Origin: Isurus oxyrinchus
Lineage: Eukaryota
NCBI GenBank assembly: GCA_026770705.1
Contig: JANJGN010000071.1
Location: forward strand, 2,480,001 to 2,544,000
Direction: 5' to 3'
DNA: 64,000 nucleotides
In this document: in pieces, positions 1 to 64,000 of the stretch
Layout of the letters: each line of letters starts with the position of its first letter
How positions within the stretch are numbered: position 1 is the stretch's first letter
Notes under the pieces: generated by a model
The model's database searches: none
The model's input: the letters and a program-made list of their open reading frames with translations, nothing else
What the model was told of the DNA's origin: nothing
Made by a program: the position numbers and the translations under genes

Positions 1-745
1 GTGTTAGTGAGGGTGCAGATATGAGGCCGGAAGCTCATCTCAGGATCAAATGGGACAACAAAGCTGTGAACAGATTGGCTTCAATCTCAGAGAGCTGCCA
101 GGGAGAGGAATGGAGTTGGTAGCAAGGGAACAGAGTTTGGAGCGGGGAATGCAGGCAATGGCTTCAGTCTTTCCAATATTTAATTGGAGGGAATTTCTGC
201 CCATCCAGTACTGGATGTCGGATAAGCAGCCTGATAATTTAGCAGCAGTGGAGGAGTCGAGAGAGGTGGTGGTGAGGTAGAGCTGGGGATCCTCAGTGGA
301 CAGGTGAAAACTAACACTGTTCAGATGATGCTGCAAAGCCATTGCAAGTGATTCTCTGGCTACGATGAGATGGATAAGAATGGAGCCAGGGGAGAGCAGT
401 CCCACCCAGCTGGACGACAGTGGAGAGGTGTTGGAGGAGGATGGTGTGGTCGAGCGTGTCAAAGGCTGCAGACAGATCGAGAAGGACGAGGAGGGAAAGT
501 TGACCTTTGTCACAGTCACACAGGATGCCATTTGTGACCTTGATAAGAGCTGTTTCAGCACAGTGGCTGGGGTGGGAACCTGATTGGAGGGATTCAAAGA
601 TGGAGTTCCGGGAAAGATGGGAACGGATTCGGGAGATGGAAACACGTTCAAGGACTTTGGAGGGTAACGAGAGGCTGGAGATGGGACGGGGGTTTACACG
701 GACAGTGTGAGGGGTGGAAGGTGTAGTGGGGAGAAGACACTTCAC
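1..745 (-). mobile_element. L2-clade LINE reverse transcriptase fragment (degenerate)
   Basis: ORF 311..745 reads LQSGSHPSHCAETALIKVTN..LLVLLDLSAAFDTLDH; ORF 46..651 reads EDPQLYL..WMGRNSLQLNIGKTE. Both are typical L2 RT motifs, frameshifted. Confidence 0.85.
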
Positions 746-965
746 TCAGGGGGGAGGTGTCATCACCCCTCAGCTCGGTTTACGTTACAGCTATGATGTG
801 GATTCAGTCACACACAATAAGCTCATGGATCTGGGAGCAGAAATAGACAAATCATTAAAAATAGTGATGCTGGTTAACACGGCCAAAAAACAAGCAAATC
901 AAACACTATTATTTCCCATTGAGTGTTGGATGTGAATTGTTGAGTAATTATAACACAGAAATTAC

Positions 966-1340
966 CAGAAACGTGAAGCTGGGTTTCAGGACGGTCGTTG
1001 TATCTATTCCTGTTGTCAAATTCTATTCTGAAATAATAATATCCTTCATCTCCCCATCTGATGTTGTTTATAAACAGGGAACAGTGACCATCTTTCAGGT
1101 CTCCAGACAGCTGAGTCCGATGGTGGAACCGTGGTAACTTGCGATTATGATCCTTGGAGTGAAAGGCTATAGACCATTCATTCCATGTTTCCCAATTCCT
1201 TCTCATATACCAGATTCCGACAGGTGATCTCGATACTAAATATGATGGATAACTGTAATGACATGGAATCTGTACACACAAACCTTCCTGCGCTGTCACC
1301 TCTCGTGGAGTGTCACCTTTCCACTCTTGTGGTAGTCCAG
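966..1340 (-). CDS. Siglec-like V-set Ig exon (V0), essential Arg present
   Basis: Acceptor ctctccctag, donor g|gtaat, 375 nt, phase 1-1. Peptide EGLCVQIPCHYSYP..GIWY..DGHCSLFI..YYYFRIE has the Siglec Cys pattern (B-E strand disulfide, inter-domain Cys, no F-strand Cys). Confidence 0.9.
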
Positions 1341-1731
1341 CTAGGGAGAGAAATATCAATATTTAACTCTGAATGTTTTGTCAATCCACTAGACTTGATA
1401 TCCACCCCCTCCTTCACTGGGGCACAGTGGCTGCAGTCTGGACTCACAATGAGTGCCCCAAGGTTTCACAACACAATGAAGAGTATCCTGGACACAGGAG
1501 TGGACAAGTTCATTCTACATTGGCTCATGGCCCTCAGGAACATGTTTAGTTAACCCAGTCTTCCACCCAACACAGTGTCTACAAGACGCACTAATTGAAG
1601 TGAGTTCACTGCTGATTTACAACGTAGGACAATGGATTAGGAGCCTTCAGAATTCCCCCATTATCACCATCATGAATCATGAATTGGCCTAGCTGTCCAA
1701 GATCCTCAGTGTCTAAGGCAGTGGTTCCTAT

Positions 1732-2658
1732 TGTGATGAAAGTATAATAATTTTCATAATATTTTATAGTATATTGTGAAGTAGGTTTATGGGGGTACGC
1801 ATGATGGGTCTGCATGTGATTTAAGTACATTTGGAGTTAATTAGATTGGAAGTTTAAAATGATCAAAAGGAGCTAGGTGCTTGACATGCTATTGAGGAAA
1901 CATGGATGCTGCTTAGCATGGAAGGTATGACGAGAATTTGCATTTTTCTATCAATGAAGGGGTTGTTGGATTTCAAAGGAATCTTAGCTTGTTTACAACT
2001 TGCCAGATAAGCAAGACTAAGGAATGTGTTTATTTTTCTCAAAGGCTCCTGACAATATTGGCACCACGAAAGAATTTGTTATGAGGAAGATACAGTTTTC
2101 AAAAACATTTGGAACAATAGAATTTTCATGTTACAAAGAGAGAAATATATATCTATCAGGGAGAATGAAAGGCTATGTGTCAGAATGCCATGTAAGATCT
2201 AACACGAGTGTGTGATATAGTCTTAATGAAACCTCTAGCATTTGTGCACAAGCCTGCTATCCAACAGAACTGAAGTTGGGGAAAAGCCACTTGGAATTCC
2301 TCTGTGCAGGGTATTGCTTTTATATTGTGTTAACTTGCTGAGTTTGTTTTAAATATAAAGCCTATTTTTGGACCGTTGCCTTAAAGGGAGTGCAACTGGG
2401 AGTCAGGTTAATTCGGAATTTTAAGAATTATTATAGTGGTAATTGTAGAGTTATGTATGTGCTTGAAATCTTTTATTTTGAGAGCAAGTATTTTAGTTTA
2501 ATTTTCAAATCTCTAAAGGTCTTGGTGTAATTATTGCTTCTGAATTCGGTGTACACATCCCATAATAAACACAAATTGCAAAATCATTATGATCATGTGA
2601 CCATCTTTCTCTCAGGGACTTGGTCTGCCTGGCACACATCACCTGCCAAGTGATAACA
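1732..2658. mobile_element. Probable solo LTR (TG...CA) in leader-V intron
   Basis: Begins tgtgatgaaa, ends tgataaca; non-coding; not present in the short paralogous intron at ~10.1-11.2k; mirrored at ~29470-30393. Confidence 0.4.
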
Positions 2659-2662
2659 CTGT

Positions 2663-3973
2663 TGTAATATGCCTTTCAGGGACAGCAGCATGACATCACT
2701 CGAGGAGAAGTGTGTCATGTGATTTTTAGGAACTGGGGATAGATTAAGGAAGTTCTATGTGTATTTGTGTGTGTTAGGCATAAGGTCTATCTTTAAGTTC
2801 AAGTTTAGTTTGATTTCTGAATTTGTGTGTTAGGAAAGTGGGAGACTTGAGTTTTGGTTTCATTTTTACAGAAGCCAGCAATCTAATGAGGTTTGGTGAC
2901 TCTTAAATGAAAGTCAAAACAAATACAAGGTGTAAGAAACTGTGCTGTTGCCTGGCAACAGTGATCCAGAGGGAAGGACCCACAGAGACCGAGAAAAACA
3001 GAAAAGTACTTTCAGTTCTGTTGAAAGGAGGTGCCAGGAGAAGCAGCAAAGGAGCGGGACAGATAGTCAGTCCCAAAGTAAAGAAGAAGCCAAAACTATC
3101 GAGTGGAACAGGAGAAAGGGCCCAAGAAAACCTTCTCGTCAAATCTGGACAAGGTCCTGTTAAGTGAAGTTAAGAGTGAGGAGCAGAGGAGGGATCCAAG
3201 CTAAAAGAGAAAAAGCAAAAGGACACAGGCCTAAAGCAAAATAGGCTTGTGAGAAGCCAGAAGATCCTAGGAGACACCACAGGTTGGTGACTCATTACTA
3301 CGGCCATGTGAAGCCATGGTGTTCCATTGACACGGCTGAGCATTGGAGAGACAGGGCGTGGAAGGAAGGCTGAATGCACGTGGCGATCCAGGGGGCAGGA
3401 ACATGGGAAGGAGAGTTTGAAATAGTGAAAGTGGACCCTTGTGGAAGGTGTCTGAGTGAAAGTGTCATGTTGGAGGAGATTCCAAAGAAAGCACTTGGCT
3501 CTCTTTGAGATTGGAAACCCTCATGTGAAAGACGCAGTTTCGTTAGACCAGTTGCCTCACAGTGTAACAATTGTCTGGAGTAGGTTGAGGAGGGACCCGG
3601 AGCATTTGTTTCACGTGGGTTCTGTCACTTGGTTTCAGAATGTGGTGTCCCTGACCACAGGTCATCTATTGGTTTACATCGACTGTGTACTTAGTGTGAA
3701 CATGAGAGTATAAGATAGTTATTGTAATTGTGTTATCCTTATGAATCTGTAAATGTATAGGTCTGGGTGAAGGAGGAATGTAATATAGTTTGTCTTTCCT
3801 AGTTTAATAAATGTTTTATTCTTTTGTTAGAAGCTCATCAGATGATTCCTGTGACTCTGTTCAGTAGCCGCACTCCACATTCCTAAATAAAAAATAAAAG
3901 TTAGGACCTATCAAGCTGAGTTCCACCCTGGGATCTGACTTGCCCAGTAGTAACATCAGCTGGGATGATAACA
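2663..3973. mobile_element. Probable solo LTR (TG...CA)
   Basis: Begins tgtaatatg, contains aataaa near 3806, ends gataaca; mirrored at ~28148-29465. Confidence 0.4.
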
Positions 3974-4099
3974 CCATCCAGTCCAAGTTTCACTTTGGCC
4001 TGTGAGCAGAACACAGCTCACACAGTTTGGCTGCAGGTGTCTCCCAGCTTTCTATCCTTGTATATCTGTTCTCATGTCCCTGTTCTAAATAACTGAACC

Positions 4100-7000
4100 C
4101 ACAATGTATTTACCCAATTCCGTATCAGTGGTTGGTGCCTTTATATCATTATAAAAACACAACATGGTGATCAGCGGTGGCCAAACATTCTGGCAGCAAG
4201 ATTCAGTACAGGTATGACGTGGTGAACAGCCTTAGATCGAGCTACATGACATGAGACGACCCTCGACGCTTTGGTCAGACCACAACAGAGACACAGCATC
4301 AGAGAGGGTTGAAATCGCAGTGTACTGACTGCTCAGGAAACCTTTGAAGACACAGTGACGGGAAAGAGCTCAAGTAAAGAGCTGGGGAGCAGACGGATCC
4401 CTCGTGGTGAGATTACAGCACACGGCCTGTAGGTCAGTGAGTGGGACAGTGTGTATCGCCAGGACCAGCAGCAGGTTAGCTCAGTCAGGGAAGGCGAGTG
4501 ACCAGGGTGTGGGCTGGATCGATAGTGAGCGAGGGAGAGTCAAACACACAAAAACCATTATAAAAATCAGCCCAGAGAAGTTAGTGATTATAACGGGCGG
4601 CTTCGAGATTGATGAACAGTAAATTGAATAAAAAACAAAGACTCCATTACTCCGTGGTGTGTTCCTGCCACAACCCGTCTTCGTGGGCGGAGCTTCGGAA
4701 AAGCGCACGAAAGGGGCTAAAGCGACACTCATCCCAGGTCCTGTAGGAGAAGGAAGGTCAAAGGAATATTGTCAGAATGTCCACGAAATTCCCCAGTTTG
4801 AACTGGGATGTAGCTGACTGACTATCTGAATTCAGAATGTTTAAACAGCGTACAGAGCTCTGGTTTCCTGATTCAGGTGTGACTGAACCAGACGAACAAG
4901 CCATAAAAATTCACCTCGCGATTGGGAATGAAGGTCTACACAGGCTGAACACATCAGGATTAACAGCAGAAGAGTGAAAGGATCCCCAATAGATATGGAC
5001 GACATTGGAAGACAGGTTCAGAATCAGGTGAAACTCCATATTCATCAACTAGAGTTTATGTCATTTCATCAGCCTACACAATCCATAGACCACTTCATCA
5101 GCCGATGTAGAGAAAAGGGTACGCACTGTGATTTCAAACACAGAGCCTGCAGACACAGTTGTTGAGTTGGTGATCGCATCCACTCCCATGGAAGCCTTCC
5201 AGAAAGATCTGCTAGATAAGACCAAAACCTATAGCATTGAAGAGCTACTCAAGGATGGACATAAATACGAAGTGATCCTCGCAGGTCAACGAAGCTTACA
5301 GGTCCTCAGTACAACATAAGTTGTTGACACACTCACTAGAACATCCAAACCTAGTGAGACGTGTGGAAGGTGTGGCCTTCTGCAGGCACCAAGGAAATGC
5401 CCAGCTTTCCACCAATCCTGCAAGGCTTGTGGCAGAAAGGGCCATTGACAGTGGCAGGGCACTAGAGCAAAGGCTGATGCAGCTACAAGGAGCCATGCGC
5501 TGATCCAAACAGACCCTACACAACGGGGAACCTTCAATCAATAAGAATGACCATCCGCTATCCCATCAGGAACATATACATGTGGTGACTGACAAACCAG
5601 GAAATGGCGATGATGTACATGGTGAGACGAGGAGCGGTGATCGATATTCCACCTCTCACACATATCCTGACGTGGCTTGCCAATAAATTGTGGATTGTTG
5701 TCCTTAATGATCTCTCTGGGCACATCAAATAAACTGAAAATGTCCCATAGTGGTGGGATTTTCTGGCCCCACCCACTGCCAGGATTGTCCGGTCCGGCCG
5801 AAAGCCAATGGATTTATATTTGTCCCAATCTCCCAAGGCAGGTCCTACCATGACTGGGCCGGAAAACCCCGGCCTAGAGTTTGTGCAACATTTGTGCTCA
5901 ACGTTTTGTGCAATTGTTGAACAATTTCACACCTTTTACACCATCAATCTCACGGAGAACAGATGCTGTCACATCACCCGCACTATTGGCCAAGATTCCA
6001 ATTATCTGCCCTGAGAAAGTTGCTACCTCTCCTTTATTGGCCAAGATTGACACAAGGGCAAGTGCCAACATTCCCCTCCCCCAGACCACCCCAGTAAATT
6101 TTCAAAGACATGTATCCAAGGACATGGAAGTCCATGGGGAAACCTACTGCTGTGTACAACACTTTACCAACTCCATGTGCGCAATACATAGTCCTGGGGT
6201 GCAAGTACAATCAATCCTCCTGGGTGTCACAGATGTTCTACATCGTGGAGACTAAAGGCAGAGCAATTGCAAGTCTACCGGCATGCAGTGACCTCACACT
6301 AGTGACAATCCATGGAATCTGTCAGAACTGACATGGGTCAACCTCAGAAACTACCCCATCAACTCAGTTCATGGACATAACATTGAAATATGCAGAAAGT
6401 TTCAACAGTATTTGCAGTTTCAAGGGAGCTGCAACATTACACCTGCAGGAGAATGCAAGTCTGTCAATTGATCCAGTACATTTAGCACAACAGAAATGCC
6501 AGCATCTACAAGAGGGGACAGTGAAAAATTCTACAGGAACTGTGGAAGTATCATTGAAAGGGTGGCCTGATTCAACTTGACGTCATCGGGATAAGCGAGG
6601 CATCTCCCAGGGAGTCATTTTTAATGGCAGGCATCGCATCATACCAGAACCTTTGTGATGATATATTCTTCAACAACTTCATCCTTCACACATGGGCACA
6701 GATCAGACAAGGAGACTCACAAGAGATACAGTCCCTGGCCGGGTATAAACAATGACCTTGAAGTCATAGTAGGGAAGTTCGAGGCTTGTCAAGAGGATGA
6801 GCCAAGTCAACACAAAGAACCACTGATTCCACAGGAAATTCCTGCCCATTCTTAGTCCAAAATCACATCTGAATCCTTTCATGTCCATGTCACTGACTTC
6901 ATCATCATCGTCGACAGCTTTACTAGATATCCCGTTATTCAAAAATAGCACAACACACCGAGCACAACTGCTGCTTACACTCTAAGCACTATTTTCAGTT

Positions 7001-8050
7001 TATTTGGTGAGCCTAGGGACATGATTACAGATAATCTGCAATATCAATCACACTACTTCTTCTCCTCATTACCCCAGATCTAACAGCCTAGCTGAATGAA
7101 TGATTCACACAGTGAAATCCCTAATTCTCAAATGTAGACAGACCAAGCAAGATCCACACATTGCAATGTTACATCTGAGATCGACACCTACAACTGCAAC
7201 TTTGTTAAATTCATTCATGGGATGTGGGAGTCACTGGTCAGGCCAGGATTTATTACCCATCCCTAATGTAAGAGTCAACCACATTGACGTGGAGTCTGGA
7301 GTCACATGTCGGCCAGACAATTTTGTTCCCTAAATGGCACTGGTGAACCAGGTGGGATTTCCAACAATGGTTTTGTGGTCATCACTAGACTTTGAATTTC
7401 ATCTTTTTATTAAATTCAAATTCCATCATCTATTATGGTCGGATTTGAACCCATATTCTCAGGACATTACCCTGGGTGTCTGAATTACTCATCTAGCAAC
7501 AATACCACTACACCATCACCTCACCTTATTCCATCACTGACAGAGATCATGTTTGGTGGGCCAGTAGTGACCAATTTCGCTACTCTTACCCATTCTACTC
7601 TCTCAGAAACCAGAGGGCAACTTTTAAAACTACAAGAGAAGATAAGGAATGTTCATGATAAAAATGGAGATGCAGAGTTGCCAAGTTTACAGTTGGGACA
7701 AGTTCACATCCAGGTTCCCACAGAAGGTTCATGACCACCAGCCGAGGTGACAAGGATTTGTTCAGAACCAAGGGCCTATGGAGTCAAACACACAAGGGCA
7801 CAGCGGTGAGGTGGAACCGAGGATAAATCAGATCCATTCCCGCTCCTATTCCATCGAGGAGAAGATCCCACATGAAATCAGGAACAACATCCAAGGGTGA
7901 CAATCCCACAGATCACTGTGAGCAGTTAAAGACACCTCCAGACAAGGTAACCAGCACAAGATCTGGGTGGACCAGAAGGTTAAATCCACACTTTAGAGAG
8001 TCAAATATTCAACAGTTCCATGCACTTATGTAACTGTCAATAAATATGAA
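4100..8050 (+). mobile_element. Degenerate Gypsy/Ty3 LTR retrotransposon (gag-protease-integrase remnants)
   Basis: Gag MSTKFPSLN..EFRMFKQR, zinc knuckles CGRCG..CPAFHQSCKACGRKGH, protease-like KIDTRASAN, integrase pieces WPGINNDLE and HYPRSNSLAE. Many stops and deletions. Boundaries approximate. Confidence 0.8.
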
Positions 8051-9048
8051 CATGATATGAGAAACCGCTTGTTCCCTGTCCTTCTCAAAGATCCATTCCT
8101 GCAGCGGGAGCCTGAAGAGTTACTGATAAGAGATTTAATTTATCGGATTGTAGAATGATCCAGAACTGAAGGAAGCCATTTGGCCCATCGAGCCTGTGCT
8201 GGGCCTTTGAAAGATCTGTCCAATTAGTCCCACTCTCACCTCTGCTCTCTCCCCCACAGCCCTGCAAAATGTCCCCTTCAAGTATTTATCTAGTTCCTCT
8301 TCTGAAAGTTCCTGTTGAATCTGCTTCCACCGCCCTTTCAGGCAGTGAGTCAATGGTCTCTCTCTGAGCTGCAAAGTGATAAGTTTCAATGAAATATAAA
8401 CTCTGCAGCAGATCAGAAACAATCATGATAACTCAGAATATTTGACAGTTTTACATACAGACAGCTTTGCCTCCCTTCTCTCTATCAGTTATCTTGCTAT
8501 CTTATCGAATTTTCTAGCATGGTGAGAATGGACAGGAAGTGTGACGCTGAACTGCCTGTCTAATCTAAGAGCTTCTGTGTTGTCTTCATGGGAAATTCTG
8601 ATGAAAATCAGCAAGAGAGAAAAATTTCAGGGCATTGATATCGGAGTGCTTGCATCAGGATAGACTTCATCCCCCAGTTTTTATCCCTGCTTCTCTATTC
8701 AGCCGATCGCTCCCCTGTCACTCGCTGACCTACACTGGCTCCCAGTCCAGCAAAGCCTCAATTTTCAAAATCTCTTCATTGATTCCTTATCCCTCCATCC
8801 TCCCTCTCTAATCCCTATCACTGTCACCTTCTCCAGCCCTTTATTTGAGGTCTCTGCTGTCCTGCAGTTCTGCTGTCAGACAGGGAGTCAGTGTATATCA
8901 GTGAGCACAGGGGTGATGGGTGAATGGGACTTGGTGTGAGTTTGTACACTGGCTCACTGCTGAATCGGTTCCCTATCAGAGCTCAATAAGAATGTTCTTT
9001 TACAAAGACTATTAGCCATACGTCTGTCTAAGCTGACGATGATATTAC

Positions 9049-9088
9049 CTTGGAGAAGTGACAGGAGGAAGTAAGATTTCCCGATCAT
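9049..9088 (-). CDS. Signal-peptide (leader) exon A, MIGKSYFLLSLLQ; exon spans 9049-9130
   Basis: Acceptor ctcttttctctttcag, ATG at 9088, donor caag|gtaat; phase 1, in frame with V0. Confidence 0.85.
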
Positions 9089-9538
9089 TGTCCTCTGCCA
9101 GATATTCCTTTAGCTTCTCACTCTCAAACTCTGAAAGAGAAAAGAGTTAATGAGACCTCACCTCTTGTCCGACAGCTCTCGAGAGATCAGAACTGCTTTT
9201 AGACAATGTCTTCACAGACTAATTTGGTTCTCTGTGGGATGATAGGTGCTCTGCAGAGAGTTAAAAAGCTGTAAAAAAATAAATCAATGAAGGACTTGCA
9301 ATTATATAGCACCTTTCACCACCTCAGGGTGTCCCAAAGCTCATGTCTCCGCACTTCCCTCATCCCTTGAGCTAGAAAGATGTTCTGTACAACAGACTTG
9401 AGCCTCACTCCCAGATCTCAATTATCAGTAGAAATCTTTCAAAGGCATCAATCATTGGAATCTGTCTTTATAAAGTCACAACATCAACAAAGGACGGTGT
9501 TGGTGGTGGAAGAGAATTCCAATCGTTCCGTTACTTAC

Positions 9539-9680
9539 CCAGGACCTGTCCGACTGCTCGTCTGGGGAGGAACTGCCCACACGCTCTGCTTGGGCTGAAT
9601 GACCGCTTCCTGTGCTGCTCCCTCTGTGTGTTTAATTAGAAAGGGTGCATGTGTCACTTTGAGACAAAATGAGGAAGTTG
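9539..9680 (-). promoter_or_regulatory. Promoter and non-coding exon 1, copy A
   Basis: Donor tgg|gtaagt ending at 9539; AT-rich box 9631-9639; PU.1/ETS motif aaatgaggaagt 9667-9678; module is conserved in four copies. Confidence 0.6.
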
Positions 9681-9889
9681 GATCAAAGTGACAGAGCAGC
9701 TCATGTTTTGAGATGTTGGTGAATTGTTAACCCTTTGTGTCCTGACCCTGTGGTGATATTTCTGCTCACAGGTGGACAGTCATTGACCAGGAATTTCTCC
9801 TGTGGGTCAGTGGGTTTCACAGCCAAATTCAGGGGGTCAGAACTTTGTGGGGTTCAAGACCCCATTCAGGGGACGTCTGCCCCACAGAG

Positions 9890-10115
9890 TAGACTGAAAC
9901 TCCCCAGTGTCAGTACTGAGCAAGCTCTGCACTGTCGGATGGTCATTACTGAGCAAGTGTTGCACTATTGTAAGGTCAGTACTGAGGGAGATCTCCACTG
10001 TTTGAGAGTCAGTACTGAGGGAGTGCTGCACTGTCAGAGGGACATTAATCAGGGAGTGCTGCAATGTAGGAGGATCAGTACTGAGGGAGTGCTGCACTGT
10101 TGGAGGGTCAGTATT
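9890..10115. repeat. 33-bp minisatellite (gagggagtgctgcactgtc.gagggtcagtact)
   Basis: Direct reading of degenerate tandem units. Confidence 0.85.
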
Positions 10116-10271
10116 AAGGTGCTGATTTACAAGACAGGACAATGGATTAGGAGCCCTCAGAACTCCCCCCATTATCACCGTCATGAATCACTAATTAGCC
10201 TAACATTCCTGTCTGCTCTTCAACACAGCTGATTGGCTAATCTGATTCAATCTGATTGGTGCACTTTGTAT

Positions 10272-10455
10272 GTTCATTGTCGAAGGAATCTCTTTGGATC
10301 CTCATTGTCGGAGGAATCTCTTTGGATCCTCATTGTCTGAGGAATCTCTTTGGATCCTCATTGTCTAAGGATTCTTTTTGGATCCTCATTCTTTAAGGAA
10401 TCTCTTTGGATCCTCATTGTCTAAGGAATCTCTTTGGATCCTCATTGTCTAAGGG
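10272..10455. repeat. 28-bp minisatellite (ggaatctctttggatcctcattgtctaa), about 6 copies
   Basis: Direct reading. Confidence 0.9.
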
Positions 10456-11239
10456 ATTATTTCTGATCCAAACCCCATATTGTTGTATTGTTGATTCCGA
10501 TGCAGCATTGTAGACTGACTTGTCCCCAAGCTCAGCACTGACCCTTCTCCAGCAGACCCTGTGAAACACACTAACAAAGCGCCTCTATCCTGAGCTCTGC
10601 ATGTGTCAAGAGAAAGACAAATATGCAAACTGAATATTGACATCTTTACACACGGACAGCTTTACCTTCCTTCTCTCTTTCAGTTATCTTGCTCCCTTAT
10701 TGAAGTATCTAGCAAGGTGAGAATGAACAGGAAGTGTGACACTGAATAGCCTGTCTATTCTAGGAGCTGCTGTGTTGTCTTCATGGGAAATTCTGAATAA
10801 AATCAGGAAAAGACACAAATTTCATTCCTTTGCTATCGGAGTCCAAGCATCAGGATAGACTTCATCCCCCAGTATTTATCACTGTTTCTCGACTCGACAC
10901 CTCACACCCTCTGCCACTCGCTGACCTGCACTGGCTCCCAGTCCAGCAGAGCCTCGAGTTTAAGACTCTCATCCTCAATTTCCATTCCCTCCATTCCTCT
11001 TCTCCAGTCACTTTCTCCTCCAACCATGCAAACCTCAAAGTCCTCTGGTCTCCTCCAATTCTGCTGTCAGACAGGGAGTCAGTGTATATCAGTGAGCACA
11101 GGGGTGATGGGTGAATGGGACTTGGTGTGAGATTGTACACTGGCTCACTGCTGAATCTGTTCCCAATCACAGCTCAATAAGAATTATGTTTTACAAAGAT
11201 GATTAGCCATAAATCTGTCCGAGCTGACGATGATATTAC

Positions 11240-11279
11240 CTTGGAGAAGTGACAGGAGGAAGTAAGATTTCCTGATCAT
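11240..11279 (-). CDS. Leader exon B, MIRKSYFLLSLLQ; exon spans 11240-11312; no V exon of its own
   Basis: Paralog of 9049-9088 with intact acceptor (ctttcacag) and donor (caag|gtaat). Confidence 0.75.
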
Positions 11280-11722
11280 TGTCCACTCCCAGGTATTTCA
11301 TTGGTTCTCAAGCTGTGAAAGAGAAATGAGTTAATGAGACCTCACCTCTTGTCCGACACCTCTCGAGAGATCAGAACTGCTTTTAGACAATGTCTTCACA
11401 GACTAATTTCATTCTCTGTGGGATGATATGTGCTCTGCAGAGAGTTACAAGGCTTTAAGAAAGTAAAACAATGAAGGACTTGCATTTCTATATCGCCTTT
11501 CCCCTGCTCAGGACGCCCCAAAGCTCATGTCCCTGCACTTCCCTCATCCCTTGAGCTAGAAAGATGTTCTGTACAACAGACCTGAGCCTCACACCCAGAT
11601 CTCAAGAATCAGTAGAAAGCTTTCAAAGGCATCAGTCATTGGAATCTGTCTTTATAAAGTCACAACATCAACAAAGGACGGTGTTGGTGGTGGAAGTGAA
11701 TTCCAATCGTTCCGTTACTTAC

Positions 11723-11865
11723 CCAGGACCTGTCCGACTGCTCGCCTGGGGAGGAACTGCCCACACGCTCTGCTTGGGCTGAATGACCTCTTCCTGTGCT
11801 GCTCCCTCTGTGTGTTTAATTAGAAAGGGTTGATGTGTCACTGTGAGACAAAATGAGGAAGTGGT
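11723..11865 (-). promoter_or_regulatory. Promoter and non-coding exon 1, copy B
   Basis: Donor gg|gtaagt at 11723; aaatgaggaagtg at 11851-11863. Confidence 0.55.
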
Positions 11866-11959
11866 TCGTACCAAGTTAGAAAGCAACTCTTTGCCTCGCA
11901 CAGTTAGAAACCTGTTAACCCTTTGCGTGCCAAGAATGTAGCTGAAGGGCCATCGACTG

Positions 11960-12435
11960 TTCACATGCAACAAGCTCGAGGGGGTTGAACGGGCCTCCTC
12001 CTGTTCCTGTGTAACAGGCTTGAGGGGCTGAATGGACCTCCTCCTGTTCTTGTGTAAGAGGCTTGTGTGGCTGAATGGGCCTCCTCCTGTTCCTGTATAA
12101 CAGCGTCGAGGGACTGAATGAACATCCTCCTCCGCTTCTTGTGTAACATGCTTGAGGGGCTGTTTGGGCCCCCTCATGTTCTTATATAAGATGCTCGTGT
12201 GGCTGAATGAGACTTCTCCTGTTCCTATGTAACTGACTTGAGGGGCTTAATGGACCTCCTCCTGTTCCTGTTCATCAAGCTCATGGGGCTGAAATGACCT
12301 CCTTCCGTTCTGGTGTTAAAGGCTTGAAGGTCTGAATGGGACTCCTCCTGTTGCTGTGTAACAGGCTCGAGGGGCTGAATGGCCTCCTCCTGTTCCTGTG
12401 TAACAGGCTCGAGGGGCTGAATGTCCTCCTCTCAT
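11960..12435. repeat. ~43-bp minisatellite (aatgggcctcctcctgttcctgtgtaacaggctcgaggggctg)
   Basis: Direct reading; unit resembles CR1 3' end sequence. Confidence 0.85.
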
Positions 12436-12436
12436 T

Positions 12437-12653
12437 AAAAATAAATACTGCAAATGTTGTAAATCTTTAATAAAAACGGAAAATGCTGCCTTAACTCAGC
12501 AGGTCTGGCAGCAGCTGTGGAGAGAGAAACAGTGTTTTTGCTTATAGACTCTGAAGAAGGGTCATACGGACTCGAAATGTTAATTCCGTTTATCTCTGCA
12601 CAGATGCTGCCAGACCTACTCAGTTTCTCCAGCATTTTCTGTTTTTATTTCAG
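12437..12653. mobile_element. Fold-back (palindromic) element with hammerhead-like core, probably Penelope-derived
   Basis: Arms aaaatgctg..ctcagcaggtctggcagc..gagagaaacag and its reverse complement; centre ctgaaga-a-gggtc-atacg-gactc-gaaa. Confidence 0.55.
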
Positions 12654-13768
12654 GTGACCTCTTGTTCCTGTGTAGCAGGTTCGAGGGGGCTGAATGGCCT
12701 CTTCCTGTTCCTATTCAATGGGCAGTCAAAGTATGCGTCTGATTTGGGACCTCAAACCCAATTCTGTCCTCAGGACATTGACAGATGGAAAGACCAGTTA
12801 CAGGTTAAGGCTGGAGGATTATTTATTTTCCCAATCTTTTATCCAAGAATGTCATCAAACATAGAGCAGAACCAGGATCAAGGATGTTGGTCTCTGTAAT
12901 CTGTAACACATCGCACAGTCCACCCATCCACTCAGCATTCAGAATGGATGCTAATTGTACTCTCCAAGTGTGAAAGACTAAAATGGTGGTTTATTGCAGC
13001 TATATCTCATTCTGTTATCAAAGCTGTCTCATCCATCCATGACATATTGAAGAAGGTAAACCTGCAACCAATTTTTCACTTCATAATTTCCAATGTTCAT
13101 TGGCAATATCAATGTAAACATGTCACGCTGAAATGATGTCCTCCCACCAGTGGTGGCACTGTAGCACATCTGTTATCCTCTGAGCTGCAGAGAACTTCTC
13201 AAATCTCCAAACAAATTGTTTCCCTGTTTCCCAGATTGTTGTTCGTTTCGCTGTTTAACAATGAAGTGTAAAATCCAAATATACTTCTGAAAATACAGTT
13301 GACTACAAAATGGTGAGTAAATTTTGCCAATCTCCTCTGCTCCAATTATCCACCAATCCTGCATTTCCTGAAGTCTACACTGGCTGATGAATATTCTGTA
13401 AACACTGACAGACAGGAAGGTGAATAACAGAATGAAAATTAACTCATAATCAAGGACACGGGATTGAATTTGTCCGTTCTGTCCTGGTACATCATCGAAC
13501 GATATCTAAAGACATTTACAATCAGATTGGAGAGAAGGATGTTTCCAACAGTGAGGGACAATTCTGAAGGATGATGTTCAAATTGAAACCCACAGACAAT
13601 CATCCTGGATAGATCATTCCAAAGAAATTCCATCAGATTGTAACAAGATGTTTAAATCTATTTCCTGGGAGTGAGTTCCTGTGGATATTAGGAAGGTAAA
13701 TTGGAGTTTTGAATGTTTCTCCCGTTCTGTATTCTCCCCACACTGTGTGGGTCTCTTTCTTGCTCAGT

Positions 13769-13885
13769 TTATAAATTCCCATAAACAGAATCCTTGGCAA
13801 AATCACAGTTTGCGTAAAGATCATCATCTGTATCAGGATTGACTCCGCGGTTAGATTTCATTTCCAGATCCTTCTCATCTTTCTG
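13769..13885 (-). CDS. Terminal cytoplasmic exon A with ITIM: QKDEKDLEMKSNRGVNPDTDDDLYANCDFAKDSVYGNL*
   Basis: Acceptor ctgtttctattacag (NAGNAG), phase 0, TAA at 13771-13769; SVYGNL fits [ILVS]xYxx[ILV]. Confidence 0.75.
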   Translation of the reverse strand, partial: QKDEKDLEMKSNRGVNPDTDDDLYANCDFAKDSVYGNL

Positions 13886-13982
13886 CTGTAATAGAAACAG
13901 AAATGATCAGAGTGACAATCAGAGTGATCAGTGTTTAGTATTATTGATCCAAATCGAAAATTCCACCCACAATAGATACATT

Positions 13983-14792
13983 AATTATTGATACTGAACA
14001 GGGTTTGATTATTGACACTGAACAGGGTTTGATTATTGATTCTGAACGGGGTTTGATTATTGATTCTGAATGGGGTTTGATTATTGATTCTGAACGGGGT
14101 GTGATTATTGATTCTGAATGGGGTTTGATTATTGATACTGAACGGGGTTTGATTATTGATTCTGAATGGGGTATGATTATTGATACTGAACGGGGTTTGA
14201 TTATTGATTCTGAACGGGGTTTGATTATTGATTCTGAATGGGGTTTGATTATTGATTCTGAACGGGGTTTGATTATTGATACTGAACGGGGTTTGATTAT
14301 TGATTCTGAACGGGGTTTGATTATTGATTCTGAACGGGGTTTGATTATTGATACTGAACGGAGTTTGATTATTGATTCTGAACGGGGTTTGATTATTGAT
14401 TCTGAACGGGGTTTGATTATTGATTCTGAATGGAGTTTGATTATTGATTCTGAACGGGGTTTGATTATTGATTCTGAACGGGATTTGATTATTGATTCTG
14501 AATGGGGTTTGATTATTGATACTGAACAGGGTTTGATAATTGATTCTGAACGGGGTTTGATTATTGATACTGGAAGGGGTTTGATTATTGATACTGAACA
14601 GGGTTTGATAATTGATTCTGAACGGGGTTTGATTATTGATACTGAACGGGGTTTGATTATTGATTCTGAACGGGGTTTGATTATTGATTCTGAACGGGGT
14701 TTGATTATTGATACTGAACGGGGTTTGATTATTGATTCTGAACGGGGTGTGATTATTGATTCTGATCGGGATTTGATTATTGATTCTGAACG
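13983..14792. repeat. 24-bp minisatellite (ttgattattgattctgaacggggt), about 33 copies, intronic
   Basis: Direct reading; 8-aa periodicity in three ORFs. Confidence 0.95.
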
Positions 14793-14926
14793 GCGTTGGG
14801 TGTGAGTTTGGTTGGGTTTGGGAGTGACTGTATAAAACATTGCAGATGCAGGACTGGAGCAGCCATATCAATAACCAGGCTACTGGAGCAGCTAAGAGGC
14901 TGGGGATCCTGTGGTGTGTGACTCAC

Positions 14927-15031
14927 CTGATTCCTCAAAGCCCAACCACGTTCACAGTTTTCATAAACAGGACCTCGATATTCATCAACACGATGGTTCG
15001 ATTTGATTCCTGCTTTCCCCTCGCCTCTCTT
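14927..15031 (-). CDS. Penultimate cytoplasmic exon KRGEGKAGIKSNHRVDEYRGPVYENCERGWALRNQ
   Basis: Acceptor ccatctctattacag, donor cag|gtgagt, 105 nt, phase 0-0, in frame with terminal exon A; homologous to that exon. Confidence 0.65.
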
Positions 15032-15099
15032 CTGTAATAGAGATGGAAATGGACAGAGTGACAATCAACATGATGTGTATTCGGTGTTGGGTTTGATTA

Positions 15100-15380
15100 T
15101 TGGGGAGAGAGTTCCAGATTTCCACTCCCCTTTGTGTGAAGAAGTGCTTCCTGACATCACCCCTGAACGGCCTGGCTCCAATCTGAAGTTCCGGCCCCCT
15201 TGTTCTGGACTCCACCCGACCCCCACCACCCACCCCCACCCGAGGGAATAGCTTCTCTCTATCGACCCTATCGAGTGTTTAATCAGTTTGAACCCCTCAA
15301 TTAGATCACTCCTTAATCTTCTAGACCTGAGGAAATATAATCGTAGACTGTGTGTAACCTGTCTGCACAATTTAACCAGA
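15100..15380 (-). mobile_element. CR1-clade LINE 3' fragment
   Basis: Minus-strand remnants RRLRSDLIE and RKHFFTQRGVEIWNSLP. Confidence 0.75.
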
Positions 15381-15542
15381 AAGATGTTCTGTACAACAGA
15401 CTTGAGCCTCACACCCAGATCTCAATAATCAGTAGAAATCTTTCAAAGGCATCAATCATTGGAATCTGTCTTTATAAAGTCACAACATCAACAAAGGACG
15501 GTGTTGGTGGTGGAAGTGAATTCCAATCGTTCCGTTACTTAC

Positions 15543-15685
15543 CCAGGACCTGTCCGACTGCTCGCCTGGGGAGGAACTGCCCACACGCTCTGCTTGGGCT
15601 GAATGACCTCTTCCTGTGCTGCTCCCTATTTGTGTTTAATTAAAAAGGGTGCATGTGTCACTGTGAGTCAAAATGAGGAAGTGCT
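15543..15685 (-). promoter_or_regulatory. Promoter and non-coding exon 1, copy C (no leader exon follows)
   Basis: Donor at 15543; aaatgaggaagtg at 15671-15683; homology stops at ~15379 against CR1 sequence. Confidence 0.55.
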
Positions 15686-15789
15686 TGGTACCAAGTGAGA
15701 AAGCAACTCTTTGCCTCGCACTGTTAGAAAACTGTTAACCCTTTGCGTGCCAATAATGTGGTTGAAGGGCCATCGACTGTTCATATGCA

Positions 15790-16980
15790 ACAAGCTCGAG
15801 GGTTTGAATGGGCCTCCTCCTGTTCCTGTGTAACAGGCTCGAGGGGTCTAAATGGGCCTCCTCCTGTTCCAGTGTGACATGATTGTGTGGCTGATTAAGC
15901 CTCCCCCTGTTCCTGTGTAACAGTCTTTGGCAGGGCTGAATGTGCCTCCTCCTATTCCTGTGTAACAGGCTCCAGGTGCTGAATGCCCTCCCCCTGTCCT
16001 TGTGTAACAGGCTCGAGTGTCCGAATAGGCCTCCTCCTGTTCCTGTGTAACAGGCTCAAGAGGCTGAATGGATCTCCTTGTTTTCCTGTGTTACAGGTTA
16101 GATGGTCTGAATGGGCCGCCTCCTGTTCCTGTGTAACAGGTTCAAGGGGACAGAATGGGCCTCCTCCTGTTTCTGTGTAACAGCATCATGAGGCTGAATG
16201 GGCCTCCACCTGTTCCTATCTAACAGGCTTGAGTGGCTGAATGGGCCTCCTCCTGTTCCTGTGTAACAGGCTTGATGGGGCTAAATGGAGCCCCTAATGT
16301 TCCTGTGTAACAAGCTTGTGGAGGCTGAATGGGTCTCCTGTACCTGTGTAACAGGCTCAAGGGGACAGAATGGGCCTCCTCCTGTTCCTGTGTAACAGGC
16401 TCGAGGGAACAGAATGGGCCTCCTCCTTTTTCTGTGTAACAGGCACGAGGGACTGAATGGGTTTCCTATTCCTGTGTAAGTGGGTTGAGAGACTGAATGT
16501 CCTCTTCCTGTTCCTGGGTAACAGGCTCGAGGAGCTGAGACTCTCTCCTGTTCCTGTGGAAGGGTGTTGAGGGACTAAATGTCCTTTTCCTGTTCCTGTA
16601 TAATAGGCTCAAGAGGCTGATGGGCTTTCTCCTGTCCTCATGTAACAGGCTTGAGTGGCTGAATGGTCCTCCTCCTGTTCCTGTGTAACAGGCTTGAGGG
16701 AATGAATGGGCCTCCTCCTGTTCCTGTGTAACAAGCTCGAGGGGGCTGAATGGGCCTCCTCCTGTTCCTGTGTAACAGGATCAAGAGGCTGAATGGGCCT
16801 CTTCCTGTTCCTGTGTAACAGGCTCGAGGGGGCTGAATGGGCCTCCTCCTGTTCCTGTGTAACAGGCTCGAGGGGCTGAATGTGCCTCCTCCTGTTCCTG
16901 TGTAACAGGCTCGAGGGGGCTGAATGGCCTCCTGCTGTTCCTGTGTAACAGGATCAAGAGGCTGAATGTCCTCCTGTCAT
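15790..16980. repeat. ~43-bp minisatellite, about 27 copies
   Basis: Direct reading. Confidence 0.9.
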
Positions 16981-16981
16981 T

Positions 16982-17198
16982 AAAAATAAATACTGCAGAT
17001 GCTGTAAATCTGAAATAAAAACAGAAAATGCTGCATTAACTCAGCAGGTCTGGTAGCAGCTGTGGAGAGAGAAACAGAGTTTTTGCTTATAGACTCTGAA
17101 GAAGGGTCATAAGGACACAAAATGCTAATTCTGTTTATCTCTGCACAGATGCTGCCAGACCAACTCAGTTTCTCCAGCATTTTCTGTTTTTGTATCAG
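16982..17198. mobile_element. Second fold-back element, hammerhead-like core decayed
   Basis: Duplicate of 12437-12653; core reads ctgaagaagggtcataaggacacaaaa. Confidence 0.5.
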
Positions 17199-18311
17199 GT
17201 GCCCTCTTGTTCCTGTGTAGCAGGTTCGAGGAGGCTGAATGGCCTCCTCCTGTTCCTATTCAATGGGCAGTCAAAGCATGTCTGATTTTGGACCTCGAAC
17301 CCAATTCTGTCCTCAGGACATTGACAGAAGGAGAGACCAGTTACAGGTTAATGCCAGAGGATTATTTATTTTCCCAATCTTTTATCCAAGTATCTCATCA
17401 AACACAGAGCAGAACCAGGATCAAGGATGTTGGTCTCTGTGATCTGTAACACATCGCACAGTCCACCCATCCACTCAGCCTTCAGAATGGATGCTCATTG
17501 TACTCTCCAAGTGTGAAAGACTAAAATGATGGTTTATTGCAGCTATATCTCATTCTGTTATCAAAGCTGTCTCATCCATCCATGACATATTGAAGAAGTT
17601 AAACCTGCAACCAATTTTTCACATCATAATTTCCAATGTTCATTGGCTATATCAATGTAAACATGTCACGCTGAAATGATGTCCTGCCACCAGTGGTGGC
17701 ACTGTATCACATCTGTTATCCTCTGAGCTGCAGAGAATTTCTCAAATCTCCAATCAAATTGTTTCCCTGTTTCCGGGATTGCTGATGGTTTTGCTCTTTA
17801 ACGATGAAGTGTAAAATCCAAATATATATCTGAAAATACATTTGACTACAAAATGCTGAGTAAATTTTACCAATCTCTTCTGCTCCAATTATCCACCGAT
17901 CCTGCATTCCCTGAAATCTACACTGGCTGGTGAATATTCTGTAAACACTGACAGACAGGAAGGTGAATAACAGAATGAAAATTAACTCATAATCACGGAC
18001 ACGGGATTGAATTTGTCCGTTCTGTCCTGGTACATCATCGAACGATATCTAAAGACATTTACAATCAGATTGGAGAGAAGGATGTTTCCAACAGTGAGGG
18101 ACAATTCTGAAGGAGGATGTTCGAATTGAAACCCACAGACAATCATCCTGGATAGATCATTCCAAAGAAATTCCATCAGATTGTAACAAGAGGTTTAAAT
18201 CTATTTCCTGGGAGTGAGTTCCTGTGGATATTAGGAAGGTAAATTGGATTTTTGAATGATTCTCCCGTTCTGTATTCTCCCCACACTGTGTGTGTCTCAT
18301 TCTTGCTCAGT

Positions 18312-18428
18312 TTATAAATTCCCATAAACAGAATCCTCAGCAAATTCACAGTTTGCGTAAAGATCATCATCTGTATCAGGATTGACTCCGCGGTTAGATT
18401 TCATTTCCAGATCCTTCTCATCTTTCTG
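18312..18428 (-). CDS. Terminal cytoplasmic exon B with ITIM: QKDEKDLEMKSNRGVNPDTDDDLYANCEFAEDSVYGNL* (orphan)
   Basis: Paralog of 13769-13885 with two amino-acid changes; intact acceptor and stop. Confidence 0.7.
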   Translation of the reverse strand, partial: QKDEKDLEMKSNRGVNPDTDDDLYANCEFAEDSVYGNL

Positions 18429-18537
18429 CTGTAATAGAAACAGAAATGATCAGAGTGACAATCAGAGTGATCAGTGTTTAGTATTATTGATCCAAATCGA
18501 AAATTCCACCCACAATACATACATTAATTATTGATAC

Positions 18538-21500
18538 TGTTGGATGCTGGTCACGAGTTTGTTGGGACTTATGGATCCAGGCTTGTTTTGGAGAGGCTGA
18601 GTAGGTACAATAGACAGAGTAGATCAGCAGACAGTTCTTAGATGAAACACATTCTGCTTATTTACAAAGGAACTCAGCAGCTACACTTGTGTGCTTTCAA
18701 CTCAAGCCCTGTCTCCGCATTACAGGCTCTAACCAAAGGTGACCGACTACTGAGGTACCTGCGCCACTCGGCTGTTGGACACTGATATAAGAGTTAAACA
18801 GGGACTTCTATTAGTGAAAACCAAAGGTCAGCAGAATTCTCCAGGTGAACCTTGTGCACCATGGGGCTGACATCAGCAGAACTCTCCAGAAAGGCCTTGA
18901 AGATCACGAGGGATTAACTCGAGAACAGACATAAAGAGATTCTGAGGGTAAACAGATAAGGTAAAGGCAAACAGCACCAGGCTAGAACGAGATAAACAGC
19001 TCTTGCTTGGGTAAGGAGCAGATATATACCTGGGACTGGGAACATCTGCTTATTATGTGATTATGTACTGACAAGATTTGAATTTAAATAACCCAATGTG
19101 TACGTGACTAACTCTGTGAACAAAAAAGATGGTTTCCCTGTAATGGGTAGAGTTCTGTTTTTAGCCAGGCCTGAGGTTGATTCTGAGAACACACCACAAC
19201 ACTGAGCTCATGTTATCTTCCATTGTAACCTTCTTCTTAAAGGTACATCACACATCAGATTACCACCACCCTCCCCCTTTACTCAGAAATACATTTTACA
19301 CTTACTTTTACCATTTTCTCAAAGTATCAGATGATTTACACAGATCAGTAATTTACAAATTCAGTCTTTCTGGGGGGTTTCCTTATGCGTCTGGAACGTC
19401 TCAGATCCACAGTTTCAGATACTTTGTCAGGAGTCTCCTTTTCTGATGTTGTCCCAACACCAGCTTCTTCGGTGGACACCTGCAAACCTGTTTCCTCAAC
19501 TCTTGCAGGTACAACGGACCCTTCAGACACATCTGTTCTCAGCTGAGTTCTTTCAACAGGAGACATAGACGCAGCTGTGAAGACTGGTGGGATTGTTTCT
19601 TGGTACTTTGTTTCTCTCCTCCTTATATGACCCACATGTCTCCATATGACTCGGTCTTCCACTTTCACATGGTGAGAAAGAGTTCCAATCGCTGCATTTA
19701 TTTCACCCGGTGACCACTTTGGCCGTTCTCTAAAATCCTTCACATATACCGTCTCTCCTACGGTCAGCTTCCTGTCATGGCTATGCCAGTCATGTCCAGT
19801 TTCCTGTCTTCCTGGACTCCTTTCCACCTTCCCGCTGACATTTAGCATGACTGATGTTGCAAATGTGACGTGAGAAAAAACTTTTTCACACAACTGAGTT
19901 TTGGGCCTGGAATGCACGGCCTGGAAGTGTTGTGGAGGCAGGTTCAATCGAGGCATTCAGGAGGGCATTAGATGGTTATTTGGATAGAGAAAAGGTGCAG
20001 GGGCATGGGGAAAGGCAGGGCAATGACAAATGATGCTCATTTGGAGAGCTGGGACAGACACGATGGGCTGAATGGCCTCCTGCTGTGCCATTAAGACTCT
20101 GTGATCCTGCAGAGGAGACTCTGAAAGGCAAACCGGTTTATTGATACAATCCTTTGTGTGTATTAATTGTGACAAACTTCTGGGAGGCCTTCTCGAACTC
20201 CAATTGTTGATAAGCATGGCTCATATCAGCTCCGTGTAGGCCGTTCCAGTCAATTCTTGTCATCTCCACAAATTCAAACACTTTGGCCAGGCTCAGGTAC
20301 AGGGACTATTGGTGCTGCCCATTCTGAGGACAGCACAGATTGTATCACTCCCAGTTTCTAGAACCTGCCCAATTCAGCATCTGCCTTTTCCCACATTGCA
20401 TAAGGTACTGGCCGTGCCTTCATAAATCAGAGGGGTAGAGTCTGGATCCACATGAATTTTTGCTTGCAGCCCCTGGATCTCCCCGAGTTCATCTTGGAAA
20501 ACTGAGATGTATTTTGTAGTAGCCCACTGGCTCTCAGTTGGAAGATCTCAGACCAATCCAGTTTAATATCTTTCAGCCAGTTTCGTCCAAGGAGGCTTGG
20601 TCCCTCACCAGCTCCCATCATCAAGGGTCATTTTACTGATTGACTTCCATACTGTATAACAACCCTGCTTATGTCTTTGGCTTGAATGTCTTCTCCCGTG
20701 TGAGTTTTCAATTAGTCATCTGTTTCTTCCAAATTTAATTGACTTTCCCCATGATTCCAGTATTTGAAAGTATGCTCCCCAATTAGCGTAATGTTAGCTC
20801 CTGTGTCCACCCCCATTCTGAGAGCTCTATCATTCACCCTCACTGTTACATAGATTGGCTCTGTTCTTCCTACCTTTAAATTATACAATGAATATCTATC
20901 TGAATCTGTTACTTCAGGCTCTTCTATGTTATGGATCTCACAGGGTTTTCTCTCTTGGTTGAAACTCTGCCTGATTCTATCCTTGCAATCTCTCATGGGC
21001 TCTCTGTTTCGATGACAGTAAAAACAATTGATTTTTTTAAAGTTCCATTCACTACGAGGTTGTCTGCTTCACCTCTGTTCACATTATTCCATGTTTTCTC
21101 TGCTAAGTCATTCCTTTTTATTTGCTGCTAGTGGTGGAGGTTTCCCGCTTCTCATCAGAGCTGTACATTTTCCCGCACTTCTTGGCTGAGGCTCCTCACC
21201 CAACATGAGGACGGTGACATTTTGCACTCTCCATATGTTTTTCGAGTCCCTCACTGCTCTTTCCATAGCCAGCACTATTCCCAGCACCTTCTGAATATCC
21301 AAATCTGTTTCAGACAGTAATCTCTTCTGAATCGCATCTTCATTTATACTGCACACCAGTTGATCTCTCAGCATATTATTTATAGATTTACCAAACTCAC
21401 AATGTCCTATTAACTCTTTCAGACTTTCCACATAACATGCAGCTGCCTCCCCTGGGACTCTATTTCTTGAGTTAAATTTGGACCGTTGCATCGTTACCGA

Positions 21501-21882
21501 GGGCTGGGGCTGGGAAGGAATCTTCACAAGGTTCACTATATCATCTAAACTTTTTGAATCCATGGCACCGGGTGACATTAAAGTTCGCATCAATCCCTAA
21601 ATCTTACTCCCACACGTGGATAAGAGGGTCGCTCGCCTCTTCTCCTCCCCATCAATGTCATTCACTTGGAAAAAGAACGCGAGGAGTTCACCATAATGAG
21701 ACCAATCGCCCACCGTTGGGTCGAAAGGATCAACTCTTCCAAACTGCAGCATTCTTCGAGGGGACTGCTTCGGTTATTAGGATGGAAATTATATTTATAA
21801 TCGTTGCGTGAGGCACAGCCGGATTTCGGTTCCCTTGCTCTCATTCCTTGCTTTTTCTTCCTTGTTATTCACCTCATCGCCA
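18538..21882 (-). mobile_element. Degenerate Gypsy element with PBS, gag, protease, integrase tail, PPT and 3' LTR; no 5' LTR
   Basis: PBS-like tggcgatgaggt at 21882-21871; gag MLRDQLVCSINEDAIQKRLL; protease VDTGA; GPSLLGRNW; PPT aaagggggaggg 19280-19269; LTR TG 19268 to CA 18538. Confidence 0.85.
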
Positions 21883-21909
21883 GTTTATTCAACCCTTGTC
21901 ACTACTTTA

Positions 21910-22230
21910 GTTTGCACTCCCTCGGTACTGAGCCTGCGACAGTGCAGCATTCCCTGGGTACGGACCCTCCGACTGTGCAGTGATCCCTTAGTCATGAGCC
22001 CCTGATAGTGCAGCAGCCCCTAAGTACTGATGCTCGAAAAGTGTAGCGCTCCCTCAGCATTGACCATCTGACAGTGCAGCACTCCTTCAGCACTGGCACA
22101 CCCAGAGTGCAACACTCGCAGTACAGACCCTCCGACAGTGCAGCACTAAGTCAGTGCTGACCGTCCAACAGTGCAGCACTCCCTCAGCACTGACCCTCCG
22201 ACTGTGCAGGACTCTCAGTCCTGACACCGA
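21910..22230. repeat. 33-bp minisatellite
   Basis: Direct reading; inverted relative to 9890-10115. Confidence 0.8.
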
Positions 22231-22438
22231 GTGCCGGTCTGAATTTTGCCAAATGAATTTCGAACTGACGACCTTCTCACTCAGAGAGAGAGAGGGTTCG
22301 AAATCCAGTGACACACAGGAGAAATTCCTGGTCAATGACTTTCCACTTTTGAGCAGAAATATCATCACAAGTCCAGAACGCAAAGGGTTAACAGCTTCAA
22401 AAAACTCAAAACACGAGCTGTTCTGTCACTTTGATCCA

Positions 22439-22578
22439 ACTTCCTCATTTTGTCTCACAGAGACACATCAACCCTTTCTCATTAAATACACAGAGGGAGC
22501 AGCACAGGAAGAGGTCATTCAGCCCAGGCAGAGCGTGTGGGCAGTTCCTCCCCAGGCGAGCAGTCGGACAGGTCCTGG
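22439..22578 (+). promoter_or_regulatory. Promoter and non-coding exon 1, copy D
   Basis: acttcctcattt at 22439-22450, attaaata at ~22481, donor ctgg|gtaagt at 22578. Confidence 0.6.
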
Positions 22579-23029
22579 GTAAGTAATGGAACGATTGGAA
22601 TTCACTTCCACGACCAACACAGTCCTTTGTTGATGTTGTGACTTTATAAAGACAAATTCCAATGATTGATGCCTTTGAAAGATTTCTACTGATTATTGAG
22701 ATCTGGGTGTGAGGCTCAAGTCTGTTGTACAGAACATCTTTCTAGCTCAAGGGATGAGGGAAGTGCAGGGACATGAGCTTTGGGACATCCTGAGGTGCTG
22801 AAAGACGATATAGAAATGCAAGTCCTTCATTGATTTATTTTTTTTAAAGCTTTTTAACTCTCTGCAGAGCACCTATCATCCCACAGAGAACCAAATTAGT
22901 CTGTGTAGACAATGTGTAAAAGCAGTTCTGATCTCTCGAGAGCTGTCGGACAAGAGGTGAGGTCTCATTAACTCCTTTCTCTTTCACAGTTTGAGAGTCA
23001 GAAGCTAAAGGAATATCTGGGAGTGGACA

Positions 23030-23069
23030 ATGATCGGGAAATCCTACTTCCTCCTGTCACTTCTCCAAG
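23030..23069 (+). CDS. Leader exon D, MIGKSYFLLSLLQ; exon spans 22990-23069
   Basis: Acceptor ctctttcacag, ATG 23030, donor caag|gtaat, phase 1. Confidence 0.85.
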
Positions 23070-24079
23070 GTAATATCATCGTCAACTTGGACAGACTTAT
23101 GGCTAATAGTCTTTGTAAAAGATCATTCTTATTGAGCTGTGATAGGGAACTGATTCAGCAGTGAGCCAGTGTACAAACTCACACCAAGTCCCATTCACCC
23201 ATCACCCCTGTGCTCACTGATATACACTGACTCCCTGTCTGACAGCAGAACTGCAGGACAGCAGAGACCTCAAAGGGTTTCAGGGCTGGAGGAGGTGACA
23301 GTGATAGGGAGTGGAGAGGGAGGATGGAGGGATAAGGAATCAATGAAGAGATTTTGAAAATTGAGTCATTGCTGGACTGGGAGCCAGTGTAGGTCAGCGA
23401 GTGACAGGGGAGCGATCGGCTGAATAGAGAAGCAGGGATAAAAACTGGGGGATGAAGTCTATCCTGATGCAAGCACTCCGATATCAATGCCCTGAAATGT
23501 TTCTCTCTTGCTGATTTTCATCAGAATTTCCCATGAAGACAACACAGAAGCTCTTAGATTAGACAGGCAGTTCAGCGTCACACTTCCTGTCCCTTCTCAC
23601 CATGCTAGAAAATTCGATAAGATAGCAAGATAACTGATAGAGAGAAGGGAGGCAAAGCTGTCTGTATGTAAAACTGTCAAATATTCTGAGTTATCATGAT
23701 TGTTTCTGATCTGCTGCAGAGTTTATATTTCATTGAAACTTATCACTTTGCAGCTCAGAGAGAGACCATTGACTCACTGCCTGAAAGGGCGGTGGAAGCA
23801 GATTCAACAGGAACTTTCAGAAGGGGAACTGGATAAATACTTGAAGGGGAAATTTTGCAGGGTTGTGGAGGAAAGAGCAGAGGTGAGAGTGGGAATAATT
23901 GGACAGATCTTTCAAAGGCCCAGCACAGGCTCGATGGGCCAAATGTCTTCCTTCTGTTCCGGATCATTCTACAATCCGATAAATTAAGTCCCTTTTCAAT
24001 AACTCTCCAGGCTCCTGCTGCAGGAATGGATCTTTCAGAAGGGCAGGGAGCAAGCAGTTTCTCATATCATGTTCATATT

Positions 24080-27000
24080 TATTGACAATTACATAAGTGC
24101 ATGGAACTGTTGAATATTTGAGTCTCTAAAGTGTGGATTTAACCTTCTGGTACACCCAGATCTTGTGCTGGTTACCTTGTCTGGAGGTGTCTTTAACTGC
24201 TCACAGTGATCTGTGGGATTGTCACCCTTGGATGTTGTTCCTGATTTCATGTGGGATCTTCTCCTCGATGGAATAGGAGCGGGAATGGATCTGATTTATC
24301 CTCAGTTCCGCCTCACCGCTGTGCCCTTGTGTGTTTGACTCCATAGGCCCTTGGTTCTGAAAAATCCTTGTCACCTCGGCTGGTGGTCATGAACCTTCTG
24401 TGGGATCCTGGATGTGAACTTGTCCCAACTGTAAACTTGGCAACTGTGCACCTCCATTTTTATCATGAACATTCCTTATCTTCTCTTGTAGTTTTAAAAG
24501 TTGCCCTCTGGTTTCTGAGAGAGTAGAATGGGTAAGAATAGCGAAATTGGTCACTACTGGCCCACCAAACATGATCTCTGTCAGTGATGCAATAAGGTGA
24601 GGTGATGGTGTAGTGGTATTGTTGCTGGACGAGTAATTCAGAGACCCAGGGTAATGTCCTGAAAATATGAGTTCAAATCCTGCCATAATAGATGATGGAA
24701 TTTGAATTTAATAAAAAGATGAAATTCAAAGTCTAGTGATGACCACAAAACCATTGTTGGAAATCCCACCTGGTTCACCAGTGCCCTTTAGGGAACAAAA
24801 TTGCCTGGCCGACATGTGACTCCAGACTCCACGTCAATGTGGTTGACTCTTACATTAGGGATGGGTAATAAATCCTGGCCTGGCCAGTGACTCCCACATC
24901 CCATGAATGAATTTAACAAAGTTGCAGTTGTAGGTGTTGATCTCAGATGTAACATTGCAATGTGTGGATCTTGCTTGGTCTGTCTACATTTGAGAATTAG
25001 GGATTTCACTGGTGTGAATCATTCATTCAGCTAGGCCGTTAGATCTGGGGTAATGAGGAGAAGAAGTTGTGTGATTGATATTCCAGATTATATGTACTCA
25101 TGTCCCTAGGCTCACCAAATAAACTGAAAATAGTGCTTAGAATGTGTGCACCAGTAGTGCTCGGTGTGTTGTGTTATTTTTGAATAACGGGATATCTGGT
25201 AAAGCTGTCGACGATGACGATGAAGTCAGTGACATGGACATGAAAGGATTCAGATGTGAATTTGGACTAAGAATAGGCAGGAATTTCCTGTGGAATCAGT
25301 GGTTCTTTGTGTTGACTTGGCTCATCCTCTTGACAAGCCTCGAACTTCCCTACAACGACTTCAAGGTCATTGTTCATACCCGGCCAGTGACTGTATCTCT
25401 TGTGAGTCTCCCTGTCTGATCTGTGCCCATGTGTGAGGGATGAAGTTGTTGAAGAATATATCATCACAAAGGTTCCGGTATGATGCGATGCCTGCCATTA
25501 AAAATGACTCCCTGGGAGATGCCTCACTTATCCTGATGAGGTCAAGTTGAATCAGCCACCCTTTCAATGATATTTCCACAGTTCCTGTAGAATTTTTCAC
25601 TGTTCCCTCTTGTAGCTGCTGGCATTTCTGTTGTGCTAAATGTACTGGATCAATTGACAGACTTGCATTCTCCTGCAGGTGTAATGTTGCAGCTCCCTTG
25701 AAACTACAAATACTGTTGAAACTTTCTGCATATTTCAATGTTATGTCCATGAACTGAGTTGATGGGGTAGTTTCTGAGGTTGACCCATGTCAGGTCTGAC
25801 AGATTCCATGGATAGTCACTAGTGTGAGGTCACCGCATGCCGGTAGACTTGCAATTGCTCAGCCTTTAGTCTCCACAATGTAGAACATCTGTGACACCCA
25901 GGAGGATTGATTGTACTTGCACCCCAAGACTATGGATTCCGCACATGGAGTTGGTGAAGTGTTGTACACAGCAGTAGGTTTCCCCATGGACTTCCATGTC
26001 CTTGGATATATGTCTTTGAAAATTTGCTGGGGTGGGCTGGGGGAGGGGAATGTTGGCACTTGCCCTTGTGTCACTCTTGGCCAATAAAGGGGAGGTAGCC
26101 ACTTTCTCAGGGCAGATAATTGGAATCTTGGCCAATAGTGCGGGTGATGTGACAGCATCTGTTCTCCGTGAGATCGATGGTGTAAAAGGTGTGAAATTGT
26201 TCAACAATTGCACAAAACGTTGAGCACAAATGTTGCACAAACTCTAGGCCGGGGTTTTCCGGCCCGGTCATGGTGGGACCTGCCTTGGGAGATTGGGACA
26301 AATATAAATCCATTGGCTTTCGGCCGGACCGGACAATCCTGGCAGTGGGTGGGGCCAGAAAATCCTACCACTATGGGACATTTTCAGTTTATTTGATGTG
26401 CCCAGAGAGATCATTAAGGACAACAATCCACAATTTATTGGCAAGCCACGACAGGATATGTGTGAGAGGTGGAATATCGATCACCGCACCTCGTGTCGCC
26501 GTGCACATCCTCGCCATTTCCTGGTTTGTCAGTCACCACATGTATATGTTCCTGATGGGATAGCGGATGGTCATTCTTATTGATTGAAGGTTCCCCGTTG
26601 TGTAGGGTCTGTTTGGATCAGCGCACGGCTCTTTGCAGCTGCATCAGCCTTTGCTCTAGTGCTCTGCCGCTGTCACTGGCCCTTTCTGCCACAAGCCTTG
26701 CAGGATTGGTGGAAAGCTGGGCATTTCCTTGGTGCCTGCAGAAGGCCACACCTTCCACACGTCTCACTAGGTTTGGATGTTCTAGTGAGTGTGTCAACAA
26801 TTGATGTTGTACTGAGGACCTGTAAGCTTCGTTGACCTGCGAGGATCACTTCGTATTTATGTCCATCCTTGAGTAGCTCTTCAATGCTATAGGTTTTGGT
26901 CTTATCTAGCAGATCTTTCTGGAAGGCTTCCATGGGAGTGGATGCGATCACCAACTCAACAACTGTGTCTGCAGGCTCTGTGTTTGAAATCACAGTGCGT

Positions 27001-28020
27001 ACCCTTTTCTCTACATCGGCTGATGAAGTGGTCTATGGATTGTGTAGGCTGATGAAATGACATAAACTCTAGTTGATGAATATGGAGTTTCACCTGATTC
27101 TGAACCTGTCTTCCAATATCGTCCATATCTATTGGGGATCCTTTCGCTCTTCTGCTGTTAATCCTGACGTGTTCAGCCTGTGTAGACCTTCATTCCCAAT
27201 CACGAGGTGAATTTTTATGGCTTGTTCGTCTGGTTCAGTCACACCTGAATCAGGAAACCAGAGCTCTGTACGCTGTTTAAACATTCTGAATTCAGATAGT
27301 CGGTCAGCTACATCACAGTTCAAACTGGGGAATTTTGTGGACATTCTGACAATATTCCTTTGACCTTCCTTCTCCTACAGGACCTGGGATGAGTGTCGCT
27401 TTAGCCCCTTTCGTGCGCTTTTCCGAAGCTCCGCCCACGAAGATGGGTTGTGGCAGGAACACACCACGGAGTAATGGAGTCTTTGTTTTTTATTCAATTT
27501 GCTGTTCAGCAATCTCGAAGCCGCCCGTTATAATCACTAACTTCTCTGGGCTGATTTTTATAATGGTTTTTGTGTGTTTGACTCTCCCTCGCTCACTATC
27601 GATCCAGCCCACACCCTGGTCACTCGCCTTCCCTGACTGAGCTAACCCGCTGCTGGTCCTGGCGATACACACTGTCCCACTCACTGACCTACAGGCCGTG
27701 TGCTGTAATCTCACCACGAGGGATCCGTCTGCTCCCCAGCTCTTTACTTGAGCTCTTTCCCGTCACTGTGTCTTCAAAGGTTTCCTGAGCAGTCAGTACA
27801 CTGCGATTTCAACCCTCTCTGATGCTGTGTCTCTGTTGTGGTCTGACCAAAGCGTCGAGGGTCGTCTCATGTCATGTAGCTCGATCTCAGGCTGTTCACC
27901 ATGTCATACCTGTACTGAATCTTGCGGCCAGAATGTTTGGCCACCGCTGATCACCATGTTGTGTTTTTATAATGATATAAAGGCACCAGCCACTGATACG
28001 GAATTGGGTAAATACATTGT
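24080..28020 (-). mobile_element. Mirror copy of the degenerate Gypsy element at 4100-8050
   Basis: ORFs 27129..27344, 26673..26993, 25866..26240 and 24788..25009 mirror the left-arm remnants. Confidence 0.8.
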
Positions 28021-30797
28021 GGGTTCAGTTATTTAGAATGGGGACATGAGAACAGATATACAAGGATAGAAAGCTGGGAGACACCTGCAGCCAAACTGTG
28101 TGAGCTGTGTTCTGCTCACAGGCCAAAGTGAAACTTGGACTGGATGGTGTTATCATCCCAGCTGATGTTACTACTGGGCAAGTCAGATCCCAGGGTGGAA
28201 CTCAGCTTGATAGGTCCTAACTTTTATTTTTTATTTAGGAATGTGGAGTGCTGCTACTGAACAGAGTCACAGGAATCATCTGATGACCTTCTAACAAAAG
28301 AATAAAACATTTATTAAACTAGGAAAGACAAACTATATTACATTACTCCTTCACCCAGACCTATACCTTTACAGATTCATAAGTAGAATACAAGTTACAA
28401 TAACTATCTTATACTCTCATGTTCACACTAAGTACACAGTTCATGCAAACCAATAGACGACCTGGTGTCAGGGACACCACATTCTGTAACCAAGTGATAG
28501 ACCCCAATTGGAACAAATGCTATGGGTTTCAGCTCAACTGACTCCAGACACTTGTTTCACCATGAGGCAACTGGTCTTACAAAACTGTATCTTTCACATG
28601 AGAGTTTCCAATCTCTACTCGTCAAGTGCTCTCTTTGGAATCTTCTCCAACATGACACTTTCACTCAGAGACCTTCCACAAGGGTCCACTTCCACGATTT
28701 CAAACTCTCCTTCCCATGTTCCTGCCCCCTGGATCGCCACATGCATTCAGCCTTCCTTCTACGCGTTGTCTCTCCAATGCTCAGTCATGCCAATGGAACA
28801 CCATGGCTTCACATGGTCATAGTAAGAAGACATCAACATTTAGCTGTCTCCTATGATCTTCTGGCTTCTAATCAGCCTTTTTTGCTTTAGGTCTGTGTCC
28901 TTTTGCTTTTTCTCTTTTAGCTTGGATCCCTCCTCTGCTCCTCAATCTTATCTCGACTTAACAGGACCTTTTTCAGATTCCTGATCTTCTTTGGAGTAGA
29001 AGGTCTTCTTGGCTCTTTCTCCTGTTCCACTCGATAGTTTTGGCTTCTTCTTTACTTTGGGACTGACTATCTGTCCCGCTCCTTTGCTGCTTCTCCTGGC
29101 AACTCCTTTCAACCAAACTGAAAGCACATTTCTGTTTTTCTCTGTCTCTATGGGTCCATCCCTCTGGATCACTGTTGCTTAGCAATAGCACAGTTTCTTA
29201 CACCTTGTGTTTGTTTTGACTTTCCTTCAAGAGACATCAAACCCCATTAGATTGCTAAACGAAAATGAAACCAAAACTGAAGTTTCACCCTTTCTTAACA
29301 CACAAATACAGAAATCAAACTAAACTTGAACTTAAACATATACCTTATCCCTAACACACACAAATACACATAGAACTTACTTAAGCTATACCCAATTCCT
29401 AAAATCACATGACACACTTCCCCTCGAGTGATGTCATGCTGCTGTCCCTGAAAGGCATATTACAACAGTGTTATCACTTGGCAGGTGATGTGTGCCAGGC
29501 AGACCAAGTCCCTGAGAGAAAGATGGTCACATGATCATAATGATTTTGCAATTTGTATTTATTATGAGATGTGTGCACTGAATTCAGAAGCAATAATTAC
29601 ATAAAGACCTTTAGCGATTTGAAAATTAAATTAAAATACTTGCTCTCAAAATAAATGATTTGAAGCACATACATAACTCTACAATTACCACTATAATAAT
29701 TCTTAAAATTCTGAATTAAACTGACTCCCAGTTACACTCCCTTTAAGGCAACGGTCCAAAAATAGACTTTATATTTAAAACAAACCCAGCAAGTTAACAC
29801 AATATAAAAGCAATACCCTGCACAGAGGAATTCCAAGTGGCTTTTCCCCAACTTCAGTTCTGTTGGATAGCAGGCTTGTGCACAAATGCTAGAGGTTTCA
29901 TTAAGACTATATCACACACTCGTGTTAGATCTTACATGGCATTCTGACACATAGCCTTTCATTCTCCCTGATAGATATATATTTCTCTCTTTGTAACATG
30001 AAAATTCTATTGTTCCATATGTTTTTGAAACTGTATCTTCCACATAACAAACTCTTTCGTGGTGCCCATATTGCCAGGAGCCTTTGAGAAAAATAAACAC
30101 ATTCCTTAGTCTTGCTTATCTGGCTAGTTGTAAACAAGCTAAGATTCCTTTGAAATCCAACAACCCCTTCATTGATAGAAAAATGCAAATTCTCGTCATA
30201 CCTTCCATGCTAAGCAGCATCCATGTTTCCTCAATAGCATGTCAAGCACCTAGCTCCTTTTGATCATTTTAAACTTCCAATCTAATTAACTCCAAATGTA
30301 CTTAAATCACATGCAGACCCATCATGCGTACCCCCATAAACCTACTTCACAATATACTATAAAATATTATGAAAATTATTATACTTACATCACAATAGGA
30401 ACCACTGCCTTAGACACTGAGGATCTAGGACAGCTAGGCCAATTCATGATTCATGATGGTGATAATGGGGGAATTCTGAAGGCTCCTAATCCATTGTCCT
30501 ACGTTGTAAATCAGCAGTGAACTCACTTCAATTAGTGTGTCTTGTAGACACTGTGTTGGGTGGCAGACTGACTTCACTAAATAGGTACCTGAGGGTCATG
30601 AGCCAATGTAGAATGAACTTGTCCACTCCTGTGTCCGGAATTCTCTTCAATCTGTTGTGAAACCTTGGGGCATTCATTGTGTGACCTGTGGATTATCCAG
30701 ACTGCAGCCTGTGTGCCCCAGTGATGGAGGGGGTGGATATTGAGTCTAGTGGATTGAGAAAACATTCAGAGTTAAATATTGATATTTCTCTCCCTAG

Positions 30798-31172
30798 TTG
30801 GACTATCACAAGTGTGGAAAGGTGACACTCCAGGAGAGGTGACAGCGCACGAAGGTTCGTGTGTACAGATTCCATGTAATTACAGTTATCCATCATATTT
30901 AGTAGCGAGATCACCAGTCGGAATCTGGTATATGAGAAGGAATTGGGAAAAATGGAATGAACGGTCTATAGCCTTTCACTCCAAGGATCATAATCGCGAG
31001 TTACCACAGTTCCACCATCGGACCCAGCTGTCTGGAGACCTGAAAGATGGCGACTGTTCCCTGATTATAAACAACATCAGACGGGAAGATGCAGGATATT
31101 ATTTATTCAGCCTAGAATTTGACAACAGGAATAGATACAACGACCGTCCTGAAACCCAGCTTCACGTTTCTG
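30798..31172 (+). CDS. Siglec-like V-set exon V1, essential Arg replaced by Ser (YYLFSLE)
   Basis: Acceptor ctctccctag, donor g|gtaagt, 375 nt open, phase 1-1, Siglec Cys pattern. Confidence 0.9.
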
Positions 31173-31419
31173 GTAAGTGCTGTGTTATAATTACTCAACA
31201 ATTCACATCCAACACTCAATGGGAAATAATAGTGTTTGATTTGCTTGTTTTTTGGCCGTGTTAACCAGCGCCACTATTTTTAATGATTTGTCTATTTCTG
31301 CTCCCAGATCCATAAGCTTATTGTGTGTGATTGAATCCACATCATAGCTGTAACATAAACCGAGCTGAGGGGTGATGACACCTCCCCCCTGAGTGAAGTA
31401 TCTCCTCCCCACTACACCT

Positions 31420-33180
31420 TCCACCCCTCACACTGTCCGTGTAAACCCCCGTCCCATCTCCAGCCTCTCTTTCCCCTCCAAAGTCCTGCAACCTGTTTCC
31501 ATCTCCCGAATCTGTTCCCATCTTTCCCGGAACTCCATGTTTGAATCCCTCCAATCAGGTTCCCACCCCAGCCACTGTGCTGAAACAGCTCTTATCAAGG
31601 TCACAAATGGCATCCTGTGTGACTGTGACAAAGGTCAACTTTCCCTCCTCGTCCTTCTCGATCTGTCTGCAGCCTTTGACACGCTCGACCACACCATCCT
31701 CCTCCAACACCTCTCCACTGTCGTCCAGCTGGGTGGGACTGCTCTCCCCTGGCTCCATTCTTATCCATCTCATCGTAGCCAGAGAATCACTTGCAATGGC
31801 TTTGCAGCATCATCTGAACAGTGTTGGTTTTCACCTGTCCACTGAGGATCCCCAGCTCTACCTCACCACCACCTCTCTCGACTCCTCCACTGCTGCTAAA
31901 TTATCAGGCTGCTTATCCGACATCCAGTACTGGATGGGCAGAAATTCCCTCCAATTAAATATTGGAAAGACTGAAGCCATTGTCTTCATTCCCCGCTCCA
32001 AACTCTGTTCCCTCGCTACCAACTCCATTCCTCTCCCTGGCAGCTCTCTGAGATTGAAGCCAATCTGTTCACAGCTTTGTTGTCCCATTTGATCCTGAGA
32101 TGAGCTTCCGGCCTCCTATCTGCGCCCTCACTAACACCGTCTATTTCCACCTCCGTAACATCGCACGACGTCACCCTGTCTCAGCTCATCTGCTGCTGAA
32201 ACCCTCATCCGCGCCTTCATTACCTCCAGTCTCGACTGTTCCAACACACGCTCTACACTCCATAAACTTGAGGCCATCCAAAACTGCTGACCACGTCCTT
32301 ACTCACACCAAGTCCCGTTCCCTTATCACCCGCTCTGCTCGATGACAGAGACTGGCTCCTGGTCAAGCAAAATGTCAACGTCCAAATTTTCATCTTTGTT
32401 TCCTCACTATCCCTGTAATCTTCTCGTCCTCCTCCAGTACCTACAACCATCCCATTCTCTGTAACCTCTTCAAGCCTCTACCGCTTCCCTATATCTGTAA
32501 ATTCATCCTGCCCAACAAACCTACCAATCTCTGCAACCTCCTCCAGCCACAACAAACCTCCCTATTTCTGTAACTTCCTCCTGCCCCTAAAAGCTTCCCT
32601 ATCTCTGTAGCCTGCTCCAGTCCCGACAACTTTCCCTGCCCCTGTAACCTGCCCCAGTCACTACAACCCTCCCGACCTCTGCAAACTCCTCCAGACTCTA
32701 CACTCTCCCAATCTCTCTTAACTTTTCCAGCCCCTACAAACCTCCCTATCGCTATAACTCATCCAATCACTACAAACCTCGCTATCTCTGTAACCTCCTC
32801 CAGCCCCTACAACCCTCCCTATCTCTGTAACCTCCTCCAGACCCACCAACCTTCAGAGGTCTCTGCGCTCCTCCAATTCCAGCCTCTTGACCATCCCCCG
32901 ATCTCAACACTCTAACATCGGTGGCCATGCCTTCAGCTGCCTGGGGACCGAGCTCCGTAATACCCTCCCTTAAGCCCTCTCCATCCCTCACACTCACTCT
33001 CTCTCTCTCACTAACCATTTCATCCCTCTTTTAAGTTTCTCCATAACACCGATCCCTTCTGGTCAGCTGTCGCTAATATCTCCACATGTGTCTGCGTGAC
33101 ATACTTTGTTTTATGACGCTCCTGTGTAGCACCTTGGGGTGATTTGTCATGTTAAAGTTGTTGTGAAAATATAAGTTGTT
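31420..33180 (+). mobile_element. L2-clade LINE 3' part with embedded 37-bp minisatellite (32410-32850)
   Basis: RT motifs LLDLSAAFDT, LNIGKTE and FHLRNIAR, followed by L2-type 3' sequence. Confidence 0.8.
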
Positions 33181-33299
33181 GCCCTTTGACCCTCGACCCC
33201 AGATTGAGTCTTATTTTTGAGGGAATGTACAACCTGCTTAGATTTCTGACCAAAGTGTCATTTGATTATTTTTATTGAGCGAATGCCAAGCCCCGATAC

Positions 33300-33665
33300 C
33301 GAGCGAGAGCCTCCTCATTTGCTGAGTTTAAGGTGATGAGTCAGCCCCTTAGTCCGTAGAGGGGATTCTCCTCGGTAATGTACAGCCTTGTTTGTGTCTC
33401 TCCACAAGCGCATGAGGGATTTGTACAGAGGCTGCAGCGCTGGAGGGGGTCTGCACAGGGGTCCTGGCCTGTCCTGAGCTGGTTTTAGCAAGGACCACTC
33501 TGGCCTTGGCAGCTGAAAGCCAGCCATTGGACAGACAGGGCCTGTCACAAGGAGCCTGTTAGTCACTCCCCCCCGTGTCTCCTGTGCTCGGATCCAGACC
33601 ATGTTGGCTGGTGGATCTGGCTCAGGAAGGGTCCTCCCCATGGGACCCCCAGATGGAAGGTGGGT
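33300..33665 (-). mobile_element. Non-LTR retrotransposon C-terminal fragment (second copy ~35610-35970)
   Basis: Frameshifted GFQLPRPEWSLL..QLRTGQ..CACGETQT..I resembles the C-terminal zinc-knuckle region of RTE-X/I-like LINEs; clade uncertain. Confidence 0.5.
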
Positions 33666-33719
33666 CGAGCGGGTCAGTCACTTGCATGTTTATTCTGCAG
33701 TTTTAATATTTTAAGAAGG

Positions 33720-34455
33720 TAAGAATGTAGGAACATAAGAAATAGGGACAGGAGCAGGCCATTCGGCCCCTCGAGCCTGCCCTCGCTGATCTGGTTGTGG
33801 CCTTAACTCCATTTTCTTGCCTGTCCCCCAAACCCTTGACTCCCTTGTCGATCAAAAACCTGCCTCACTCAGCCTTGAGTCTATTCAATGGCCCAGCCTC
33901 CACTGCTCTCTGGGGAAGAGAATTCCACAGGCTAGCGCCCCTCTGAGAGAGGAAATTCCTCCTCATCTCAGTCTTAAATGGGAGAGTCCTCATTCCGAAA
34001 CTGTGCTCCCTGGTTCTAGATTCCCCCACGAGGGGGAAACATCCTCCCAGCATCCACCCTGTCAAGCCCCCTCGGAATTGGATATGTTTCAATAAGGTCA
34101 CCCCTCATTCTTCTAAACTCCAATGGATACAGGCCCAACCTGCTCAACATTTCCTCACAGGACAAACCCTTTAGTCCCAGGAATCAGCCCAGTGAAGCTT
34201 CTCTGAACTGCCTGTACACAATGATCCTGTTACAATCTCACTAACGCCCTGTGCAGCTGTTGCAAGACTTCCCTCCTTTTATACTCCATCCCTTTGCAAT
34301 AAAGGCCAACATTCCACTTGCCTTCCTCATTCCGTGGTGTTCCTGAATGCTGACTTTCTGTGATTCATGTACAAGGACACCCAGATCCCTCTGTACTGCA
34401 TTCTGCAGCCTGTCTCCATTTAAATAATATCCTGTTTTTCTATTCTTCCTGCCAA
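33720..34455 (-). mobile_element. CR1-clade LINE 3' fragment (second copy ~36030-36765)
   Basis: QRDLGVLVHESQK..KASGMLAFI and RNFLSQRGASLWNSLPQRAVEA. Confidence 0.85.
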
Positions 34456-34576
34456 AATAATTTGTTGCCATTCTCCTCAGTATTGACCATCCCCCCAATT
34501 CAGCCTCATCTGTAAATTATGAGTCTAGTGGATCCACAAACCATCCAGAGATAAATATTGAGATTTCTCTCCCCAG

Positions 34577-34945
34577 TTGGACTGTCACAAGAGTGGAAAG
34601 GTGACACTCCACGAGAGGTGACAGCGCAGGAAGGTTCGTGTGTACAGATTCCATGTCATTACAGTTATCCATCGTGTCTGGAAAACCAACCGCGAGGTGG
34701 ACTCTGGTTTAATAATGAGAAACAGATTCCCTGGGCTCCCATTGCCTTTCACTCCAAGGATCACAGTCACGAGTTACCACGGTTCCACCATCGGACCCGG
34801 CTGTCTGGAGACCTGAAAGATGGCGACTGTTCCCTGATTATAAACAACATCACATGGGAAGATGCAGGACCTTATTTTTTCAGAATAGAATTTGACAATG
34901 GTCCGAGCCATAACTATTACCCTGTAACCCAGGTTCACGTTTCTG
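34577..34945 (+). CDS. Siglec-like V-set exon V2, Arg present (PYFFRIE)
   Basis: Acceptor ctctccccag, donor g|gtaagt, 369 nt open, phase 1-1. Confidence 0.9.
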
Positions 34946-36883
34946 GTAAGTGCTGTGTTATAATTACTCAACAATTCACATTCAACACTCAATGGGAAAT
35001 AACACAAACTGTGACGTTTACATATTAACACAAAACACAGGTTATTATAACACACTGTCTGATTCTCAATAACCTGGTGATAGCTTCCAGTTCAGTCCTA
35101 AAGCAACCTCTAATACTCACTTTAATATCAATGATTAAATGTGTTGACTGTGTCTATCAATGTTATCAGTTTATCCACTCCCATCAATCTCTCAAATCCT
35201 GTCTTGAAGTCTGACATATCGACAGAAGAAAGATTTACATTTCTACAGCGCCTTTCACCACCCTAGACTTCCCACCCTAAACCTCTCCCTCTCCCTCTTC
35301 CTCTCCCTCTCTCTCTCTCTCTCTCTGTCTCTTTCTCTCTGTCTCTCCATAACACCGACCTCTTCTGGTCAGCTGTCGCTAATATCTCCACATGTGTCTG
35401 GGTGACATACTTTGTTTTATGACGCTCCTGTGTAGCACCTTGAGGTGATTTGTCATGTTAAAGTTGTTGTGAAAATATAAGTTGTTGCCCTTTGACTCTC
35501 GACCCCAGATCGAGTCTTATTTTTGAGGGAATGTACAACCTCCTTAGATTTCTGACCAAAATGTCATTTGATTATTTTTATTGAGCGAATGCCAAGCCCC
35601 GATACCGAGCGAGAGCCTCCTCATTTGCTGAGTTTAGGGTGATGAGTCAGCACCTTAGTCTGTAGAGGGGATTCTCCTCGGTAATGAGCAGCCTTGTTTG
35701 TGTCTCTCCACAAGCGCATGAGGGGTTTGTACAGAGGCTGCAGCGCTGGAGGGGGTCTGCACAGGGGTCCTGGCCTGTCCTGAGCCGGTTTTAGCAAGGA
35801 CAACTCTGGCCTTGGCAGCTGAAAGCCAGCCATTGGACAGACGGGGCCTGTCACAAGGAGCCTGTTAGTCACTCCCCCCCCGTGTCTCCTGTGCTCGGAT
35901 CCAGACCATGTTGGCTGGTGGATCTGGCTCAGGAAGGGTCCTCCCCATGGGACCCCCAGATGGAAGGTGGGTCGAGCGGGTCAGTCACTTGCATGTTTAT
36001 TCTGCAGCTTTAATATTTTAAGAAGGTAAGAATGTAGGAACATAAGAAATAGGGACAGGAGCAGGCCATTCGGCCCCTCGAGCCTGCTCTCACTGATCTG
36101 GTTGTGGCCTTAACTCCATTTTCCTGCCTGTCCCCCAAACCCTTGACTCTCTTGTCGATCAAAAACCTGCCTCACTCAGCCTTGAGTCTATTCAATGGCC
36201 CAGCCTCCACTGCTCTCTGGGGAAGAGAATTCCACAGGCTAGCGCCCCTCTGAGAGAGGAAATTCCTCCTCATCTCAGTCTTAAATGGGAGAGCCCTCAT
36301 TCTGAAACTGTGCTCCCTGGTTCTAGATTCCCCCACGAGGGGGAAACATCCTCCCAGCATCCACCCTGTCAAGCCCCCTCGGAATCGGATATGTTTCAAT
36401 AAGGTCACCCCTCATTCTTCTAAACTCCAATGGATACAGGCCCAACCTGCTCAACATTTCCTCACAGGACAAACCCTTTAATCCCAGGAATCAGCCCAGT
36501 GAAGCTTCTCTGAACTGCCTGTACACAATTATCCTGTTACAATCTCACTAACGCCCTGTGTAGCTGTTGCAAGACTTCCCTCCTTTTATACTCCATCCCT
36601 TTGCAATAAAGGCCAACATTCCACTTGCCTTCCTCATTCCGTGTTGTTCCTGAATGCTGACTTTCTGTGATTCATGTACCAGGACACCCAGATCCCTCTG
36701 TACTGCATACTGCAGCCTGTCACCATTTAAATTATATCCTGTTTTTCTATTCTTCCTGACAATATAATTTGTTGCCATTCTCCTCAGTATTGACCATCCC
36801 CCCAATTCAGCCTCATCTGTAAATATCGGGTTCAGTGGATCCACAAACCATTCAGAGTTAAATATTGAGATTTCTCTCCCCAG

Positions 36884-37249
36884 CTGAACCCTCACAAGAG
36901 TGGAAAGGTGACACTCCACGAGAGGTGACAGTGCAGGAAGGTTCGTGTGTACAGATTCCATGTCATTATAGTTATCCATCATGTCTGGAAAACCAACCGC
37001 GAGGTGGAGTCTGGCTTAATAATGAGGAATGGAGAACATCGTCTATAGCCTTTCACTCCAAGGATCACAGTCACGAGTTACCACGGTTCCACCATCGGAC
37101 CCGGCTGTCTGGAGACCTGAAAGATGGCGACTGTTCCCTGATTATAAACAACATCACATGGGAAGATGCAGGACCTTATTTTTTCAGAATAGAATTTGAC
37201 AATGGTCCGAGCCATAACTATTACCCTGTAACCCAGGTTCACGTTTCTG
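36884..37249 (+). CDS. Siglec-like V-set exon V3, Arg present (PYFFRIE)
   Basis: Acceptor ctctccccag, donor g|gtaagt, 366 nt open, phase 1-1. Confidence 0.9.
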
Positions 37250-37977
37250 GTAAGTGCTGTGTTATAATTACTCAACAATTCACATACAACACTCAATGGG
37301 AAACAACACAAACTGTGACGTTTACATATTAACACAAAACACAGGTTATTATAACACACTGTCTGATTCTCAATAACCTGGTGATAGCTTCCAGTTCACT
37401 CCTAAAGCAACCTCTAATACTCACTTTAATATCAATGATTAAATGTATTGACTGTGTCCATCAATGTTATCAGGTTATCCACTCCCATCGATCTCTCTAA
37501 TCCTGTCTCGAAGTCTGACTTAGCGACAGAAGAAAGATTCACAATTCTGTAGCACTTTTCACCACCTCAGCATGGACCAAATCACTTCACAGCCAATGAG
37601 CTGATTCCTGAATTGTAGTTACTATTGTAATGTGGGAAACACAGCAACCAATTTGTGCACAGCAAGCTCCCACAAATTGCAAAGTAAAAAATGGCCTAGA
37701 TCGCTGAGGGACTGATGGGTTAGTGCACTCCAAACTCTGGTCTGCTCCACCACCCTCACCCACTATTATCAGTTCAAGTGTCTCGGAGTGAACGTGTATT
37801 AAGCTGAGAGACAGAAACACCAAAGTCTCAAAGCAGGAAATTCTCTCCTAATCATTGTAACCTCTCAGATCTGATATCATCCTTGTAAAAGTGCTTTCTC
37901 TTGTGGGACTGTGATTTCTATTTGAACTGATACTTCACGTTATATTTCTCTAAAAGGATCCATTCTCTGTCTGTTAG

Positions 37978-38274
37978 ATTTCACAGATAAACCCATGATA
38001 TTCCCTGCTGAAATTATTGCAGGAAAGCGTGTGGATGTAAGCTGCACCTTCAACACAACGTGCAATGGAACAGCAGCACCTGTCTTAACCTGGGACACTC
38101 CCACTGACGTACCTGGATCAGTCTCAAACACTGTAACTCAGCATGGTGTCACTCTGACCTATACTTCTGTTCTGACCCTGATCCCATCACTCAAACACCA
38201 CGGACACACTCTCAGCTGCAGAGTGAGATATCCATCTGTTTCATCGGAGCGGACCCTCGTACTAACTGTGCAAG
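37978..38274 (+). CDS. Siglec domain-2 C2-set exon DFTDKPMIFPAEIIAGKRVDVSCTFNTTCNGTAAPVLTW...LSCRVRYP...LVLTVQ
   Basis: Acceptor ctgtctgttag, donor caag|gtaaga, 297 nt, phase 1-1; extra Cys (TTCNG) for the V-C2 inter-domain bond typical of Siglecs. Confidence 0.9.
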
Positions 38275-38599
38275 GTAAGAACGGACACCCTTCATTCTAC
38301 ATCAGCACTCCCTCAGCGCTGACCCTCTGACAGTGCAGCCCGTTCTCAGTGTCCACATTCTCATGCCTCTCAAAGTGCTTCACAGTCGATAGAAGTTAAC
38401 TGATCTTTATTTGATTGTTGCTGAATGAAGAGACAAGCTGTCTAAACTTTGCATCTCACACACATTATTTTCCATGGCAACACCTCCTCCAATCAGAGAC
38501 CACTTGCTGATTAACCAGCACTCTCTTCCCTTTAAATATAAATTGTTGTTCACTTTCTGTTGGTAAACCTGCAATCTGTCTTGTTGAGTCCGGTCCTGA

Positions 38600-38749
38600 C
38601 ATCTGAATATCACAATGAACAGAACAAGTTCCAACAATGAGCTGTGGTTGGTGATTCCTCACGTTACATCCAGGGACACTGGAGACTATCAGTGTGCTCA
38701 GAGAATGAACATGGAGCAGTGGAGGGGTTCATAACCATCACTGTGGAAC
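38600..38749 (+). pseudogene. Broken third Ig exon (3' half only, frameshifted)
   Basis: HLNITMNRTSSNNELWLVIPHVTSRDTGDYQCA, 1-nt shift at ~38699, then ENEHGAVEGFITITVE with donor c|gttagt. 5' half and acceptor are absent. Confidence 0.75.
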
Positions 38750-39863
38750 GTTAGTTAAGACAAACTTCAACATCTCTCTCAGATTGAGACACTACAAAAA
38801 CACACATAAATATCCAGCCTTAAACAGACACCTGCAGACACACAATCCCACATCTATGAGCACACACAAAGGCACACTCACAAACAAACACACTAGCACA
38901 TACTCCCCTGTGGATTACCTGACCTCCCTCAGTGCTGCACCGGAGAGTTGACCTGGATTCTGGGATTTGTGTTCCCTTTCATATTTATGGAAGAATATGG
39001 AAATTGCAAAGTCTATTACAGACACTCAGATGCACAGAGATACTCACAGATACTCTCTGCCTCTCCAACTCTCTATCCTACTTTAAGAACCTTCCTGAAA
39101 TCTAACTCTTTGACCAGTCACCTGTCCCAATTCCTCCTTACGTGATTTTGTGTGAAATTTTGTTTGAGTATCTGAGAGTAAGAGGGAAGTGGAGAGGTTT
39201 AGGAAGGGAATTCCTGTTGGTGAAAAGCTTACATCAAGTTCTCAGCTTTCCAGTGCCCATTTTTCACATGATGTCCATGTTCATAATGGGGATTGCCTAT
39301 GTAAACATCACGCTGTAGTTACACTCTCCCACCAGTGGTAGCACGGTAACACTTAACCCTTGCATCTCCAAGCTTTTCAAGCAATTTCACTTCCTAATTT
39401 GCTACTATTCACCTTAACCAGTCCCTGTGGGAGCGAGTTCCATATTCTCCCCTCTCTCTGGGTAAAGATTGGAACTGTTTATTAAGCGGGGGGTGTAAGT
39501 CCGTGTGGGAGTCCATCCCGATACTGCCCGATTCGCACACACGTCCGAGATGGATTTCCACCCTGCACTAAACGTTTCCAGAATTTTCTACAGCACAATC
39601 CTGTACACAGCGATGGAGAGAAACATTGGACAGGGAGTCCAACAGCACAATGATCCATTCTCACCAATGTTCCACGCTAAGGGGAAAGTTCCGATTGTCC
39701 ACTCTTAGAGTGTTTACAATGAAAACATTCATTCCACATTGAATTCCAGTGGATGGGTCAATATTACAGCAAATGTTGCAGTGATATGAAGCTTGATTGT
39801 TCAGCCAGAGTGAGAGATTGAAAGCGGAGAGTCAGTGATGATTTCTTTCTGTGTGTTCTCTAG

Positions 39864-40003
39864 ACAGTGGAGGAGAGATTCTGCACGTGATCCTGATCCT
39901 GGGAATACGAGCTGTGATATTCCTTGTGGCTGTGGTTATCACTATCGCTGGAGTCTGTGTCTGGGAGAGACAAACAGTGAAAGGAAGTCGACAGCCTGTT
40001 TGA
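39864..40003 (+). CDS. Terminal transmembrane exon SGGEILHVILILGIRAVIFLVAVVITIAGVCVWERQTVKGSRQPV* with intramembrane Arg
   Basis: Acceptor tttctttctgtgtgttctctag, phase 1, hydrophobic stretch with CGA (Arg) at 39908-39910, TGA at 40001-40003, aataaa at 40387. Confidence 0.8.
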
Positions 40004-40734
40004 AGCTTTGTACAGCAACAATCTGGTCAGTCAGTGCGGACAAATAACGTGTGATGTTGGGTTATGTTGTAATGAAACTGGTCAGTGTCCTGGTTAGAAT
40101 CATCTCCGTATCATCGAGTCATTCCAGCAATGGAGGAGGACATTTGGCCCATTGAGTCTATGCTGTCTCTCTGTAAAGCAATCCACTCAGTCCCATCCCC
40201 CGCTCTATCCCCGTATCCCTGCAAAGTTATTTCCAATTTCCGTCCAATTTCCTTTTGAAATTGTTCATCGAGTAGGAATGAACAGAAATGTGACGTTGCT
40301 AAACTCTGTTCTCTGATTGGAATGTGCTTTCTGAATGCTGCACCATTTTCATGCTGCGATAGATTGTAAGAAGCATTTGGGTTATGAATAAAATTACATT
40401 GATTAACACAAGTGATTAAAATGCTCAGCCTGTTCTGTAGATATTTAAAGATTAAAATTCTTGTTTTGCTGCAAAATACTTGGCTCAAAGACATAGCTTC
40501 CTGTTGTCACGTATTCCAATCAGATGAATTCCTCTGTCCATCTTTATAATAGAAATTTCCAATGTAAACATGTCACATTGTAACTGCACACTCTTGCCAG
40601 TGGGTGGTGTGATACCAAAGCTGTCTTGCTGCAGAGAAACAGAGAGAAATATTCCTGTTGTGTGCATGAACTTCATGTTAGCATGAGACACAGGCATCAG
40701 ATGAAATTTTGTGCAATTTGTACAATGTTCTTTA

Positions 40735-41350
40735 GACAGTGCAGCACTCCCTCAGATCAGACCCTCCGACAATGCAGCACTCCCTCAGTTCAAACCCTCC
40801 GACAGAGCAGCACTCCCTCAGTTCAAACCCTCCGACAGTGCAGCACTCCCTCAGTTCAGAACCTCCGACAGTGCAGCACTCCCTCAGTTCAGACCCTCCG
40901 ACAGTGCAGCACTCCCTCAGTTCAGACCCTCCGACAGTGCAGCACTCCTTCAGTTCAGACCCTCCGACAGTGCAGCACTTCCTCAGTTCAAACCCTCCGA
41001 CAGTGCAGCTCTCCCTCAGTTCATACCCTCCGACAGTGCAGCACTCCCTCAGTTCATGCCCTCCGAAAGTGCAGCACTCCCTCATTTCAGAGCCTCCGAC
41101 AGTGCAGCACTCCCTCAGTTCAGACCCTCCGACAGTGCAGCACTCCCTCAGTTCATACCCTCCGACAGTGCAGCACTCCCTCAGTTCAGACCCTCCGACA
41201 GTGCAGCACTCCCTCAGTTCAGAGCCTCCGACAGTGCAGCACTCCCTCAGTTCAGAGCCTCCGACAGTGCAGCACTCCCTCAGCTCAGACCCTCCGACAG
41301 TGCAGCACTCCCTCAGTACTGAACCTCCGACAGTGCCGCACTACCTCAGT
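40735..41350. repeat. 33-bp minisatellite (gacagtgcagcactccctcagttcagaccctcc), about 18 copies
   Basis: Direct reading; 11-aa periodic ORFs. Confidence 0.95.
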
Positions 41351-42839
41351 TCTTCTCTGCCGATGCTGCCAGACCTGCTGAGTTTTTCCAGGTATTTCTG
41401 TTTCTGTTTTGGATTTCCAGCATCTGCAGTTTTTTTGCTTTTAGTGCTGGGCAGTTCCTCAGCAAGGATTCGGGCCACAAAACATTGCGAGTGCTGTGGG
41501 TCTGCGCCACGATTTAGAGAGCTGTGCTTGGCACGCCTATTCTAGTCCCAGTCCAGTGTGGTGGGGACAGCCTGGCAGTCCTGGGTTGGTGGTGCCCAGC
41601 ATGGTGTGAGTGACGTGGTCAGTCGCTCACACACGTCGGTCCTGGGGGTGGGTGGCTTGATACTAGGCCGCAGGTGGCACAATCCCAGTCAGGGGAGGCA
41701 TCTGCAGCCTGTCAGTGGGGAGCAGGTAATATAGAGAGTAGGGGTGGGGGTGGGAATCGAGGGGGGCCGGTGGTCTCTGTAAGTCACAGTACAATGGGCC
41801 TCTAGTTGGAGAGAGGTCAGGTCTACATGGGGCATTGGGATGTCAACATCAGACAGTCTAGGGAGGAGGACTGGGATGTCAACCCCGAACACAATAAGAT
41901 CAAGGATTAGAGAGGAAGGGAGGAGACTGATTGGAAGGAGGGGAATGTGCACATTATGCTCCTCCAGCACGATGGGAGGGACTGTGATGGTTACGGGAGT
42001 GGGGGGGAGTGACGTGTGAGGGGATAGAAGCTTACCTGGTGGTATTGCCTCAGCCTCACCCTTTTTCAAGCTGATCCAATGTCGCAGTTGAAGAATAAGC
42101 TACAAAACAAATTGGCAGGGGAGGTCTCCCAGGGCCTGTGGGAGACATCACCCACTGCATCTTCGGCCTGTTTGAAGGGGCACCCGAACAATTCCGGCTT
42201 TTCCAAATGATGAGGAAGACACAGCTGCACCCCGAGTCCCCTACTGGGGATCCAGAAGGTTGCAATAGCGCTGCGAGGGACTCATGGGCTCCACAGTGAC
42301 TCCCTAATTAGCGACTGGAAGGTTTATGTTCATTTATCTTTATTATCCGTTCATATTGAGCAATGGAGCTCCTGATTTGTCACCTTTCTGTACCTCGTCC
42401 AATGCTTCTGTTATCAGGACTTCCACATCGATGTGAAAGAGCCATGATGATAGCAGACAGTCGCACAATGGGAATGGCACTAGGCCAGTGATCCAGAGGC
42501 CCAGGTGAATGCTTTGAAGGCACGGGTTCAAATCCCACCACGGCAGCTGGAGGAATTTCAATTCGATTAATCAATAAATTTAATTGATTGATACATTTTT
42601 TTCTTATTCATTTCAGGGATGTTGGTGTCGTTGACTAGGCCAGTATTTGTTGCCCATCCCCAATTGCCTTTGAGAACATCTGGATATCTGAGTTAGGATC
42701 AGGAGTAGGTCACTCAGTCACTCGAACCTGCTCCGCCATTCAGTAAGATCATGGCTGATCTGATTGTCACCTCAACCTCACATTCCTGCCTACCCCCAAT
42801 GACCTTTCACCCCCTTGTTAATCAAAATGTATCTAGCTC

Positions 42840-44800
42840 TGTGGAAGGGGAGCCAATCAATCGGGCTGCTTTGTCCTGGATGGTGTCGAGCTTCTTGAGT
42901 GTTGTTGCAGCTGCACTCATCCAGGCATGTGGAGAGTATTCCATCACACTCCTGACTTGTGCGTTGTAGATGGTGGACAGGCTTTGGGGAGTCAGGAGGT
43001 GAGTTACTGTCTGCAGGGTTCCCAGCCTCTGACCTGCTCTTGCAGCCATAGTGTTTATATGGCTGGTCCAGTTCAGTTTCTGCTCAATGGTAACTCCCAG
43101 GATGTTGATATTGGGGGATTCATTGATGGTAATGCCATTGAATGTCAAGGGGCGATGGTTATGAATGGTCTGTGGAATATTCTGGTACAAAATTTCAACA
43201 CTCGGACTCCAGATGCAATATTCAAGTGGTTCCTTTATTAGGCATGTGGGGAGCAAACGCTGGGCAGTCCAGGTGCTTCTCCACCGAGGTTCAAATGAGC
43301 ACAGTTTATATATTTTTTACTCTCAGTTACAAGGTAATGGTATTAGTTAGACAAAGGCCACAGCACAATGACCCTCCGGTGGGCTGATAATTGTGTTCTT
43401 GTACAGTAATTACAGGGCAGAGACTGGCTATTGTCCTTTTGAGACAGCAAAGAATCTATGTTTGTTCAATACAAAAGGTTTCCGAGGGCTGACTGGATGT
43501 GGTTCAAGGCCATCGGACGGTGTGAAATAACCTTCCCCATTTCTTGATTGAGTCACCCAGTGTCCTTGTGTGTGTGTCTCCCATTTCCTCATTGCAAATT
43601 TCCAACTGAGCCCTTTGTACAGGTTTTTAAGTTTTCACGTAAGGATGTGTACGCTTTGGCGCCCTAGCTGCTGGTCCTGGCTGGCTCTTGAACATAAATC
43701 CAAATTTTCTGCACCTTCAATTAGATTCTCTCTTGTTGGAGCTGGTCATTGCCAGGTACTTGTGTGGCATGAATGTTACTTGTCACCTGTCAGCCCAAGC
43801 CTGGATGTTATCCAGGTCTTGCTGCATTTGGACATAACTTGCTTCAGTATCTGAGGAGCCGTGAATGGTGCTGAACATTGTGCAAACATCAGCAAACATC
43901 CCCACTTCTGACCTTATGATGGAAGGAAGGTCATTGATGAAGTAGTTGAAGATGTTTGAGCCTAGGACACTACCCTGAGTAACTCCTGCAGTGATGTCCT
44001 GGAACAGAGATGATTGACCCCCAACAATCACAACCATCGTCCTTTGTGCTGGGTATGACTCCAAGCAGCGGGGAGTTTTCCCCCGATTCCCATTGACTCC
44101 AGTTTTGCTCGGGCTCCTTGATTTGCCACACTCAGTCAAATGCTGCCTTGATGTCAAGGGCAGTCCCTCTCACCTCTGGAGTTCAGCTCATTTGTGCATG
44201 TTTGAACCAAGGCTGTAATGAGGCCAGGAGCTGAATGATCCTGGTGGAACACAAACTGAGCGTCAGTGAGCAGGTTCTTGCTAAGCAGGTGCTGCTTGCA
44301 AGCGCTGTTGATGACCCCTTCCATCACTTTAGTAATGATCAAGAATAGACTGCTGGGGAATTGGCTGGGTTGGATTTGTCCTGCTTTTTGTGTACAGGAC
44401 GTACCCCATAGCCGGGTAGTTGCCAGTGTTGCAGCTGTACTAGAAAATTCCAGAAAAGCTTGGCTAGGGGCGCAGCAAGTTCTGGAGCACAAGTCTTCAG
44501 TACTATTGCCAGAATATTGTCAGGGCCTGGAGCCTTTGCAATATCCAGTGCCTTCAGCCCTTTCTTGATGTCACATGGAATTAATCGAATTGGCTAAAGA
44601 TTGGCATCTCTGATGCTGGGGACCTCCGGAGGAGGCCGAGATGGATCACCCACTCAGCACTTCTGGCTGAAGATTGTTGCGCATGCTTCAGTCTTGTCTT
44701 TTGCACCGATGTGCTGGGCTCCTCCATCATTGAGGATGGGGATATTTGTGGAGCCTCCTCCTCCAGTGAGTTGTTTAATTGTCCACGACTGGATGTGACA
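42840..44800 (-). mobile_element. CR1/L2-group LINE RT fragments interrupted by a ~580-bp insert (43165-43745)
   Basis: GVTQGSVLG..FINDL..MFAD, ILGVTIEQKLNWTSHI, YNAQVRSVMEY. Confidence 0.85.
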
Positions 44801-46639
44801 TCTGGAATGCGAAGCTAGTCTCAGTAATGGTGACCATGAAACTAAGGCCAATTGTTGCAAAAACCCATCTGGGTCACTAATGCCCTTTGGGGAAGGAAAC
44901 CTGCCGTCCTTACCCATTCTGGCCTACGTGTGACTCCTGACCCGCAGCAATGTGGTTGACTCTTAACTGGCCCCTGAAATGGCCGAGCAAGCCACTGAGT
45001 TATATCAAAACCCGCCACAGACCAGTCAAACCAGGCGAACTGCAGCACTTCGAAAAGGCAGCTCAGCACCCCCTTCTCAAGGGGTCAGTCAGGAACAGGT
45101 AACAAACGCTGTCCACATCCCGTGAAAGAATTTTGGTAAAAAGGTAGCCGTGTATCACCACCCACGGCCAGCGCCAACCCCCCCACCCCTACCTGATTGC
45201 ACCAGTTTCAGATTACACCAGGTCAATGAACGGATAGAAACCCAAACCAATGAGATGAGCACAGAGAAGGATCAAGCCAGAGAGAGTTGGTGGGAAGAAT
45301 TGGGAAATCAACAAAAAAGGCAGAGCGGACACTAACACTATAACAAAGTAAAGACCAGAGGAGGAAGGAAGCAAGTGTGAAGAGGAATTGAGAGTAGAGC
45401 TGGTAGGCTGCTTGTCGAAGCCAAGGACCCTCCATAGGTCACACCCACAGTGCTTTTGGGGAGGGAGTTACATGATTTTGACCCAGGATCATCAAGTGTT
45501 GCACTGGCAGAGCCTTTAAAGTAAAGGGACCTTTACTACCCGTGCACCCCCCCCGCCCTACAAAGCTGTTGACCTGCTGAGTCCACCTGTACAGGCAACC
45601 TCCAGACAGTTGGCTACAGAGGCCATTGCAGCTGCTGAATATGACTTCCAGTTTCAAACCCTTCATGAATGCAAGGATGGAGAATTCAGCAGGAATATTC
45701 CTGCACACCCTGTGGCAGATCCTGTAAATAAAAGGGACCTTTACTCACTCCCCAAAGCTGCTGACCTGTTGATTCACATCTACAGGCAACCTCCAAATAG
45801 TCAACTAGAGAAGACAATGCAGCTGCTGAATGTGACTCCTAGTTTTAAACCCTTCACTCTGGAAAGAAGGAATCCAGAGCAATGGCCTCAGTATGATTCT
45901 TCACAGAAACTGATTTTAAATCTCATGTCTAAGTATTATTTTTCCTTTGCTTACATTTTAATCCCTGCACCTGATGGCTTTATCGCTTCAACTTAAATAA
46001 CTTTCAGCAGGAGCCAGGTTCAAATTGAATGGACAAGCTGGCTTGGGGGGCCAAAAGGCCTACTCCTGCTTCTGTTTATTTATGTTGGTGTTGTTATGTA
46101 GTGGAACTAGAGAGGTTATAGCAGTTATGAGAACATTAAGCAAACAGCAGCAAGAATTGAACACCTACGTTGTGGTTTATGAAAAGGTTTTCAACCTGGT
46201 CAACTGGTAAAATCTGTTGAAAGTGGGCTATCATGGCGTGTGCCCTTTGTGAGATATTTGTAACAACGTTCTCGATGTCGGAACAGTTTGCATTGAACAA
46301 AGCTGATCTTTACCCAGAACTTCAGAGGAAGGGGGGACAATTGTTCCCTGGTGTGGGGGGCATGGTGGGGGGGGAGGGTGAGGGGGAGACAAGTAGCCTG
46401 AAATACCAAGCCAGACACTTTGTGAAGACAAAAGTTGTTTATTCATTTTTTTTTACAAATCATAATCTTTACAATTAAAGTCCCGACAAGATAATGGTGA
46501 ATCATGAACACATTGTCGGGGTGAATCTGTGCCCGGGAGCATAAAGCAGCAAAATCAGGAGCCCGCTTTACATCTCTCTGAATTTTAACTATCATTAACC
46601 CCAGTAACATCCATTCAAATGACTTAGTCATAAGATTCC

Positions 46640-47160
46640 TCACACATTCACTTGCACACTCACACACCCATACCCACACAGACACACTGACACACTCACT
46701 CATTCACATTGACACACACTGACACAGTCACACACACCCACACAGACACACTGACACACTCACTCATTCACATTGACACACACTGACACAGTCACACACA
46801 CCCACACAGACACACTGACACACTCACTCATTCACATTGACACACACTGACACAGTCACACACACCCACACAGACACACTGACACACTCACTCATTCACA
46901 TTGACACACACTGACACAGTCACACACACCCACACAGACGCACTGACACACTCACTCATTCACATTGACACACACTGACACAGTCACACACACACACACA
47001 CACACACACGCTGACACAATCACACACATTCACATTGACACGCACTGACAGTCACACATACACACACACACGCTGACACAATCACACACATTCACATTGA
47101 CACACACATATTGACAGTCACACACACACGCTCATAAAGATAGACACAAACACAGTCACG
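46640..47160. repeat. CA-rich ~64-bp tandem repeat
   Basis: Direct reading. Confidence 0.9.
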
Positions 47161-47460
47161 TGAGGTGAATAGTGTCGATGTATTTAAGGGGAAGCTGGAT
47201 AAACACACGAGGGAGAAATGAATAGAAGGATATGGTGATGGGGTGAGATGGAGAAGGGATGGGCGGAGACTCGTGTGGAGCAGAAACACCAGCATGGAGC
47301 AGATGGGCCTAATGGCTTCTTTCCCTGCTGTAAAACGCAGGTAAAGTTTCAGTTGGAATTAATGAACAGGGCCTGTGTGAAATAGATTGCTAAGCAGTAG
47401 ATAAGGAGGGGAGAGGCTGTGGCATGGTGCAGGATGACCTTGCGTGAATGAGGCCAGGGT

Positions 47461-47577
47461 CTAATATCTACAGCAGAGACCACAAGTCTCATTTGGTTCT
47501 CTCCAATTACAGCAGTTACAGCAGAATCTGCAGTGCCGCTGTCTGCTCATTCTCTTCTGGCGCTGCAGCAAGGAGCC
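47461..47577 (-). CDS. hamp: Hepcidin exon 3: GSLLQRQKR/MSRQRHCRFCCNCCNWREPNETCGLCCRY*
   Basis: Acceptor cctcctgcttttccag, furin site RQKR, eight Cys in hepcidin order (C-x2-CC-x-CC...C-G-x-CC), TAG at 47463-47461. Confidence 0.92.
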   Translation of the reverse strand, partial: GSLLQRQKRMSRQRHCRFCCNCCNWREPNETCGLCCRY

Positions 47578-47654
47578 CTGGAAAAGCAGGAGGACAATAG
47601 GTGAGAACATTCCGGAAAGAAAGAAGGCATCATTTCAATCAGGCGCGTCATTGG

Positions 47655-48345
47655 AAGGAGGATGGCGCATTTCTATAGCGCCTTTCCCCTCCTCAGGATG
47701 GCCCAAAGTGTTCCACAGCTGAAGGAAGGACTTTTTCTGAAGTGAGCTCACCGCTGTAATGTAGGAAACGCAGCAGGCAATTCACGCACAGCAAGATCCC
47801 ACAAACAGAAATGTGATAATGGCCCCGATTTTCAGTTTTTTACCAATGTCAGTTGAGGGATAAATGTTTGCCCCAGGAAAGCGGACATAACTCCACCCCA
47901 TCCACCCCCCACCACCCCCTCCACACATACCCCCAACTCCTGACGCACTTCATTTAAATTGTGGCCATGGAATCCTCTACATCCATCTGAGAGGGCAGAT
48001 GTTGTCTCAGTTTAACATCTCATCTGAAAGACAGCGCCTTCAACAGTGCAGCACCCCCTCAGTACTGACCCTCCGACTGTGCAGCACTCCCTCAGTACTG
48101 ACCGTCTGACAATGCAGCACCCCCTCAGTACTGACCCTCCAACAGTGCAGCACTCCCTCAGTACTGGCCGTCTGACAATGCAGCACCCCCTCAGTACTGA
48201 CCCTCCGACTGTGCAGTCCCCCGCCGGTACTGACATTCTGACAGTGCAGCACTCCAAGACTGACCGTCTGACAATGCAGCACCCCCTCAGTACTGACCCT
48301 CCGACTGTCCTGCCCCCCCGCCGGTACTGACCCTCCGACAGCTCG
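47655..48345. mobile_element. Deu-type SINE running into a 33-bp minisatellite (48040-48345)
   Basis: gcatttctatagcgcctttc..gcacagcaagatcccacaaac..catctcatctgaaagacagc, then tandem units; sibling copies at 50030-50620 and 61755-62025. Confidence 0.65.
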
Positions 48346-49875
48346 GTAATTTCTCAATTATGCCTGGTGGTCCTTTTAACTCAGAGCTGAGAGTTGCAGA
48401 GAATCGAGCACACATCCTGAACTGACACTTGCAGTGCAAGTACTGGGAGCGCGCTGGTCATTATCATGCTGCTGTCTGTGGGATCTTACTGTGCGCCAAT
48501 GGCTGATTCTTTTCCCACATTACATCAGTGACCTCACATGAAAGAAAAAAAGCACTTGATTGTCTGCGAAACACTTTGGGACGTCCTGATGTGTTGGAAG
48601 GCGCTAGAGAAATGCAAGTCCTCTTTGTCTTTCACTCGATCCTCTAAGGTGTCTGTTGATTAACCAGCCTCTCGGTGTATGATGTAGGCCTGGTTATAAA
48701 CAGTTAGAAGGATCAAATATCAAAAGTGCTTTGGCTGACAGTCAAACCGATTGTGCATTCGGAGAGATTAGATATGGTCTGCACACAATGACTCCAGTCT
48801 CTGGCATTGACTGCCGCCTGGGGTCTCCCTTCCACATAACACTCACAACTTGCATTTACACAGCGCCTCTGACATTGCAAAATGTCCCAGCCCACATTAC
48901 CGGAGCGTAAATCAGAGAGAAGTCTAACACTGAGTCACATATGGAGATATTAGGGATAGGTGACCAAAAGCTTGGTCAAAGATGTCAGTTTTTAAGGAGC
49001 GTCTTAAAGGAGAGAGAGAGAGAGAGGCAGAGAGGTTAAGGGAGGGTATTCCGGAGCTCAGGGCCCCAGGCAGCTGAAGGCACGGCCACCAATGGTGGAG
49101 CGATGGGAATCAGGGGGACCCGGGAGATGCAGTAATTTCAGAGATTTTGGAGGAACATCGGGACCGGAGGAGGTGTTCTCCTGCTCCATATCTCTCTCTC
49201 TCTTCCTCTCTTCCACTCCTCCTCTCCCTGTCTCTCTCTCTCCTACTCTTCCGCTCAATTGACCTCTCTCCCAATCTTTCTCTCCTCTCTCCCTTTTCCT
49301 GTCTCTCTCCCTCTCTCTCTCCCTGTCTCATTCTCCCACTCTGTATCTCTCCCTCTCTCTCACACTATTTTTGTACCTTTCGCTCACTCTGTAACTCTCC
49401 CTTTCCTGTTAATTTCTCTCTCTTGGACAATCTCTCTTCCCTTTTCACTTTCCCTCACTCTGCATCTCTTCTTTAATTTCTCCCTCTGTCACTCTCTCCC
49501 ACCTATGTTCTTTCCCTTTCACCCCTCCCCGTCCCACTCTCTGTCTCTCTCTTCCAATCCCTCCCTCCCCCATTCCATCCCTCTCTCCGACTCTCGACTC
49601 CCAGCCTCTCTTTAACCCACTCCCAGGCTGGATCAGTCTCCCTCTCACTATTCCCGGCGTGGGTTACATTTAAAATTCCTGTGGGGATATGTTCACTTCC
49701 TTGGAATTGCCTCTTCCCAGCTTTGCAAAAAAAGGGGGGGGGGGCTCGATTTCAAACATGCCTCCTGAGTATAACCGAGACAGACTGCCACTGAAATCAG
49801 CTTGAAATCAGAAAACTTTCTGTGGAAGAAACGAGCAGGGAGAAACCTTAAAATAAGGAATGAATTTCCACCTAC

Positions 49876-49932
49876 CGTGTCCGGGGAATCCACAGATTTC
49901 TCAATCGTCGAAGAACCTAAAGCAGTGTCAAC
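49876..49932 (-). CDS. hamp: Hepcidin exon 2 (prodomain) VDTALGSSTIEKSVDSPDT
   Basis: Acceptor ttctttctttttgcag, donor acg|gtaggt, 57 nt, phase 0-0. Confidence 0.8.
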
Positions 49933-50029
49933 CTGCAAAAAGAAAGAATTTATCAGGGAGAAAGTGAGAGGAGGATTGAGGGAGAGGGAGAGAGAGAGAG
50001 AGAGGTACAGGAGAGAGAGGGGGAGGAGG

Positions 50030-50620
50030 ACAGACTTGCATTTCTCTAACGCCTTTCACCACATCCCAAAGCATTTCACAGCCACTGAAGGATGTTTTTG
50101 AAGTGCACTCACACTGTAGGAAATGTGGCAGCTGATTTGTGCACAGCAAGATCCCACAAATAGCAATGTGATCATGGCCTAGATCATCTGTTTTTGGTGA
50201 TGTTGGGTGAGGGATAAATATTGGTCCCAGGACACCGGGGAGAACACCCCCTGCTCTTCCTCCAAATAGTGGCTTTGGGATCTTTCACACCCGCCCGAGA
50301 GGGCAGACGGGGGACTCGGTTTAATGTCTCATTCAACATTGTTGTGCTCCCTCAGTACTAACCCTTTGACACTGCAGCACTCCCTCAGTACTAACCCTTC
50401 GATAGTGCTGCACTCCCACAGTATTGTCCCTCCGTCAGTGCAGCGCTACCTCAGTACTGACCCTCCGACAGTGCAACACTTCCACAGTACTGACCCTGTA
50501 ACAATGCAGCACTTCCTCAGTACTGACCTCCGACAGTATAGCACTCACTCAGTACTGTCCCTCCAATAGTGCAACACTTCCACACTACTGACCCTGTGAC
50601 AGTGCAGCACTCCCTCAGCA
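50030..50620. mobile_element. Deu-type SINE plus 33-bp minisatellite in hepcidin intron 1
   Basis: Same body as 47655-48045, followed by tandem units. Confidence 0.65.
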
Positions 50621-50689
50621 CGGAGTGTTGACCGACGTTATGGGACTGAATTCCCTGGAGTGAGACTCAGACCAGAGATTTAGGTAGGG

Positions 50690-51540
50690 TTGTTCCGGCT
50701 GGAGGAGGTTACAGCGATAGGGAGGGTTGTAGAGGCTGTAGGAGGTAACAGAGATAGGGAGGGTTCTAGAGGCTGTAGGAGGTGACAGAGATAGGGAGGG
50801 TTGTAGGGGCTGTAGGAGGTTACAGAGATAGGGAGGTGAGTAGGGGCTGTAGGAGGTTAAAGAGATGGGGGGGGTTGTGGGGGCTGGAGGAGGTTACAGA
50901 GGTAGGGAGGGTTGTAGAGGCTGGAGGAGGTTACCAAAATAGATACTGTTGTAGGGGCCATAGTAGGTTACAGAGATAGGGAGAGTTATAGTGTGGAGAG
51001 GACGTTATAGAGTTCATGAGCATTGTAGGGGCTGGAGGAGGTTACAGTGATTCTGAGGGTCGTGGGGCCTGGAGGAGGTTACAGAGATAGGGAGGGTTGT
51101 AGGGCCTGGAGGAGGTTACAGAGATAGGGAGGGTTGTAGGGTCTGGAGCAGGTTACAGAGATAGGGAGGGTTGTAGGGTCTAGAGGAGGTTACAGTGATC
51201 ATGAGGGTTGTGGGGCCTGGGGGAGGTTACAGAGATAGGTAGGGTTGTAGGGGCTGGAGGAGGTTACAGAGATAGGGAGGTTTATAGGGGCTGGAGGAGG
51301 TTACAGAGATAGGGAGGGTTGTAGGGGCTGGAGGAGGTTACGGAGATAGGGACAGTTGTAGTGGCTGGAGGAAGTTACAGAGATAGGGATTGTTGTAGGG
51401 GCTGGAGGAGGTTACAGATATAGGGAGGGTTGTAGCGGCTGGAGGAGGTTACAGAGATAGGGAGGGGTGTAGGGGCTGGAGGAGGTTACAGAGATAGGGA
51501 GGGTTGTAAGGCCTGGTGGAGGTTACAGAGATAGGGAGTG
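50690..51540. repeat. 37-bp minisatellite (ggaggaggttacagagatagggagggttgtaggggct)
   Basis: Direct reading, about 22 copies. Confidence 0.9.
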
Positions 51541-51739
51541 GCTGAGGAGGGATTGAAAACAAGAATGAGAATTTCAGGGGAAACGACAGAAGGAAATGAT
51601 GTTAAATTCATAGAGGGCGACAATATTAAAGGCACGAACATAATAATATCAAACTGCGGAAGAGACCAGTCTATCTGGGTGGTAGACGTAGAGTCATGTG
51701 CAAGAAACACCTCACCCAGAGGGACATCTCTTAGCTTAC

Positions 51740-51817
51740 CCTCGACAAGGAGAAGAAGTGACTCAGCTGCAGGGAGAGCAGCAAAGTCAGAGTGAACAAG
51801 ACAAGTCGCCATTTCAT
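51740..51817 (-). CDS. hamp: Hepcidin exon 1 (signal peptide) MKWRLVLFTLTLLLSLQLSHFFSLSR
   Basis: ATG 51817, hydrophobic core, donor agg|gtaagc, phase 0; gives an 83-aa prepropeptide with exons 2 and 3. Confidence 0.82.
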
Positions 51818-51899
51818 CTGGGAGCTTCCCATCTCTGCCTGTCTCTTCTGATCTTCTGGCTCTGCTTTGATGCTTTGGTTTGTAACTAGAGGAGCTTCC

Positions 51900-52120
51900 T
51901 GCTCTTATACCTGAAACACTTGAAGGGGACAGCCGGGGGCGGGTTGCTGTGTGGTATCACACCCATTTCTGGATATTGCAGTGTCGATGTTCCCTGTCCC
52001 ACTGGCCTGGGACCAGCAGTAAGGTCACTGGGACATTGACTGTCTGGCACCGAGAACTATCAGTCCCTCCGCAACGCCCTTCACCTTGTGCAAATATGTG
52101 TTCATATTGATGCAACACAA
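51900..52120 (-). promoter_or_regulatory. Putative hepcidin promoter
   Basis: TATAAGA at 51909-51903, GC box ~51934-51943, C/EBP-like ttgtgcaa 52086-52093, tgatgcaa 52108-52115. Confidence 0.5.
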
Positions 52121-52469
52121 CATAGCAAAAACAGAGGGGCTGGTTCTTATGTCGGCAAATCAGGTGAACCGCATGCCCCCTAACCCCTTACTCCTCTCAT
52201 TGCTACACTTACTATTTTACAAATTGTGTGCGTTGCTTTTATTTTGGACAAGGGGCCTCGAGGGGGAACTGATTTACGCTGAGGTTTAGGGGTTAACTGT
52301 TTACCATGTGGAGACTGTCTGTCACCAGCTTTGTTCATGGTTTATCCAGGAACATTGAAGGGCATGAACGTTCTTGCTTTGTATGGAACAAGTTACCAAC
52401 TGGGTTCAGTCATCGACTCAGACTCACATCAACATAAACTGGCTTCTGACAGGTAAGTTTCTATTACAT

Positions 52470-53050
52470 GAGGGTAGGAGGAGGCCATTTGGCCCCTCGA
52501 GCCTGCTCCACCATTCAATGAGATCATGGCTGATCTGCAAACTAGCCCCATATGGCTTTGTCCCATCTCCTTTAATACCTTTGGATAACAAAAATCTATC
52601 AGTCTCACAGGTTTAAAATGAACAACTTGATCGTGCATCAGTTCCTGTTTGGGGAAGAGAGTTCCAAATTTCTCCCACCCTTTGTACTTCCTAATTTAAT
52701 TCCTTTTTAGGCTCTGACCCTGAGTCCCAGACTCCCCCCAACCAGGGGAAATGGTTTCTCTTTATCGCCCCCGATCTGTTCCCCTTATTATCATGCGAAC
52801 TTTCATCAAATCTCCTGCTTAACATTCTAACTTCCAGGGAATACAAGCCGAGTTTGTGTTTAATCTCTCCTTGTGATTTAACCCTTGGAGTCCCGGTCTC
52901 ATTCTGGTAAACTGACACTGCTCTCCCTCCGAGGTCAATATATCCTTCCTAAGGTGTGGGGCCCAGAATGTCTCACAGTGACTCCAGGTGTGGTCTAGCC
53001 AGGGCTTTATGTAGACTGAAGCATGACCTCTGCCCCCTTATATTCTAATC
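52470..53050 (-). mobile_element. CR1-clade LINE 3' fragment
   Basis: LGLYSLE remnant and CR1-type 3' end. Confidence 0.7.
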
Positions 53051-54149
53051 CGTGAGATAGAAAGGGCAGAGTTCCAGAATTGTTGTGTTTATTCGACAAC
53101 AGAATAACAGAGGAAGGTTTCCTCTCTGCCCTCTTCAGCCCCACTGGGAAGGTCAGGATGAGAAGGTTGGGCTGGGTCCCCTGTACTGGACACTCGCTGA
53201 ATCTTCCAATGATAGTTCTGGGCTGGATTTCAAAACGCATAGACAAGGATTCAGTGTTCCATCACATTCTGCCTTTGTCTCTTTTCCTCTCGTTCTCTTT
53301 CTCTACCATCCTCTCTCTCTATCTATCTATCTTTCTCCTCATTCTCTCCTGCTTCATCTCTATCACTTTCTTTCTACTTCTTTGTGTGTCTCTGTCTGTC
53401 TCTCTCTCTCACTCTTTCTTTCCTTGTCCTTATCTCTTTCAGTGTCTCCCTCTTTCTCTCTCTCTCTCTCTCTCTAAATGTGACCCTCTCTAACAGTTTG
53501 GCCCAGTACTCTTATTTCCCTGTTTTACTGGTGTTCCATTTGAAGGTATACAAGACCAGATCAGACCAGAATGTTTATTTTCCAGTGTTTACTGTGTTTT
53601 TTTCATTCTGGGTGTCTCTCGACTCTGTCTGTCCCTCTCTGTCCTTTTATTTCATTCTTTCATGTGATGTGGACATCACTGCCTAGGCCAGCATTTATTG
53701 CCCAACCCTAATTGCCCTTGTTCAGAGGCCACTTTTTAAAAGTGAACCACATTGCTGTGGGTCTGGAGTCACATGTAGGCCAGACCAGGTAAGGACAGCA
53801 GATTTCCCTCCCTAAAGGGCATTTGTGACCCTAATACAAGAATCAGCAATGGTTTCCTGGTCATCATCGGACTTTTAATTCCAGGTTTTTATTGAATTGA
53901 AATTCCACCAACTGCTGTGGTGAGATTCTAACCAGGGTCCCAGGAGTATTACACTGGGTCTCTGGATTACTGGTCCAGCGAAAATACCATCAGGCCCCCT
54001 CCTCCCCACTCTTCCCTTCCACCATCTTTCACAATCGCTCTCTCTCTCTCTCACTCTCCTTCTCTCTTCCCCCTCTCTCAGTCTCTGTCTGTCTCTCAAT
54101 CTCTCTATCGCTCTCTATCTCCTGGAGGCTCTCTCTCTGACTGTCTCCC

Positions 54150-54770
54150 TCCCTATATCTGTAACCTCCTCTCTCTGTCCCTTTCCTCCAGCCCCTACAA
54201 CCCTCCCTATCTCTGTAACCTCCACCTGCCCCTACAATCCTCCCCATCTCTGTAACCTCCTCCACCTCCCACAACCCTCCCTATATCTGTAACCTCCTTC
54301 ACAAGCCCATACAATCCTCCCTATCCCTGTAACAACCTCCAGCCCGACAACACCCCTATACATGTCACCTCCTCTAGCCACTGTAACCCTAATAATCTCC
54401 CAAGCCTCCACCAGCCTTGACAATCCTGCCCATCTCTGTAACATCCTCCAACCACCACAACCCTCCCTATTTCTGTAATCTCTTCCAGTCCCTACAACCC
54501 TCCCTATCTCTACAACCTGCTCCACCCCCTGCAACTCGCCCTATCTCTGTGTCATCCTCCAGCCCCTACAACCCTCCCTATACCTGTAACCTCCTCCAGC
54601 CCCTACAACCCTCCCTATCTCTGGAACAGCTTCCAGCACCTACAACCCTCCCTATCTCTATAACCTCCTCCAGTCCCTACAACACTCCTTATCTCTGTAA
54701 CCTCCTCCAGCCCCTACAACCCTCCCTATCTCTGTAACCTCCTCCAGCCCCTGTAACCCTCCCCATCTCT
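54150..54770. repeat. 37-bp minisatellite, opposite orientation to 50690-51540
   Basis: Direct reading. Confidence 0.85.
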
Positions 54771-55154
54771 TGAAGGGTTCTCAAAATTTCCAACTGTCAA
54801 GGAACCCTGGGTTGGTGAGCGTGACCCCTGACCTCTCCTAGTGCAATTTAGTTAGGGTTTGGGAGTGGGACAAGGGTAAGGGCATTAGTAGCGTGATTCT
54901 CCCTCGTTATGCCGTGTGTTCCCCATTCTTAACTCAGTGTACTTTGTAAGTCTGTATAATCTCAGTGTCATCCTAATGTTAGAAGTTCATTTGTGACTTC
55001 AGTAAACTCAGTTTTTGTCTTGCACCAAAACCAGTTGTCTGCTGCACTTTGTGACAAGCCCCGAATAAGTCCAAGGTCTAGAACCCAGGGATTGGGAGTG
55101 ATTCAGACGGCTCAGAAGTCGCAGGTGAAGCTGACACACACCACCACACCCTAC

Positions 55155-55390
55155 AAGGGGCTGAATGGCCTCCTCCTGTTCCTGTATAACGGACATAAGT
55201 GGCAGAATGGCCTCCTCCTGTTTCTGTGTAACAGTCTTGAGGGGGCTGAATGGCCTCCTCCTGTTCCTGTGTAACAGTCTCGAGGGGGCTGAATGGGCCT
55301 CTTCTGGTTCCTGTGTAACAGGCTCGAGGGGACTGAATGGCCTCCTCCTGTTCCTGTGCAACAGGCTCAAGGGGCTGAATGGCCTCCTTC
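55155..55390. repeat. ~43-bp minisatellite
   Basis: Direct reading. Confidence 0.85.
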
Positions 55391-55399
55391 TGCACTGTA

Positions 55400-55700
55400 A
55401 ACTTGTTGTGATACTGTAACTGCCTCTTTGGTTTCATTCAGCTGAATCTTCAGCTCTTCAGTCTCTTCCTTGTATCTCTTGCCTTCCTCCTGGAACATTG
55501 GACATGGTTGGGTCTTCCCTGCCAACTGTTTCTTCAGTTTGCTCAGAGCGGCACAGAATTCGCTTTCTTTCTCTTCAGGATTTTCCAGTGGAACCAACTC
55601 TGACCTGAGGGACACTTGCAGCCTGTGAGGATGCTTCAATTCTTCAAACTCATTCCGAGATACACTCTCATATTCCCCCAGCAACTCAGCAACTCCTCCA
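55400..55700 (-). pseudogene. Coiled-coil gene fragment resembling UACA/RAI14 family
   Basis: AELLGEY..LVPLENPEEKESEFCAALSKLKKQLAGKTQ..QEEGKRYKEETEELK resembles, from memory, the UACA coiled-coil region; no clear splice context. Confidence 0.45.
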
Positions 55701-56333
55701 GTGAAACATTTCAGAGCAGCTGAGCTTGGTTTTCTGGAACCAGTCTCGGCCCAGAAGACTAGGGCCCTCACCTGTCGCTATGATCACTGGAAGCTGGGCT
55801 GTCTGCTGCCTGTAGGACACAGGTACTGGGACCAGGTCCTTTCCCTGTATGGATTCTCCAGTGTGTGTCTTCAGCTGATCCATTGTTGGCTCTAAATTCA
55901 GCGTCTGGGTTCCTTCATTTAGCTGTTTAAATGTGGGCTCTTCCACCACTGTGTCTGAGGCTCCCGTATCTGCCCCATTACTAGTGGCTGCCCATTCACT
56001 TGGGTTGTGATGGTTATAGGTTCAGTTTTTACCACTGTGACATTGGACAGGGAATAGACATCGGTATCAGCAGCTTCAGGCTCTGTGATATTATTCACTT
56101 CCATCATGTTGGTGCACTGTCTGATGGGCTGTCTCGATTTCACCCTGCATTGCTTTATTACCTGCCCCTTTCTTGTGGCAGTGATGGCATTCTGCCCCCT
56201 TGAACCTGCAGGTGTCCAGTACGTGCTCAATGCCCCCCACATCGAGAACAGGCCAACTTCGGAGTTGCTGCTGAAATACTCCCACGAAGCCTTTTAGTTT
56301 CTGGAGCGGCAGAGACTGTCTCTCGCTTGGCGG

Positions 56334-56368
<35 letters not shown>

Positions 56369-56772
56369 GTTTGAGCCTCACGCCCGGTGGTTGTTTCCTG
56401 TCCCAGCTGAGGACTGGCGCCATGTTGTACATCCTGTAAATCCCGCCAGTCTCTCCCAGCACTTTCCATGCCTGGCGCTATTTCCATGGTGCGCTTCAAA
56501 TCGATGTCGGCTTCTGCGAGTAAACGGCTCTGAATGGCGTTGGGGTGAACGACACAAACCAATCGGCCCCGCAACATGTCATTGAGTGTGTCTCCGAGGT
56601 CCCAGTGCTCAGTCACCTGCTTCCACTTCACTGTATAGGTTGCGATGGACTCTCCCTGGGCCCTTACTCTGGAGTTAAACTTAAACCTCTGCATTATTAC
56701 CCACGGCTTCAGCTGAAAACAGATCTTCATGAGGTCGACTAATTGGTGAAAAGATTTAGAATTGGGTGCAAT
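55700..56772 (-). mobile_element. Gypsy gag-protease fragment, related to the 18538-21882 element
   Basis: MQRFKFNSR..LNDMLRGRLV, knuckle CSRCGGH..CHHC, GEGPSLLGRDW. Confidence 0.8.
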
Positions 56773-57057
56773 ACACGTCACTGTCTTCAGCTCTGAGACT
56801 ATCAATCCTCACCAAACAATTCTTCCCTTCCAAGTCGCCGATTATTTTAGCACGTCCCACGAATGTGGCCACCCCATAATTGGGATCTTTGGTGTATGTG
56901 ATGGTATATTTCCATCTATACCAATATTTATACCAAGCTCCGTGCAGTGCTGTGTAAGAGTGGGAAGGAAAGTCAAAGCTACACGGAATAACCACACAAG
57001 AGCTGCTGATGGCCCTCCGAGGCAGCGCCTTCATAGACCATCCCTCTGACGTCACTC
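56772..57057 (-). pseudogene. Divergent Siglec-like V exon truncated at the F strand
   Basis: Acceptor ttgcctttcag; GVTSEGWSM..SSCVVIPCSFDFP..GAWY..GRAKIIGDLEGKNCLVRIDSLRAEDSDVY, then Gypsy sequence and a stop. Confidence 0.8.
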
Positions 57058-57119
57058 CTGAAAGGCAACAAGGGAGGGGACTGGACATCAAAAAGCAGAA
57101 TATTACTTCAATGGAGAGA

Positions 57120-57560
57120 GTCTACAGAATGCGGTACAGAGGGATCTGGGTGTCCTTGTACATGAATCACAGAAAGTCAGCATTCAGGAACACCACGGAA
57201 TGAGGAAGGCAAGTGGAATGTTGGACTTTATTGCAAAGGGATGGAGTATAAAAGGAGGGGAGTCTTGCTACAACTGTACAGGGCGTTGGTGAGATTGTAT
57301 CAGGAGCAGTGTGTACAGTTCTGGTCTCCTTACTTAGGGAGGGATAGACTCTGCATTGGACGCAGTTCAGAGGAGGTTCACTGGGCTGATTCCTGGGATG
57401 AAGGGGGTTTGTCCTGTGAGGAAATGTTGAGCAGGTTGGGCCCTGTATCCATTGGAGTTTAGAAGAATGAGAGGTGATCTTATTGAAACATATAAGATTC
57501 TGAGGTGGTGGGGGGTTTGACAGGGTGGATGCTGAGGGGATGTTACCCCTTGTGGGGGAA
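57120..57560 (+). mobile_element. CR1-clade LINE fragment
   Basis: LLQLYRALVRLYQEQCVQFWSPYL. Confidence 0.8.
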
Positions 57561-57877
57561 TCCTGTGAAGCAATAAGGATGTTTTACTGCATTAAAGGTG
57601 CTATATAAATGCACTGTCATTCCTATTGAAACAAGCTCTCTGATGCACAAACAGAAAATGCTGGAAAAACTCAGCAGGTCTGACAGCATCTGTGGAGAGA
57701 GAAACAGAGTTGGTGTTTCGAGTCCGTATGAGGCTTTTGCTTTTGCTAAATTCTCTGACTCGCTAATCACTCACTCTCTGTGTGATCACTAACCCTGTTC
57801 TCTAAAATTAAATGTTCACTTCCTCACTCCAGGAAAGAATCCAATTCCCTGAGTTCCGATCAGTAATGAATTTGTAC

Positions 57878-57923
57878 CTTGCAGCAAGCTGATGAAGATC
57901 AATATCAGACCGACCTCTCCCAT
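57878..57923 (-). CDS. Leader exon of second Siglec-like gene, MGEVGLILIFISLLQ; exon spans 57878-57937
   Basis: Acceptor ttttccatttag, donor caag|gtacaa, phase 1, in frame with the V exon at 57057. Confidence 0.75.
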
Positions 57924-58189
57924 CTTCAGTTCCTCATCTAAATGGAAAATGATAAAGACAGAGACTTTTTCATAAATTGTCCCCAGTGTTTCTTCCTCAA
58001 ACAACAACAACTTGTGTTTAAATGGCACCTTTCAGGGAATTAAACAGCCCCAGGGAATTATCTAATGTCAAGACAAGGAAGGAGAGATTGAGAAGGGACA
58101 TCGCAAACCGATTCACCAAACACGGCAAAAATTCATTGTTCCCTCACTCCCTGTGCTGGGTGTCCAGCTTTTTCTCTCAGTGAGTTTAG

Positions 58190-61170
58190 TCCTCACAATC
58201 TCGATCTATCGCACTCTTCTGCTCTATCTCTCTCTCTCACACACACACATTCTCTCTCTAACACTCACAATCTCTATCTATCACACTATTCTGCTCTCTC
58301 TCTCTCTCTCACACACACATTCTCTCTCTAACACTCACAATCTCTCTCTATCACACTCTTCTGCTCTATCTCTCTCTCACACACACACCTTCTCTCTAAC
58401 ACTCACAATCTCTCTCTATCACACTCTTCTGCTCTATCTCTCTCTCTCACACGCACACATTCTCTCTCTAGCACTCACAATCTCTCTCTATCGCACTCTT
58501 CTGCTCTATCTCTCTCTCACACACACACCTTCTCTCTAACACTCACAATCTCTCTCTATCACACTCTTCTGCTCTATCTCTCTCTCTCTCACACACATTC
58601 TCTCTCTAACACTCACAATCTCTCTCTATCACACTCCTCTGCTCTATCTCTCTCTCACACACACACACACATTCTCTCTCTAACAAGCACAATCTCTCTC
58701 TATCACACTCTTCTGCTCTATCTCTCTCTCACACACACACATTCTCTCTCTAACAAGCACAATCTCTCTCTATCGCTCTCTTCTGCTCTCTCTCTCTCTC
58801 ACAAACACACACATTCTCTCTCTAACACTCACAATCTCTCTCTATCGCACTTTTCTGCTCTCTCTCTCTCACACACACACATTCTCTCTCTAACCCTCAC
58901 AATCTCTCTCTATCACACTCTTCTGCTCTATCTCTCTCTCACACACACACCTTCTCTCTCTAACACTCACAATCTCTCTCTATCACACTCTTCTGCTCTC
59001 TCTCTCTCTCTCAAACACACACATCCTCTCTCTAACACTCACAATCTCTCTCTATCACACTCTTCTGCTCTGTCTCTCTCTCTCACACACACACATTCTC
59101 TCTCAAACAAACACAATCTCTCTCTATCGCTCTCTTCTGCTCTCTCTCTCTCTCACACACACACATTCTCTCTCTAACACTCACAATCTCTCTCTATCAC
59201 ACTCCTCTGCTCTATCTCTCTCTCTCTCACACACACACATTCTCTCTCTCTCACAAACACAATCTCTCTCTATCACACTCTTCTGCTCTATCTCTCTCTC
59301 TCACAAACACAATCTCTCTCTATCGCACTCTTCTGCTCTATCTCTCTCTCTCACACACACACATTCTCTCTCTAACACTCACAATCTCTCTCTATCGCAC
59401 TCTTCTGCTCTATCTCTCTCTCTATCGCACACACATTCTCTCTCTAACACTCACAATCTCTCTCTATCACACTCCTCTGCTCTATCTCTCTCTCACACAC
59501 ACACACTTTCTCTCTCTAACACTCACAATCTCTCTCTATCGCTCTCTTCTGCTCTCTCTCTCTCTCTCTCACACACACATTCTCTCTCTAACACTCACAA
59601 TCTCTCTCTATCGCACTCTTCTGCTCTCTCTCTCTCTCTCTCACACACACATTCTCTCTCTAACCTTCACAATCTCTCTCTATCGCACTCTTCTGCTCTA
59701 TCTCTCTCTCTCTCACACACACATTCTCTCTCTAACATTCACAGTCTCTCTCTATCACACTCTTCTGCTCTCTCTCTCTCTCTCACACACACACATTCTC
59801 TCTCTAACACTCACAATCTCTCTCTATCGCACTCTTCTGCTCTCTCTCTCTCTCTCACACACACACATTCTCTCTCTAACACTCACAATCTCTCTCTATC
59901 GCACTCTTCTGCTCTCTCTTTCTCACATGCACACACCTTCTCTCTCTCAAACTCACAATCTCTCTCCGTTGCACTCTTCTGCTCTCTCTCTCTTTCACAC
60001 ACACATATTCTCTCTCTAACACTCACAATCTCTCTCTATCGCACTCTTCTGCTCTATCTCTCTCACACACACACACACATTCTCTCTCCAACACTCACAA
60101 TCTCTCTCTATCGCACTCTTCTGCTCTCTCTCTCTCACACACACACATTCTCTCTCTAACACTCACAATCTCTCTCTATCACACTCCTCTGCTCTATCTC
60201 TCTCTCACACACACACACTTTCTCTCTCTAACACTCACAATCTCTCTCTATCACACTCTTCTGCTCTCTCTCTCTCTCTCACACACACACATTCTCTCTC
60301 TAACACTCACAATCTCTCTCTATCACACTCCTCTGCTCTCTCTCTCTCTCTCACACACACACATTCTCTCTCTAACACTCACAATCTCTCTCTTTCACAC
60401 TCCTCTGCTCTCTCTCTCTCTCTATCACACATGCATTCTCTCTCTAACACTCACAATCTCTCTCTATCGCACTCTTCTGCTCTATCTCTCTCTCTCTCAC
60501 ACACACATTCTCTCTCTAACACTCACAATCTCTCTCTATCGCACTCTTCTGCTCTATCTCTCTCTCTCTCACACACACATTCTCTCTGTCTCCCTCCCTC
60601 AAATACATTCTCTCTCTCTCTCTCAGACACAAACACTCTCTCACACACTCACACACTTTCCCTAAAACTAACACAATCTCCCTTTCTGTCAAGCACACAC
60701 TCTCTCTCACACACACACACACACTCTCTCAGACACACACATTCTCTCTCTCACAAACATTTAACATTTCACTTCATCTCGCTCTTCTGCTGTCTCTCTC
60801 TTTCTCTCCCTCACACATACACACTCTCTGTCACAAACACACTCTCTCTCCCACACACTCTCTCTCACACACACACACACTCTCTGTCACAAACACACTC
60901 TCTCTCCCACACACTCTCTCTCACACACACACACACTCTCTGTCACAAACACACGCTCTCTCCCACACACTCTCTCTCACACACACACACACTCTCTGTC
61001 ACAAACACACTCTCTCTCCCACACACTCTCTCTCACACATTCTCACATGCACACTCTCTCCCTCATATACAAACACTCTCCCTCACACATGCACACACTC
61101 TCTCTATCTCTTTTTCTCTCTCACACAGTCTCTCTGTCTCTCTCTGTCTCTCAGACACTCTCTCTCTCTC
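58190..61170. repeat. CT/CA-rich ~62-66-bp tandem array and low-complexity tail
   Basis: Unit of the form acactcacaatctctctctatcacactcttctgctcta(tc)n(ac)nattctctctcta. Confidence 0.95.

Positions 61171-64000: not shown

Follow-up and report, generated by a model that had tools for sequence, protein, structure and literature searches.

Does a stretch of shark DNA that carries both arginine-membrane and tyrosine-tail exons of one Siglec-like family hold a pair of activating and inhibitory receptors, as a first-pass annotation had proposed? The question was examined in the whole analysed stretch of Isurus oxyrinchus DNA, 64,000 nucleotides long and termed the window here, whose exon map was obtained by tblastn of 254 family proteins against it (Table 1). 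Every exon previously listed is real and lies where it had been placed. RefSeq Siglec-like models of sharks and rays match all of them, the closest being those of the great white shark at 87-98% identity per exon; by these identities the window is best assigned to a Siglec-like family of cartilaginous fish, in keeping with the origin suggested earlier, and to a lamniform shark. Taken as a whole, the favored explanation, rated as moderately probable, is that the window belongs to a rapidly evolving cluster of Siglec-like receptors in a lamniform shark, beside a hepcidin gene located at 47.4-51.8 kb. At the level of sequence, the family appears to possess both receptor types, and an activating/inhibitory pair at this locus is unproven.

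Table 1. Siglec-like exons and duplicated segments in the 64,000-nucleotide window, by position.
Feature	Position	Strand	Remarks
Left arm of inverted duplication	1..10124		Self-BLAST; holds V0, leader A, cyt1 copy A
V0, Siglec-type V-set exon, 375 nt, phase 1-1	966..1340	-	Arg kept (YYYFRIEF)
Leader exon A (MIGKSYFLLSLLQ, phase-1 donor)	9049..9128	-	Serves V0; from translation
cyt1-like 85-nt exon, copy A	9539..9623	-	About 410 bp upstream of leader A; AG and GT intact
Leader exon B (MIRKSYFLLSLLQ), with own acceptor	11240..11312	-	RNA contigs join it to exons of the cyt1 type
cyt1-like 85-nt exon, copy B	11723..11807	-	Exon sequence identical to copy C
Terminal tail exon, copy 1 (...DDLYANCDFAKDSVYGNL, stop)	13769..13885	-	87% to P0245 tail
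cyt2 exon (KRGEGKAGIKSNHRVDEYRGPVYENCERGWALRNQ)	14927..15031	-	Missed by first-pass annotation; 97% to P0245 residues 480-514
cyt1 exon, copy C (GSSTGRGHSAQAERVGSSSPGEQSDRSW)	15543..15627	-	Donor intact; acceptor AG changed to AT
Terminal tail exon, copy 2	18312..18428	-	Differs from copy 1 at 3 nt, 2 residues
Right arm of inverted duplication	22014..32137		Self-BLAST
cyt1-like 85-nt exon, copy M	22494..22578	+	Upstream of leader M
Leader exon M	22990..23069	+	Sole leader available to V1, V2, V3
V1, mirror copy of V0	30798..31172	+	Canonical Arg lost (YYLFSLEF)
V2	34577..34945	+	Arg kept (YFFRIEF); 93.5% to second V domain of great white shark P0167
V3, recent tandem copy of V2	36884..37249	+	2.3-kb unit, 95.5% identical; Arg kept
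C2-set exon, 297 nt, phase 1-1	37978..38274	+	Pfam C2-set_2 6.5e-9
Dead half of I-set Ig exon	38600..38750	+	First half absent, stop codon before, 1-nt frameshift
Terminal Arg-TM exon	39864..40003	+	Membrane helix with Arg and His; 12-residue tail without tyrosine
V5, fifth, divergent Siglec-type V exon, truncated	56771..57064	-	91% to great white shark P0245 residues 14-111

The ligand-binding side of the family is represented by four V exons, V0 to V3, which match Pfam V-set and Ig_CD22 (3e-13 and 9e-9 for V0) as well as the solved V domains of Siglec-5, -8, -10, CD33, MAG, and sialoadhesin at E 1e-11 to 1e-13; they score nearly alike against all of these, and no CD33-related grouping is singled out. 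In the structural database both V0 and V3 have Siglec-5 as their top match, and its structure aligns with V0 at E 9.5e-14, with FRIE placed on FRVE. The strand-F arginine (F-R-x-E) is kept in V0, V2, and V3, in which Y(Y/F)FRIE aligns to YFFRVE of solved Siglec-5, and V1 carries FSLE in its place and so lacks the Siglec arginine feature. The Siglec cysteine pattern QEGxCVxxPC...(N/D)CSL is present in the alignment to Siglec-5, V3 reading QEGSCVQIPCHYSYP...GDCSLIINN. V1 departs from V0 at 18 of 122 residues and the C-C' loop of V3 differs from that of V2, which, together with the V-set and Ig_CD22 matches, bears out the description of these exons as closely related yet diversified. Sialic-acid binding by these domains is presumed. 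The fifth exon, V5, has its leader at 57867-57923 and is cut after ...AEDSDVY, giving way to a long open reading frame without a Pfam match; this frame is taken for retroelement-derived.

The plus strand holds one apparently complete gene of the activating type, which runs from leader M through V1, V2, V3, and the C2 exon, past the dead half of an Ig exon, to the terminal Arg-TM exon, and in which every Ig exon is in phase 1-1 with intact splice sites. Its C2-set domain follows the V domain, as in Siglecs, is 97-98% identical to great white shark P0160 and P0255, matches domain 2 of the MAG and CD33 structures, and carries the extra Siglec cysteine pair at its start (pattern VSCTFNTTCNG), the exon's own sequence being VDVSCTFNTTCNGT...LTW. 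The Arg-TM exon reads (D)SGGEILHVILILGIRAVIFLVAVVITIAGVCVWERQTVKGSRQPV up to its stop codon, with AATAAA downstream at 40387 and the arginine set in a strongly hydrophobic 29-residue span, and three great white shark models end in an exon 93.5% identical to it; translation, hydrophobicity, and this match thus agree with the earlier call of an Arg-in-membrane, tyrosine-free terminal exon. It follows C2 in compatible phase, just as it does in the great white shark orthologues (TVQ/DSGGEIL). P0167, P0164, and P0189 of that species resemble the plus-strand gene throughout (V2 93.5%, V3 88.6%, C2 92-97%, Arg-TM 93.5%) and splice C2 straight onto the Arg exon, and a transcript of the shark gene studied here would skip the dead Ig half-exon. 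The motif ILGIRA(V/G)IF is invariant in nine recovered Arg-TM models from lamniform, carcharhiniform, and orectolobiform sharks. As a general receptor rule, a basic membrane residue pairs with an ITAM adaptor (PMC1440944); the arginine would accordingly be expected to pair with the aspartate of an ITAM adaptor dimer, for example DAP12 or FcR-gamma, and engagement of a sialylated ligand would in turn trigger activation of the cell.

No further leader copy for V1, V2, or V3 was found in the window. One leader for three V exons, all in phase 1-1 with intact splice sites, and RefSeq models of several sharks and rays that string together two to four such V domains form the basis for a tentative and rather doubtful proposal, namely that the plus-strand gene makes a Siglec with two to three tandem V-set lectin domains on an activating Arg-TM anchor. 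In such a receptor V1 would be ligand-blind, since its arginine is lost, and V2 and V3 would be competent, with differing C-C' loops. No Siglec is known to have more than one V-set domain. If true, a multi-V receptor, together with the recurring 85-nt cyt1 exon spliced to leaders, would mean a modular exon system that shuffles the heads and tails of the family.

The architecture of the locus is dominated by an inverted duplication, in which positions 1-10124 match 32137-22014 at 94.6% identity by self-BLAST; the left arm is cut by the window edge at base 1 and may extend further left, so 10.1 kb is its extent within the window. Leader exons encoding MIGKSYFLLSLLQ occur three times, A and M inside the inverted arms and B in the spacer between them, which upholds the head-to-head promoter/leader modules noted previously. 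Leader A is identical to the first 13 residues of P0237 (100%) and 95% identical to leader M. All three leaders are preceded, at 410-420 bp, by a cyt1 copy with intact splice sites, and RNA joints run both from cyt1 to leader and from leader to cyt1, those involving leader B linking 11301 to 11723 and 11807 to 11240. On the minus strand, leaders A and B and V0 form the 5' end of a mirror-image gene that exits the window with its tail lying outside, and the V0 gene may merely mirror the activating gene.

Between the two gene heads lies a 12-kb spacer, whose sole tyrosine-tail parts are cyt1, cyt2, a terminal exon, and a second copy of the terminal exon. Both terminal exons are on the minus strand, where a pyrimidine tract and AG precede QKDEKDLEMKSNRGVNPDTDDDLYANC(D/E)FA(K/E)DSVYGNL and a stop codon, and they match shark Siglec-like C-termini at E 1e-16 to 1e-21. 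The 3'UTR of copy 1 runs to about 12800, with AATAAA at 12995 and 12827. The cyt2 exon has RNA joints on both sides and intact splice sites, and the cyt1 acceptor AG, kept in copies A, B, and M, has become AT in copy C. RNA contigs of Isurus oxyrinchus splice cyt1 to cyt2 to the terminal exon by GT-AG joints (15543 to 15031 and 14927 to 13885, three runs each). In P0245, P0159, and P0158 the same tail type is linked to a membrane exon, cyt1, and cyt2, and in models of great white and basking shark Ig domains precede these parts, the intact relatives having V-C2-Ig-Ig and a membrane exon ahead of the tail. Shark models and RNA splicing thus substantiate ITIM-type exons in the family. The models also attach two kinds of tail, a short one with an arginine in the membrane and a tyrosine tail whose last motif fits the ITIM consensus, to ectodomains 80-97% identical, so that one family does supply both kinds of exon, as had been claimed; at the family level in related sharks, the three tail classes share a C2 that is 90-97% identical.

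SVYGNL fits the ITIM pattern (I/V/L/S)-x-Y-x-x-(L/V/I), as quoted in PMC7226832, and VYENC and LYANC do not. All three tail tyrosines stand in a Y-x-N (Grb2-type) context, because of which a purely inhibitory role of the tail is an assumption. As for the body of the gene, the tail exons do have partners in the window, cyt1 and cyt2 lying upstream of copy 1, but the earlier caveat stands for membrane and ectodomain exons: tblastn with the 254 family proteins found no minus-strand family exon from 18.4 to 56.7 kb, sensitive searches with the P0245 membrane exon gave no credible match in the window, and neither cyt1 nor cyt2 was found upstream of tail copy 2 in the window. An intact inhibitory member with a near-identical ectodomain was likewise not found in the window. 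Since the strand of the tail exons carries neither a membrane nor an ectodomain exon upstream of them, the proposed paired system within the window is not confirmed.

Because the body is missing here and the cyt1 acceptor is lost, the tail exons are most likely an orphan 3' fragment, left over when inverted and tandem duplications assembled the locus. Several observations count against a relic: open frames, intact splice sites of cyt2 and the terminal exon, and polyA signals are all kept; in great white shark P0245 this tail comes with a V5-type domain, and 41 kb upstream of the fragment its strand carries the V5 leader and truncated V5 exon; and the duplication breakpoints fall in minisatellites, where assemblies can err. 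The tail exons could instead form the genuine 3' end of a family gene expressed at this locus, whose body would be the V5 gene or exons absent from the assembly, making a working pair. The consistent strand and order (V5 leader, V5, cyt1, cyt2, tail), the resemblance of each part to P0245, the open frames of the tail, and the plentiful spliced tail RNA in run X2 favor such a gene. It is nevertheless regarded as improbable: V5 is truncated after DSDVY without a donor, the V5/tail strand has no C2, Ig, or membrane exon, the hepcidin gene and a whole opposite-strand gene separate V5 from the tail, and cyt1 copy C has lost its acceptor. The RNA letters, moreover, mismatch the window copies, as the spliced contigs differ by 1-3% from both and are identical to neither; they also include a junction from the membrane exon (FKCVRK) to cyt1 whose DNA is not in the window. 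Being this close, the contigs could nonetheless come from alleles of the locus in another individual; the tail fragment would then be expressed, which counts against a relic.

A use outside a receptor is slightly better placed, though still unlikely: cyt1 would serve as a first or 5' exon of its module, a part it seems to play ahead of each leader, and copy C would start a short cyt1-cyt2-tail transcript or a read-through into the V0 gene, the product being a non-coding RNA or a small soluble tyrosine-motif peptide. The cyt1 copies ahead of the three leaders and the cyt1-leader joints in both orders accord with this, as do P0163, P0162, and P0251 (basking and great white shark), in which membrane exon, cyt1, cyt1', leader, and V follow one another within a single model, and the contig of record 24, which is 99.5% identical to the window and passes the 5' edge of cyt1 copy C without splicing. 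Against it, no transcript start was seen, contigs being unable to reveal starts, and unmatched letters between the two sides of the cyt1-leader joint suggest a paralogue source. Least probable of all is an assembly artefact, in which the inversion or spacer is a misjoin at minisatellites and the tail would follow a complete gene. The spacer ends (about 9900-10124 and 21914-22236) are indeed copies of one 33-bp minisatellite, and more minisatellites flank each tail exon, but the arms differ by 5.4% over 10 kb, like real paralogues and not a collapsed duplicate, V0 and V1 have diverged as described above, and the same cyt1-leader-V modules are found in great white shark and basking shark models. 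A relic of the duplications is retained as the preferred reading of the tail exons.

Compared with known systems, the window is closest to the great white shark, whose models have the same exon-for-exon build, V-V-C2 and an Arg-TM terminal exon 88-97% identical to those of the window, whose P0245 has the same membrane-cyt1-cyt2-tail build as the window's tail type, and whose models use the same leader peptide; the window differs in the extra tandem V3, the lost arginine of V1, and tail exons without a gene body. Human SIGLEC5/SIGLEC14, compared without a claim of orthology, similarly place V-set and C2 ectodomains on both a tyrosine-motif receptor and an Arg-membrane, short-tail partner, whereas the window has several V exons and no intact inhibitory partner, and the family's YxN and C-terminal S-x-Y-x-x-L motifs contrast with the ITIM and ITIM-like motifs of that pair. 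As in human SIGLEC11/SIGLEC16, two family genes stand head to head through an inverted duplication, here with 94.6% identity between their 5' regions and V exons; that human pair has opposite tails, whereas here V0's tail lies beyond the window and a tail fragment sits between the heads, so the earlier parallel, which depends on V0's tail, is unsupported. The inverted repeat may span the whole gene, making both copies activating. The V domains match CD22 (Siglec-2) much less well, at E 1e-3 to 1e-5, than Siglec-5, CD33, MAG, and sialoadhesin, and the window's tail, unlike that of CD22, has only about 100 residues; like CD22, it is tyrosine-rich and mixes ITIM-consensus with Y-x-N (Grb2-type) motifs. 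The cluster also adjoins hepcidin, as MAG and CD22 do in humans, where hepcidin lies next to these two genes and not to the CD33 cluster.

The sequence is that of a vertebrate. The exon map of the locus, obtained by aligning 254 relatives to the window and reading the splice sites, with the exons searched individually, recovered every exon claimed by the first-pass annotation in its place, on the evidence of translations, splice signals, and Pfam or structure matches. By every sequence criterion, the plus-strand gene running from leader M to the Arg-TM exon is an activating-type Siglec-like receptor. Its terminal exon reads (D)SGGEILHVILILGIRAVIFLVAVVITIAGVCVWERQTVKGSRQPV and a stop codon, encoding a strongly hydrophobic stretch of 29 residues that includes an arginine and then 12 tyrosine-free residues; this bears out the earlier description of an Arg-in-membrane, tyrosine-free terminal exon. 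The motif ILGIRA(V/G)IF is invariant in 9/9 Arg-TM models recovered from lamniform, carcharhiniform, and orectolobiform sharks. Every Ig exon is phase 1-1, and no additional leader copy for V1-V3 occurs in the window; V1, V2, and V3 would therefore share leader M. Splicing of this gene in Isurus oxyrinchus rests on homology, the great white shark models P0167, P0164, and P0189 having the same build, with C2 spliced straight to the Arg exon (joint TVQ/DSGGEIL). The I-set half-exon marks the gene as derived from a longer relative that had additional Ig domains.

Exons of the Siglec-like genes in the window, each group in transcriptional order, with the best identity to a relative
Feature	Position	Strand	Description	Best identity
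cyt1 copy M	22494-22578	+	cyt1-like exon, 85 nt, first in order	
Leader M	22990-23069	+	encodes MIGKSYFLLSLLQ	
V1	30798-31172	+	V exon	
V2	34577-34945	+	V exon	93.5%
V3	36884-37249	+	V exon	88.6%
C2	37978-38274	+	C2 exon	97-98%
I-set half-exon	38600-38750	+	second half of Ig exon; stop before, 1-nt frameshift inside	
Arg-TM	39864-40003	+	terminal exon; AATAAA at 40387	93.5%
Tail copy 2	18312-18428	-	terminal tyrosine-tail exon	
cyt1 copy C	15543-15627	-	cytoplasmic exon	
cyt2	14927-15031	-	cytoplasmic exon	97%
Tail copy 1	13769-13885	-	terminal tyrosine-tail exon	87%
cyt1 copy B	11723-11807	-	cytoplasmic exon	
Leader B	11240-11312	-	leader exon	
cyt1 copy A	9539-9623	-	cytoplasmic exon	
Leader A	9049-9128	-	leader exon	
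V0	966-1340	-	V exon	
V5 leader	57867-57923	-	leader of V5 gene fragment	
V5	56771-57064	-	truncated V exon, divergent Siglec-type	91% (P0245, great white shark, MAG-like)

Four V exons (V0-V3) match Pfam V-set and Ig_CD22, as well as the solved V domains of Siglec-5, -8, -10, CD33, MAG, and sialoadhesin (E 1e-11 to 1e-13). Their motif Y(Y/F)FRIE aligns with YFFRVE of Siglec-5, the site of the ligand arginine; V1 differs in having FSLE in place of FRIE. The selection test on V0 and V1 was not significant, its dN/dS of 1.7 coming from 22 differences only and giving no evidence for selection, and the nucleotide divergence of the two exons (6.0%) equals that of their flanks. V2 and V3 differ chiefly in the C-C' loop (LWFNNEKQIPWAPIAF versus VWLNNEEWRTSSIAF; 34700-34760 versus 37000-37050, plus strand). 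Great white shark models also have both loop types (P0167 and P0253), so this contrast resembles a patch exchanged long ago more than it does recent mutation. The leader exon carries two start codons in different frames, MKYLGVDN... and MI(G/R)KSYFLLSLLQ, at 11299-11301 and 11269-11271 (minus strand) in leader B and likewise in leaders A and M. In catshark models both start codons share one frame (MKYLEGTMIGKSYF...), whereas in Isurus oxyrinchus and the great white shark models the first ATG begins an overlapping upstream reading frame.

On the minus strand, both tail exons read QKDEKDLEMKSNRGVNPDTDDDLYANC(D/E)FA(K/E)DSVYGNL and a stop codon, and each is preceded by a pyrimidine tract and AG. 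The first-pass annotation had assigned them to the Siglec-like family by position, and this assignment is upheld: they belong to the family. The great white shark model P0245 and the basking shark models P0159 and P0158 contain the complete tail, composed of a membrane exon (...EWKAGLLGAGICLSVGLSGFFIFKCVRK), cyt1 (85 nt), cyt2 (105 nt), and the terminal exon, and RNA joints run from cyt1 to cyt2 to tail. The accompanying statement that the tail exons lie here without ectodomain or membrane exons stands, but they are not entirely alone, as cyt1 copy C and cyt2 lie upstream of tail copy 1 in the correct order. Upstream of the tail on the minus strand, the window holds no membrane or ectodomain exon except the V5 leader and truncated V exon at 57-58 kb, and between V5 and the tail exons stand a hepcidin gene and the entire plus-strand gene. 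The V5 exon stops after AEDSDVY, at the start of a long open reading frame (56230-56808) that has no Pfam match and is taken as retroelement gag-like; the V5 leader and V exon are probably a dead 5' fragment. Copy C has AT at its acceptor, and copies A, B, and M have AG. A candidate membrane-exon relic at 29288-29350 (minus strand), mirrored at about 2790-2850 (plus strand), was rejected as T/G-rich low-complexity sequence with stop codons. The two tail exons differ by 2.6% and the adjacent 3'UTR by 2.1%, values by which constraint is neither shown nor excluded. The likeliest reading of the tail exons at this locus is an orphan 3' fragment.

Four sequencing runs from one sample contained 17-58% of the sampled words of 34500-40100. 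Their type was guessed as RNA, which is favored by spliced joints and exon/intron contrast. The tyrosine-tail type ending SVYGNL is spliced and expressed in Isurus oxyrinchus, since run contigs aligned to 9901-15900 show the GT-AG joints 15543 to 15031 and 14927 to 13885, in three runs each, and span the tail exon plus about 1 kb of 3'UTR. The source locus of this RNA is uncertain, because, among 11 listed places at 13446-13802, the contig letters agree with tail copy 2 at 7 and with neither copy at 4, the joint-bearing contigs diverge 1-3% from the window, and one contig connects cyt1 to a membrane exon with the end FKCVRK, a junction whose DNA the window lacks. Window-identical contigs are of low depth and unspliced (e.g., 15378-15508 and 15618-15835), the latter crossing the 5' edge of cyt1 copy C. 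The four cyt1 copies show 0-3 differences per 85 nt; their downstream flank differs at 2-7 of 120 nt, so cyt1 conservation is not clearly special. Three of the four have intact splice sites and precede a leader exon by 410-420 bp. Neighboring genes seem to use this coding tail exon a second time, as a 5' exon, because further contig joints connect cyt1-type and leader exons in both orders, in agreement with the read-through models P0163, P0162, and P0251 from the basking shark and great white shark.

The locus was built by duplication on several scales. An inverted copy (1-10124 versus 22014-32137, 94.6% identity) ends its alignment at window base 1 and may be longer; with the repeat truncated at the edge of the window, the V0 gene may mirror the activating gene. 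Tandem copies at 32975-35262 and 35287-37566 (95.5% identical) yield V2 and V3, while those at 11969-13996 and 16520-18539 (91% identical) yield both tail exons, and minisatellites border nearly every duplicated piece. One minisatellite with units of about 43 bp (11937-12431, 15750-16977, and 55150-55392) holds a 22-nt piece 90-95% like cyt1 positions 11-32 and, judged by this likeness, seems to be derived from that exon. Non-LTR retroelement reverse-transcriptase fragments (Pfam RVT_1) occur at 314-745 (minus strand), mirrored at about 31400-31830 (plus strand), and at 43786-44169 (minus strand), one of them within the inverted repeat, immediately downstream of V0 and V1. Amid the Siglec-like genes, a hepcidin-type mature peptide exon (RQKR followed by MSRQRHCRFCCNCCNWREPNETCGLCCRY and a stop codon) lies at about 47460-47560 on the minus strand. 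Human hepcidin adjoins MAG and CD22, and this neighborhood hints at old synteny.

Relatives were found by comparing V3 with 1.84 billion cluster representatives and by a word search with the model P0011. More than 100 RefSeq models were returned from sharks, rays, skates, and sawfish, named Siglec-5/7/8/10/11/12/13/14, CD33-like, or MAG-like, the nearest being from the great white shark and basking shark. No near-identical protein was found across any long exon, so the window stems from a further lamniform species without entries in the protein collection; a search of that collection with V0 and the C2 exon for transcript-derived proteins of Isurus oxyrinchus yielded other species only. A literature search on Siglecs and adaptors of sharks or cartilaginous fish found nothing specific. 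In a published account that does not cover sharks, the regular fish repertoire is limited to Siglec-1, CD22, MAG, and Siglec-15, and CD33-related Siglecs are missing (PMC7226832). The window and its matched RefSeq models reveal that sharks and rays have a large, rapidly duplicating Siglec-like family, offering comparative immunologists a concrete locus; orthologues of its genes already appear in automatic annotation.

The near-identical ectodomains of the family come with three kinds of ending, one Arg-in-membrane class and two tyrosine-tail classes. Pairing, as proposed for this locus, is found at the level of the family, in which C2 is 90-97% identical across the three tail classes, but no pair is demonstrated in the window. 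Three tyrosines (VYENC, LYANC, and SVYGNL), all Y-x-N, occur in the tail class of the window, whose conservation reaches from cow sharks to stingrays; SVYGNL alone fits the ITIM pattern. The second class, LLYAxINF...TEYAQIRF, is present in relatives, absent from the window, and nearer than the first to the mammalian layout of an ITIM plus an ITIM-like motif. The paired logic of the shark and ray family either dates from the base of jawed vertebrates or evolved independently; in joining Arg-in-membrane and tyrosine-tail classes to near-identical ectodomains, it is the same logic as that of the mammalian paired Siglecs.

Follow-up and report, generated by a model that had tools for sequence, protein, structure and literature searches.

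The window analysed here is a 64,000-nt stretch of Isurus oxyrinchus DNA (GenBank assembly GCA_026770705.1, contig JANJGN010000071.1, positions 2,480,001 to 2,544,000 of the forward strand). An intact shark Siglec gene ends its coding sequence in the exon at 39864-40003; its other exons and associated features are listed in Table 1. In silico splicing of six exons yielded a protein of 528 residues with no internal stop, and all introns were bounded by GT..AG. The product consists of a leader, three V domains, one C2 domain, a single transmembrane (TM) segment with an arginine and a tail of 12 residues. V2 and V3 arose by a 2.3-kb tandem duplication. An additional cysteine follows the YSYP motif in V2 and V3 and is missing from V1. 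The leader is separated from V1 by 7.7 kb, with mobile-element-like DNA in between.

Table 1. Features of the Siglec gene and its last coding exon (window coordinates).
Feature	Position	Strand	Evidence or remarks
Leader exon of 13 codons and 1 nt, starting with ATG at 23030, GT donor	23030..23069	+	Exact match to N-terminus of shark Siglec models
V1, V-set, outermost	30798..31172	+	Pfam V-set 4.9e-13; RNA joint 31172 to 34577, family level
V2, V-set	34577..34945	+	Retains the F-strand Arg; V domains of two ITIM-type genes are 96% identical to it
V3, V-set	36884..37249	+	Best PDB match Siglec-5, E 2.5e-13; RNA joint to C2
C2-set exon	37978..38274	+	Pfam C2-set_2 2.9e-9; RNA joint 38274 to 39864, directly onto TM exon
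Relic second Ig exon, 5' half lost, 1-nt frameshift near 38696	38600..38749	+	Skipped in RNA
Intron end and TM exon homologous to CD2/SLAM-like gene on contig C21	39507..39986	+	66% over 495 nt, E 2e-55
TM and tail exon, coding part	39864..40003	+	Acceptor, frame and RNA joint
Intramembrane Arg codon CGA	39908..39910	+	CpG codon, yet CGA intact in 30/30 loci; Arg in 10/10 census copies
Cytoplasmic tail, 12 residues, no Tyr, with TGA stop (40001-40003)	39965..40003	+	
Splice donor in 3' UTR, 22 nt past stop	40026..40031	+	RNA loose end at 40025 (run X5); acceptor exon deleted in this copy
AATAAA, likely poly(A) signal	40387..40392	+	

The layout is that of a Siglec, with an N-terminal V-set domain, then a C2-set domain and a single TM segment. 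The Siglec pattern of disulfide-pairing cysteines comprises two near the N-terminus of the V domain, one in the E strand and an extra one in the first C2 domain, and this pattern was recovered in alignments to CD33 and Siglec-5. The nearest named proteins were white-shark and basking-shark models (92-99% in the C2 domain), which places the source among the lamniform sharks, and the best PDB matches of V3 included Siglec-8, Siglec-10, CD33 and MAG beside Siglec-5. The V and C2 domains of a white-shark relative matched CD33 (1e-26), MAG (2e-24) and Siglec-5 (2e-23), and the cysteine pattern and the F-strand arginine align. The PDB scores for CD33 and MAG were nearly equal and single out neither as the orthologue, and the shark gene differs from both in having tandem V domains, the outer of which lacks the arginine. 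That essential F-strand residue is serine in V1 and is retained in V2 and V3, where histidine replaces the G-strand aromatic residue. Because V1 is without the arginine and V2 and V3 carry histidine at the aromatic site, sialic-acid binding by the product is uncertain. Across the family, 30 of 32 intact V exons had the arginine; 8 of the 40 V exons were left out of this count, two of them with serine.

The acceptor before 39864 is pyrimidine-rich (…TGTGTTCTCTAG) and the exon is in phase 1. Translation from 39866 gave SGGEILHVILILGIRAVIFLVAVVITIAGVCVWERQTVKGSRQPV, followed by a stop. Since this frame is open for only 53 amino acids from stop to stop, the exon is absent from a list of open reading frames. 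Reading 39864-40003 in another frame or on the minus strand was considered and rejected, as this gave stops or a polar, non-membrane peptide. The arginine is the 11th of the 29 residues I5-W33; in most of the best hydropathy windows it occupied position 6-8, and in one window of the 21- and 23-residue lists position 11. Seven non-polar residues flank it on the outer side, and the 18 residues past it are hydrophobic enough to make most of a helix by themselves. None of the 12 residues after the tryptophan is tyrosine. The TM stretch quoted in the preliminary description also holds a histidine (position 7), for which catshark proteins have aspartate; the edge of the membrane is therefore probably to be placed immediately past this residue. 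A predicted monomer fold of the segment was a single long helix over residues 3-41, a result that does not fix the membrane boundaries.

RNA contigs were drawn from runs that included X1, X5 and X6, which represent three studies and whose RNA class is an automatic guess. The C2 exon was joined to the TM exon (38274-39864) at GT..AG in these three of four runs, with the relic Ig exon skipped; the shorter side of this joint measured 56, 30 and 29 letters, so that one alone passes the 31-letter bar. The V3-C2 joint (37249-37978), also at GT..AG, was present in the same three runs, and neither of these joints was seen in X7. The V-V joint (31172-34577) was likewise found in X1, X5 and X6 and was absent in X8 (three of four runs). 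Over all joints the shorter side ranged from 19 to 56 letters, a single one exceeding the bar, and every joint fell on a predicted site. Of 30 loci, 29 showed loss of the 5' part of the relic exon and one had no relic at all. Inclusion of this exon was rejected: none of five in-frame AG paths had a pyrimidine tract or restored the domain. A contig from X7 that joins 38749 to 39864 was assigned to another paralogue, since it carries the base that restores the frame, differs at many sites and has a frameshift in the TM exon.

The preliminary description had proposed a hidden exon encoding one arginine in the outer part of a TM helix and a tail of about 12 residues without tyrosine; the acceptor, the frame and the RNA joint to 39864 bear out the exon, the hydropathy windows place the arginine as described, and the tail has exactly 12 residues after the tryptophan. 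It had also named an internal donor leading to a tyrosine-containing tail as a finding that would overturn it. No donor-like motif was found in the coding part of the exon, no RNA joint left it, and contigs continued through the stop. The only donor found is the one past the stop. In X5 it led to a sequence that, in 8 of the 10 copies of the census described below, forms a non-coding exon preceded by an AG acceptor. The window copy has lost this acceptor exon by a deletion of ~685 nt and has kept AATAAA. At position 39995 all four runs had A where the window copy has C; the RNA evidence therefore covers the family rather than the window copy, and it is at family level that expression was observed.

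The Arg-TM exon gave at least 150 matches at 96-100% in the genome assembly and 246 candidates on 15 contigs, with at least 34 on the window's own contig among the matches listed. Other exon queries, with at least 150 scored matches each, yielded 338 candidates for the uncharged TM exon, 911 for C2 and 1061 for V; a candidate is not the same as a gene copy, and haplotypes left uncollapsed may have raised these totals. In a census of 664 contiguous kb, 10 Arg-TM exons, 12 long-tail uncharged TM exons and 6 uncharged TM exons of a third type were interleaved. Scaling this census to the ~13 Mb of matching contigs gives, as a rough extrapolation, about 500 genes. Eight of the census Arg-TM exons were whole; of the other two, one lacked 6 codons and one was frameshifted. 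Many neighbouring genes were broken.

Of 21 long-tail exons, 8 encoded a canonical ITIM and 1 had a stop at that site, and the end of the tail held a TxYxxI motif in 20. The C2 distance was 1.80% between signalling classes and 1.77% within them (permutation p 0.24; 9 and 10 genes). Because the Arg-TM genes are interspersed among ITIM-tailed genes, and the two cannot be told apart by their C2 exons, the two classes are read as a paired-receptor cluster. One class has a basic TM residue and a short tail free of tyrosine motifs, and the linked ITIM genes have a near-identical ectodomain, in keeping with the definition of paired receptors given in the available text of PMC13358205. The near-identity of the copies owes in part to recent duplication. 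Among 8 copies the TM exon differed by 0.9%, compared with 2.7% for the upstream intron. Diversity of the V domains peaked in the BC to C-C' region (pN 0.26, compared with 0.048 for the framework, 0.014 for C2 and 0.007 for the TM exon). As pS was equally high in V, these values are explained no better by selection than by exchange between V lineages. No case for positive selection on V was made, pN/pS being below 1 in all partitions (0.89 for BC to C-C', 0.53 for the framework; 32 of 40 V exons). ITIM-type genes in C71:1880001-2480000 varied widely: V exons numbered 1-5, the second Ig exon was present in as many as 10 copies, and tail exons formed as many as 4 tandem sets.

Several other features were recorded in the window. 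An inverted duplication of 9.8 kb (1-9818 and 22300-32137; 95.6%) holds the leader and V1 of the Siglec gene together with those of a second gene that is transcribed divergently; the C2 exon and third-type TM exon of this second gene sit left of the window (C71:2475243-2479295). A 5' UTR exon upstream of the leaders (22486-22578, 9500-9644, 11684-11828 and 15504-15648) is similar to the exon with which the cytoplasmic part of third-type genes begins, and RNA joins 22578 to ~22990; the promoter and tail modules seem to have a common origin. On the minus strand, orphan duplicated cytoplasmic exons of a third-type gene lie at 12-18.5 kb with no adjoining ectodomain, and a divergent Siglec-like V exon at 56756-57121 (28-33% to V1-V3) is truncated on its 3' side, at the point where retroelement-like sequence starts. 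Minisatellites of 24 nt and 33 nt and a long CA/CT-rich repeat, which give long spurious open reading frames, occupy 13948-14805, 40735-41330 and 58000-61200.

The TM arginine was present in 18 of 18 related proteins (65-93% identity), a count that is partly circular since these proteins, 9 among 120 listed C2 homologues and 9 from further searches, were picked by TM likeness. It was invariant over the eight shark species represented while neighbouring residues varied. Rays and bony vertebrates were not represented among 10 matches to the TM segment, a weak negative given a query of 45 residues. Two stingray models (P0111, P0113) have a different Arg-bearing TM segment with a short tail and may represent an activating Siglec form of independent origin.

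Included in the 18 proteins are sialoadhesin/CD22-like ectodomains, which are 26-35% like that of the window gene, and two non-Siglecs, one of them labelled SLAM family member 9-like. The likeness of the CD2/SLAM-like gene on contig C21 to the window gene spans the TM exon and ~360 nt of upstream intron. The C21 intron segment had a single match in the genome, by a check that skips very common words, and within the 664 kb it occurred only in the 10 Arg-TM introns; a common repeat shared by the two introns was rejected at that sensitivity. Because the nucleotide likeness covers the intron and the intron segment is not a dispersed repeat, the TM exon is best read as having been copied as DNA between unrelated receptor genes, a Siglec and a CD2/SLAM-like receptor. 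Both forms are found in carcharhiniform and lamniform sharks, which suggests that the transfer predates the split of these orders. The C21 copy itself looks broken, with a stop in V and glutamate in the TM segment. Two tandem CD2/SLAM-like genes were seen at C21:89408000-89447700 (L162-L167), one with an uncharged TM exon and one broken with the Arg-TM exon; these are a possible former pair. A further multi-copy family, 33-37% similar to the CD2/SLAM-like C2 domain, was found on C790, C795, C1410, C962, C87, C225, C133, C219 and C62 (L144-L156). One additional candidate, P0135, was dropped as a repeat artefact.

Receptors that combine a basic TM residue and a short tail dock on the aspartate pair of an ITAM-bearing dimer, and GPVI, LILRA and NKp46 are partners of FcR-gamma with a TM arginine. 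We consider it probable that the exon supplies the anchor and short tail that make this receptor the activating member of a pair, its arginine docking an ITAM adaptor dimer, most likely FcR-gamma. The activating-type reading of the preliminary description is supported as far as sequence reaches, the tail being free of tyrosine and the twins with the same ectodomain bearing ITIMs. The buried arginine would pair with the two aspartates of the adaptor dimer, clustering by ligand would cause the ITAM to be phosphorylated and set off Syk-type signalling, and the receptor may counter microbes that engage its inhibitory twins. If coupling occurs, FcR-gamma would be the partner somewhat favoured by these data, DAP12 a distinctly weaker candidate and CD3-zeta or DAP10 an improbable one. 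The genome encodes FcR-gamma-like and CD3-zeta-like TM exons with aspartate, for which a named shark match exists. The FcR-gamma-like exon was seen on two small contigs (L074, L075) with near-identical flanks, possibly two haplotypes. DAP12 was undetected in the genome by profiles PF07213 (DAP10) and PF02189 (ITAM), searches that were uninformative. According to the available text of PMC1440944, FcR-gamma favours arginine in the TM segment's N-terminal portion, near its outer end, as at position 3 in FcalphaRI, and DAP12 favours lysine at positions 7-12. The window arginine, at position 6-8, falls between the two.

Activation might instead proceed through DAP12, as in the mammalian Siglec-14, -15 and -16, of which Siglec-14 reportedly carries an arginine. 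Every activating Siglec named in the reviews, in so far as their text was available, uses DAP12 through lysine or arginine, those texts describe no Siglec coupled to FcR-gamma, and position 6-8 touches the DAP12 range. Assembly of KIR with DAP12, however, fell to 15% on substitution of lysine by arginine (PMC1440944, available text), and it is an FcR-gamma exon that was found directly in the genome assembly; we regard the DAP12 route as unlikely. Less likely still is a non-signalling decoy or ligand sink, which would compete with the inhibitory twins without an adaptor, its arginine doing no more than lie close to the head groups on the outer side. The 18 residues past the arginine could form most of a helix alone and the tail has no motif, but the seven non-polar residues on the outer side, the invariance of the arginine amid varying neighbours and its persistence as the exon moved to other receptor families all argue against such a sink.

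Whatever the family does, the window copy could be a silent passenger of recent segmental duplication. The C at 39995 occurs in no RNA contig, the usual 3' UTR acceptor is lost, a near copy (C71:2296910-2304558) is without the TM exon, and the long leader-V1 gap holds mobile-element-like DNA. On the other hand, all six exons and their splice sites are intact, rare variants drop out of contigs, and the runs probably come from other individuals or species. Silence of this copy is a serious but minority possibility. Returning to the docking of an ITAM adaptor by the arginine, a broader account can be offered tentatively, and is on balance somewhat doubtful as a whole: a portable Arg-TM cassette would have been copied with its intron onto CD33/MAG-like and sialoadhesin/CD22-like Siglecs and CD2/SLAM-like receptors, in this shark it would drive more than 150 genes of a multi-megabase paired Siglec complex with variable V number, and the wiring would be to FcR-gamma instead of DAP12.

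The arrangement resembles that of primate Siglec-5/14 and Siglec-11/16, in which an ITIM form has as its neighbour an activating form whose TM segment holds a basic residue and whose tail is short, with near-identical ectodomains kept alike by exchange (PMC13358205 and PMC5701461, available text). C2 exons that do not sort by class and a V2 close to ITIM-type V domains are the pattern described for Siglec-11/16 in the same portion of PMC5701461. The shark system differs in having hundreds of genes rather than one pair and 1-5 V domains per gene; its TM exon is shark-specific by search and need not descend from the mammalian ones, and the adaptor may be FcR-gamma. FcalphaRI, an FcR-gamma partner, is likewise a type I protein with an arginine in the outer helix and a short tail (PMC1440944, available text); the shark ectodomain is unrelated to it, and by hydropathy the arginine lies 3-5 residues deeper than position 3.

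NCBI shark gene models (CD33-like and Siglec-12/13/14-like, for example XP_041037190.1) already end in the same exon and TM segment with the same C2-to-TM junction, but their names are automatic and they state neither a signalling class nor pairing nor copy number. Neither paired Siglecs of sharks nor this exon were found described in the openly readable literature covered; Siglecs receive a single mention in the available text of the whale shark genome paper (PMC8455134). The exon is known from automatic gene models; the case gains its weight from how large the paired cluster is, from V domains in tandem and from the evidence at nucleotide level that the exon was transferred. If correct, acquisition of a ready-made TM exon from another family would be a third route to an activating receptor, where PMC1440944, in its available text, invokes point mutation. 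Cartilaginous fish would then possess Siglecs in activating and inhibitory pairs, in a system much larger than the mammalian cluster.

Follow-up and report, generated by a model that had tools for sequence, protein, structure and literature searches.

Hepcidins have divided into an iron hormone and an antimicrobial peptide, a split that the accessible parts of the published descriptions present as a teleost invention involving up to about a dozen genes. The ferroportin epitope is formed by His3, Phe4, Ile6, and Phe9, according to the available portion of one study (PMC7915682), and type 2 fish hepcidins without this motif are described, in similarly partial sources, as mostly antimicrobial (PMC8502971). 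A carp hepcidin lacking the front end was reported, in the accessible part of the paper, to lose ferroportin internalisation and to kill bacteria 2-4 times better (PMC7356000). The closest described system is the type 2 family (HAMP2) of acanthopterygians (sea bass, large yellow croaker, tilapia, seahorse), in which three exons, a conserved prepro part, multiple copies, a rapidly changing mature peptide with eight cysteines but without the motif Q-S/I-H-L/I-S/A-L, and a retained type 1 gene are found together (available text of PMC8502971, PMC6240063, PMC9073008). The accessible passages give HAMP2 copy numbers of 3-12 (PMC6240063, PMC8774982), 12 being the largest published hepcidin copy number we found in such sources, and state that HAMP2 is restricted to teleosts (PMC9073008). 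The only shark mention we encountered is in one study, the available text of which lists hepcidin among nurse shark plasma proteins (PMC9207270). Our literature search, which covered the main text of mostly open-access papers, found no paper on a shark hepcidin expansion.

Here we describe a hepcidin-family gene in a stretch of 64,000 nucleotides of Isurus oxyrinchus DNA (contig JANJGN010000071.1, positions 2,480,001 to 2,544,000, forward strand; "the window"). The array to which it belongs shares all the listed HAMP2 features, but it occurs in a shark, appears to stem from that lineage's own type 1 locus, comprises 89 copies, and has an eight-residue loop with a sequon and interleaved Siglec genes as features of its own. 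We put a probability of about 0.6 on the following reading: the window holds a spliced gene of the hepcidin family, which is among 89 derived copies interleaved with Siglecs, and its peptide, devoid of the ferroportin front end, is likely a secreted antimicrobial rather than an iron hormone.

Structure and transcription of the window gene

The coding part of the gene as originally predicted consists of three exons on the minus strand of 78 nt (51817-51740), 57 nt (49932-49876), and 117 nt including the stop codon (47577-47461), all in phase 0, with the donors GTAAGC and GTAGGT and the acceptors TTGCAG and TTCCAG (Table 1). Read from the ATG at 51817, it has 83 codons, with a hydrophobic stretch visible by eye in exon 1 and an RQKR site followed by a 29-residue peptide with eight cysteines. 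Another in-frame ATG lies 15 nt upstream. Its context (GAGATGG) is better, all 87 copies in which that stretch was mapped retain it, and the protein of Cetorhinus (basking shark) starts there, so that the precursor probably has 88 amino acids and a first coding exon of 93 nt; the predicted prepropeptide of 83 amino acids probably began too far downstream.

Exon 3 scored 31.4 bits against the Pfam Hepcidin model (PF06446; curated cut-off 27 bits, E 2.3e-7), one of the checks that had been proposed. The layout, in which three exons with two introns between them encode signal, pro, and mature parts, is that of the hepcidin family and of the two hepcidin genes on contig C34 (see below), and an RX(K/R)R site precedes the pattern C-x2-CC-x-CC-loop-C-x2-CC. 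Score, layout, and cysteine pattern confirm the assignment to the hepcidin family. Among the 43 intact array copies the furin-type site reads RQKR in 34, RQNR in seven, and HQNR in two. A two-strand hairpin (strands 15-20 and 32-37) was predicted with low confidence (mean pLDDT 60.5), and Foldseek gave no match with this low-confidence model.

Table 1. Features of the window. Positions count from the first base of the window.
Feature	Position	Strand	Basis or remark
Siglec-like gene, tail to tail with hepcidin	30776..38781	+	three V exons, one C2 exon, broken Ig exon
V exons of Siglec-like gene	30776-31264, 34555-35028, 36862-37332	+	ORFs
C2 exon; broken Ig exon of Siglec-like gene	37965-38270; 38600-38781	+	
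Downstream flank, collinear with C34 hepcidin flank	41443..46918	.	blastn, about 90% identity
Hepcidin exon 3, part for the 29-residue peptide (predicted mature form) with stop	47461..47550	-	8 Cys, 8-residue loop with N-E-T sequon
Hepcidin exon 3, pro-region end with RQKR furin-type site (47551-47562)	47551..47577	-	sequence; cleavage inferred
Hepcidin intron 2, 2298 nt, GT-AG	47578..49875	-	joint in 9 X1 and 5 X2 contigs
Hepcidin exon 2, pro-region, 19 codons	49876..49932	-	no shared variant in 43 intact copies
Hepcidin intron 1, 1807 nt, GT-AG	49933..51739	-	junction as loose end in 9 X1 contigs
Minisatellite inside hepcidin intron 1	about 50700-51510		sequence
Hepcidin exon 1, coding part (signal peptide)	51740..51832	-	first in-frame ATG 51832, earlier prediction 51817; start matches 88-aa Cetorhinus protein
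TATA-like box, common to window and C34 genes	51903..51909	-	sequence
Array-specific promoter segment; about 10.7 kb of other sequence in C34	51944..52220	-	blastn window vs C34 stops at 51943, resumes at 52221
Sialoadhesin/MAG-like V exon with early stop, upstream part of repeated cassette	56756..57057	-	within 14 kb upstream of 68 of 89 hepcidin copies
Signal-peptide exon of Siglec-like remnant	57878..57937	-	joined out of frame to hepcidin exon 2 in one contig of X2

The three exons, the GT-AG introns, the furin-type site, and the eight cysteines are confirmed. Both predicted junctions were found in public contigs at the level of the family. For junction 49876-47577, the joint in run X1 (nine contigs) and run X2 (five contigs) skips 2298 nt bounded by CT..AC, and for junction 51740-49932 the loose end behind 49933 equals the exon 1 end in its array-type form; the X1 and X2 runs represent one sample with no tissue given, and the support applies to the family rather than to the window copy alone. 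One X3 contig of 60 nt is identical to the window copy's own front end, with zero differences. Several array variants have spliced transcripts among the run contigs. In X1 and X3, exon contigs far outnumber intron contigs, although the RNA support comes as assembled contigs, the depth of which is a poor gauge of expression. None of the runs in which sequence words of the gene occur is recorded as RNA, and such words are almost absent from X9-X16; neither was counted as evidence. A Siglec-hepcidin fusion protein was rejected because the signal exon ends in phase 1 and hepcidin exon 2 starts in phase 0, leading to an immediate stop.

The hepcidin array, its flanks, and the canonical pair

A genome search with exon 3 gave 93 matches, 89 of which were array-type (81-100% identity) and located on 14 contigs of together about 13.8 Mb, where hepcidins are interleaved with Siglecs. 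Weak genome matches on C54 and C21 are not hepcidins, and Pfam Hepcidin matches on C126 and C988 showed no alignment to hepcidin exons. Instead of the one ordinary HAMP gene that had been proposed, the window holds a member of this set of 89 derived copies, which lack the ferroportin motif. The array copies differ by about 1.4%; 43 are intact and encode 21 different peptides, and 46 look defective, 36 of them sharing one GT-to-TT donor change, which needs 15 steps on an array tree that is poorly resolved, only 17 of its 73 nodes reaching 0.9.

It is highly improbable that haplotigs or false duplication account for most of this number. The 14 contigs are all unplaced and may in part represent second haplotypes, and the members of the six closest copy pairs (0-6 differences in 2693 nt) are always on different contigs, as expected for such an artefact. 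However, C52 alone carries 30 copies (17 intact) and C71 carries 20 (11 intact), in both orientations, and the 76 copies compared include one identical pair, nearest neighbours being mostly 13-34 sites apart. The copy number is possibly inflated up to twofold, but it is not a wholesale artefact. The protein collections searched, which included proteins of other sharks, yielded no array-type protein; a word-index search with window exon 3 gave no candidate among proteins of 75-2000 amino acids, which is weak evidence, and a representative-protein search with the C34 exon gave six proteins, none of them array-type.

Contig C34 carries a canonical hepcidin pair with the front end S-H-L-S-I, for which human hepcidin is the best solved match. 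The pair lies between Siglec exons and FFAR genes; of the ten FFAR matches in the genome, three lie on C34 and none on array contigs. For Cetorhinus, Mobula, and Heptranchias, the contigs that carry the database hepcidins are equal in length to contigs that carry Siglecs of the same species. These observations support an old hepcidin-Siglec linkage, as proposed, and an old Siglec-HAMP-FFAR linkage. The idea that the window itself is the MAG/CD22 locus did not hold: C34 is the conserved Siglec/FFAR locus and the window is not, FFAR being absent from the array contigs and LSR-family exons being located on C18, C452, and C1620. The genes next to the hepcidin are elasmobranch-expanded Siglecs and at most candidate orthologues of MAG or CD22. 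USF2, another expected neighbour, was not found, and no bHLH match lay on C34 or any array contig among the 150 of 353 candidates that were scored; a bHLH exon on C77 reads as MITF/TFE type. Since the array contigs are unplaced, the array might still be linked to the conserved locus at a distance on the same chromosome.

Collinearity between the window flank and C34 extends over at least 13 kb, with an identity of about 90%, and the array promoter differs from that of C34 upstream of about -125. In the 2.5 kb next to the start, neither the window gene nor the two C34 genes have a strict STAT site or GGCGCC. A C/EBP-like site at -170 and an NF-kB-like site at -380 are present in C34 but absent from the window, which has another C/EBP-like site at -276; all these motifs are consensus matches only, without a chance control. 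The truncated V exon was found within 14 kb upstream of 68 of the 89 hepcidin copies and about 118 times in total. For the Siglec-like gene, no membrane or tail exon was found between 38781 and the hepcidin gene. The best solved matches of the neighbouring Ig genes were Siglec-5, -8, and -10 and CD33, then MAG, and the best database matches were elasmobranch Siglec-like proteins with mixed automatic names. Alignment to Siglec-5 shows that two of the V exons, at 34555 and 36862, retain the F-strand arginine (Y-F-F-R) of the sialic-acid site; it is absent from the V exon at 30776.

Mammalian defensins and CD33-related Siglecs also form birth-and-death arrays. The hepcidin array resembles them in its conserved signal and pro parts, hypervariable effector, many pseudogenes, and sequence exchange, but differs from them in that its repeated unit combines a peptide gene with a receptor family, the two being amplified together.

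Composition and variation of the mature peptide

The front end of the window peptide reads S-R-Q-R-H where the C34 pair has S-H-L-S-I. The N-terminal motif (His3, hydrophobic residues 4 and 6, aromatic residue 9) is present in both C34 genes and absent from the array, where none of the 86 in-frame copies has His at position 3 and position 4 is polar in every 29-residue copy. The best solved match of the window peptide is a 21-residue hepcidin starting at the CRFCCNCC core (E 0.19), presumably the bass type-2 peptide. The array peptides have net charges of 0 to +4, mostly +2, compared to +5 for the C34 peptide, the opposite of a simple membrane-killing prediction. The N-E-T sequon is retained in 86 of 86 copies.

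The lost front end makes a host-defence peptide likely and an iron hormone unlikely. The array peptides could instead still act as iron regulators or signalling ligands that bind ferroportin weakly, or another receptor, with copy number offsetting affinity. All 79 full-length copies have an aromatic residue 9, and position 6 is most often Leu, so some residual ferroportin binding is conceivable; the low net charge would also fit, as would the invariant sequon, which suggests a constraint other than charge. We nevertheless regard such a role as unlikely, considering the complete loss of His3, the polar position 4, and the presence of a canonical pair on C34. Moreover, the array peptide varies most at its front end, which is not expected for one conserved host target.

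Within the array, the mature region has a diversity of 0.042, whereas introns have values of 0.010-0.017 and exons 1-2 of 0.002-0.004. In the 43 intact copies the mature region shows 16 shared amino-acid changes, none of them at a cysteine, and one silent change, where 3.3 are expected at the non-coding rate (P 5e-7), and exons 1-2 show no shared change where 4.6 are expected (P 0.01); these P values count shared variants and not independent events, as copies exchange sequence. This pattern bears on the view that the Siglec cluster was amplified and the hepcidin segment merely carried along and decaying, which would agree with the far larger number of Siglec V exons (150 scored of 1034 candidates), the truncated V exon in the same cassette, and the defective state of about half of the hepcidin copies. 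Passengers, however, would vary evenly, so that exons 1-2 more conserved than introns, a much less conserved mature region, and spared cysteines count against this view, as do the spliced transcripts of several variants; we consider it distinctly unlikely, although the cassette may still explain the spread of the copies.

Compared to C34, the window peptide differs at 16 of 29 residues, while non-coding DNA differs by about 7% (30 of 87 mature bases versus 142 of 1935 non-coding ones for the gene C34a); the C34 and basking shark peptides differ at two of 29 residues. Silent mature changes relative to C34 are somewhat high (P 0.03-0.06; three of 12 same-residue codons, as opposed to 1-2 of 45-46 for the prepro part). 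The mature peptide might belong to an ancient second elasmobranch lineage with ray-type kin, the 16 differences being old and the flanks later made C34-like by exchange. The window peptide indeed differs from that of Mobula at only 12 of 29 residues and has F9, N12, the N-x-T sequon, L25, and R28 in common with it. Yet the prepro part differs at 7-8 of 59 residues from C34 and Cetorhinus and at 34 of 57 from Mobula, the long flank is collinear with C34, the positions shared with Mobula toggle among few states across vertebrates, a mature-only tree gives the grouping no support, and the searches run found no array-type protein of another shark. This scenario, which we consider quite unlikely, concerns the origin of the peptide and is compatible with an antimicrobial role.

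Type 1 hepcidins (human, PDB 1M4F and 6WBV; the C34 pair; Cetorhinus XP_078389754; Mobula XP_062912710; Heptranchias XP_067831448) share with the array the gene structure, RX(K/R)R, the cysteine pattern, and aromatic residue 9, and the array prepro part is identical to that of Cetorhinus at 52 of 59 positions. The array differs from them by the loss of His3 and hydrophobic residue 4, the replaced promoter, and the lack of FFAR linkage on its contigs. The array resembles HAMP2 in its multiple copies, its motif loss, and the excess of amino-acid changes in its mature part, but descent from the acanthopterygian hamp2 duplication is contradicted by the collinear flanks and by the grouping of the array prepro part with lamniform type 1 (87% bootstrap, in a tree without a teleost HAMP2 precursor). 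Like the array, the "hepcidin-like" protein of Heptranchias perlo (XP_067831447) is a shark paralogue with His3 lost, an H-C-R-F-C-C core, and a prepro part nearly identical to that of its type 1 sister; its loop and prepro part group with this sister, indicating an origin from that species' own gene, and the database cluster has two genes. Loss of His3 and gain of H-C-R-F-C-C thus appear to be independent in Heptranchias.

Proposed origin and significance

The array is best read as a HAMP2-like, iron-independent host-defence family that would have arisen apart from teleosts and been amplified as a cassette with Siglecs. A segment of at least 13 kb of a C34-type Siglec-HAMP locus would have been duplicated, and the copy would then have taken up the new promoter segment and changed its mature residues far beyond the non-coding level. 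Recent amplification may then have acted on a cassette in which a Siglec-like remnant precedes the hepcidin and a Siglec faces it tail to tail, with birth, death, and exchange of copies. Secretion of the precursor, cleavage at RQKR, and folding to a four-disulfide hairpin would follow, and a peptide that does not bind ferroportin could be produced in large amounts without depriving the shark of iron, with microbes driving its variation and iron control staying with the two C34 genes. More speculatively, and in our view doubtful, the contigs might form a multi-megabase innate-immune supercluster of lamniforms, in which an antimicrobial peptide and sialic-acid receptors were co-amplified and co-selected, with dozens of hepcidins, iron-independent, possibly glycosylated, and very strongly expressed, as the largest vertebrate repertoire, and with a separate HAMP1/HAMP2 split repeated on a small scale in sevengills.

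Hepcidin genes with their tiny exons tend to escape gene annotation. If our main reading is correct, 30-89 shark genes would mean that the split between iron hormone and antimicrobial peptide is repeatable across jawed vertebrates, and on a far larger scale. The array would provide a natural library of 21 or more variants together with an ancestral-type control in one genome, making two questions testable: which residues serve ferroportin binding and which microbe killing, and why an effector peptide and Siglecs were amplified together.

Structure and transcripts of the window hepcidin gene

The original prediction placed an ordinary three-exon hepcidin gene in the window, and its exons, phase 0 GT-AG introns, RQKR site and eight cysteines were all found in the sequence as proposed (see table). 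In the predicted product, the RQKR site is followed by a 29-residue peptide with the eight Cys residues, and exon 3 scored 31.4 bits with the Pfam Hepcidin model, exceeding the cut-off of 27. Both junctions were recovered in contigs assembled from public sequencing runs, the 2298-nt skip between exons 2 and 3 in nine contigs of run X1 and five of X2, and exon 2 joined to an exon 1 end in the array-type form (see below) in nine X1 contigs. The RNA nature of these runs, assigned only tentatively, is shown by the splice joints; X1-X4 represent a single sample. An in-frame ATG is located 15 nt before the predicted start. All 87 of the 87 copies mapped retain it, and the basking shark hepcidin model starts there, which makes a precursor of 88 aa likelier.

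Coordinates of the hepcidin exons and of neighboring or related features (C numbers are contigs of the assembly, L numbers loci)
Feature	Position	Strand	Remark
Hepcidin exon 1	window 51817-51740	minus
Hepcidin exon 2	window 49932-49876	minus
Hepcidin exon 3	window 47577-47461	minus
Siglec-like signal exon spliced to hepcidin exon 2	window 57878-57937 to 49932		out of frame, one X2 contig; read-through product of upstream promoter
Inverted duplication, several kb	window ~4400-8900 and 23200-28900	opposite	matching ORFs; includes retroelement fragments
Additional Siglec exons (V, tail, leader)	window 874-1362, 9500-18431, 22486-23068	both	several apparently orphaned
Siglec genes (L129-L148)	C71:2280001-2480000	both, alternating	1-5 V exons each; C2 exon number variable; tail exons of two kinds
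Partial cassettes	C71:2325661-2325738 and C52 end (L157)		at C71:2.326 Mb hepcidin exon 1 and upstream V remnant, no exon 3 nearby
FFAR gene beside canonical hepcidins (L020)	C34:15265273-15266194		coding sequence falls into two frames (84% and 77% identity with intact neighbor); likely pseudogene
Two identical LSR-family exons	C452:60361 and C1620:70134		each on small contig; perhaps haplotype duplicates

Copy number, integrity and origin of the hepcidin array

A genome search with exon 3 yielded 93 matches, 89 of which were 81-100% identical and spread over 14 contigs totaling 13.8 Mb (array copies). Two matches at 57% lie on C34, and two weak ones were examined and are not hepcidins. Contig C52 carries 30 copies and C71, which contains the window, 20, in both orientations and with a median spacing of ~100-115 kb. 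Stretches of 7 kb were taken around the remaining 88 copies, and 43 of the 89 proved intact (three exons, canonical splice sites, open frame, eight Cys) and encode 21 different peptides. Defects were found in 46 copies, in overlapping classes: a GT-to-TT change of the intron 1 donor (36), an exon unmapped within the 7-kb stretch (11), frameshift (3), bad acceptor (2) and lost Cys (2). The donor change (e.g., L029, L033) is scattered over many branches of the tree, where 29 of the 76 copies have it; it requires 15 steps, compared with 23 (at least 17) after shuffling. This suggests exchange between copies, and the TT donor could be a means of damping dosage.

Over 2693 nt, 76 copies differed by 1.4% on average, with one identical pair and six pairs at ≤ 6 differing sites. 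Because these closest pairs were all between contigs, haplotypes were possibly counted twice to some extent; C52 alone sets a floor of 30 copies, 17 of them intact.

The repeated unit runs from a Siglec-like signal exon and a truncated V exon of sialoadhesin/MAG-like type through hepcidin to a Siglec in the facing orientation. For 68 of the 89 copies this truncated exon was present upstream on the same strand, and 50 of 118 V remnants had no exon 3 within 14 kb. A Siglec V exon on the opposite strand ≤ 16 kb downstream was found for at least 36 copies (same-strand control 0), a lower bound rather than a blind test, since 60 of 150 listed V exons were used, picked partly for nearness. The V exon neighboring the window hepcidin shares 88% identity with Carcharodon and 85% with Cetorhinus proteins; its 119 matches are all from sharks and rays, which identifies the source as a lamniform shark.

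The canonical pair on C34 and locus linkage

C34 harbors two three-exon hepcidin genes, 31 kb apart, with an identical peptide beginning MSHLSIC. Of its 29 residues, 2 are different in basking shark hepcidin and 9 in that of Heptranchias; among solved structures, human hepcidin matches it best. In mammals, the gene order around HAMP includes MAG and CD22. The C34 pair has three Siglec V exons on one side, all no more than 65 kb away; on the other, FFAR genes follow at 34 and 61 kb and a third ~280 kb away. FFAR1-3, HAMP and USF2 are described at one locus in mammals (PMC4453067). For Cetorhinus, Mobula and Heptranchias, databases list hepcidins on contigs equal in size to those of the same species' Siglecs. 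The predicted ancestral hepcidin-Siglec linkage therefore holds, with C34 rather than the window as the locus concerned. The array contigs, which are unplaced, gave no match to FFAR, LSR or bHLH genes (for bHLH among the 150 of 353 candidates that were scored).

From 41.4 to 54.7 kb, the window aligns collinearly with the sequence around the C34 hepcidins (~85-92% identity), with two exceptions: ahead of the TATA region, 277 nt take the place of ~10.7 kb in C34, and the Siglec is inverted relative to hepcidin. The non-coding tree, with a stem to the array of 0.053 and a mean depth inside it of 0.013, points to one older duplication followed by a recent burst.

Expression, divergence and proposed role of the array peptides

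In X1, majority array alleles accounted at 47537 for ~97% and at 47534 for 90% of the summed contig depth, so the form encoded by the window copy is in the minority. Although a poor measure, this depth hints at strong expression with a tissue bias: in X1 it was ~5 × 10^5 over exon 3 versus 10^3 in the intron, and in X4 a few hundred. C34-type pieces were also present in X1 and X3. One 696-nt contig of run X6, from a second organism, has the same core and loop and a different front end (residues 3-6 QHQF by variant table); the array type is thus not confined to one species.

Copies were most diverse in the mature peptide (0.042) and least in exons 1 and 2 (0.002-0.004), with introns, promoter and 3′ flank in between (0.010-0.017). 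Among the 43 intact copies, 16 shared amino acid changes and one silent change were counted in the mature region, where the non-coding rate would predict 3.3 (P = 5 × 10^-7), none at Cys positions, and no shared changes in exons 1-2 (4.6 expected, P = 0.01); these P values rest on variant counts rather than independent events, as sequence is exchanged between copies. Compared with C34a, one of the C34 genes, the window differs at 30 of 87 mature and 142 of 1935 non-coding bases. As silent differences are also raised in the mature part (3 of 12 codons) and five positions resemble the ray type, the mature peptide may instead be of older origin.

Cartilaginous-fish hepcidins are already in protein databases, and the plasma of nurse sharks was found to contain hepcidin (PMC9207270). 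The gene as the prediction described it would be ordinary; the novelty is the derived 89-copy family to which it belongs, which the prediction had missed. Six copies were called the highest number known in 2018 (PMC6240063), and 12 are reported for Nile tilapia (PMC8774982); the part of the literature that was searched contained no report of a shark expansion, and higher counts may exist elsewhere. A database model of Pyxicephalus (P0122, 212 aa) with two hepcidin precursors in a single chain probably reflects tandem genes, two in number, that annotation merged into one. The Cys5-Cys6 loop has 8 residues in the sharks and rays compared, 10 in Callorhinchus and 4 in human; being 8-10 residues long across these cartilaginous fish, the long loop is old and not array-specific.

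The ferroportin epitope of hepcidin comprises His3, Phe4, Ile6 and Phe9 (PMC7915682). Fish type 1 hepcidins carry the motif Q-S/I-H-L/I-S/A-L, which the mostly antimicrobial type 2 lacks (PMC8502971); type 2 is stated to be teleost-only (PMC9073008). Carp hepcidin stripped of its front end no longer caused ferroportin internalization, and its killing rose 2-4-fold (PMC7356000). None of the 86 in-frame array copies has His3, and position 4 is polar save in seven with a two-residue deletion; a second Heptranchias hepcidin lost His3 independently. Against a host-defence role count the net charge of the array peptides, mostly +2 versus +5 for C34, and the apparent death of about half of the copies. 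Taken with the type 2 and carp results, the loss of His3 and the polar position 4 favor, with a probability of roughly 0.6, a reading in which the array precursors would be secreted, cut by furin and disulfide-bonded, and the peptides would act in host defence uncoupled from iron export, while iron control would remain with the C34 genes.

Follow-up and report, generated by a model that had tools for sequence, protein, structure and literature searches.

The window, a 64,000-nucleotide stretch of contig JANJGN010000071.1 from the Isurus oxyrinchus assembly GCA_026770705.1, carries a hepcidin gene on the minus strand and several Siglec-like exons. The features are given below, where C34 denotes the contig that carries the canonical hepcidin genes of the same genome.

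877..1362, minus strand: Siglec-like V-set exon (Pfam and open-reading-frame reading)
30776..38778, plus strand: Siglec-like cluster, with V-set open reading frames at 30776-31261, 34555-35025 and 36862-37329
37926-38309, plus strand: C2 exon of the Siglec-like cluster (Pfam and open-reading-frame reading)
38600-38778, plus strand: frameshifted Ig exon of the Siglec-like cluster (sequence)
47160..47460, minus strand: approximate 3' UTR (end of RNA-like depth in the 47074-47247 bin)
47461..47577, minus strand: hepcidin exon 3, with propeptide end, RQKR site, mature peptide and TAG (open frame, Pfam, transcript joint)
47464..47550, minus strand: predicted mature peptide, 29 residues, eight cysteines, derived N-terminus (translation)
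47485..47508, minus strand: Cys5-Cys6 loop of eight residues (translation)
47493-47485, minus strand: N-E-T sequon in the loop (translation)
47551..47562, minus strand: furin-type site RQKR, predicted cleavage (sequence)
49876..49932, minus strand: exon 2, propeptide, 57 nt, phase 0-0 (splice sites and transcript joints)
51740..51832, minus strand: coding part of exon 1, putative signal peptide (hydrophobic stretch by inspection; joint 49930-51738)
51905..51909, minus strand: TATAA box 77 nt before the ATG, common to the C34 copies (sequence comparison)
51970..53500, minus strand: rearranged upstream region (comparison with C34)
57103-56771, minus strand: degenerate V-set-like stretch upstream of the hepcidin gene, without a Pfam match
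57923-57878, minus strand: putative signal-peptide exon upstream of the hepcidin gene, recognized by eye, within 56771..57923

The initial annotation had placed a 29-residue hepcidin peptide at 47464..47550, and the peptide proved to be the last part of an intact three-exon gene. Read on the minus strand, 47464-47550 gives MSRQRHCRFCCNCCNWREPNETCGLCCRY, followed by a TAG stop. All three exons have GT-AG, phase-0 boundaries, the GT donor of exon 1 being intact in this copy, and the open frame encodes a precursor of 88 residues with the prepropeptide layout of signal, pro region and furin site. The signal-peptide call is based on inspection and on homology with annotated hepcidins of sharks. The eight cysteines lie in hepcidin spacing, and a 39-residue stretch scores 31.6 bits against Pfam Hepcidin (PF06446, cut-off 27), the 29-mer alone scoring 24.4. 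The top PDB sequence match of the peptide is also a hepcidin (1s6w), with the CRFCCNCC core in both and a weak E value of 0.13; an AlphaFold2 model is helical and of low confidence (pLDDT 62, pTM 0.30). A chance open reading frame was ruled out by the GT-AG phase-0 exons and by the transcript contigs that join there. The absence of His3 and of hydrophobic residues at positions 4 and 6, also noted initially, holds for the window copy, which has R3, Q4 and H6. A second R-x-x-R (47542-47553) ends at mature residue 3, is found in most copies of the array described below and could direct further N-terminal trimming of the mature peptide.

At the array genes, the core promoter abuts sequence that on C34 lies about 3.4 kb and about 11 kb farther upstream. 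The rearranged region contains TTGCACAA at -261, which we take to be a candidate C/EBP-like motif, and in the 1 kb scanned for promoter motifs neither gene type has a perfect match to a STAT or BMP element. Neither AATAAA nor ATTAAA occurs in the 461 nt past the stop of the window gene.

The canonical pair on C34 and the home locus

A search of the genome for a second, canonical hamp, as the initial annotation had advised, found two: the two best genome matches to Pfam Hepcidin are both on C34 (15.20 and 15.23 Mb). This pair encodes the canonical-type MSHLSICMYCCGCCNKKGTKKTCGYCCKL (MSHLSIC...), which has the His3 and hydrophobic residues 4 and 6 of type 1 that the window copy lacks. The C34 mature peptide is identical to that of the basking shark, the closest named relative, at 27 of 29 positions, and to that of the catshark at 26 of 29. 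The pair is flanked on one side by a PP2A scaffold-subunit exon and Siglec-like exons and on the other by FFAR-like genes, for which close matches (E 1e-25 or better) were obtained only on C34. Since these Siglec/FFAR flanks fit the human gene order, which we take to be HAMP-MAG-CD22-FFAR, we regard C34 as the home locus; of the expected Siglec/MAG-like and FFAR neighbours, the window has Siglec-like exons only. The two FFAR-like genes next to the canonical hepcidins are located at C34:15265303 (L134) and 15292763 (L137), L134 being apparently frameshifted. A search for LSR as a further synteny marker gave matches on C18, C452 and C1620 and none on C34.

Canonical elasmobranch hepcidins (the C34 pair, Cetorhinus XP_078389754.1 and Scyliorhinus XP_038670190.1) have the same exon sizes as the window gene, 93/57/117 nt, and likewise eight cysteines and an eight-residue loop with a final Thr. 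The signal and pro regions of the window copy and of one canonical C34 copy (L042) agree at 52 of 59 residues. In contrast, 16 of 29 mature residues are changed, with loss of His3, Leu4 and Ile6, the net charge is +3 instead of +5, a sequon has been gained and the upstream region is rearranged. The initial view of the window gene as a derived paralog is upheld by the canonical pair on C34, together with the accelerated amino-acid change in the mature peptide.

The eight-residue loop with N-E-T, which had been taken as an oddity and a mark of neofunctionalization, is indeed present, but a long loop is ordinary in sharks and rays. Among 17 named elasmobranch hepcidins, the Cys5-Cys6 loop has eight residues in 10 and four in 7, with 10 residues in a chimaera, and eight are also found in both canonical C34 copies; as canonical shark and ray hepcidins commonly have the long loop, it was rejected as a novelty and does not mark neofunctionalization. 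The conclusions of the elasmobranch comparison are the same with the Huso and Xenopus rows left out. The sequon itself is kept in all 85 in-frame array copies, and both Mobula sequences have N-R-T at its position, before Cys6. Because the Thr is ancestral, the Asn20 sequon required only one base change. Sequons 10 residues from a C-terminus and beside a Cys are often under-occupied, and N-glycosylation of the array peptide at N-E-T, as read from the sequon, is conceivable, although we would sooner expect the site to be unmodified. The description of the peptide as cationic did not hold for the peptide as a whole, which is less cationic than the canonical form: the net charge (K+R-D-E) is +3 in the window peptide, +5 in the C34 canonical peptide and 0 to +4 in intact array copies, with a mode of +2.

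A hepcidin array interspersed with Siglec-like exons

The Pfam Hepcidin search of the genome returned 97 rows, 85 of them exon 3 of an array and two the C34 pair; the last 8 rows were weak (E 0.7-9), and weak matches on C126 and C988 have stops inside and were rejected as hepcidin copies. With three further exon-3 copies reached via exon 1/2 loci, the number of array copies that have exon 3 comes to 88; 43 of these are intact, and between them they encode 21 distinct mature peptides. The array, which is the main feature here, had escaped the initial annotation. The 88 copies lie on 13 contigs (C52, C71, C121, C150, C189, C323, C385, C546, C557, C646, C724, C838 and C926) of 0.23-4.2 Mb each, together about 13.6 Mb. 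First-look DNA candidates numbered 130 for exon 1, 121 for exon 2, 91 for exon 3 and 132 for the upstream region (40 scored each). We examined 112 array loci, the window and 111 others, with about 20 more exon-1 candidates lying outside this set.

An open frame with all splice sites is found in 43 of the 112 loci; 3 are frameshifted, and in 24 the stretch examined contains no exon 3. Of the 88 exon-3 copies, 45 are damaged or incomplete in that stretch. One lesion, a GT>TT change at the exon 1 donor (window position 51739), affects 38 loci, 35 of them with exon 3, and spans loci with many different mature peptides, which makes it a marker of recombination between copies. The 24 loci without exon 3 (L021-L039, L159-L165) keep exon 1 and/or exon 2, and in many of them similarity to the window stops near 48040, in intron 2. 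The basking shark annotation contains isoforms joining exons 1-2 to unrelated ends (P0027, P0028).

All eight cysteines are present in every intact copy; cysteine loss was seen in two copies only, both splice-dead, and one copy (L158) has gained a Cys. The furin-type site of the 43 intact copies is RQKR in 34, RQNR in 7 and HQNR in 2. Apart from the shortened MGRF start, His3 and a hydrophobic residue 4 are missing from every intact array copy; Leu6 is common. A 6-nt in-frame deletion in L035, L038, L119, L120, L151 and L152 leaves four residues ahead of Cys1.

An array on contigs this small, with copies 93-100% alike per exon, might be suspected of being a false duplication of one or a few genes during assembly. 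We rejected this explanation, which now appears very improbable, on the distinctness of the copies, on deletions that differ between them and on the occurrence of both orientations. Across 1947 aligned columns, 67 haplotypes are distinct among 68 copies, with a median of 36 differences, and only 8 copies are within 3 differences of another; unmerged haplotypes would at most halve the copy count. The four-gamete test was failed by 65 of 120 site pairs in 74 copies, indicating that the copies are mosaics.

A Siglec-like V exon of the window had 1063 first-look candidates in the genome, of which 150 were scored, at 92-100% identity, and these lie on the array contigs and on three other small contigs. 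The presence of Siglec-like V exons on the array contigs indicates a repeated unit made up of hepcidin and Siglec-like exons, and, on these sequence matches, there is a very large expansion of Siglec/MAG-like V-set exons alongside the hepcidin array. Within the window, several V exons stand in tandem and just one clear C2 exon was seen.

Array-type spliced transcripts exist in one sample, as a class and not for the window copy specifically. Four runs (X1-X4), all from one sample of organism A, were assessed by contig depth, and their label as RNA is a guess. The transcript joints, which have CT..AC ends on the plus strand, lie at 49930-51738 and 47576-49875, and the array-type last codon of exon 2 appears in junction contigs and loose ends in all four runs. 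Depth in X1-X3 was 1e5-8e5 on exon 3/UTR bins against mostly 1e1-1e3 on non-repeat intron bins, and an X4 contig spans 47209-47497 with 5 differences from the window. Canonical-type junctions in X1-X3 reached about 19k, 14k and 6.5k, while total depth at 47259 was 207k, 621k and 136k, which hints that the array type dominates over the canonical type, contig depth being a poor measure; in X2, the listed array-type joint is shallower than the canonical-type joint. In one X3 contig, the loose end behind exon 2 (49934) matches the upstream putative signal exon (57878-57923), and a read-through splice into the hepcidin gene is possible there.

Divergence and origin of the derived peptide

Between array and C34, 30 of 87 nt differ in the mature region, 43 of 528 in the flanks (intron 2 and 3' UTR) and 12 of 177 in the signal and pro regions. 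Non-synonymous differences in the mature peptide amount to 25 in 73 sites against those 43 in 528 flank nt (Fisher p 1e-8, JC ratio 5.3), that is, a dN/flank of about 5. Differences in the first six mature codons may reflect small indels, and with these codons dropped, the excess is still significant (21 of 69 nt, p 1e-6). Since the C34 peptide is nearly identical to those of basking shark and catshark, the change sits on the array branch.

Within the array, 78 copies hold 22 non-synonymous variants and 1 synonymous variant in the mature region, a ratio that, taken alone against site counts, is not significant (p 0.09). The non-synonymous diversity (piN) is 0.046 in the mature region against about 0.002 in exons 1-2. 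Variants common to at least 3 copies occupy 18 of 87 mature sites, 35 of 550 flank sites (p 6e-5) and 0 of 150 sites in exons 1-2, with flank diversity estimates around exon 3 being noisy (0.006-0.037). The dN/flank of about 5 against C34, together with the near-invariant signal and pro exons, points to positive selection on the mature peptide after duplication.

Second hepcidins are also found in Rhincodon (XP_048450757.1, XP_048448137.1), Stegostoma ('hepcidin-1-like', P0025) and Heptranchias (XP_067831447.1). Like the array, they no longer start with SH(L/I/V), and their Cys1 is followed by K/R-F and their Cys7 preceded by Ile or Leu; unlike the array, they occur in 1-2 annotated copies per species and have no sequon, and those of the carpet sharks Rhincodon and Stegostoma have a four-residue loop instead of eight. 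None of the 6, 7 and 31 matches of three protein profile searches was of array type, and a protein search with the 40 residues of array-type exon 3 alone, which is weak evidence, gave no candidate.

Two origins of the derived form can be weighed. The array could represent an old shark type 2 held in common with the carpet sharks, with its signal, pro, intron and UTR sequences overwritten by gene conversion from the canonical gene. A tree of mature peptides, of 29 columns only, does place the array and the second hepcidins of Rhincodon and Stegostoma in one group (100/100), and such an origin is compatible with an immune role of the peptide. The tree of signal and pro regions, however, groups the second hepcidins with the canonical gene of their own lineage and nests the array with basking shark and C34 (99/98); it requires three origins, and a single clade is rejected both for all of them (p-AU 2e-5) and for array plus carpet sharks (p-AU 1.5e-4). 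Furthermore, 12 degenerate codons encoding the same residue show 1 silent difference fixed against both C34 copies and 1 polymorphic, near the 8% of the flanks, and Cys5-Cys6 loop length tracks species and not hepcidin type. As silent sites are about as diverged as flanks and loop length goes by species, convergence is favoured: on these sequence comparisons, we consider it likely that the derived forms arose by convergence, and an old type kept by gene conversion unlikely.

In the proposed history, a segment with hamp and Siglec-like exons would have been duplicated away from the home locus; its upstream region would then have been rearranged and its mature peptide remodelled under positive selection. 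Unequal crossing-over or gene conversion would have multiplied the segment and reshuffled it, and about half of the resulting copies would have decayed.

Function and relation to known hepcidins

By analogy with teleost hamp2, we lean towards the array peptide being a secreted innate-defence effector that has lost control of ferroportin. The peptide would be made as a secreted precursor, with cleavage behind RQKR releasing a 29-mer with four disulphides. The ferroportin epitope of hepcidin comprises residues 3, 4, 6 and 9 (PMC7915682). With the His3/hydrophobic patch gone, ferroportin uptake would not be triggered, so the peptide could be produced in bulk without withholding iron, and the Arg and aromatic gains of the core (R8, F9, W16, R28, Y29) would act on microbial surfaces. 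Sea bass offers a precedent, with ferroportin lowered by hamp1 and not by hamp2, and with hamp2 protective in infection and leaving iron unchanged (PMC5665920, PMC8502971). Results elsewhere in teleosts are mixed: two of the croaker Hamp2 peptides lacked antibacterial activity and one increased iron in macrophages (PMC6240063), and seahorse hampII had weak antibacterial activity (PMC9073008). Two findings in the array itself speak against a defence role, namely that net charge went down from +5 to about +2, where a simple cationic antimicrobial trend would have raised it, and that about half of the exon-3 copies are broken.

The broken copies would be expected if hepcidin had multiplied only as a passenger inside an expanding Siglec-like segment, its peptide drifting once freed from iron control and having no selected new role. 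For every hamp locus there are about 8 Siglec-like V exons (1063 against 130 first-look candidates), which, being far more numerous, possibly drive copy number; the damage to 45 of 88 exon-3 copies, the 24 of 112 loci without exon 3 and the wide spread of one splice-killing change also fit. Drift predicts a dN near the neutral rate, not about five times it, and would not preserve eight cysteines in every intact copy and almost invariant signal and pro exons; array-type spliced transcripts are present as well. We therefore judge a mere passenger improbable, but hitchhiking may explain the copy number even with the peptide under selection. Alternatively, the peptide could be an altered hormone that still signals, engaging another receptor or one of the three ferroportin paralogs as ligand or antagonist. 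Diversification is seen among the receptors too, with three ferroportin loci (L141-L150; C14:56.75-56.78 Mb, C14:74.67-74.73 Mb and C3:138.65-138.68 Mb), that at C14:74.7 Mb having Gly at the position of human Cys326 and the other two keeping Cys, and the array peptide has Phe9. However, 21 variant peptides with surface-wide changes better fit a changing microbial target than a single host receptor, and the window copy lacks His3 and the hydrophobic residues 4 and 6, so an altered hormone seems quite unlikely. A defence effector remains our preferred reading.

Our searches, which covered few subscription journals, found no paper on shark hepcidin paralogs or their expansion, although a mention in a shark genome paper or in nurse shark protein tables is possible; hepcidin has been detected in nurse shark plasma (PMC9207270). 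Tentatively, and with more doubt than confidence in the claim as a whole, this may be the largest hepcidin family so far: a recombining set of more than 40 intact genes encoding about 20 peptides, possibly N-glycosylated, co-amplified with about 1000 Siglec-like exons as one innate-immune cassette. An iron-independent hepcidin would then have arisen separately at least three times in sharks, the array being one case, each time converging on hamp2 residues. The split between iron hormone and defence peptide, described in teleosts, appears to have taken place in sharks too, apparently repeatedly, with matching residue changes. It offers a natural test of whether hepcidin's antimicrobial surface is defined by these convergent residues, and of what uncoupling from ferroportin gains. 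The hepcidin and Siglec-like array of about 13.6 Mb can easily be overlooked by gene annotation, and the analysis also brought to light three ferroportin paralogs, one without Cys326.

The window gene resembles human hepcidin-25 (HAMP) in its cysteine spacing, and human HAMP presumably has the same three-exon prepropeptide layout and Siglec/FFAR neighbourhood as in shark. Unlike the array, HAMP is a single gene with a shorter loop and the His3/Phe4/Ile6/Phe9 epitope (PMC7915682). The closer parallel is with teleost type 2 hepcidins (sea bass Hamp2, croaker LcHamp2, seahorse hampII; PDB 1S6W), and the likeness to hamp2 proposed in the initial annotation is well founded: like the array, these are extra copies beside a conserved type 1, multiplied in particular lineages, with a fast-evolving mature peptide that has lost the QSHL-type start. 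The cores also agree, CRFCCNCC followed by CG-L/I/V-CCR-F/Y, including that of sea bass hamp2 (PMC8502971). Orthology to teleost hamp2 was rejected, as the tree of signal and pro regions, which holds no teleost hamp2 rows, nests the array in shark canonical genes, and Hamp2 is given as restricted to Percomorphaceae and Ovalentaria in PMC6240063. The array also differs from teleost hamp2 in layout, its copies being interspersed with Siglec-like exons at distances of tens of kb and about half being broken, and in scale: its 43 intact genes and 88 exon-3 copies compare with 6 hepcidin genes in croaker (PMC6240063) and at most 11 hampII genes, in fugu (PMC9073008), so that its copy number is several times the largest in the literature covered.
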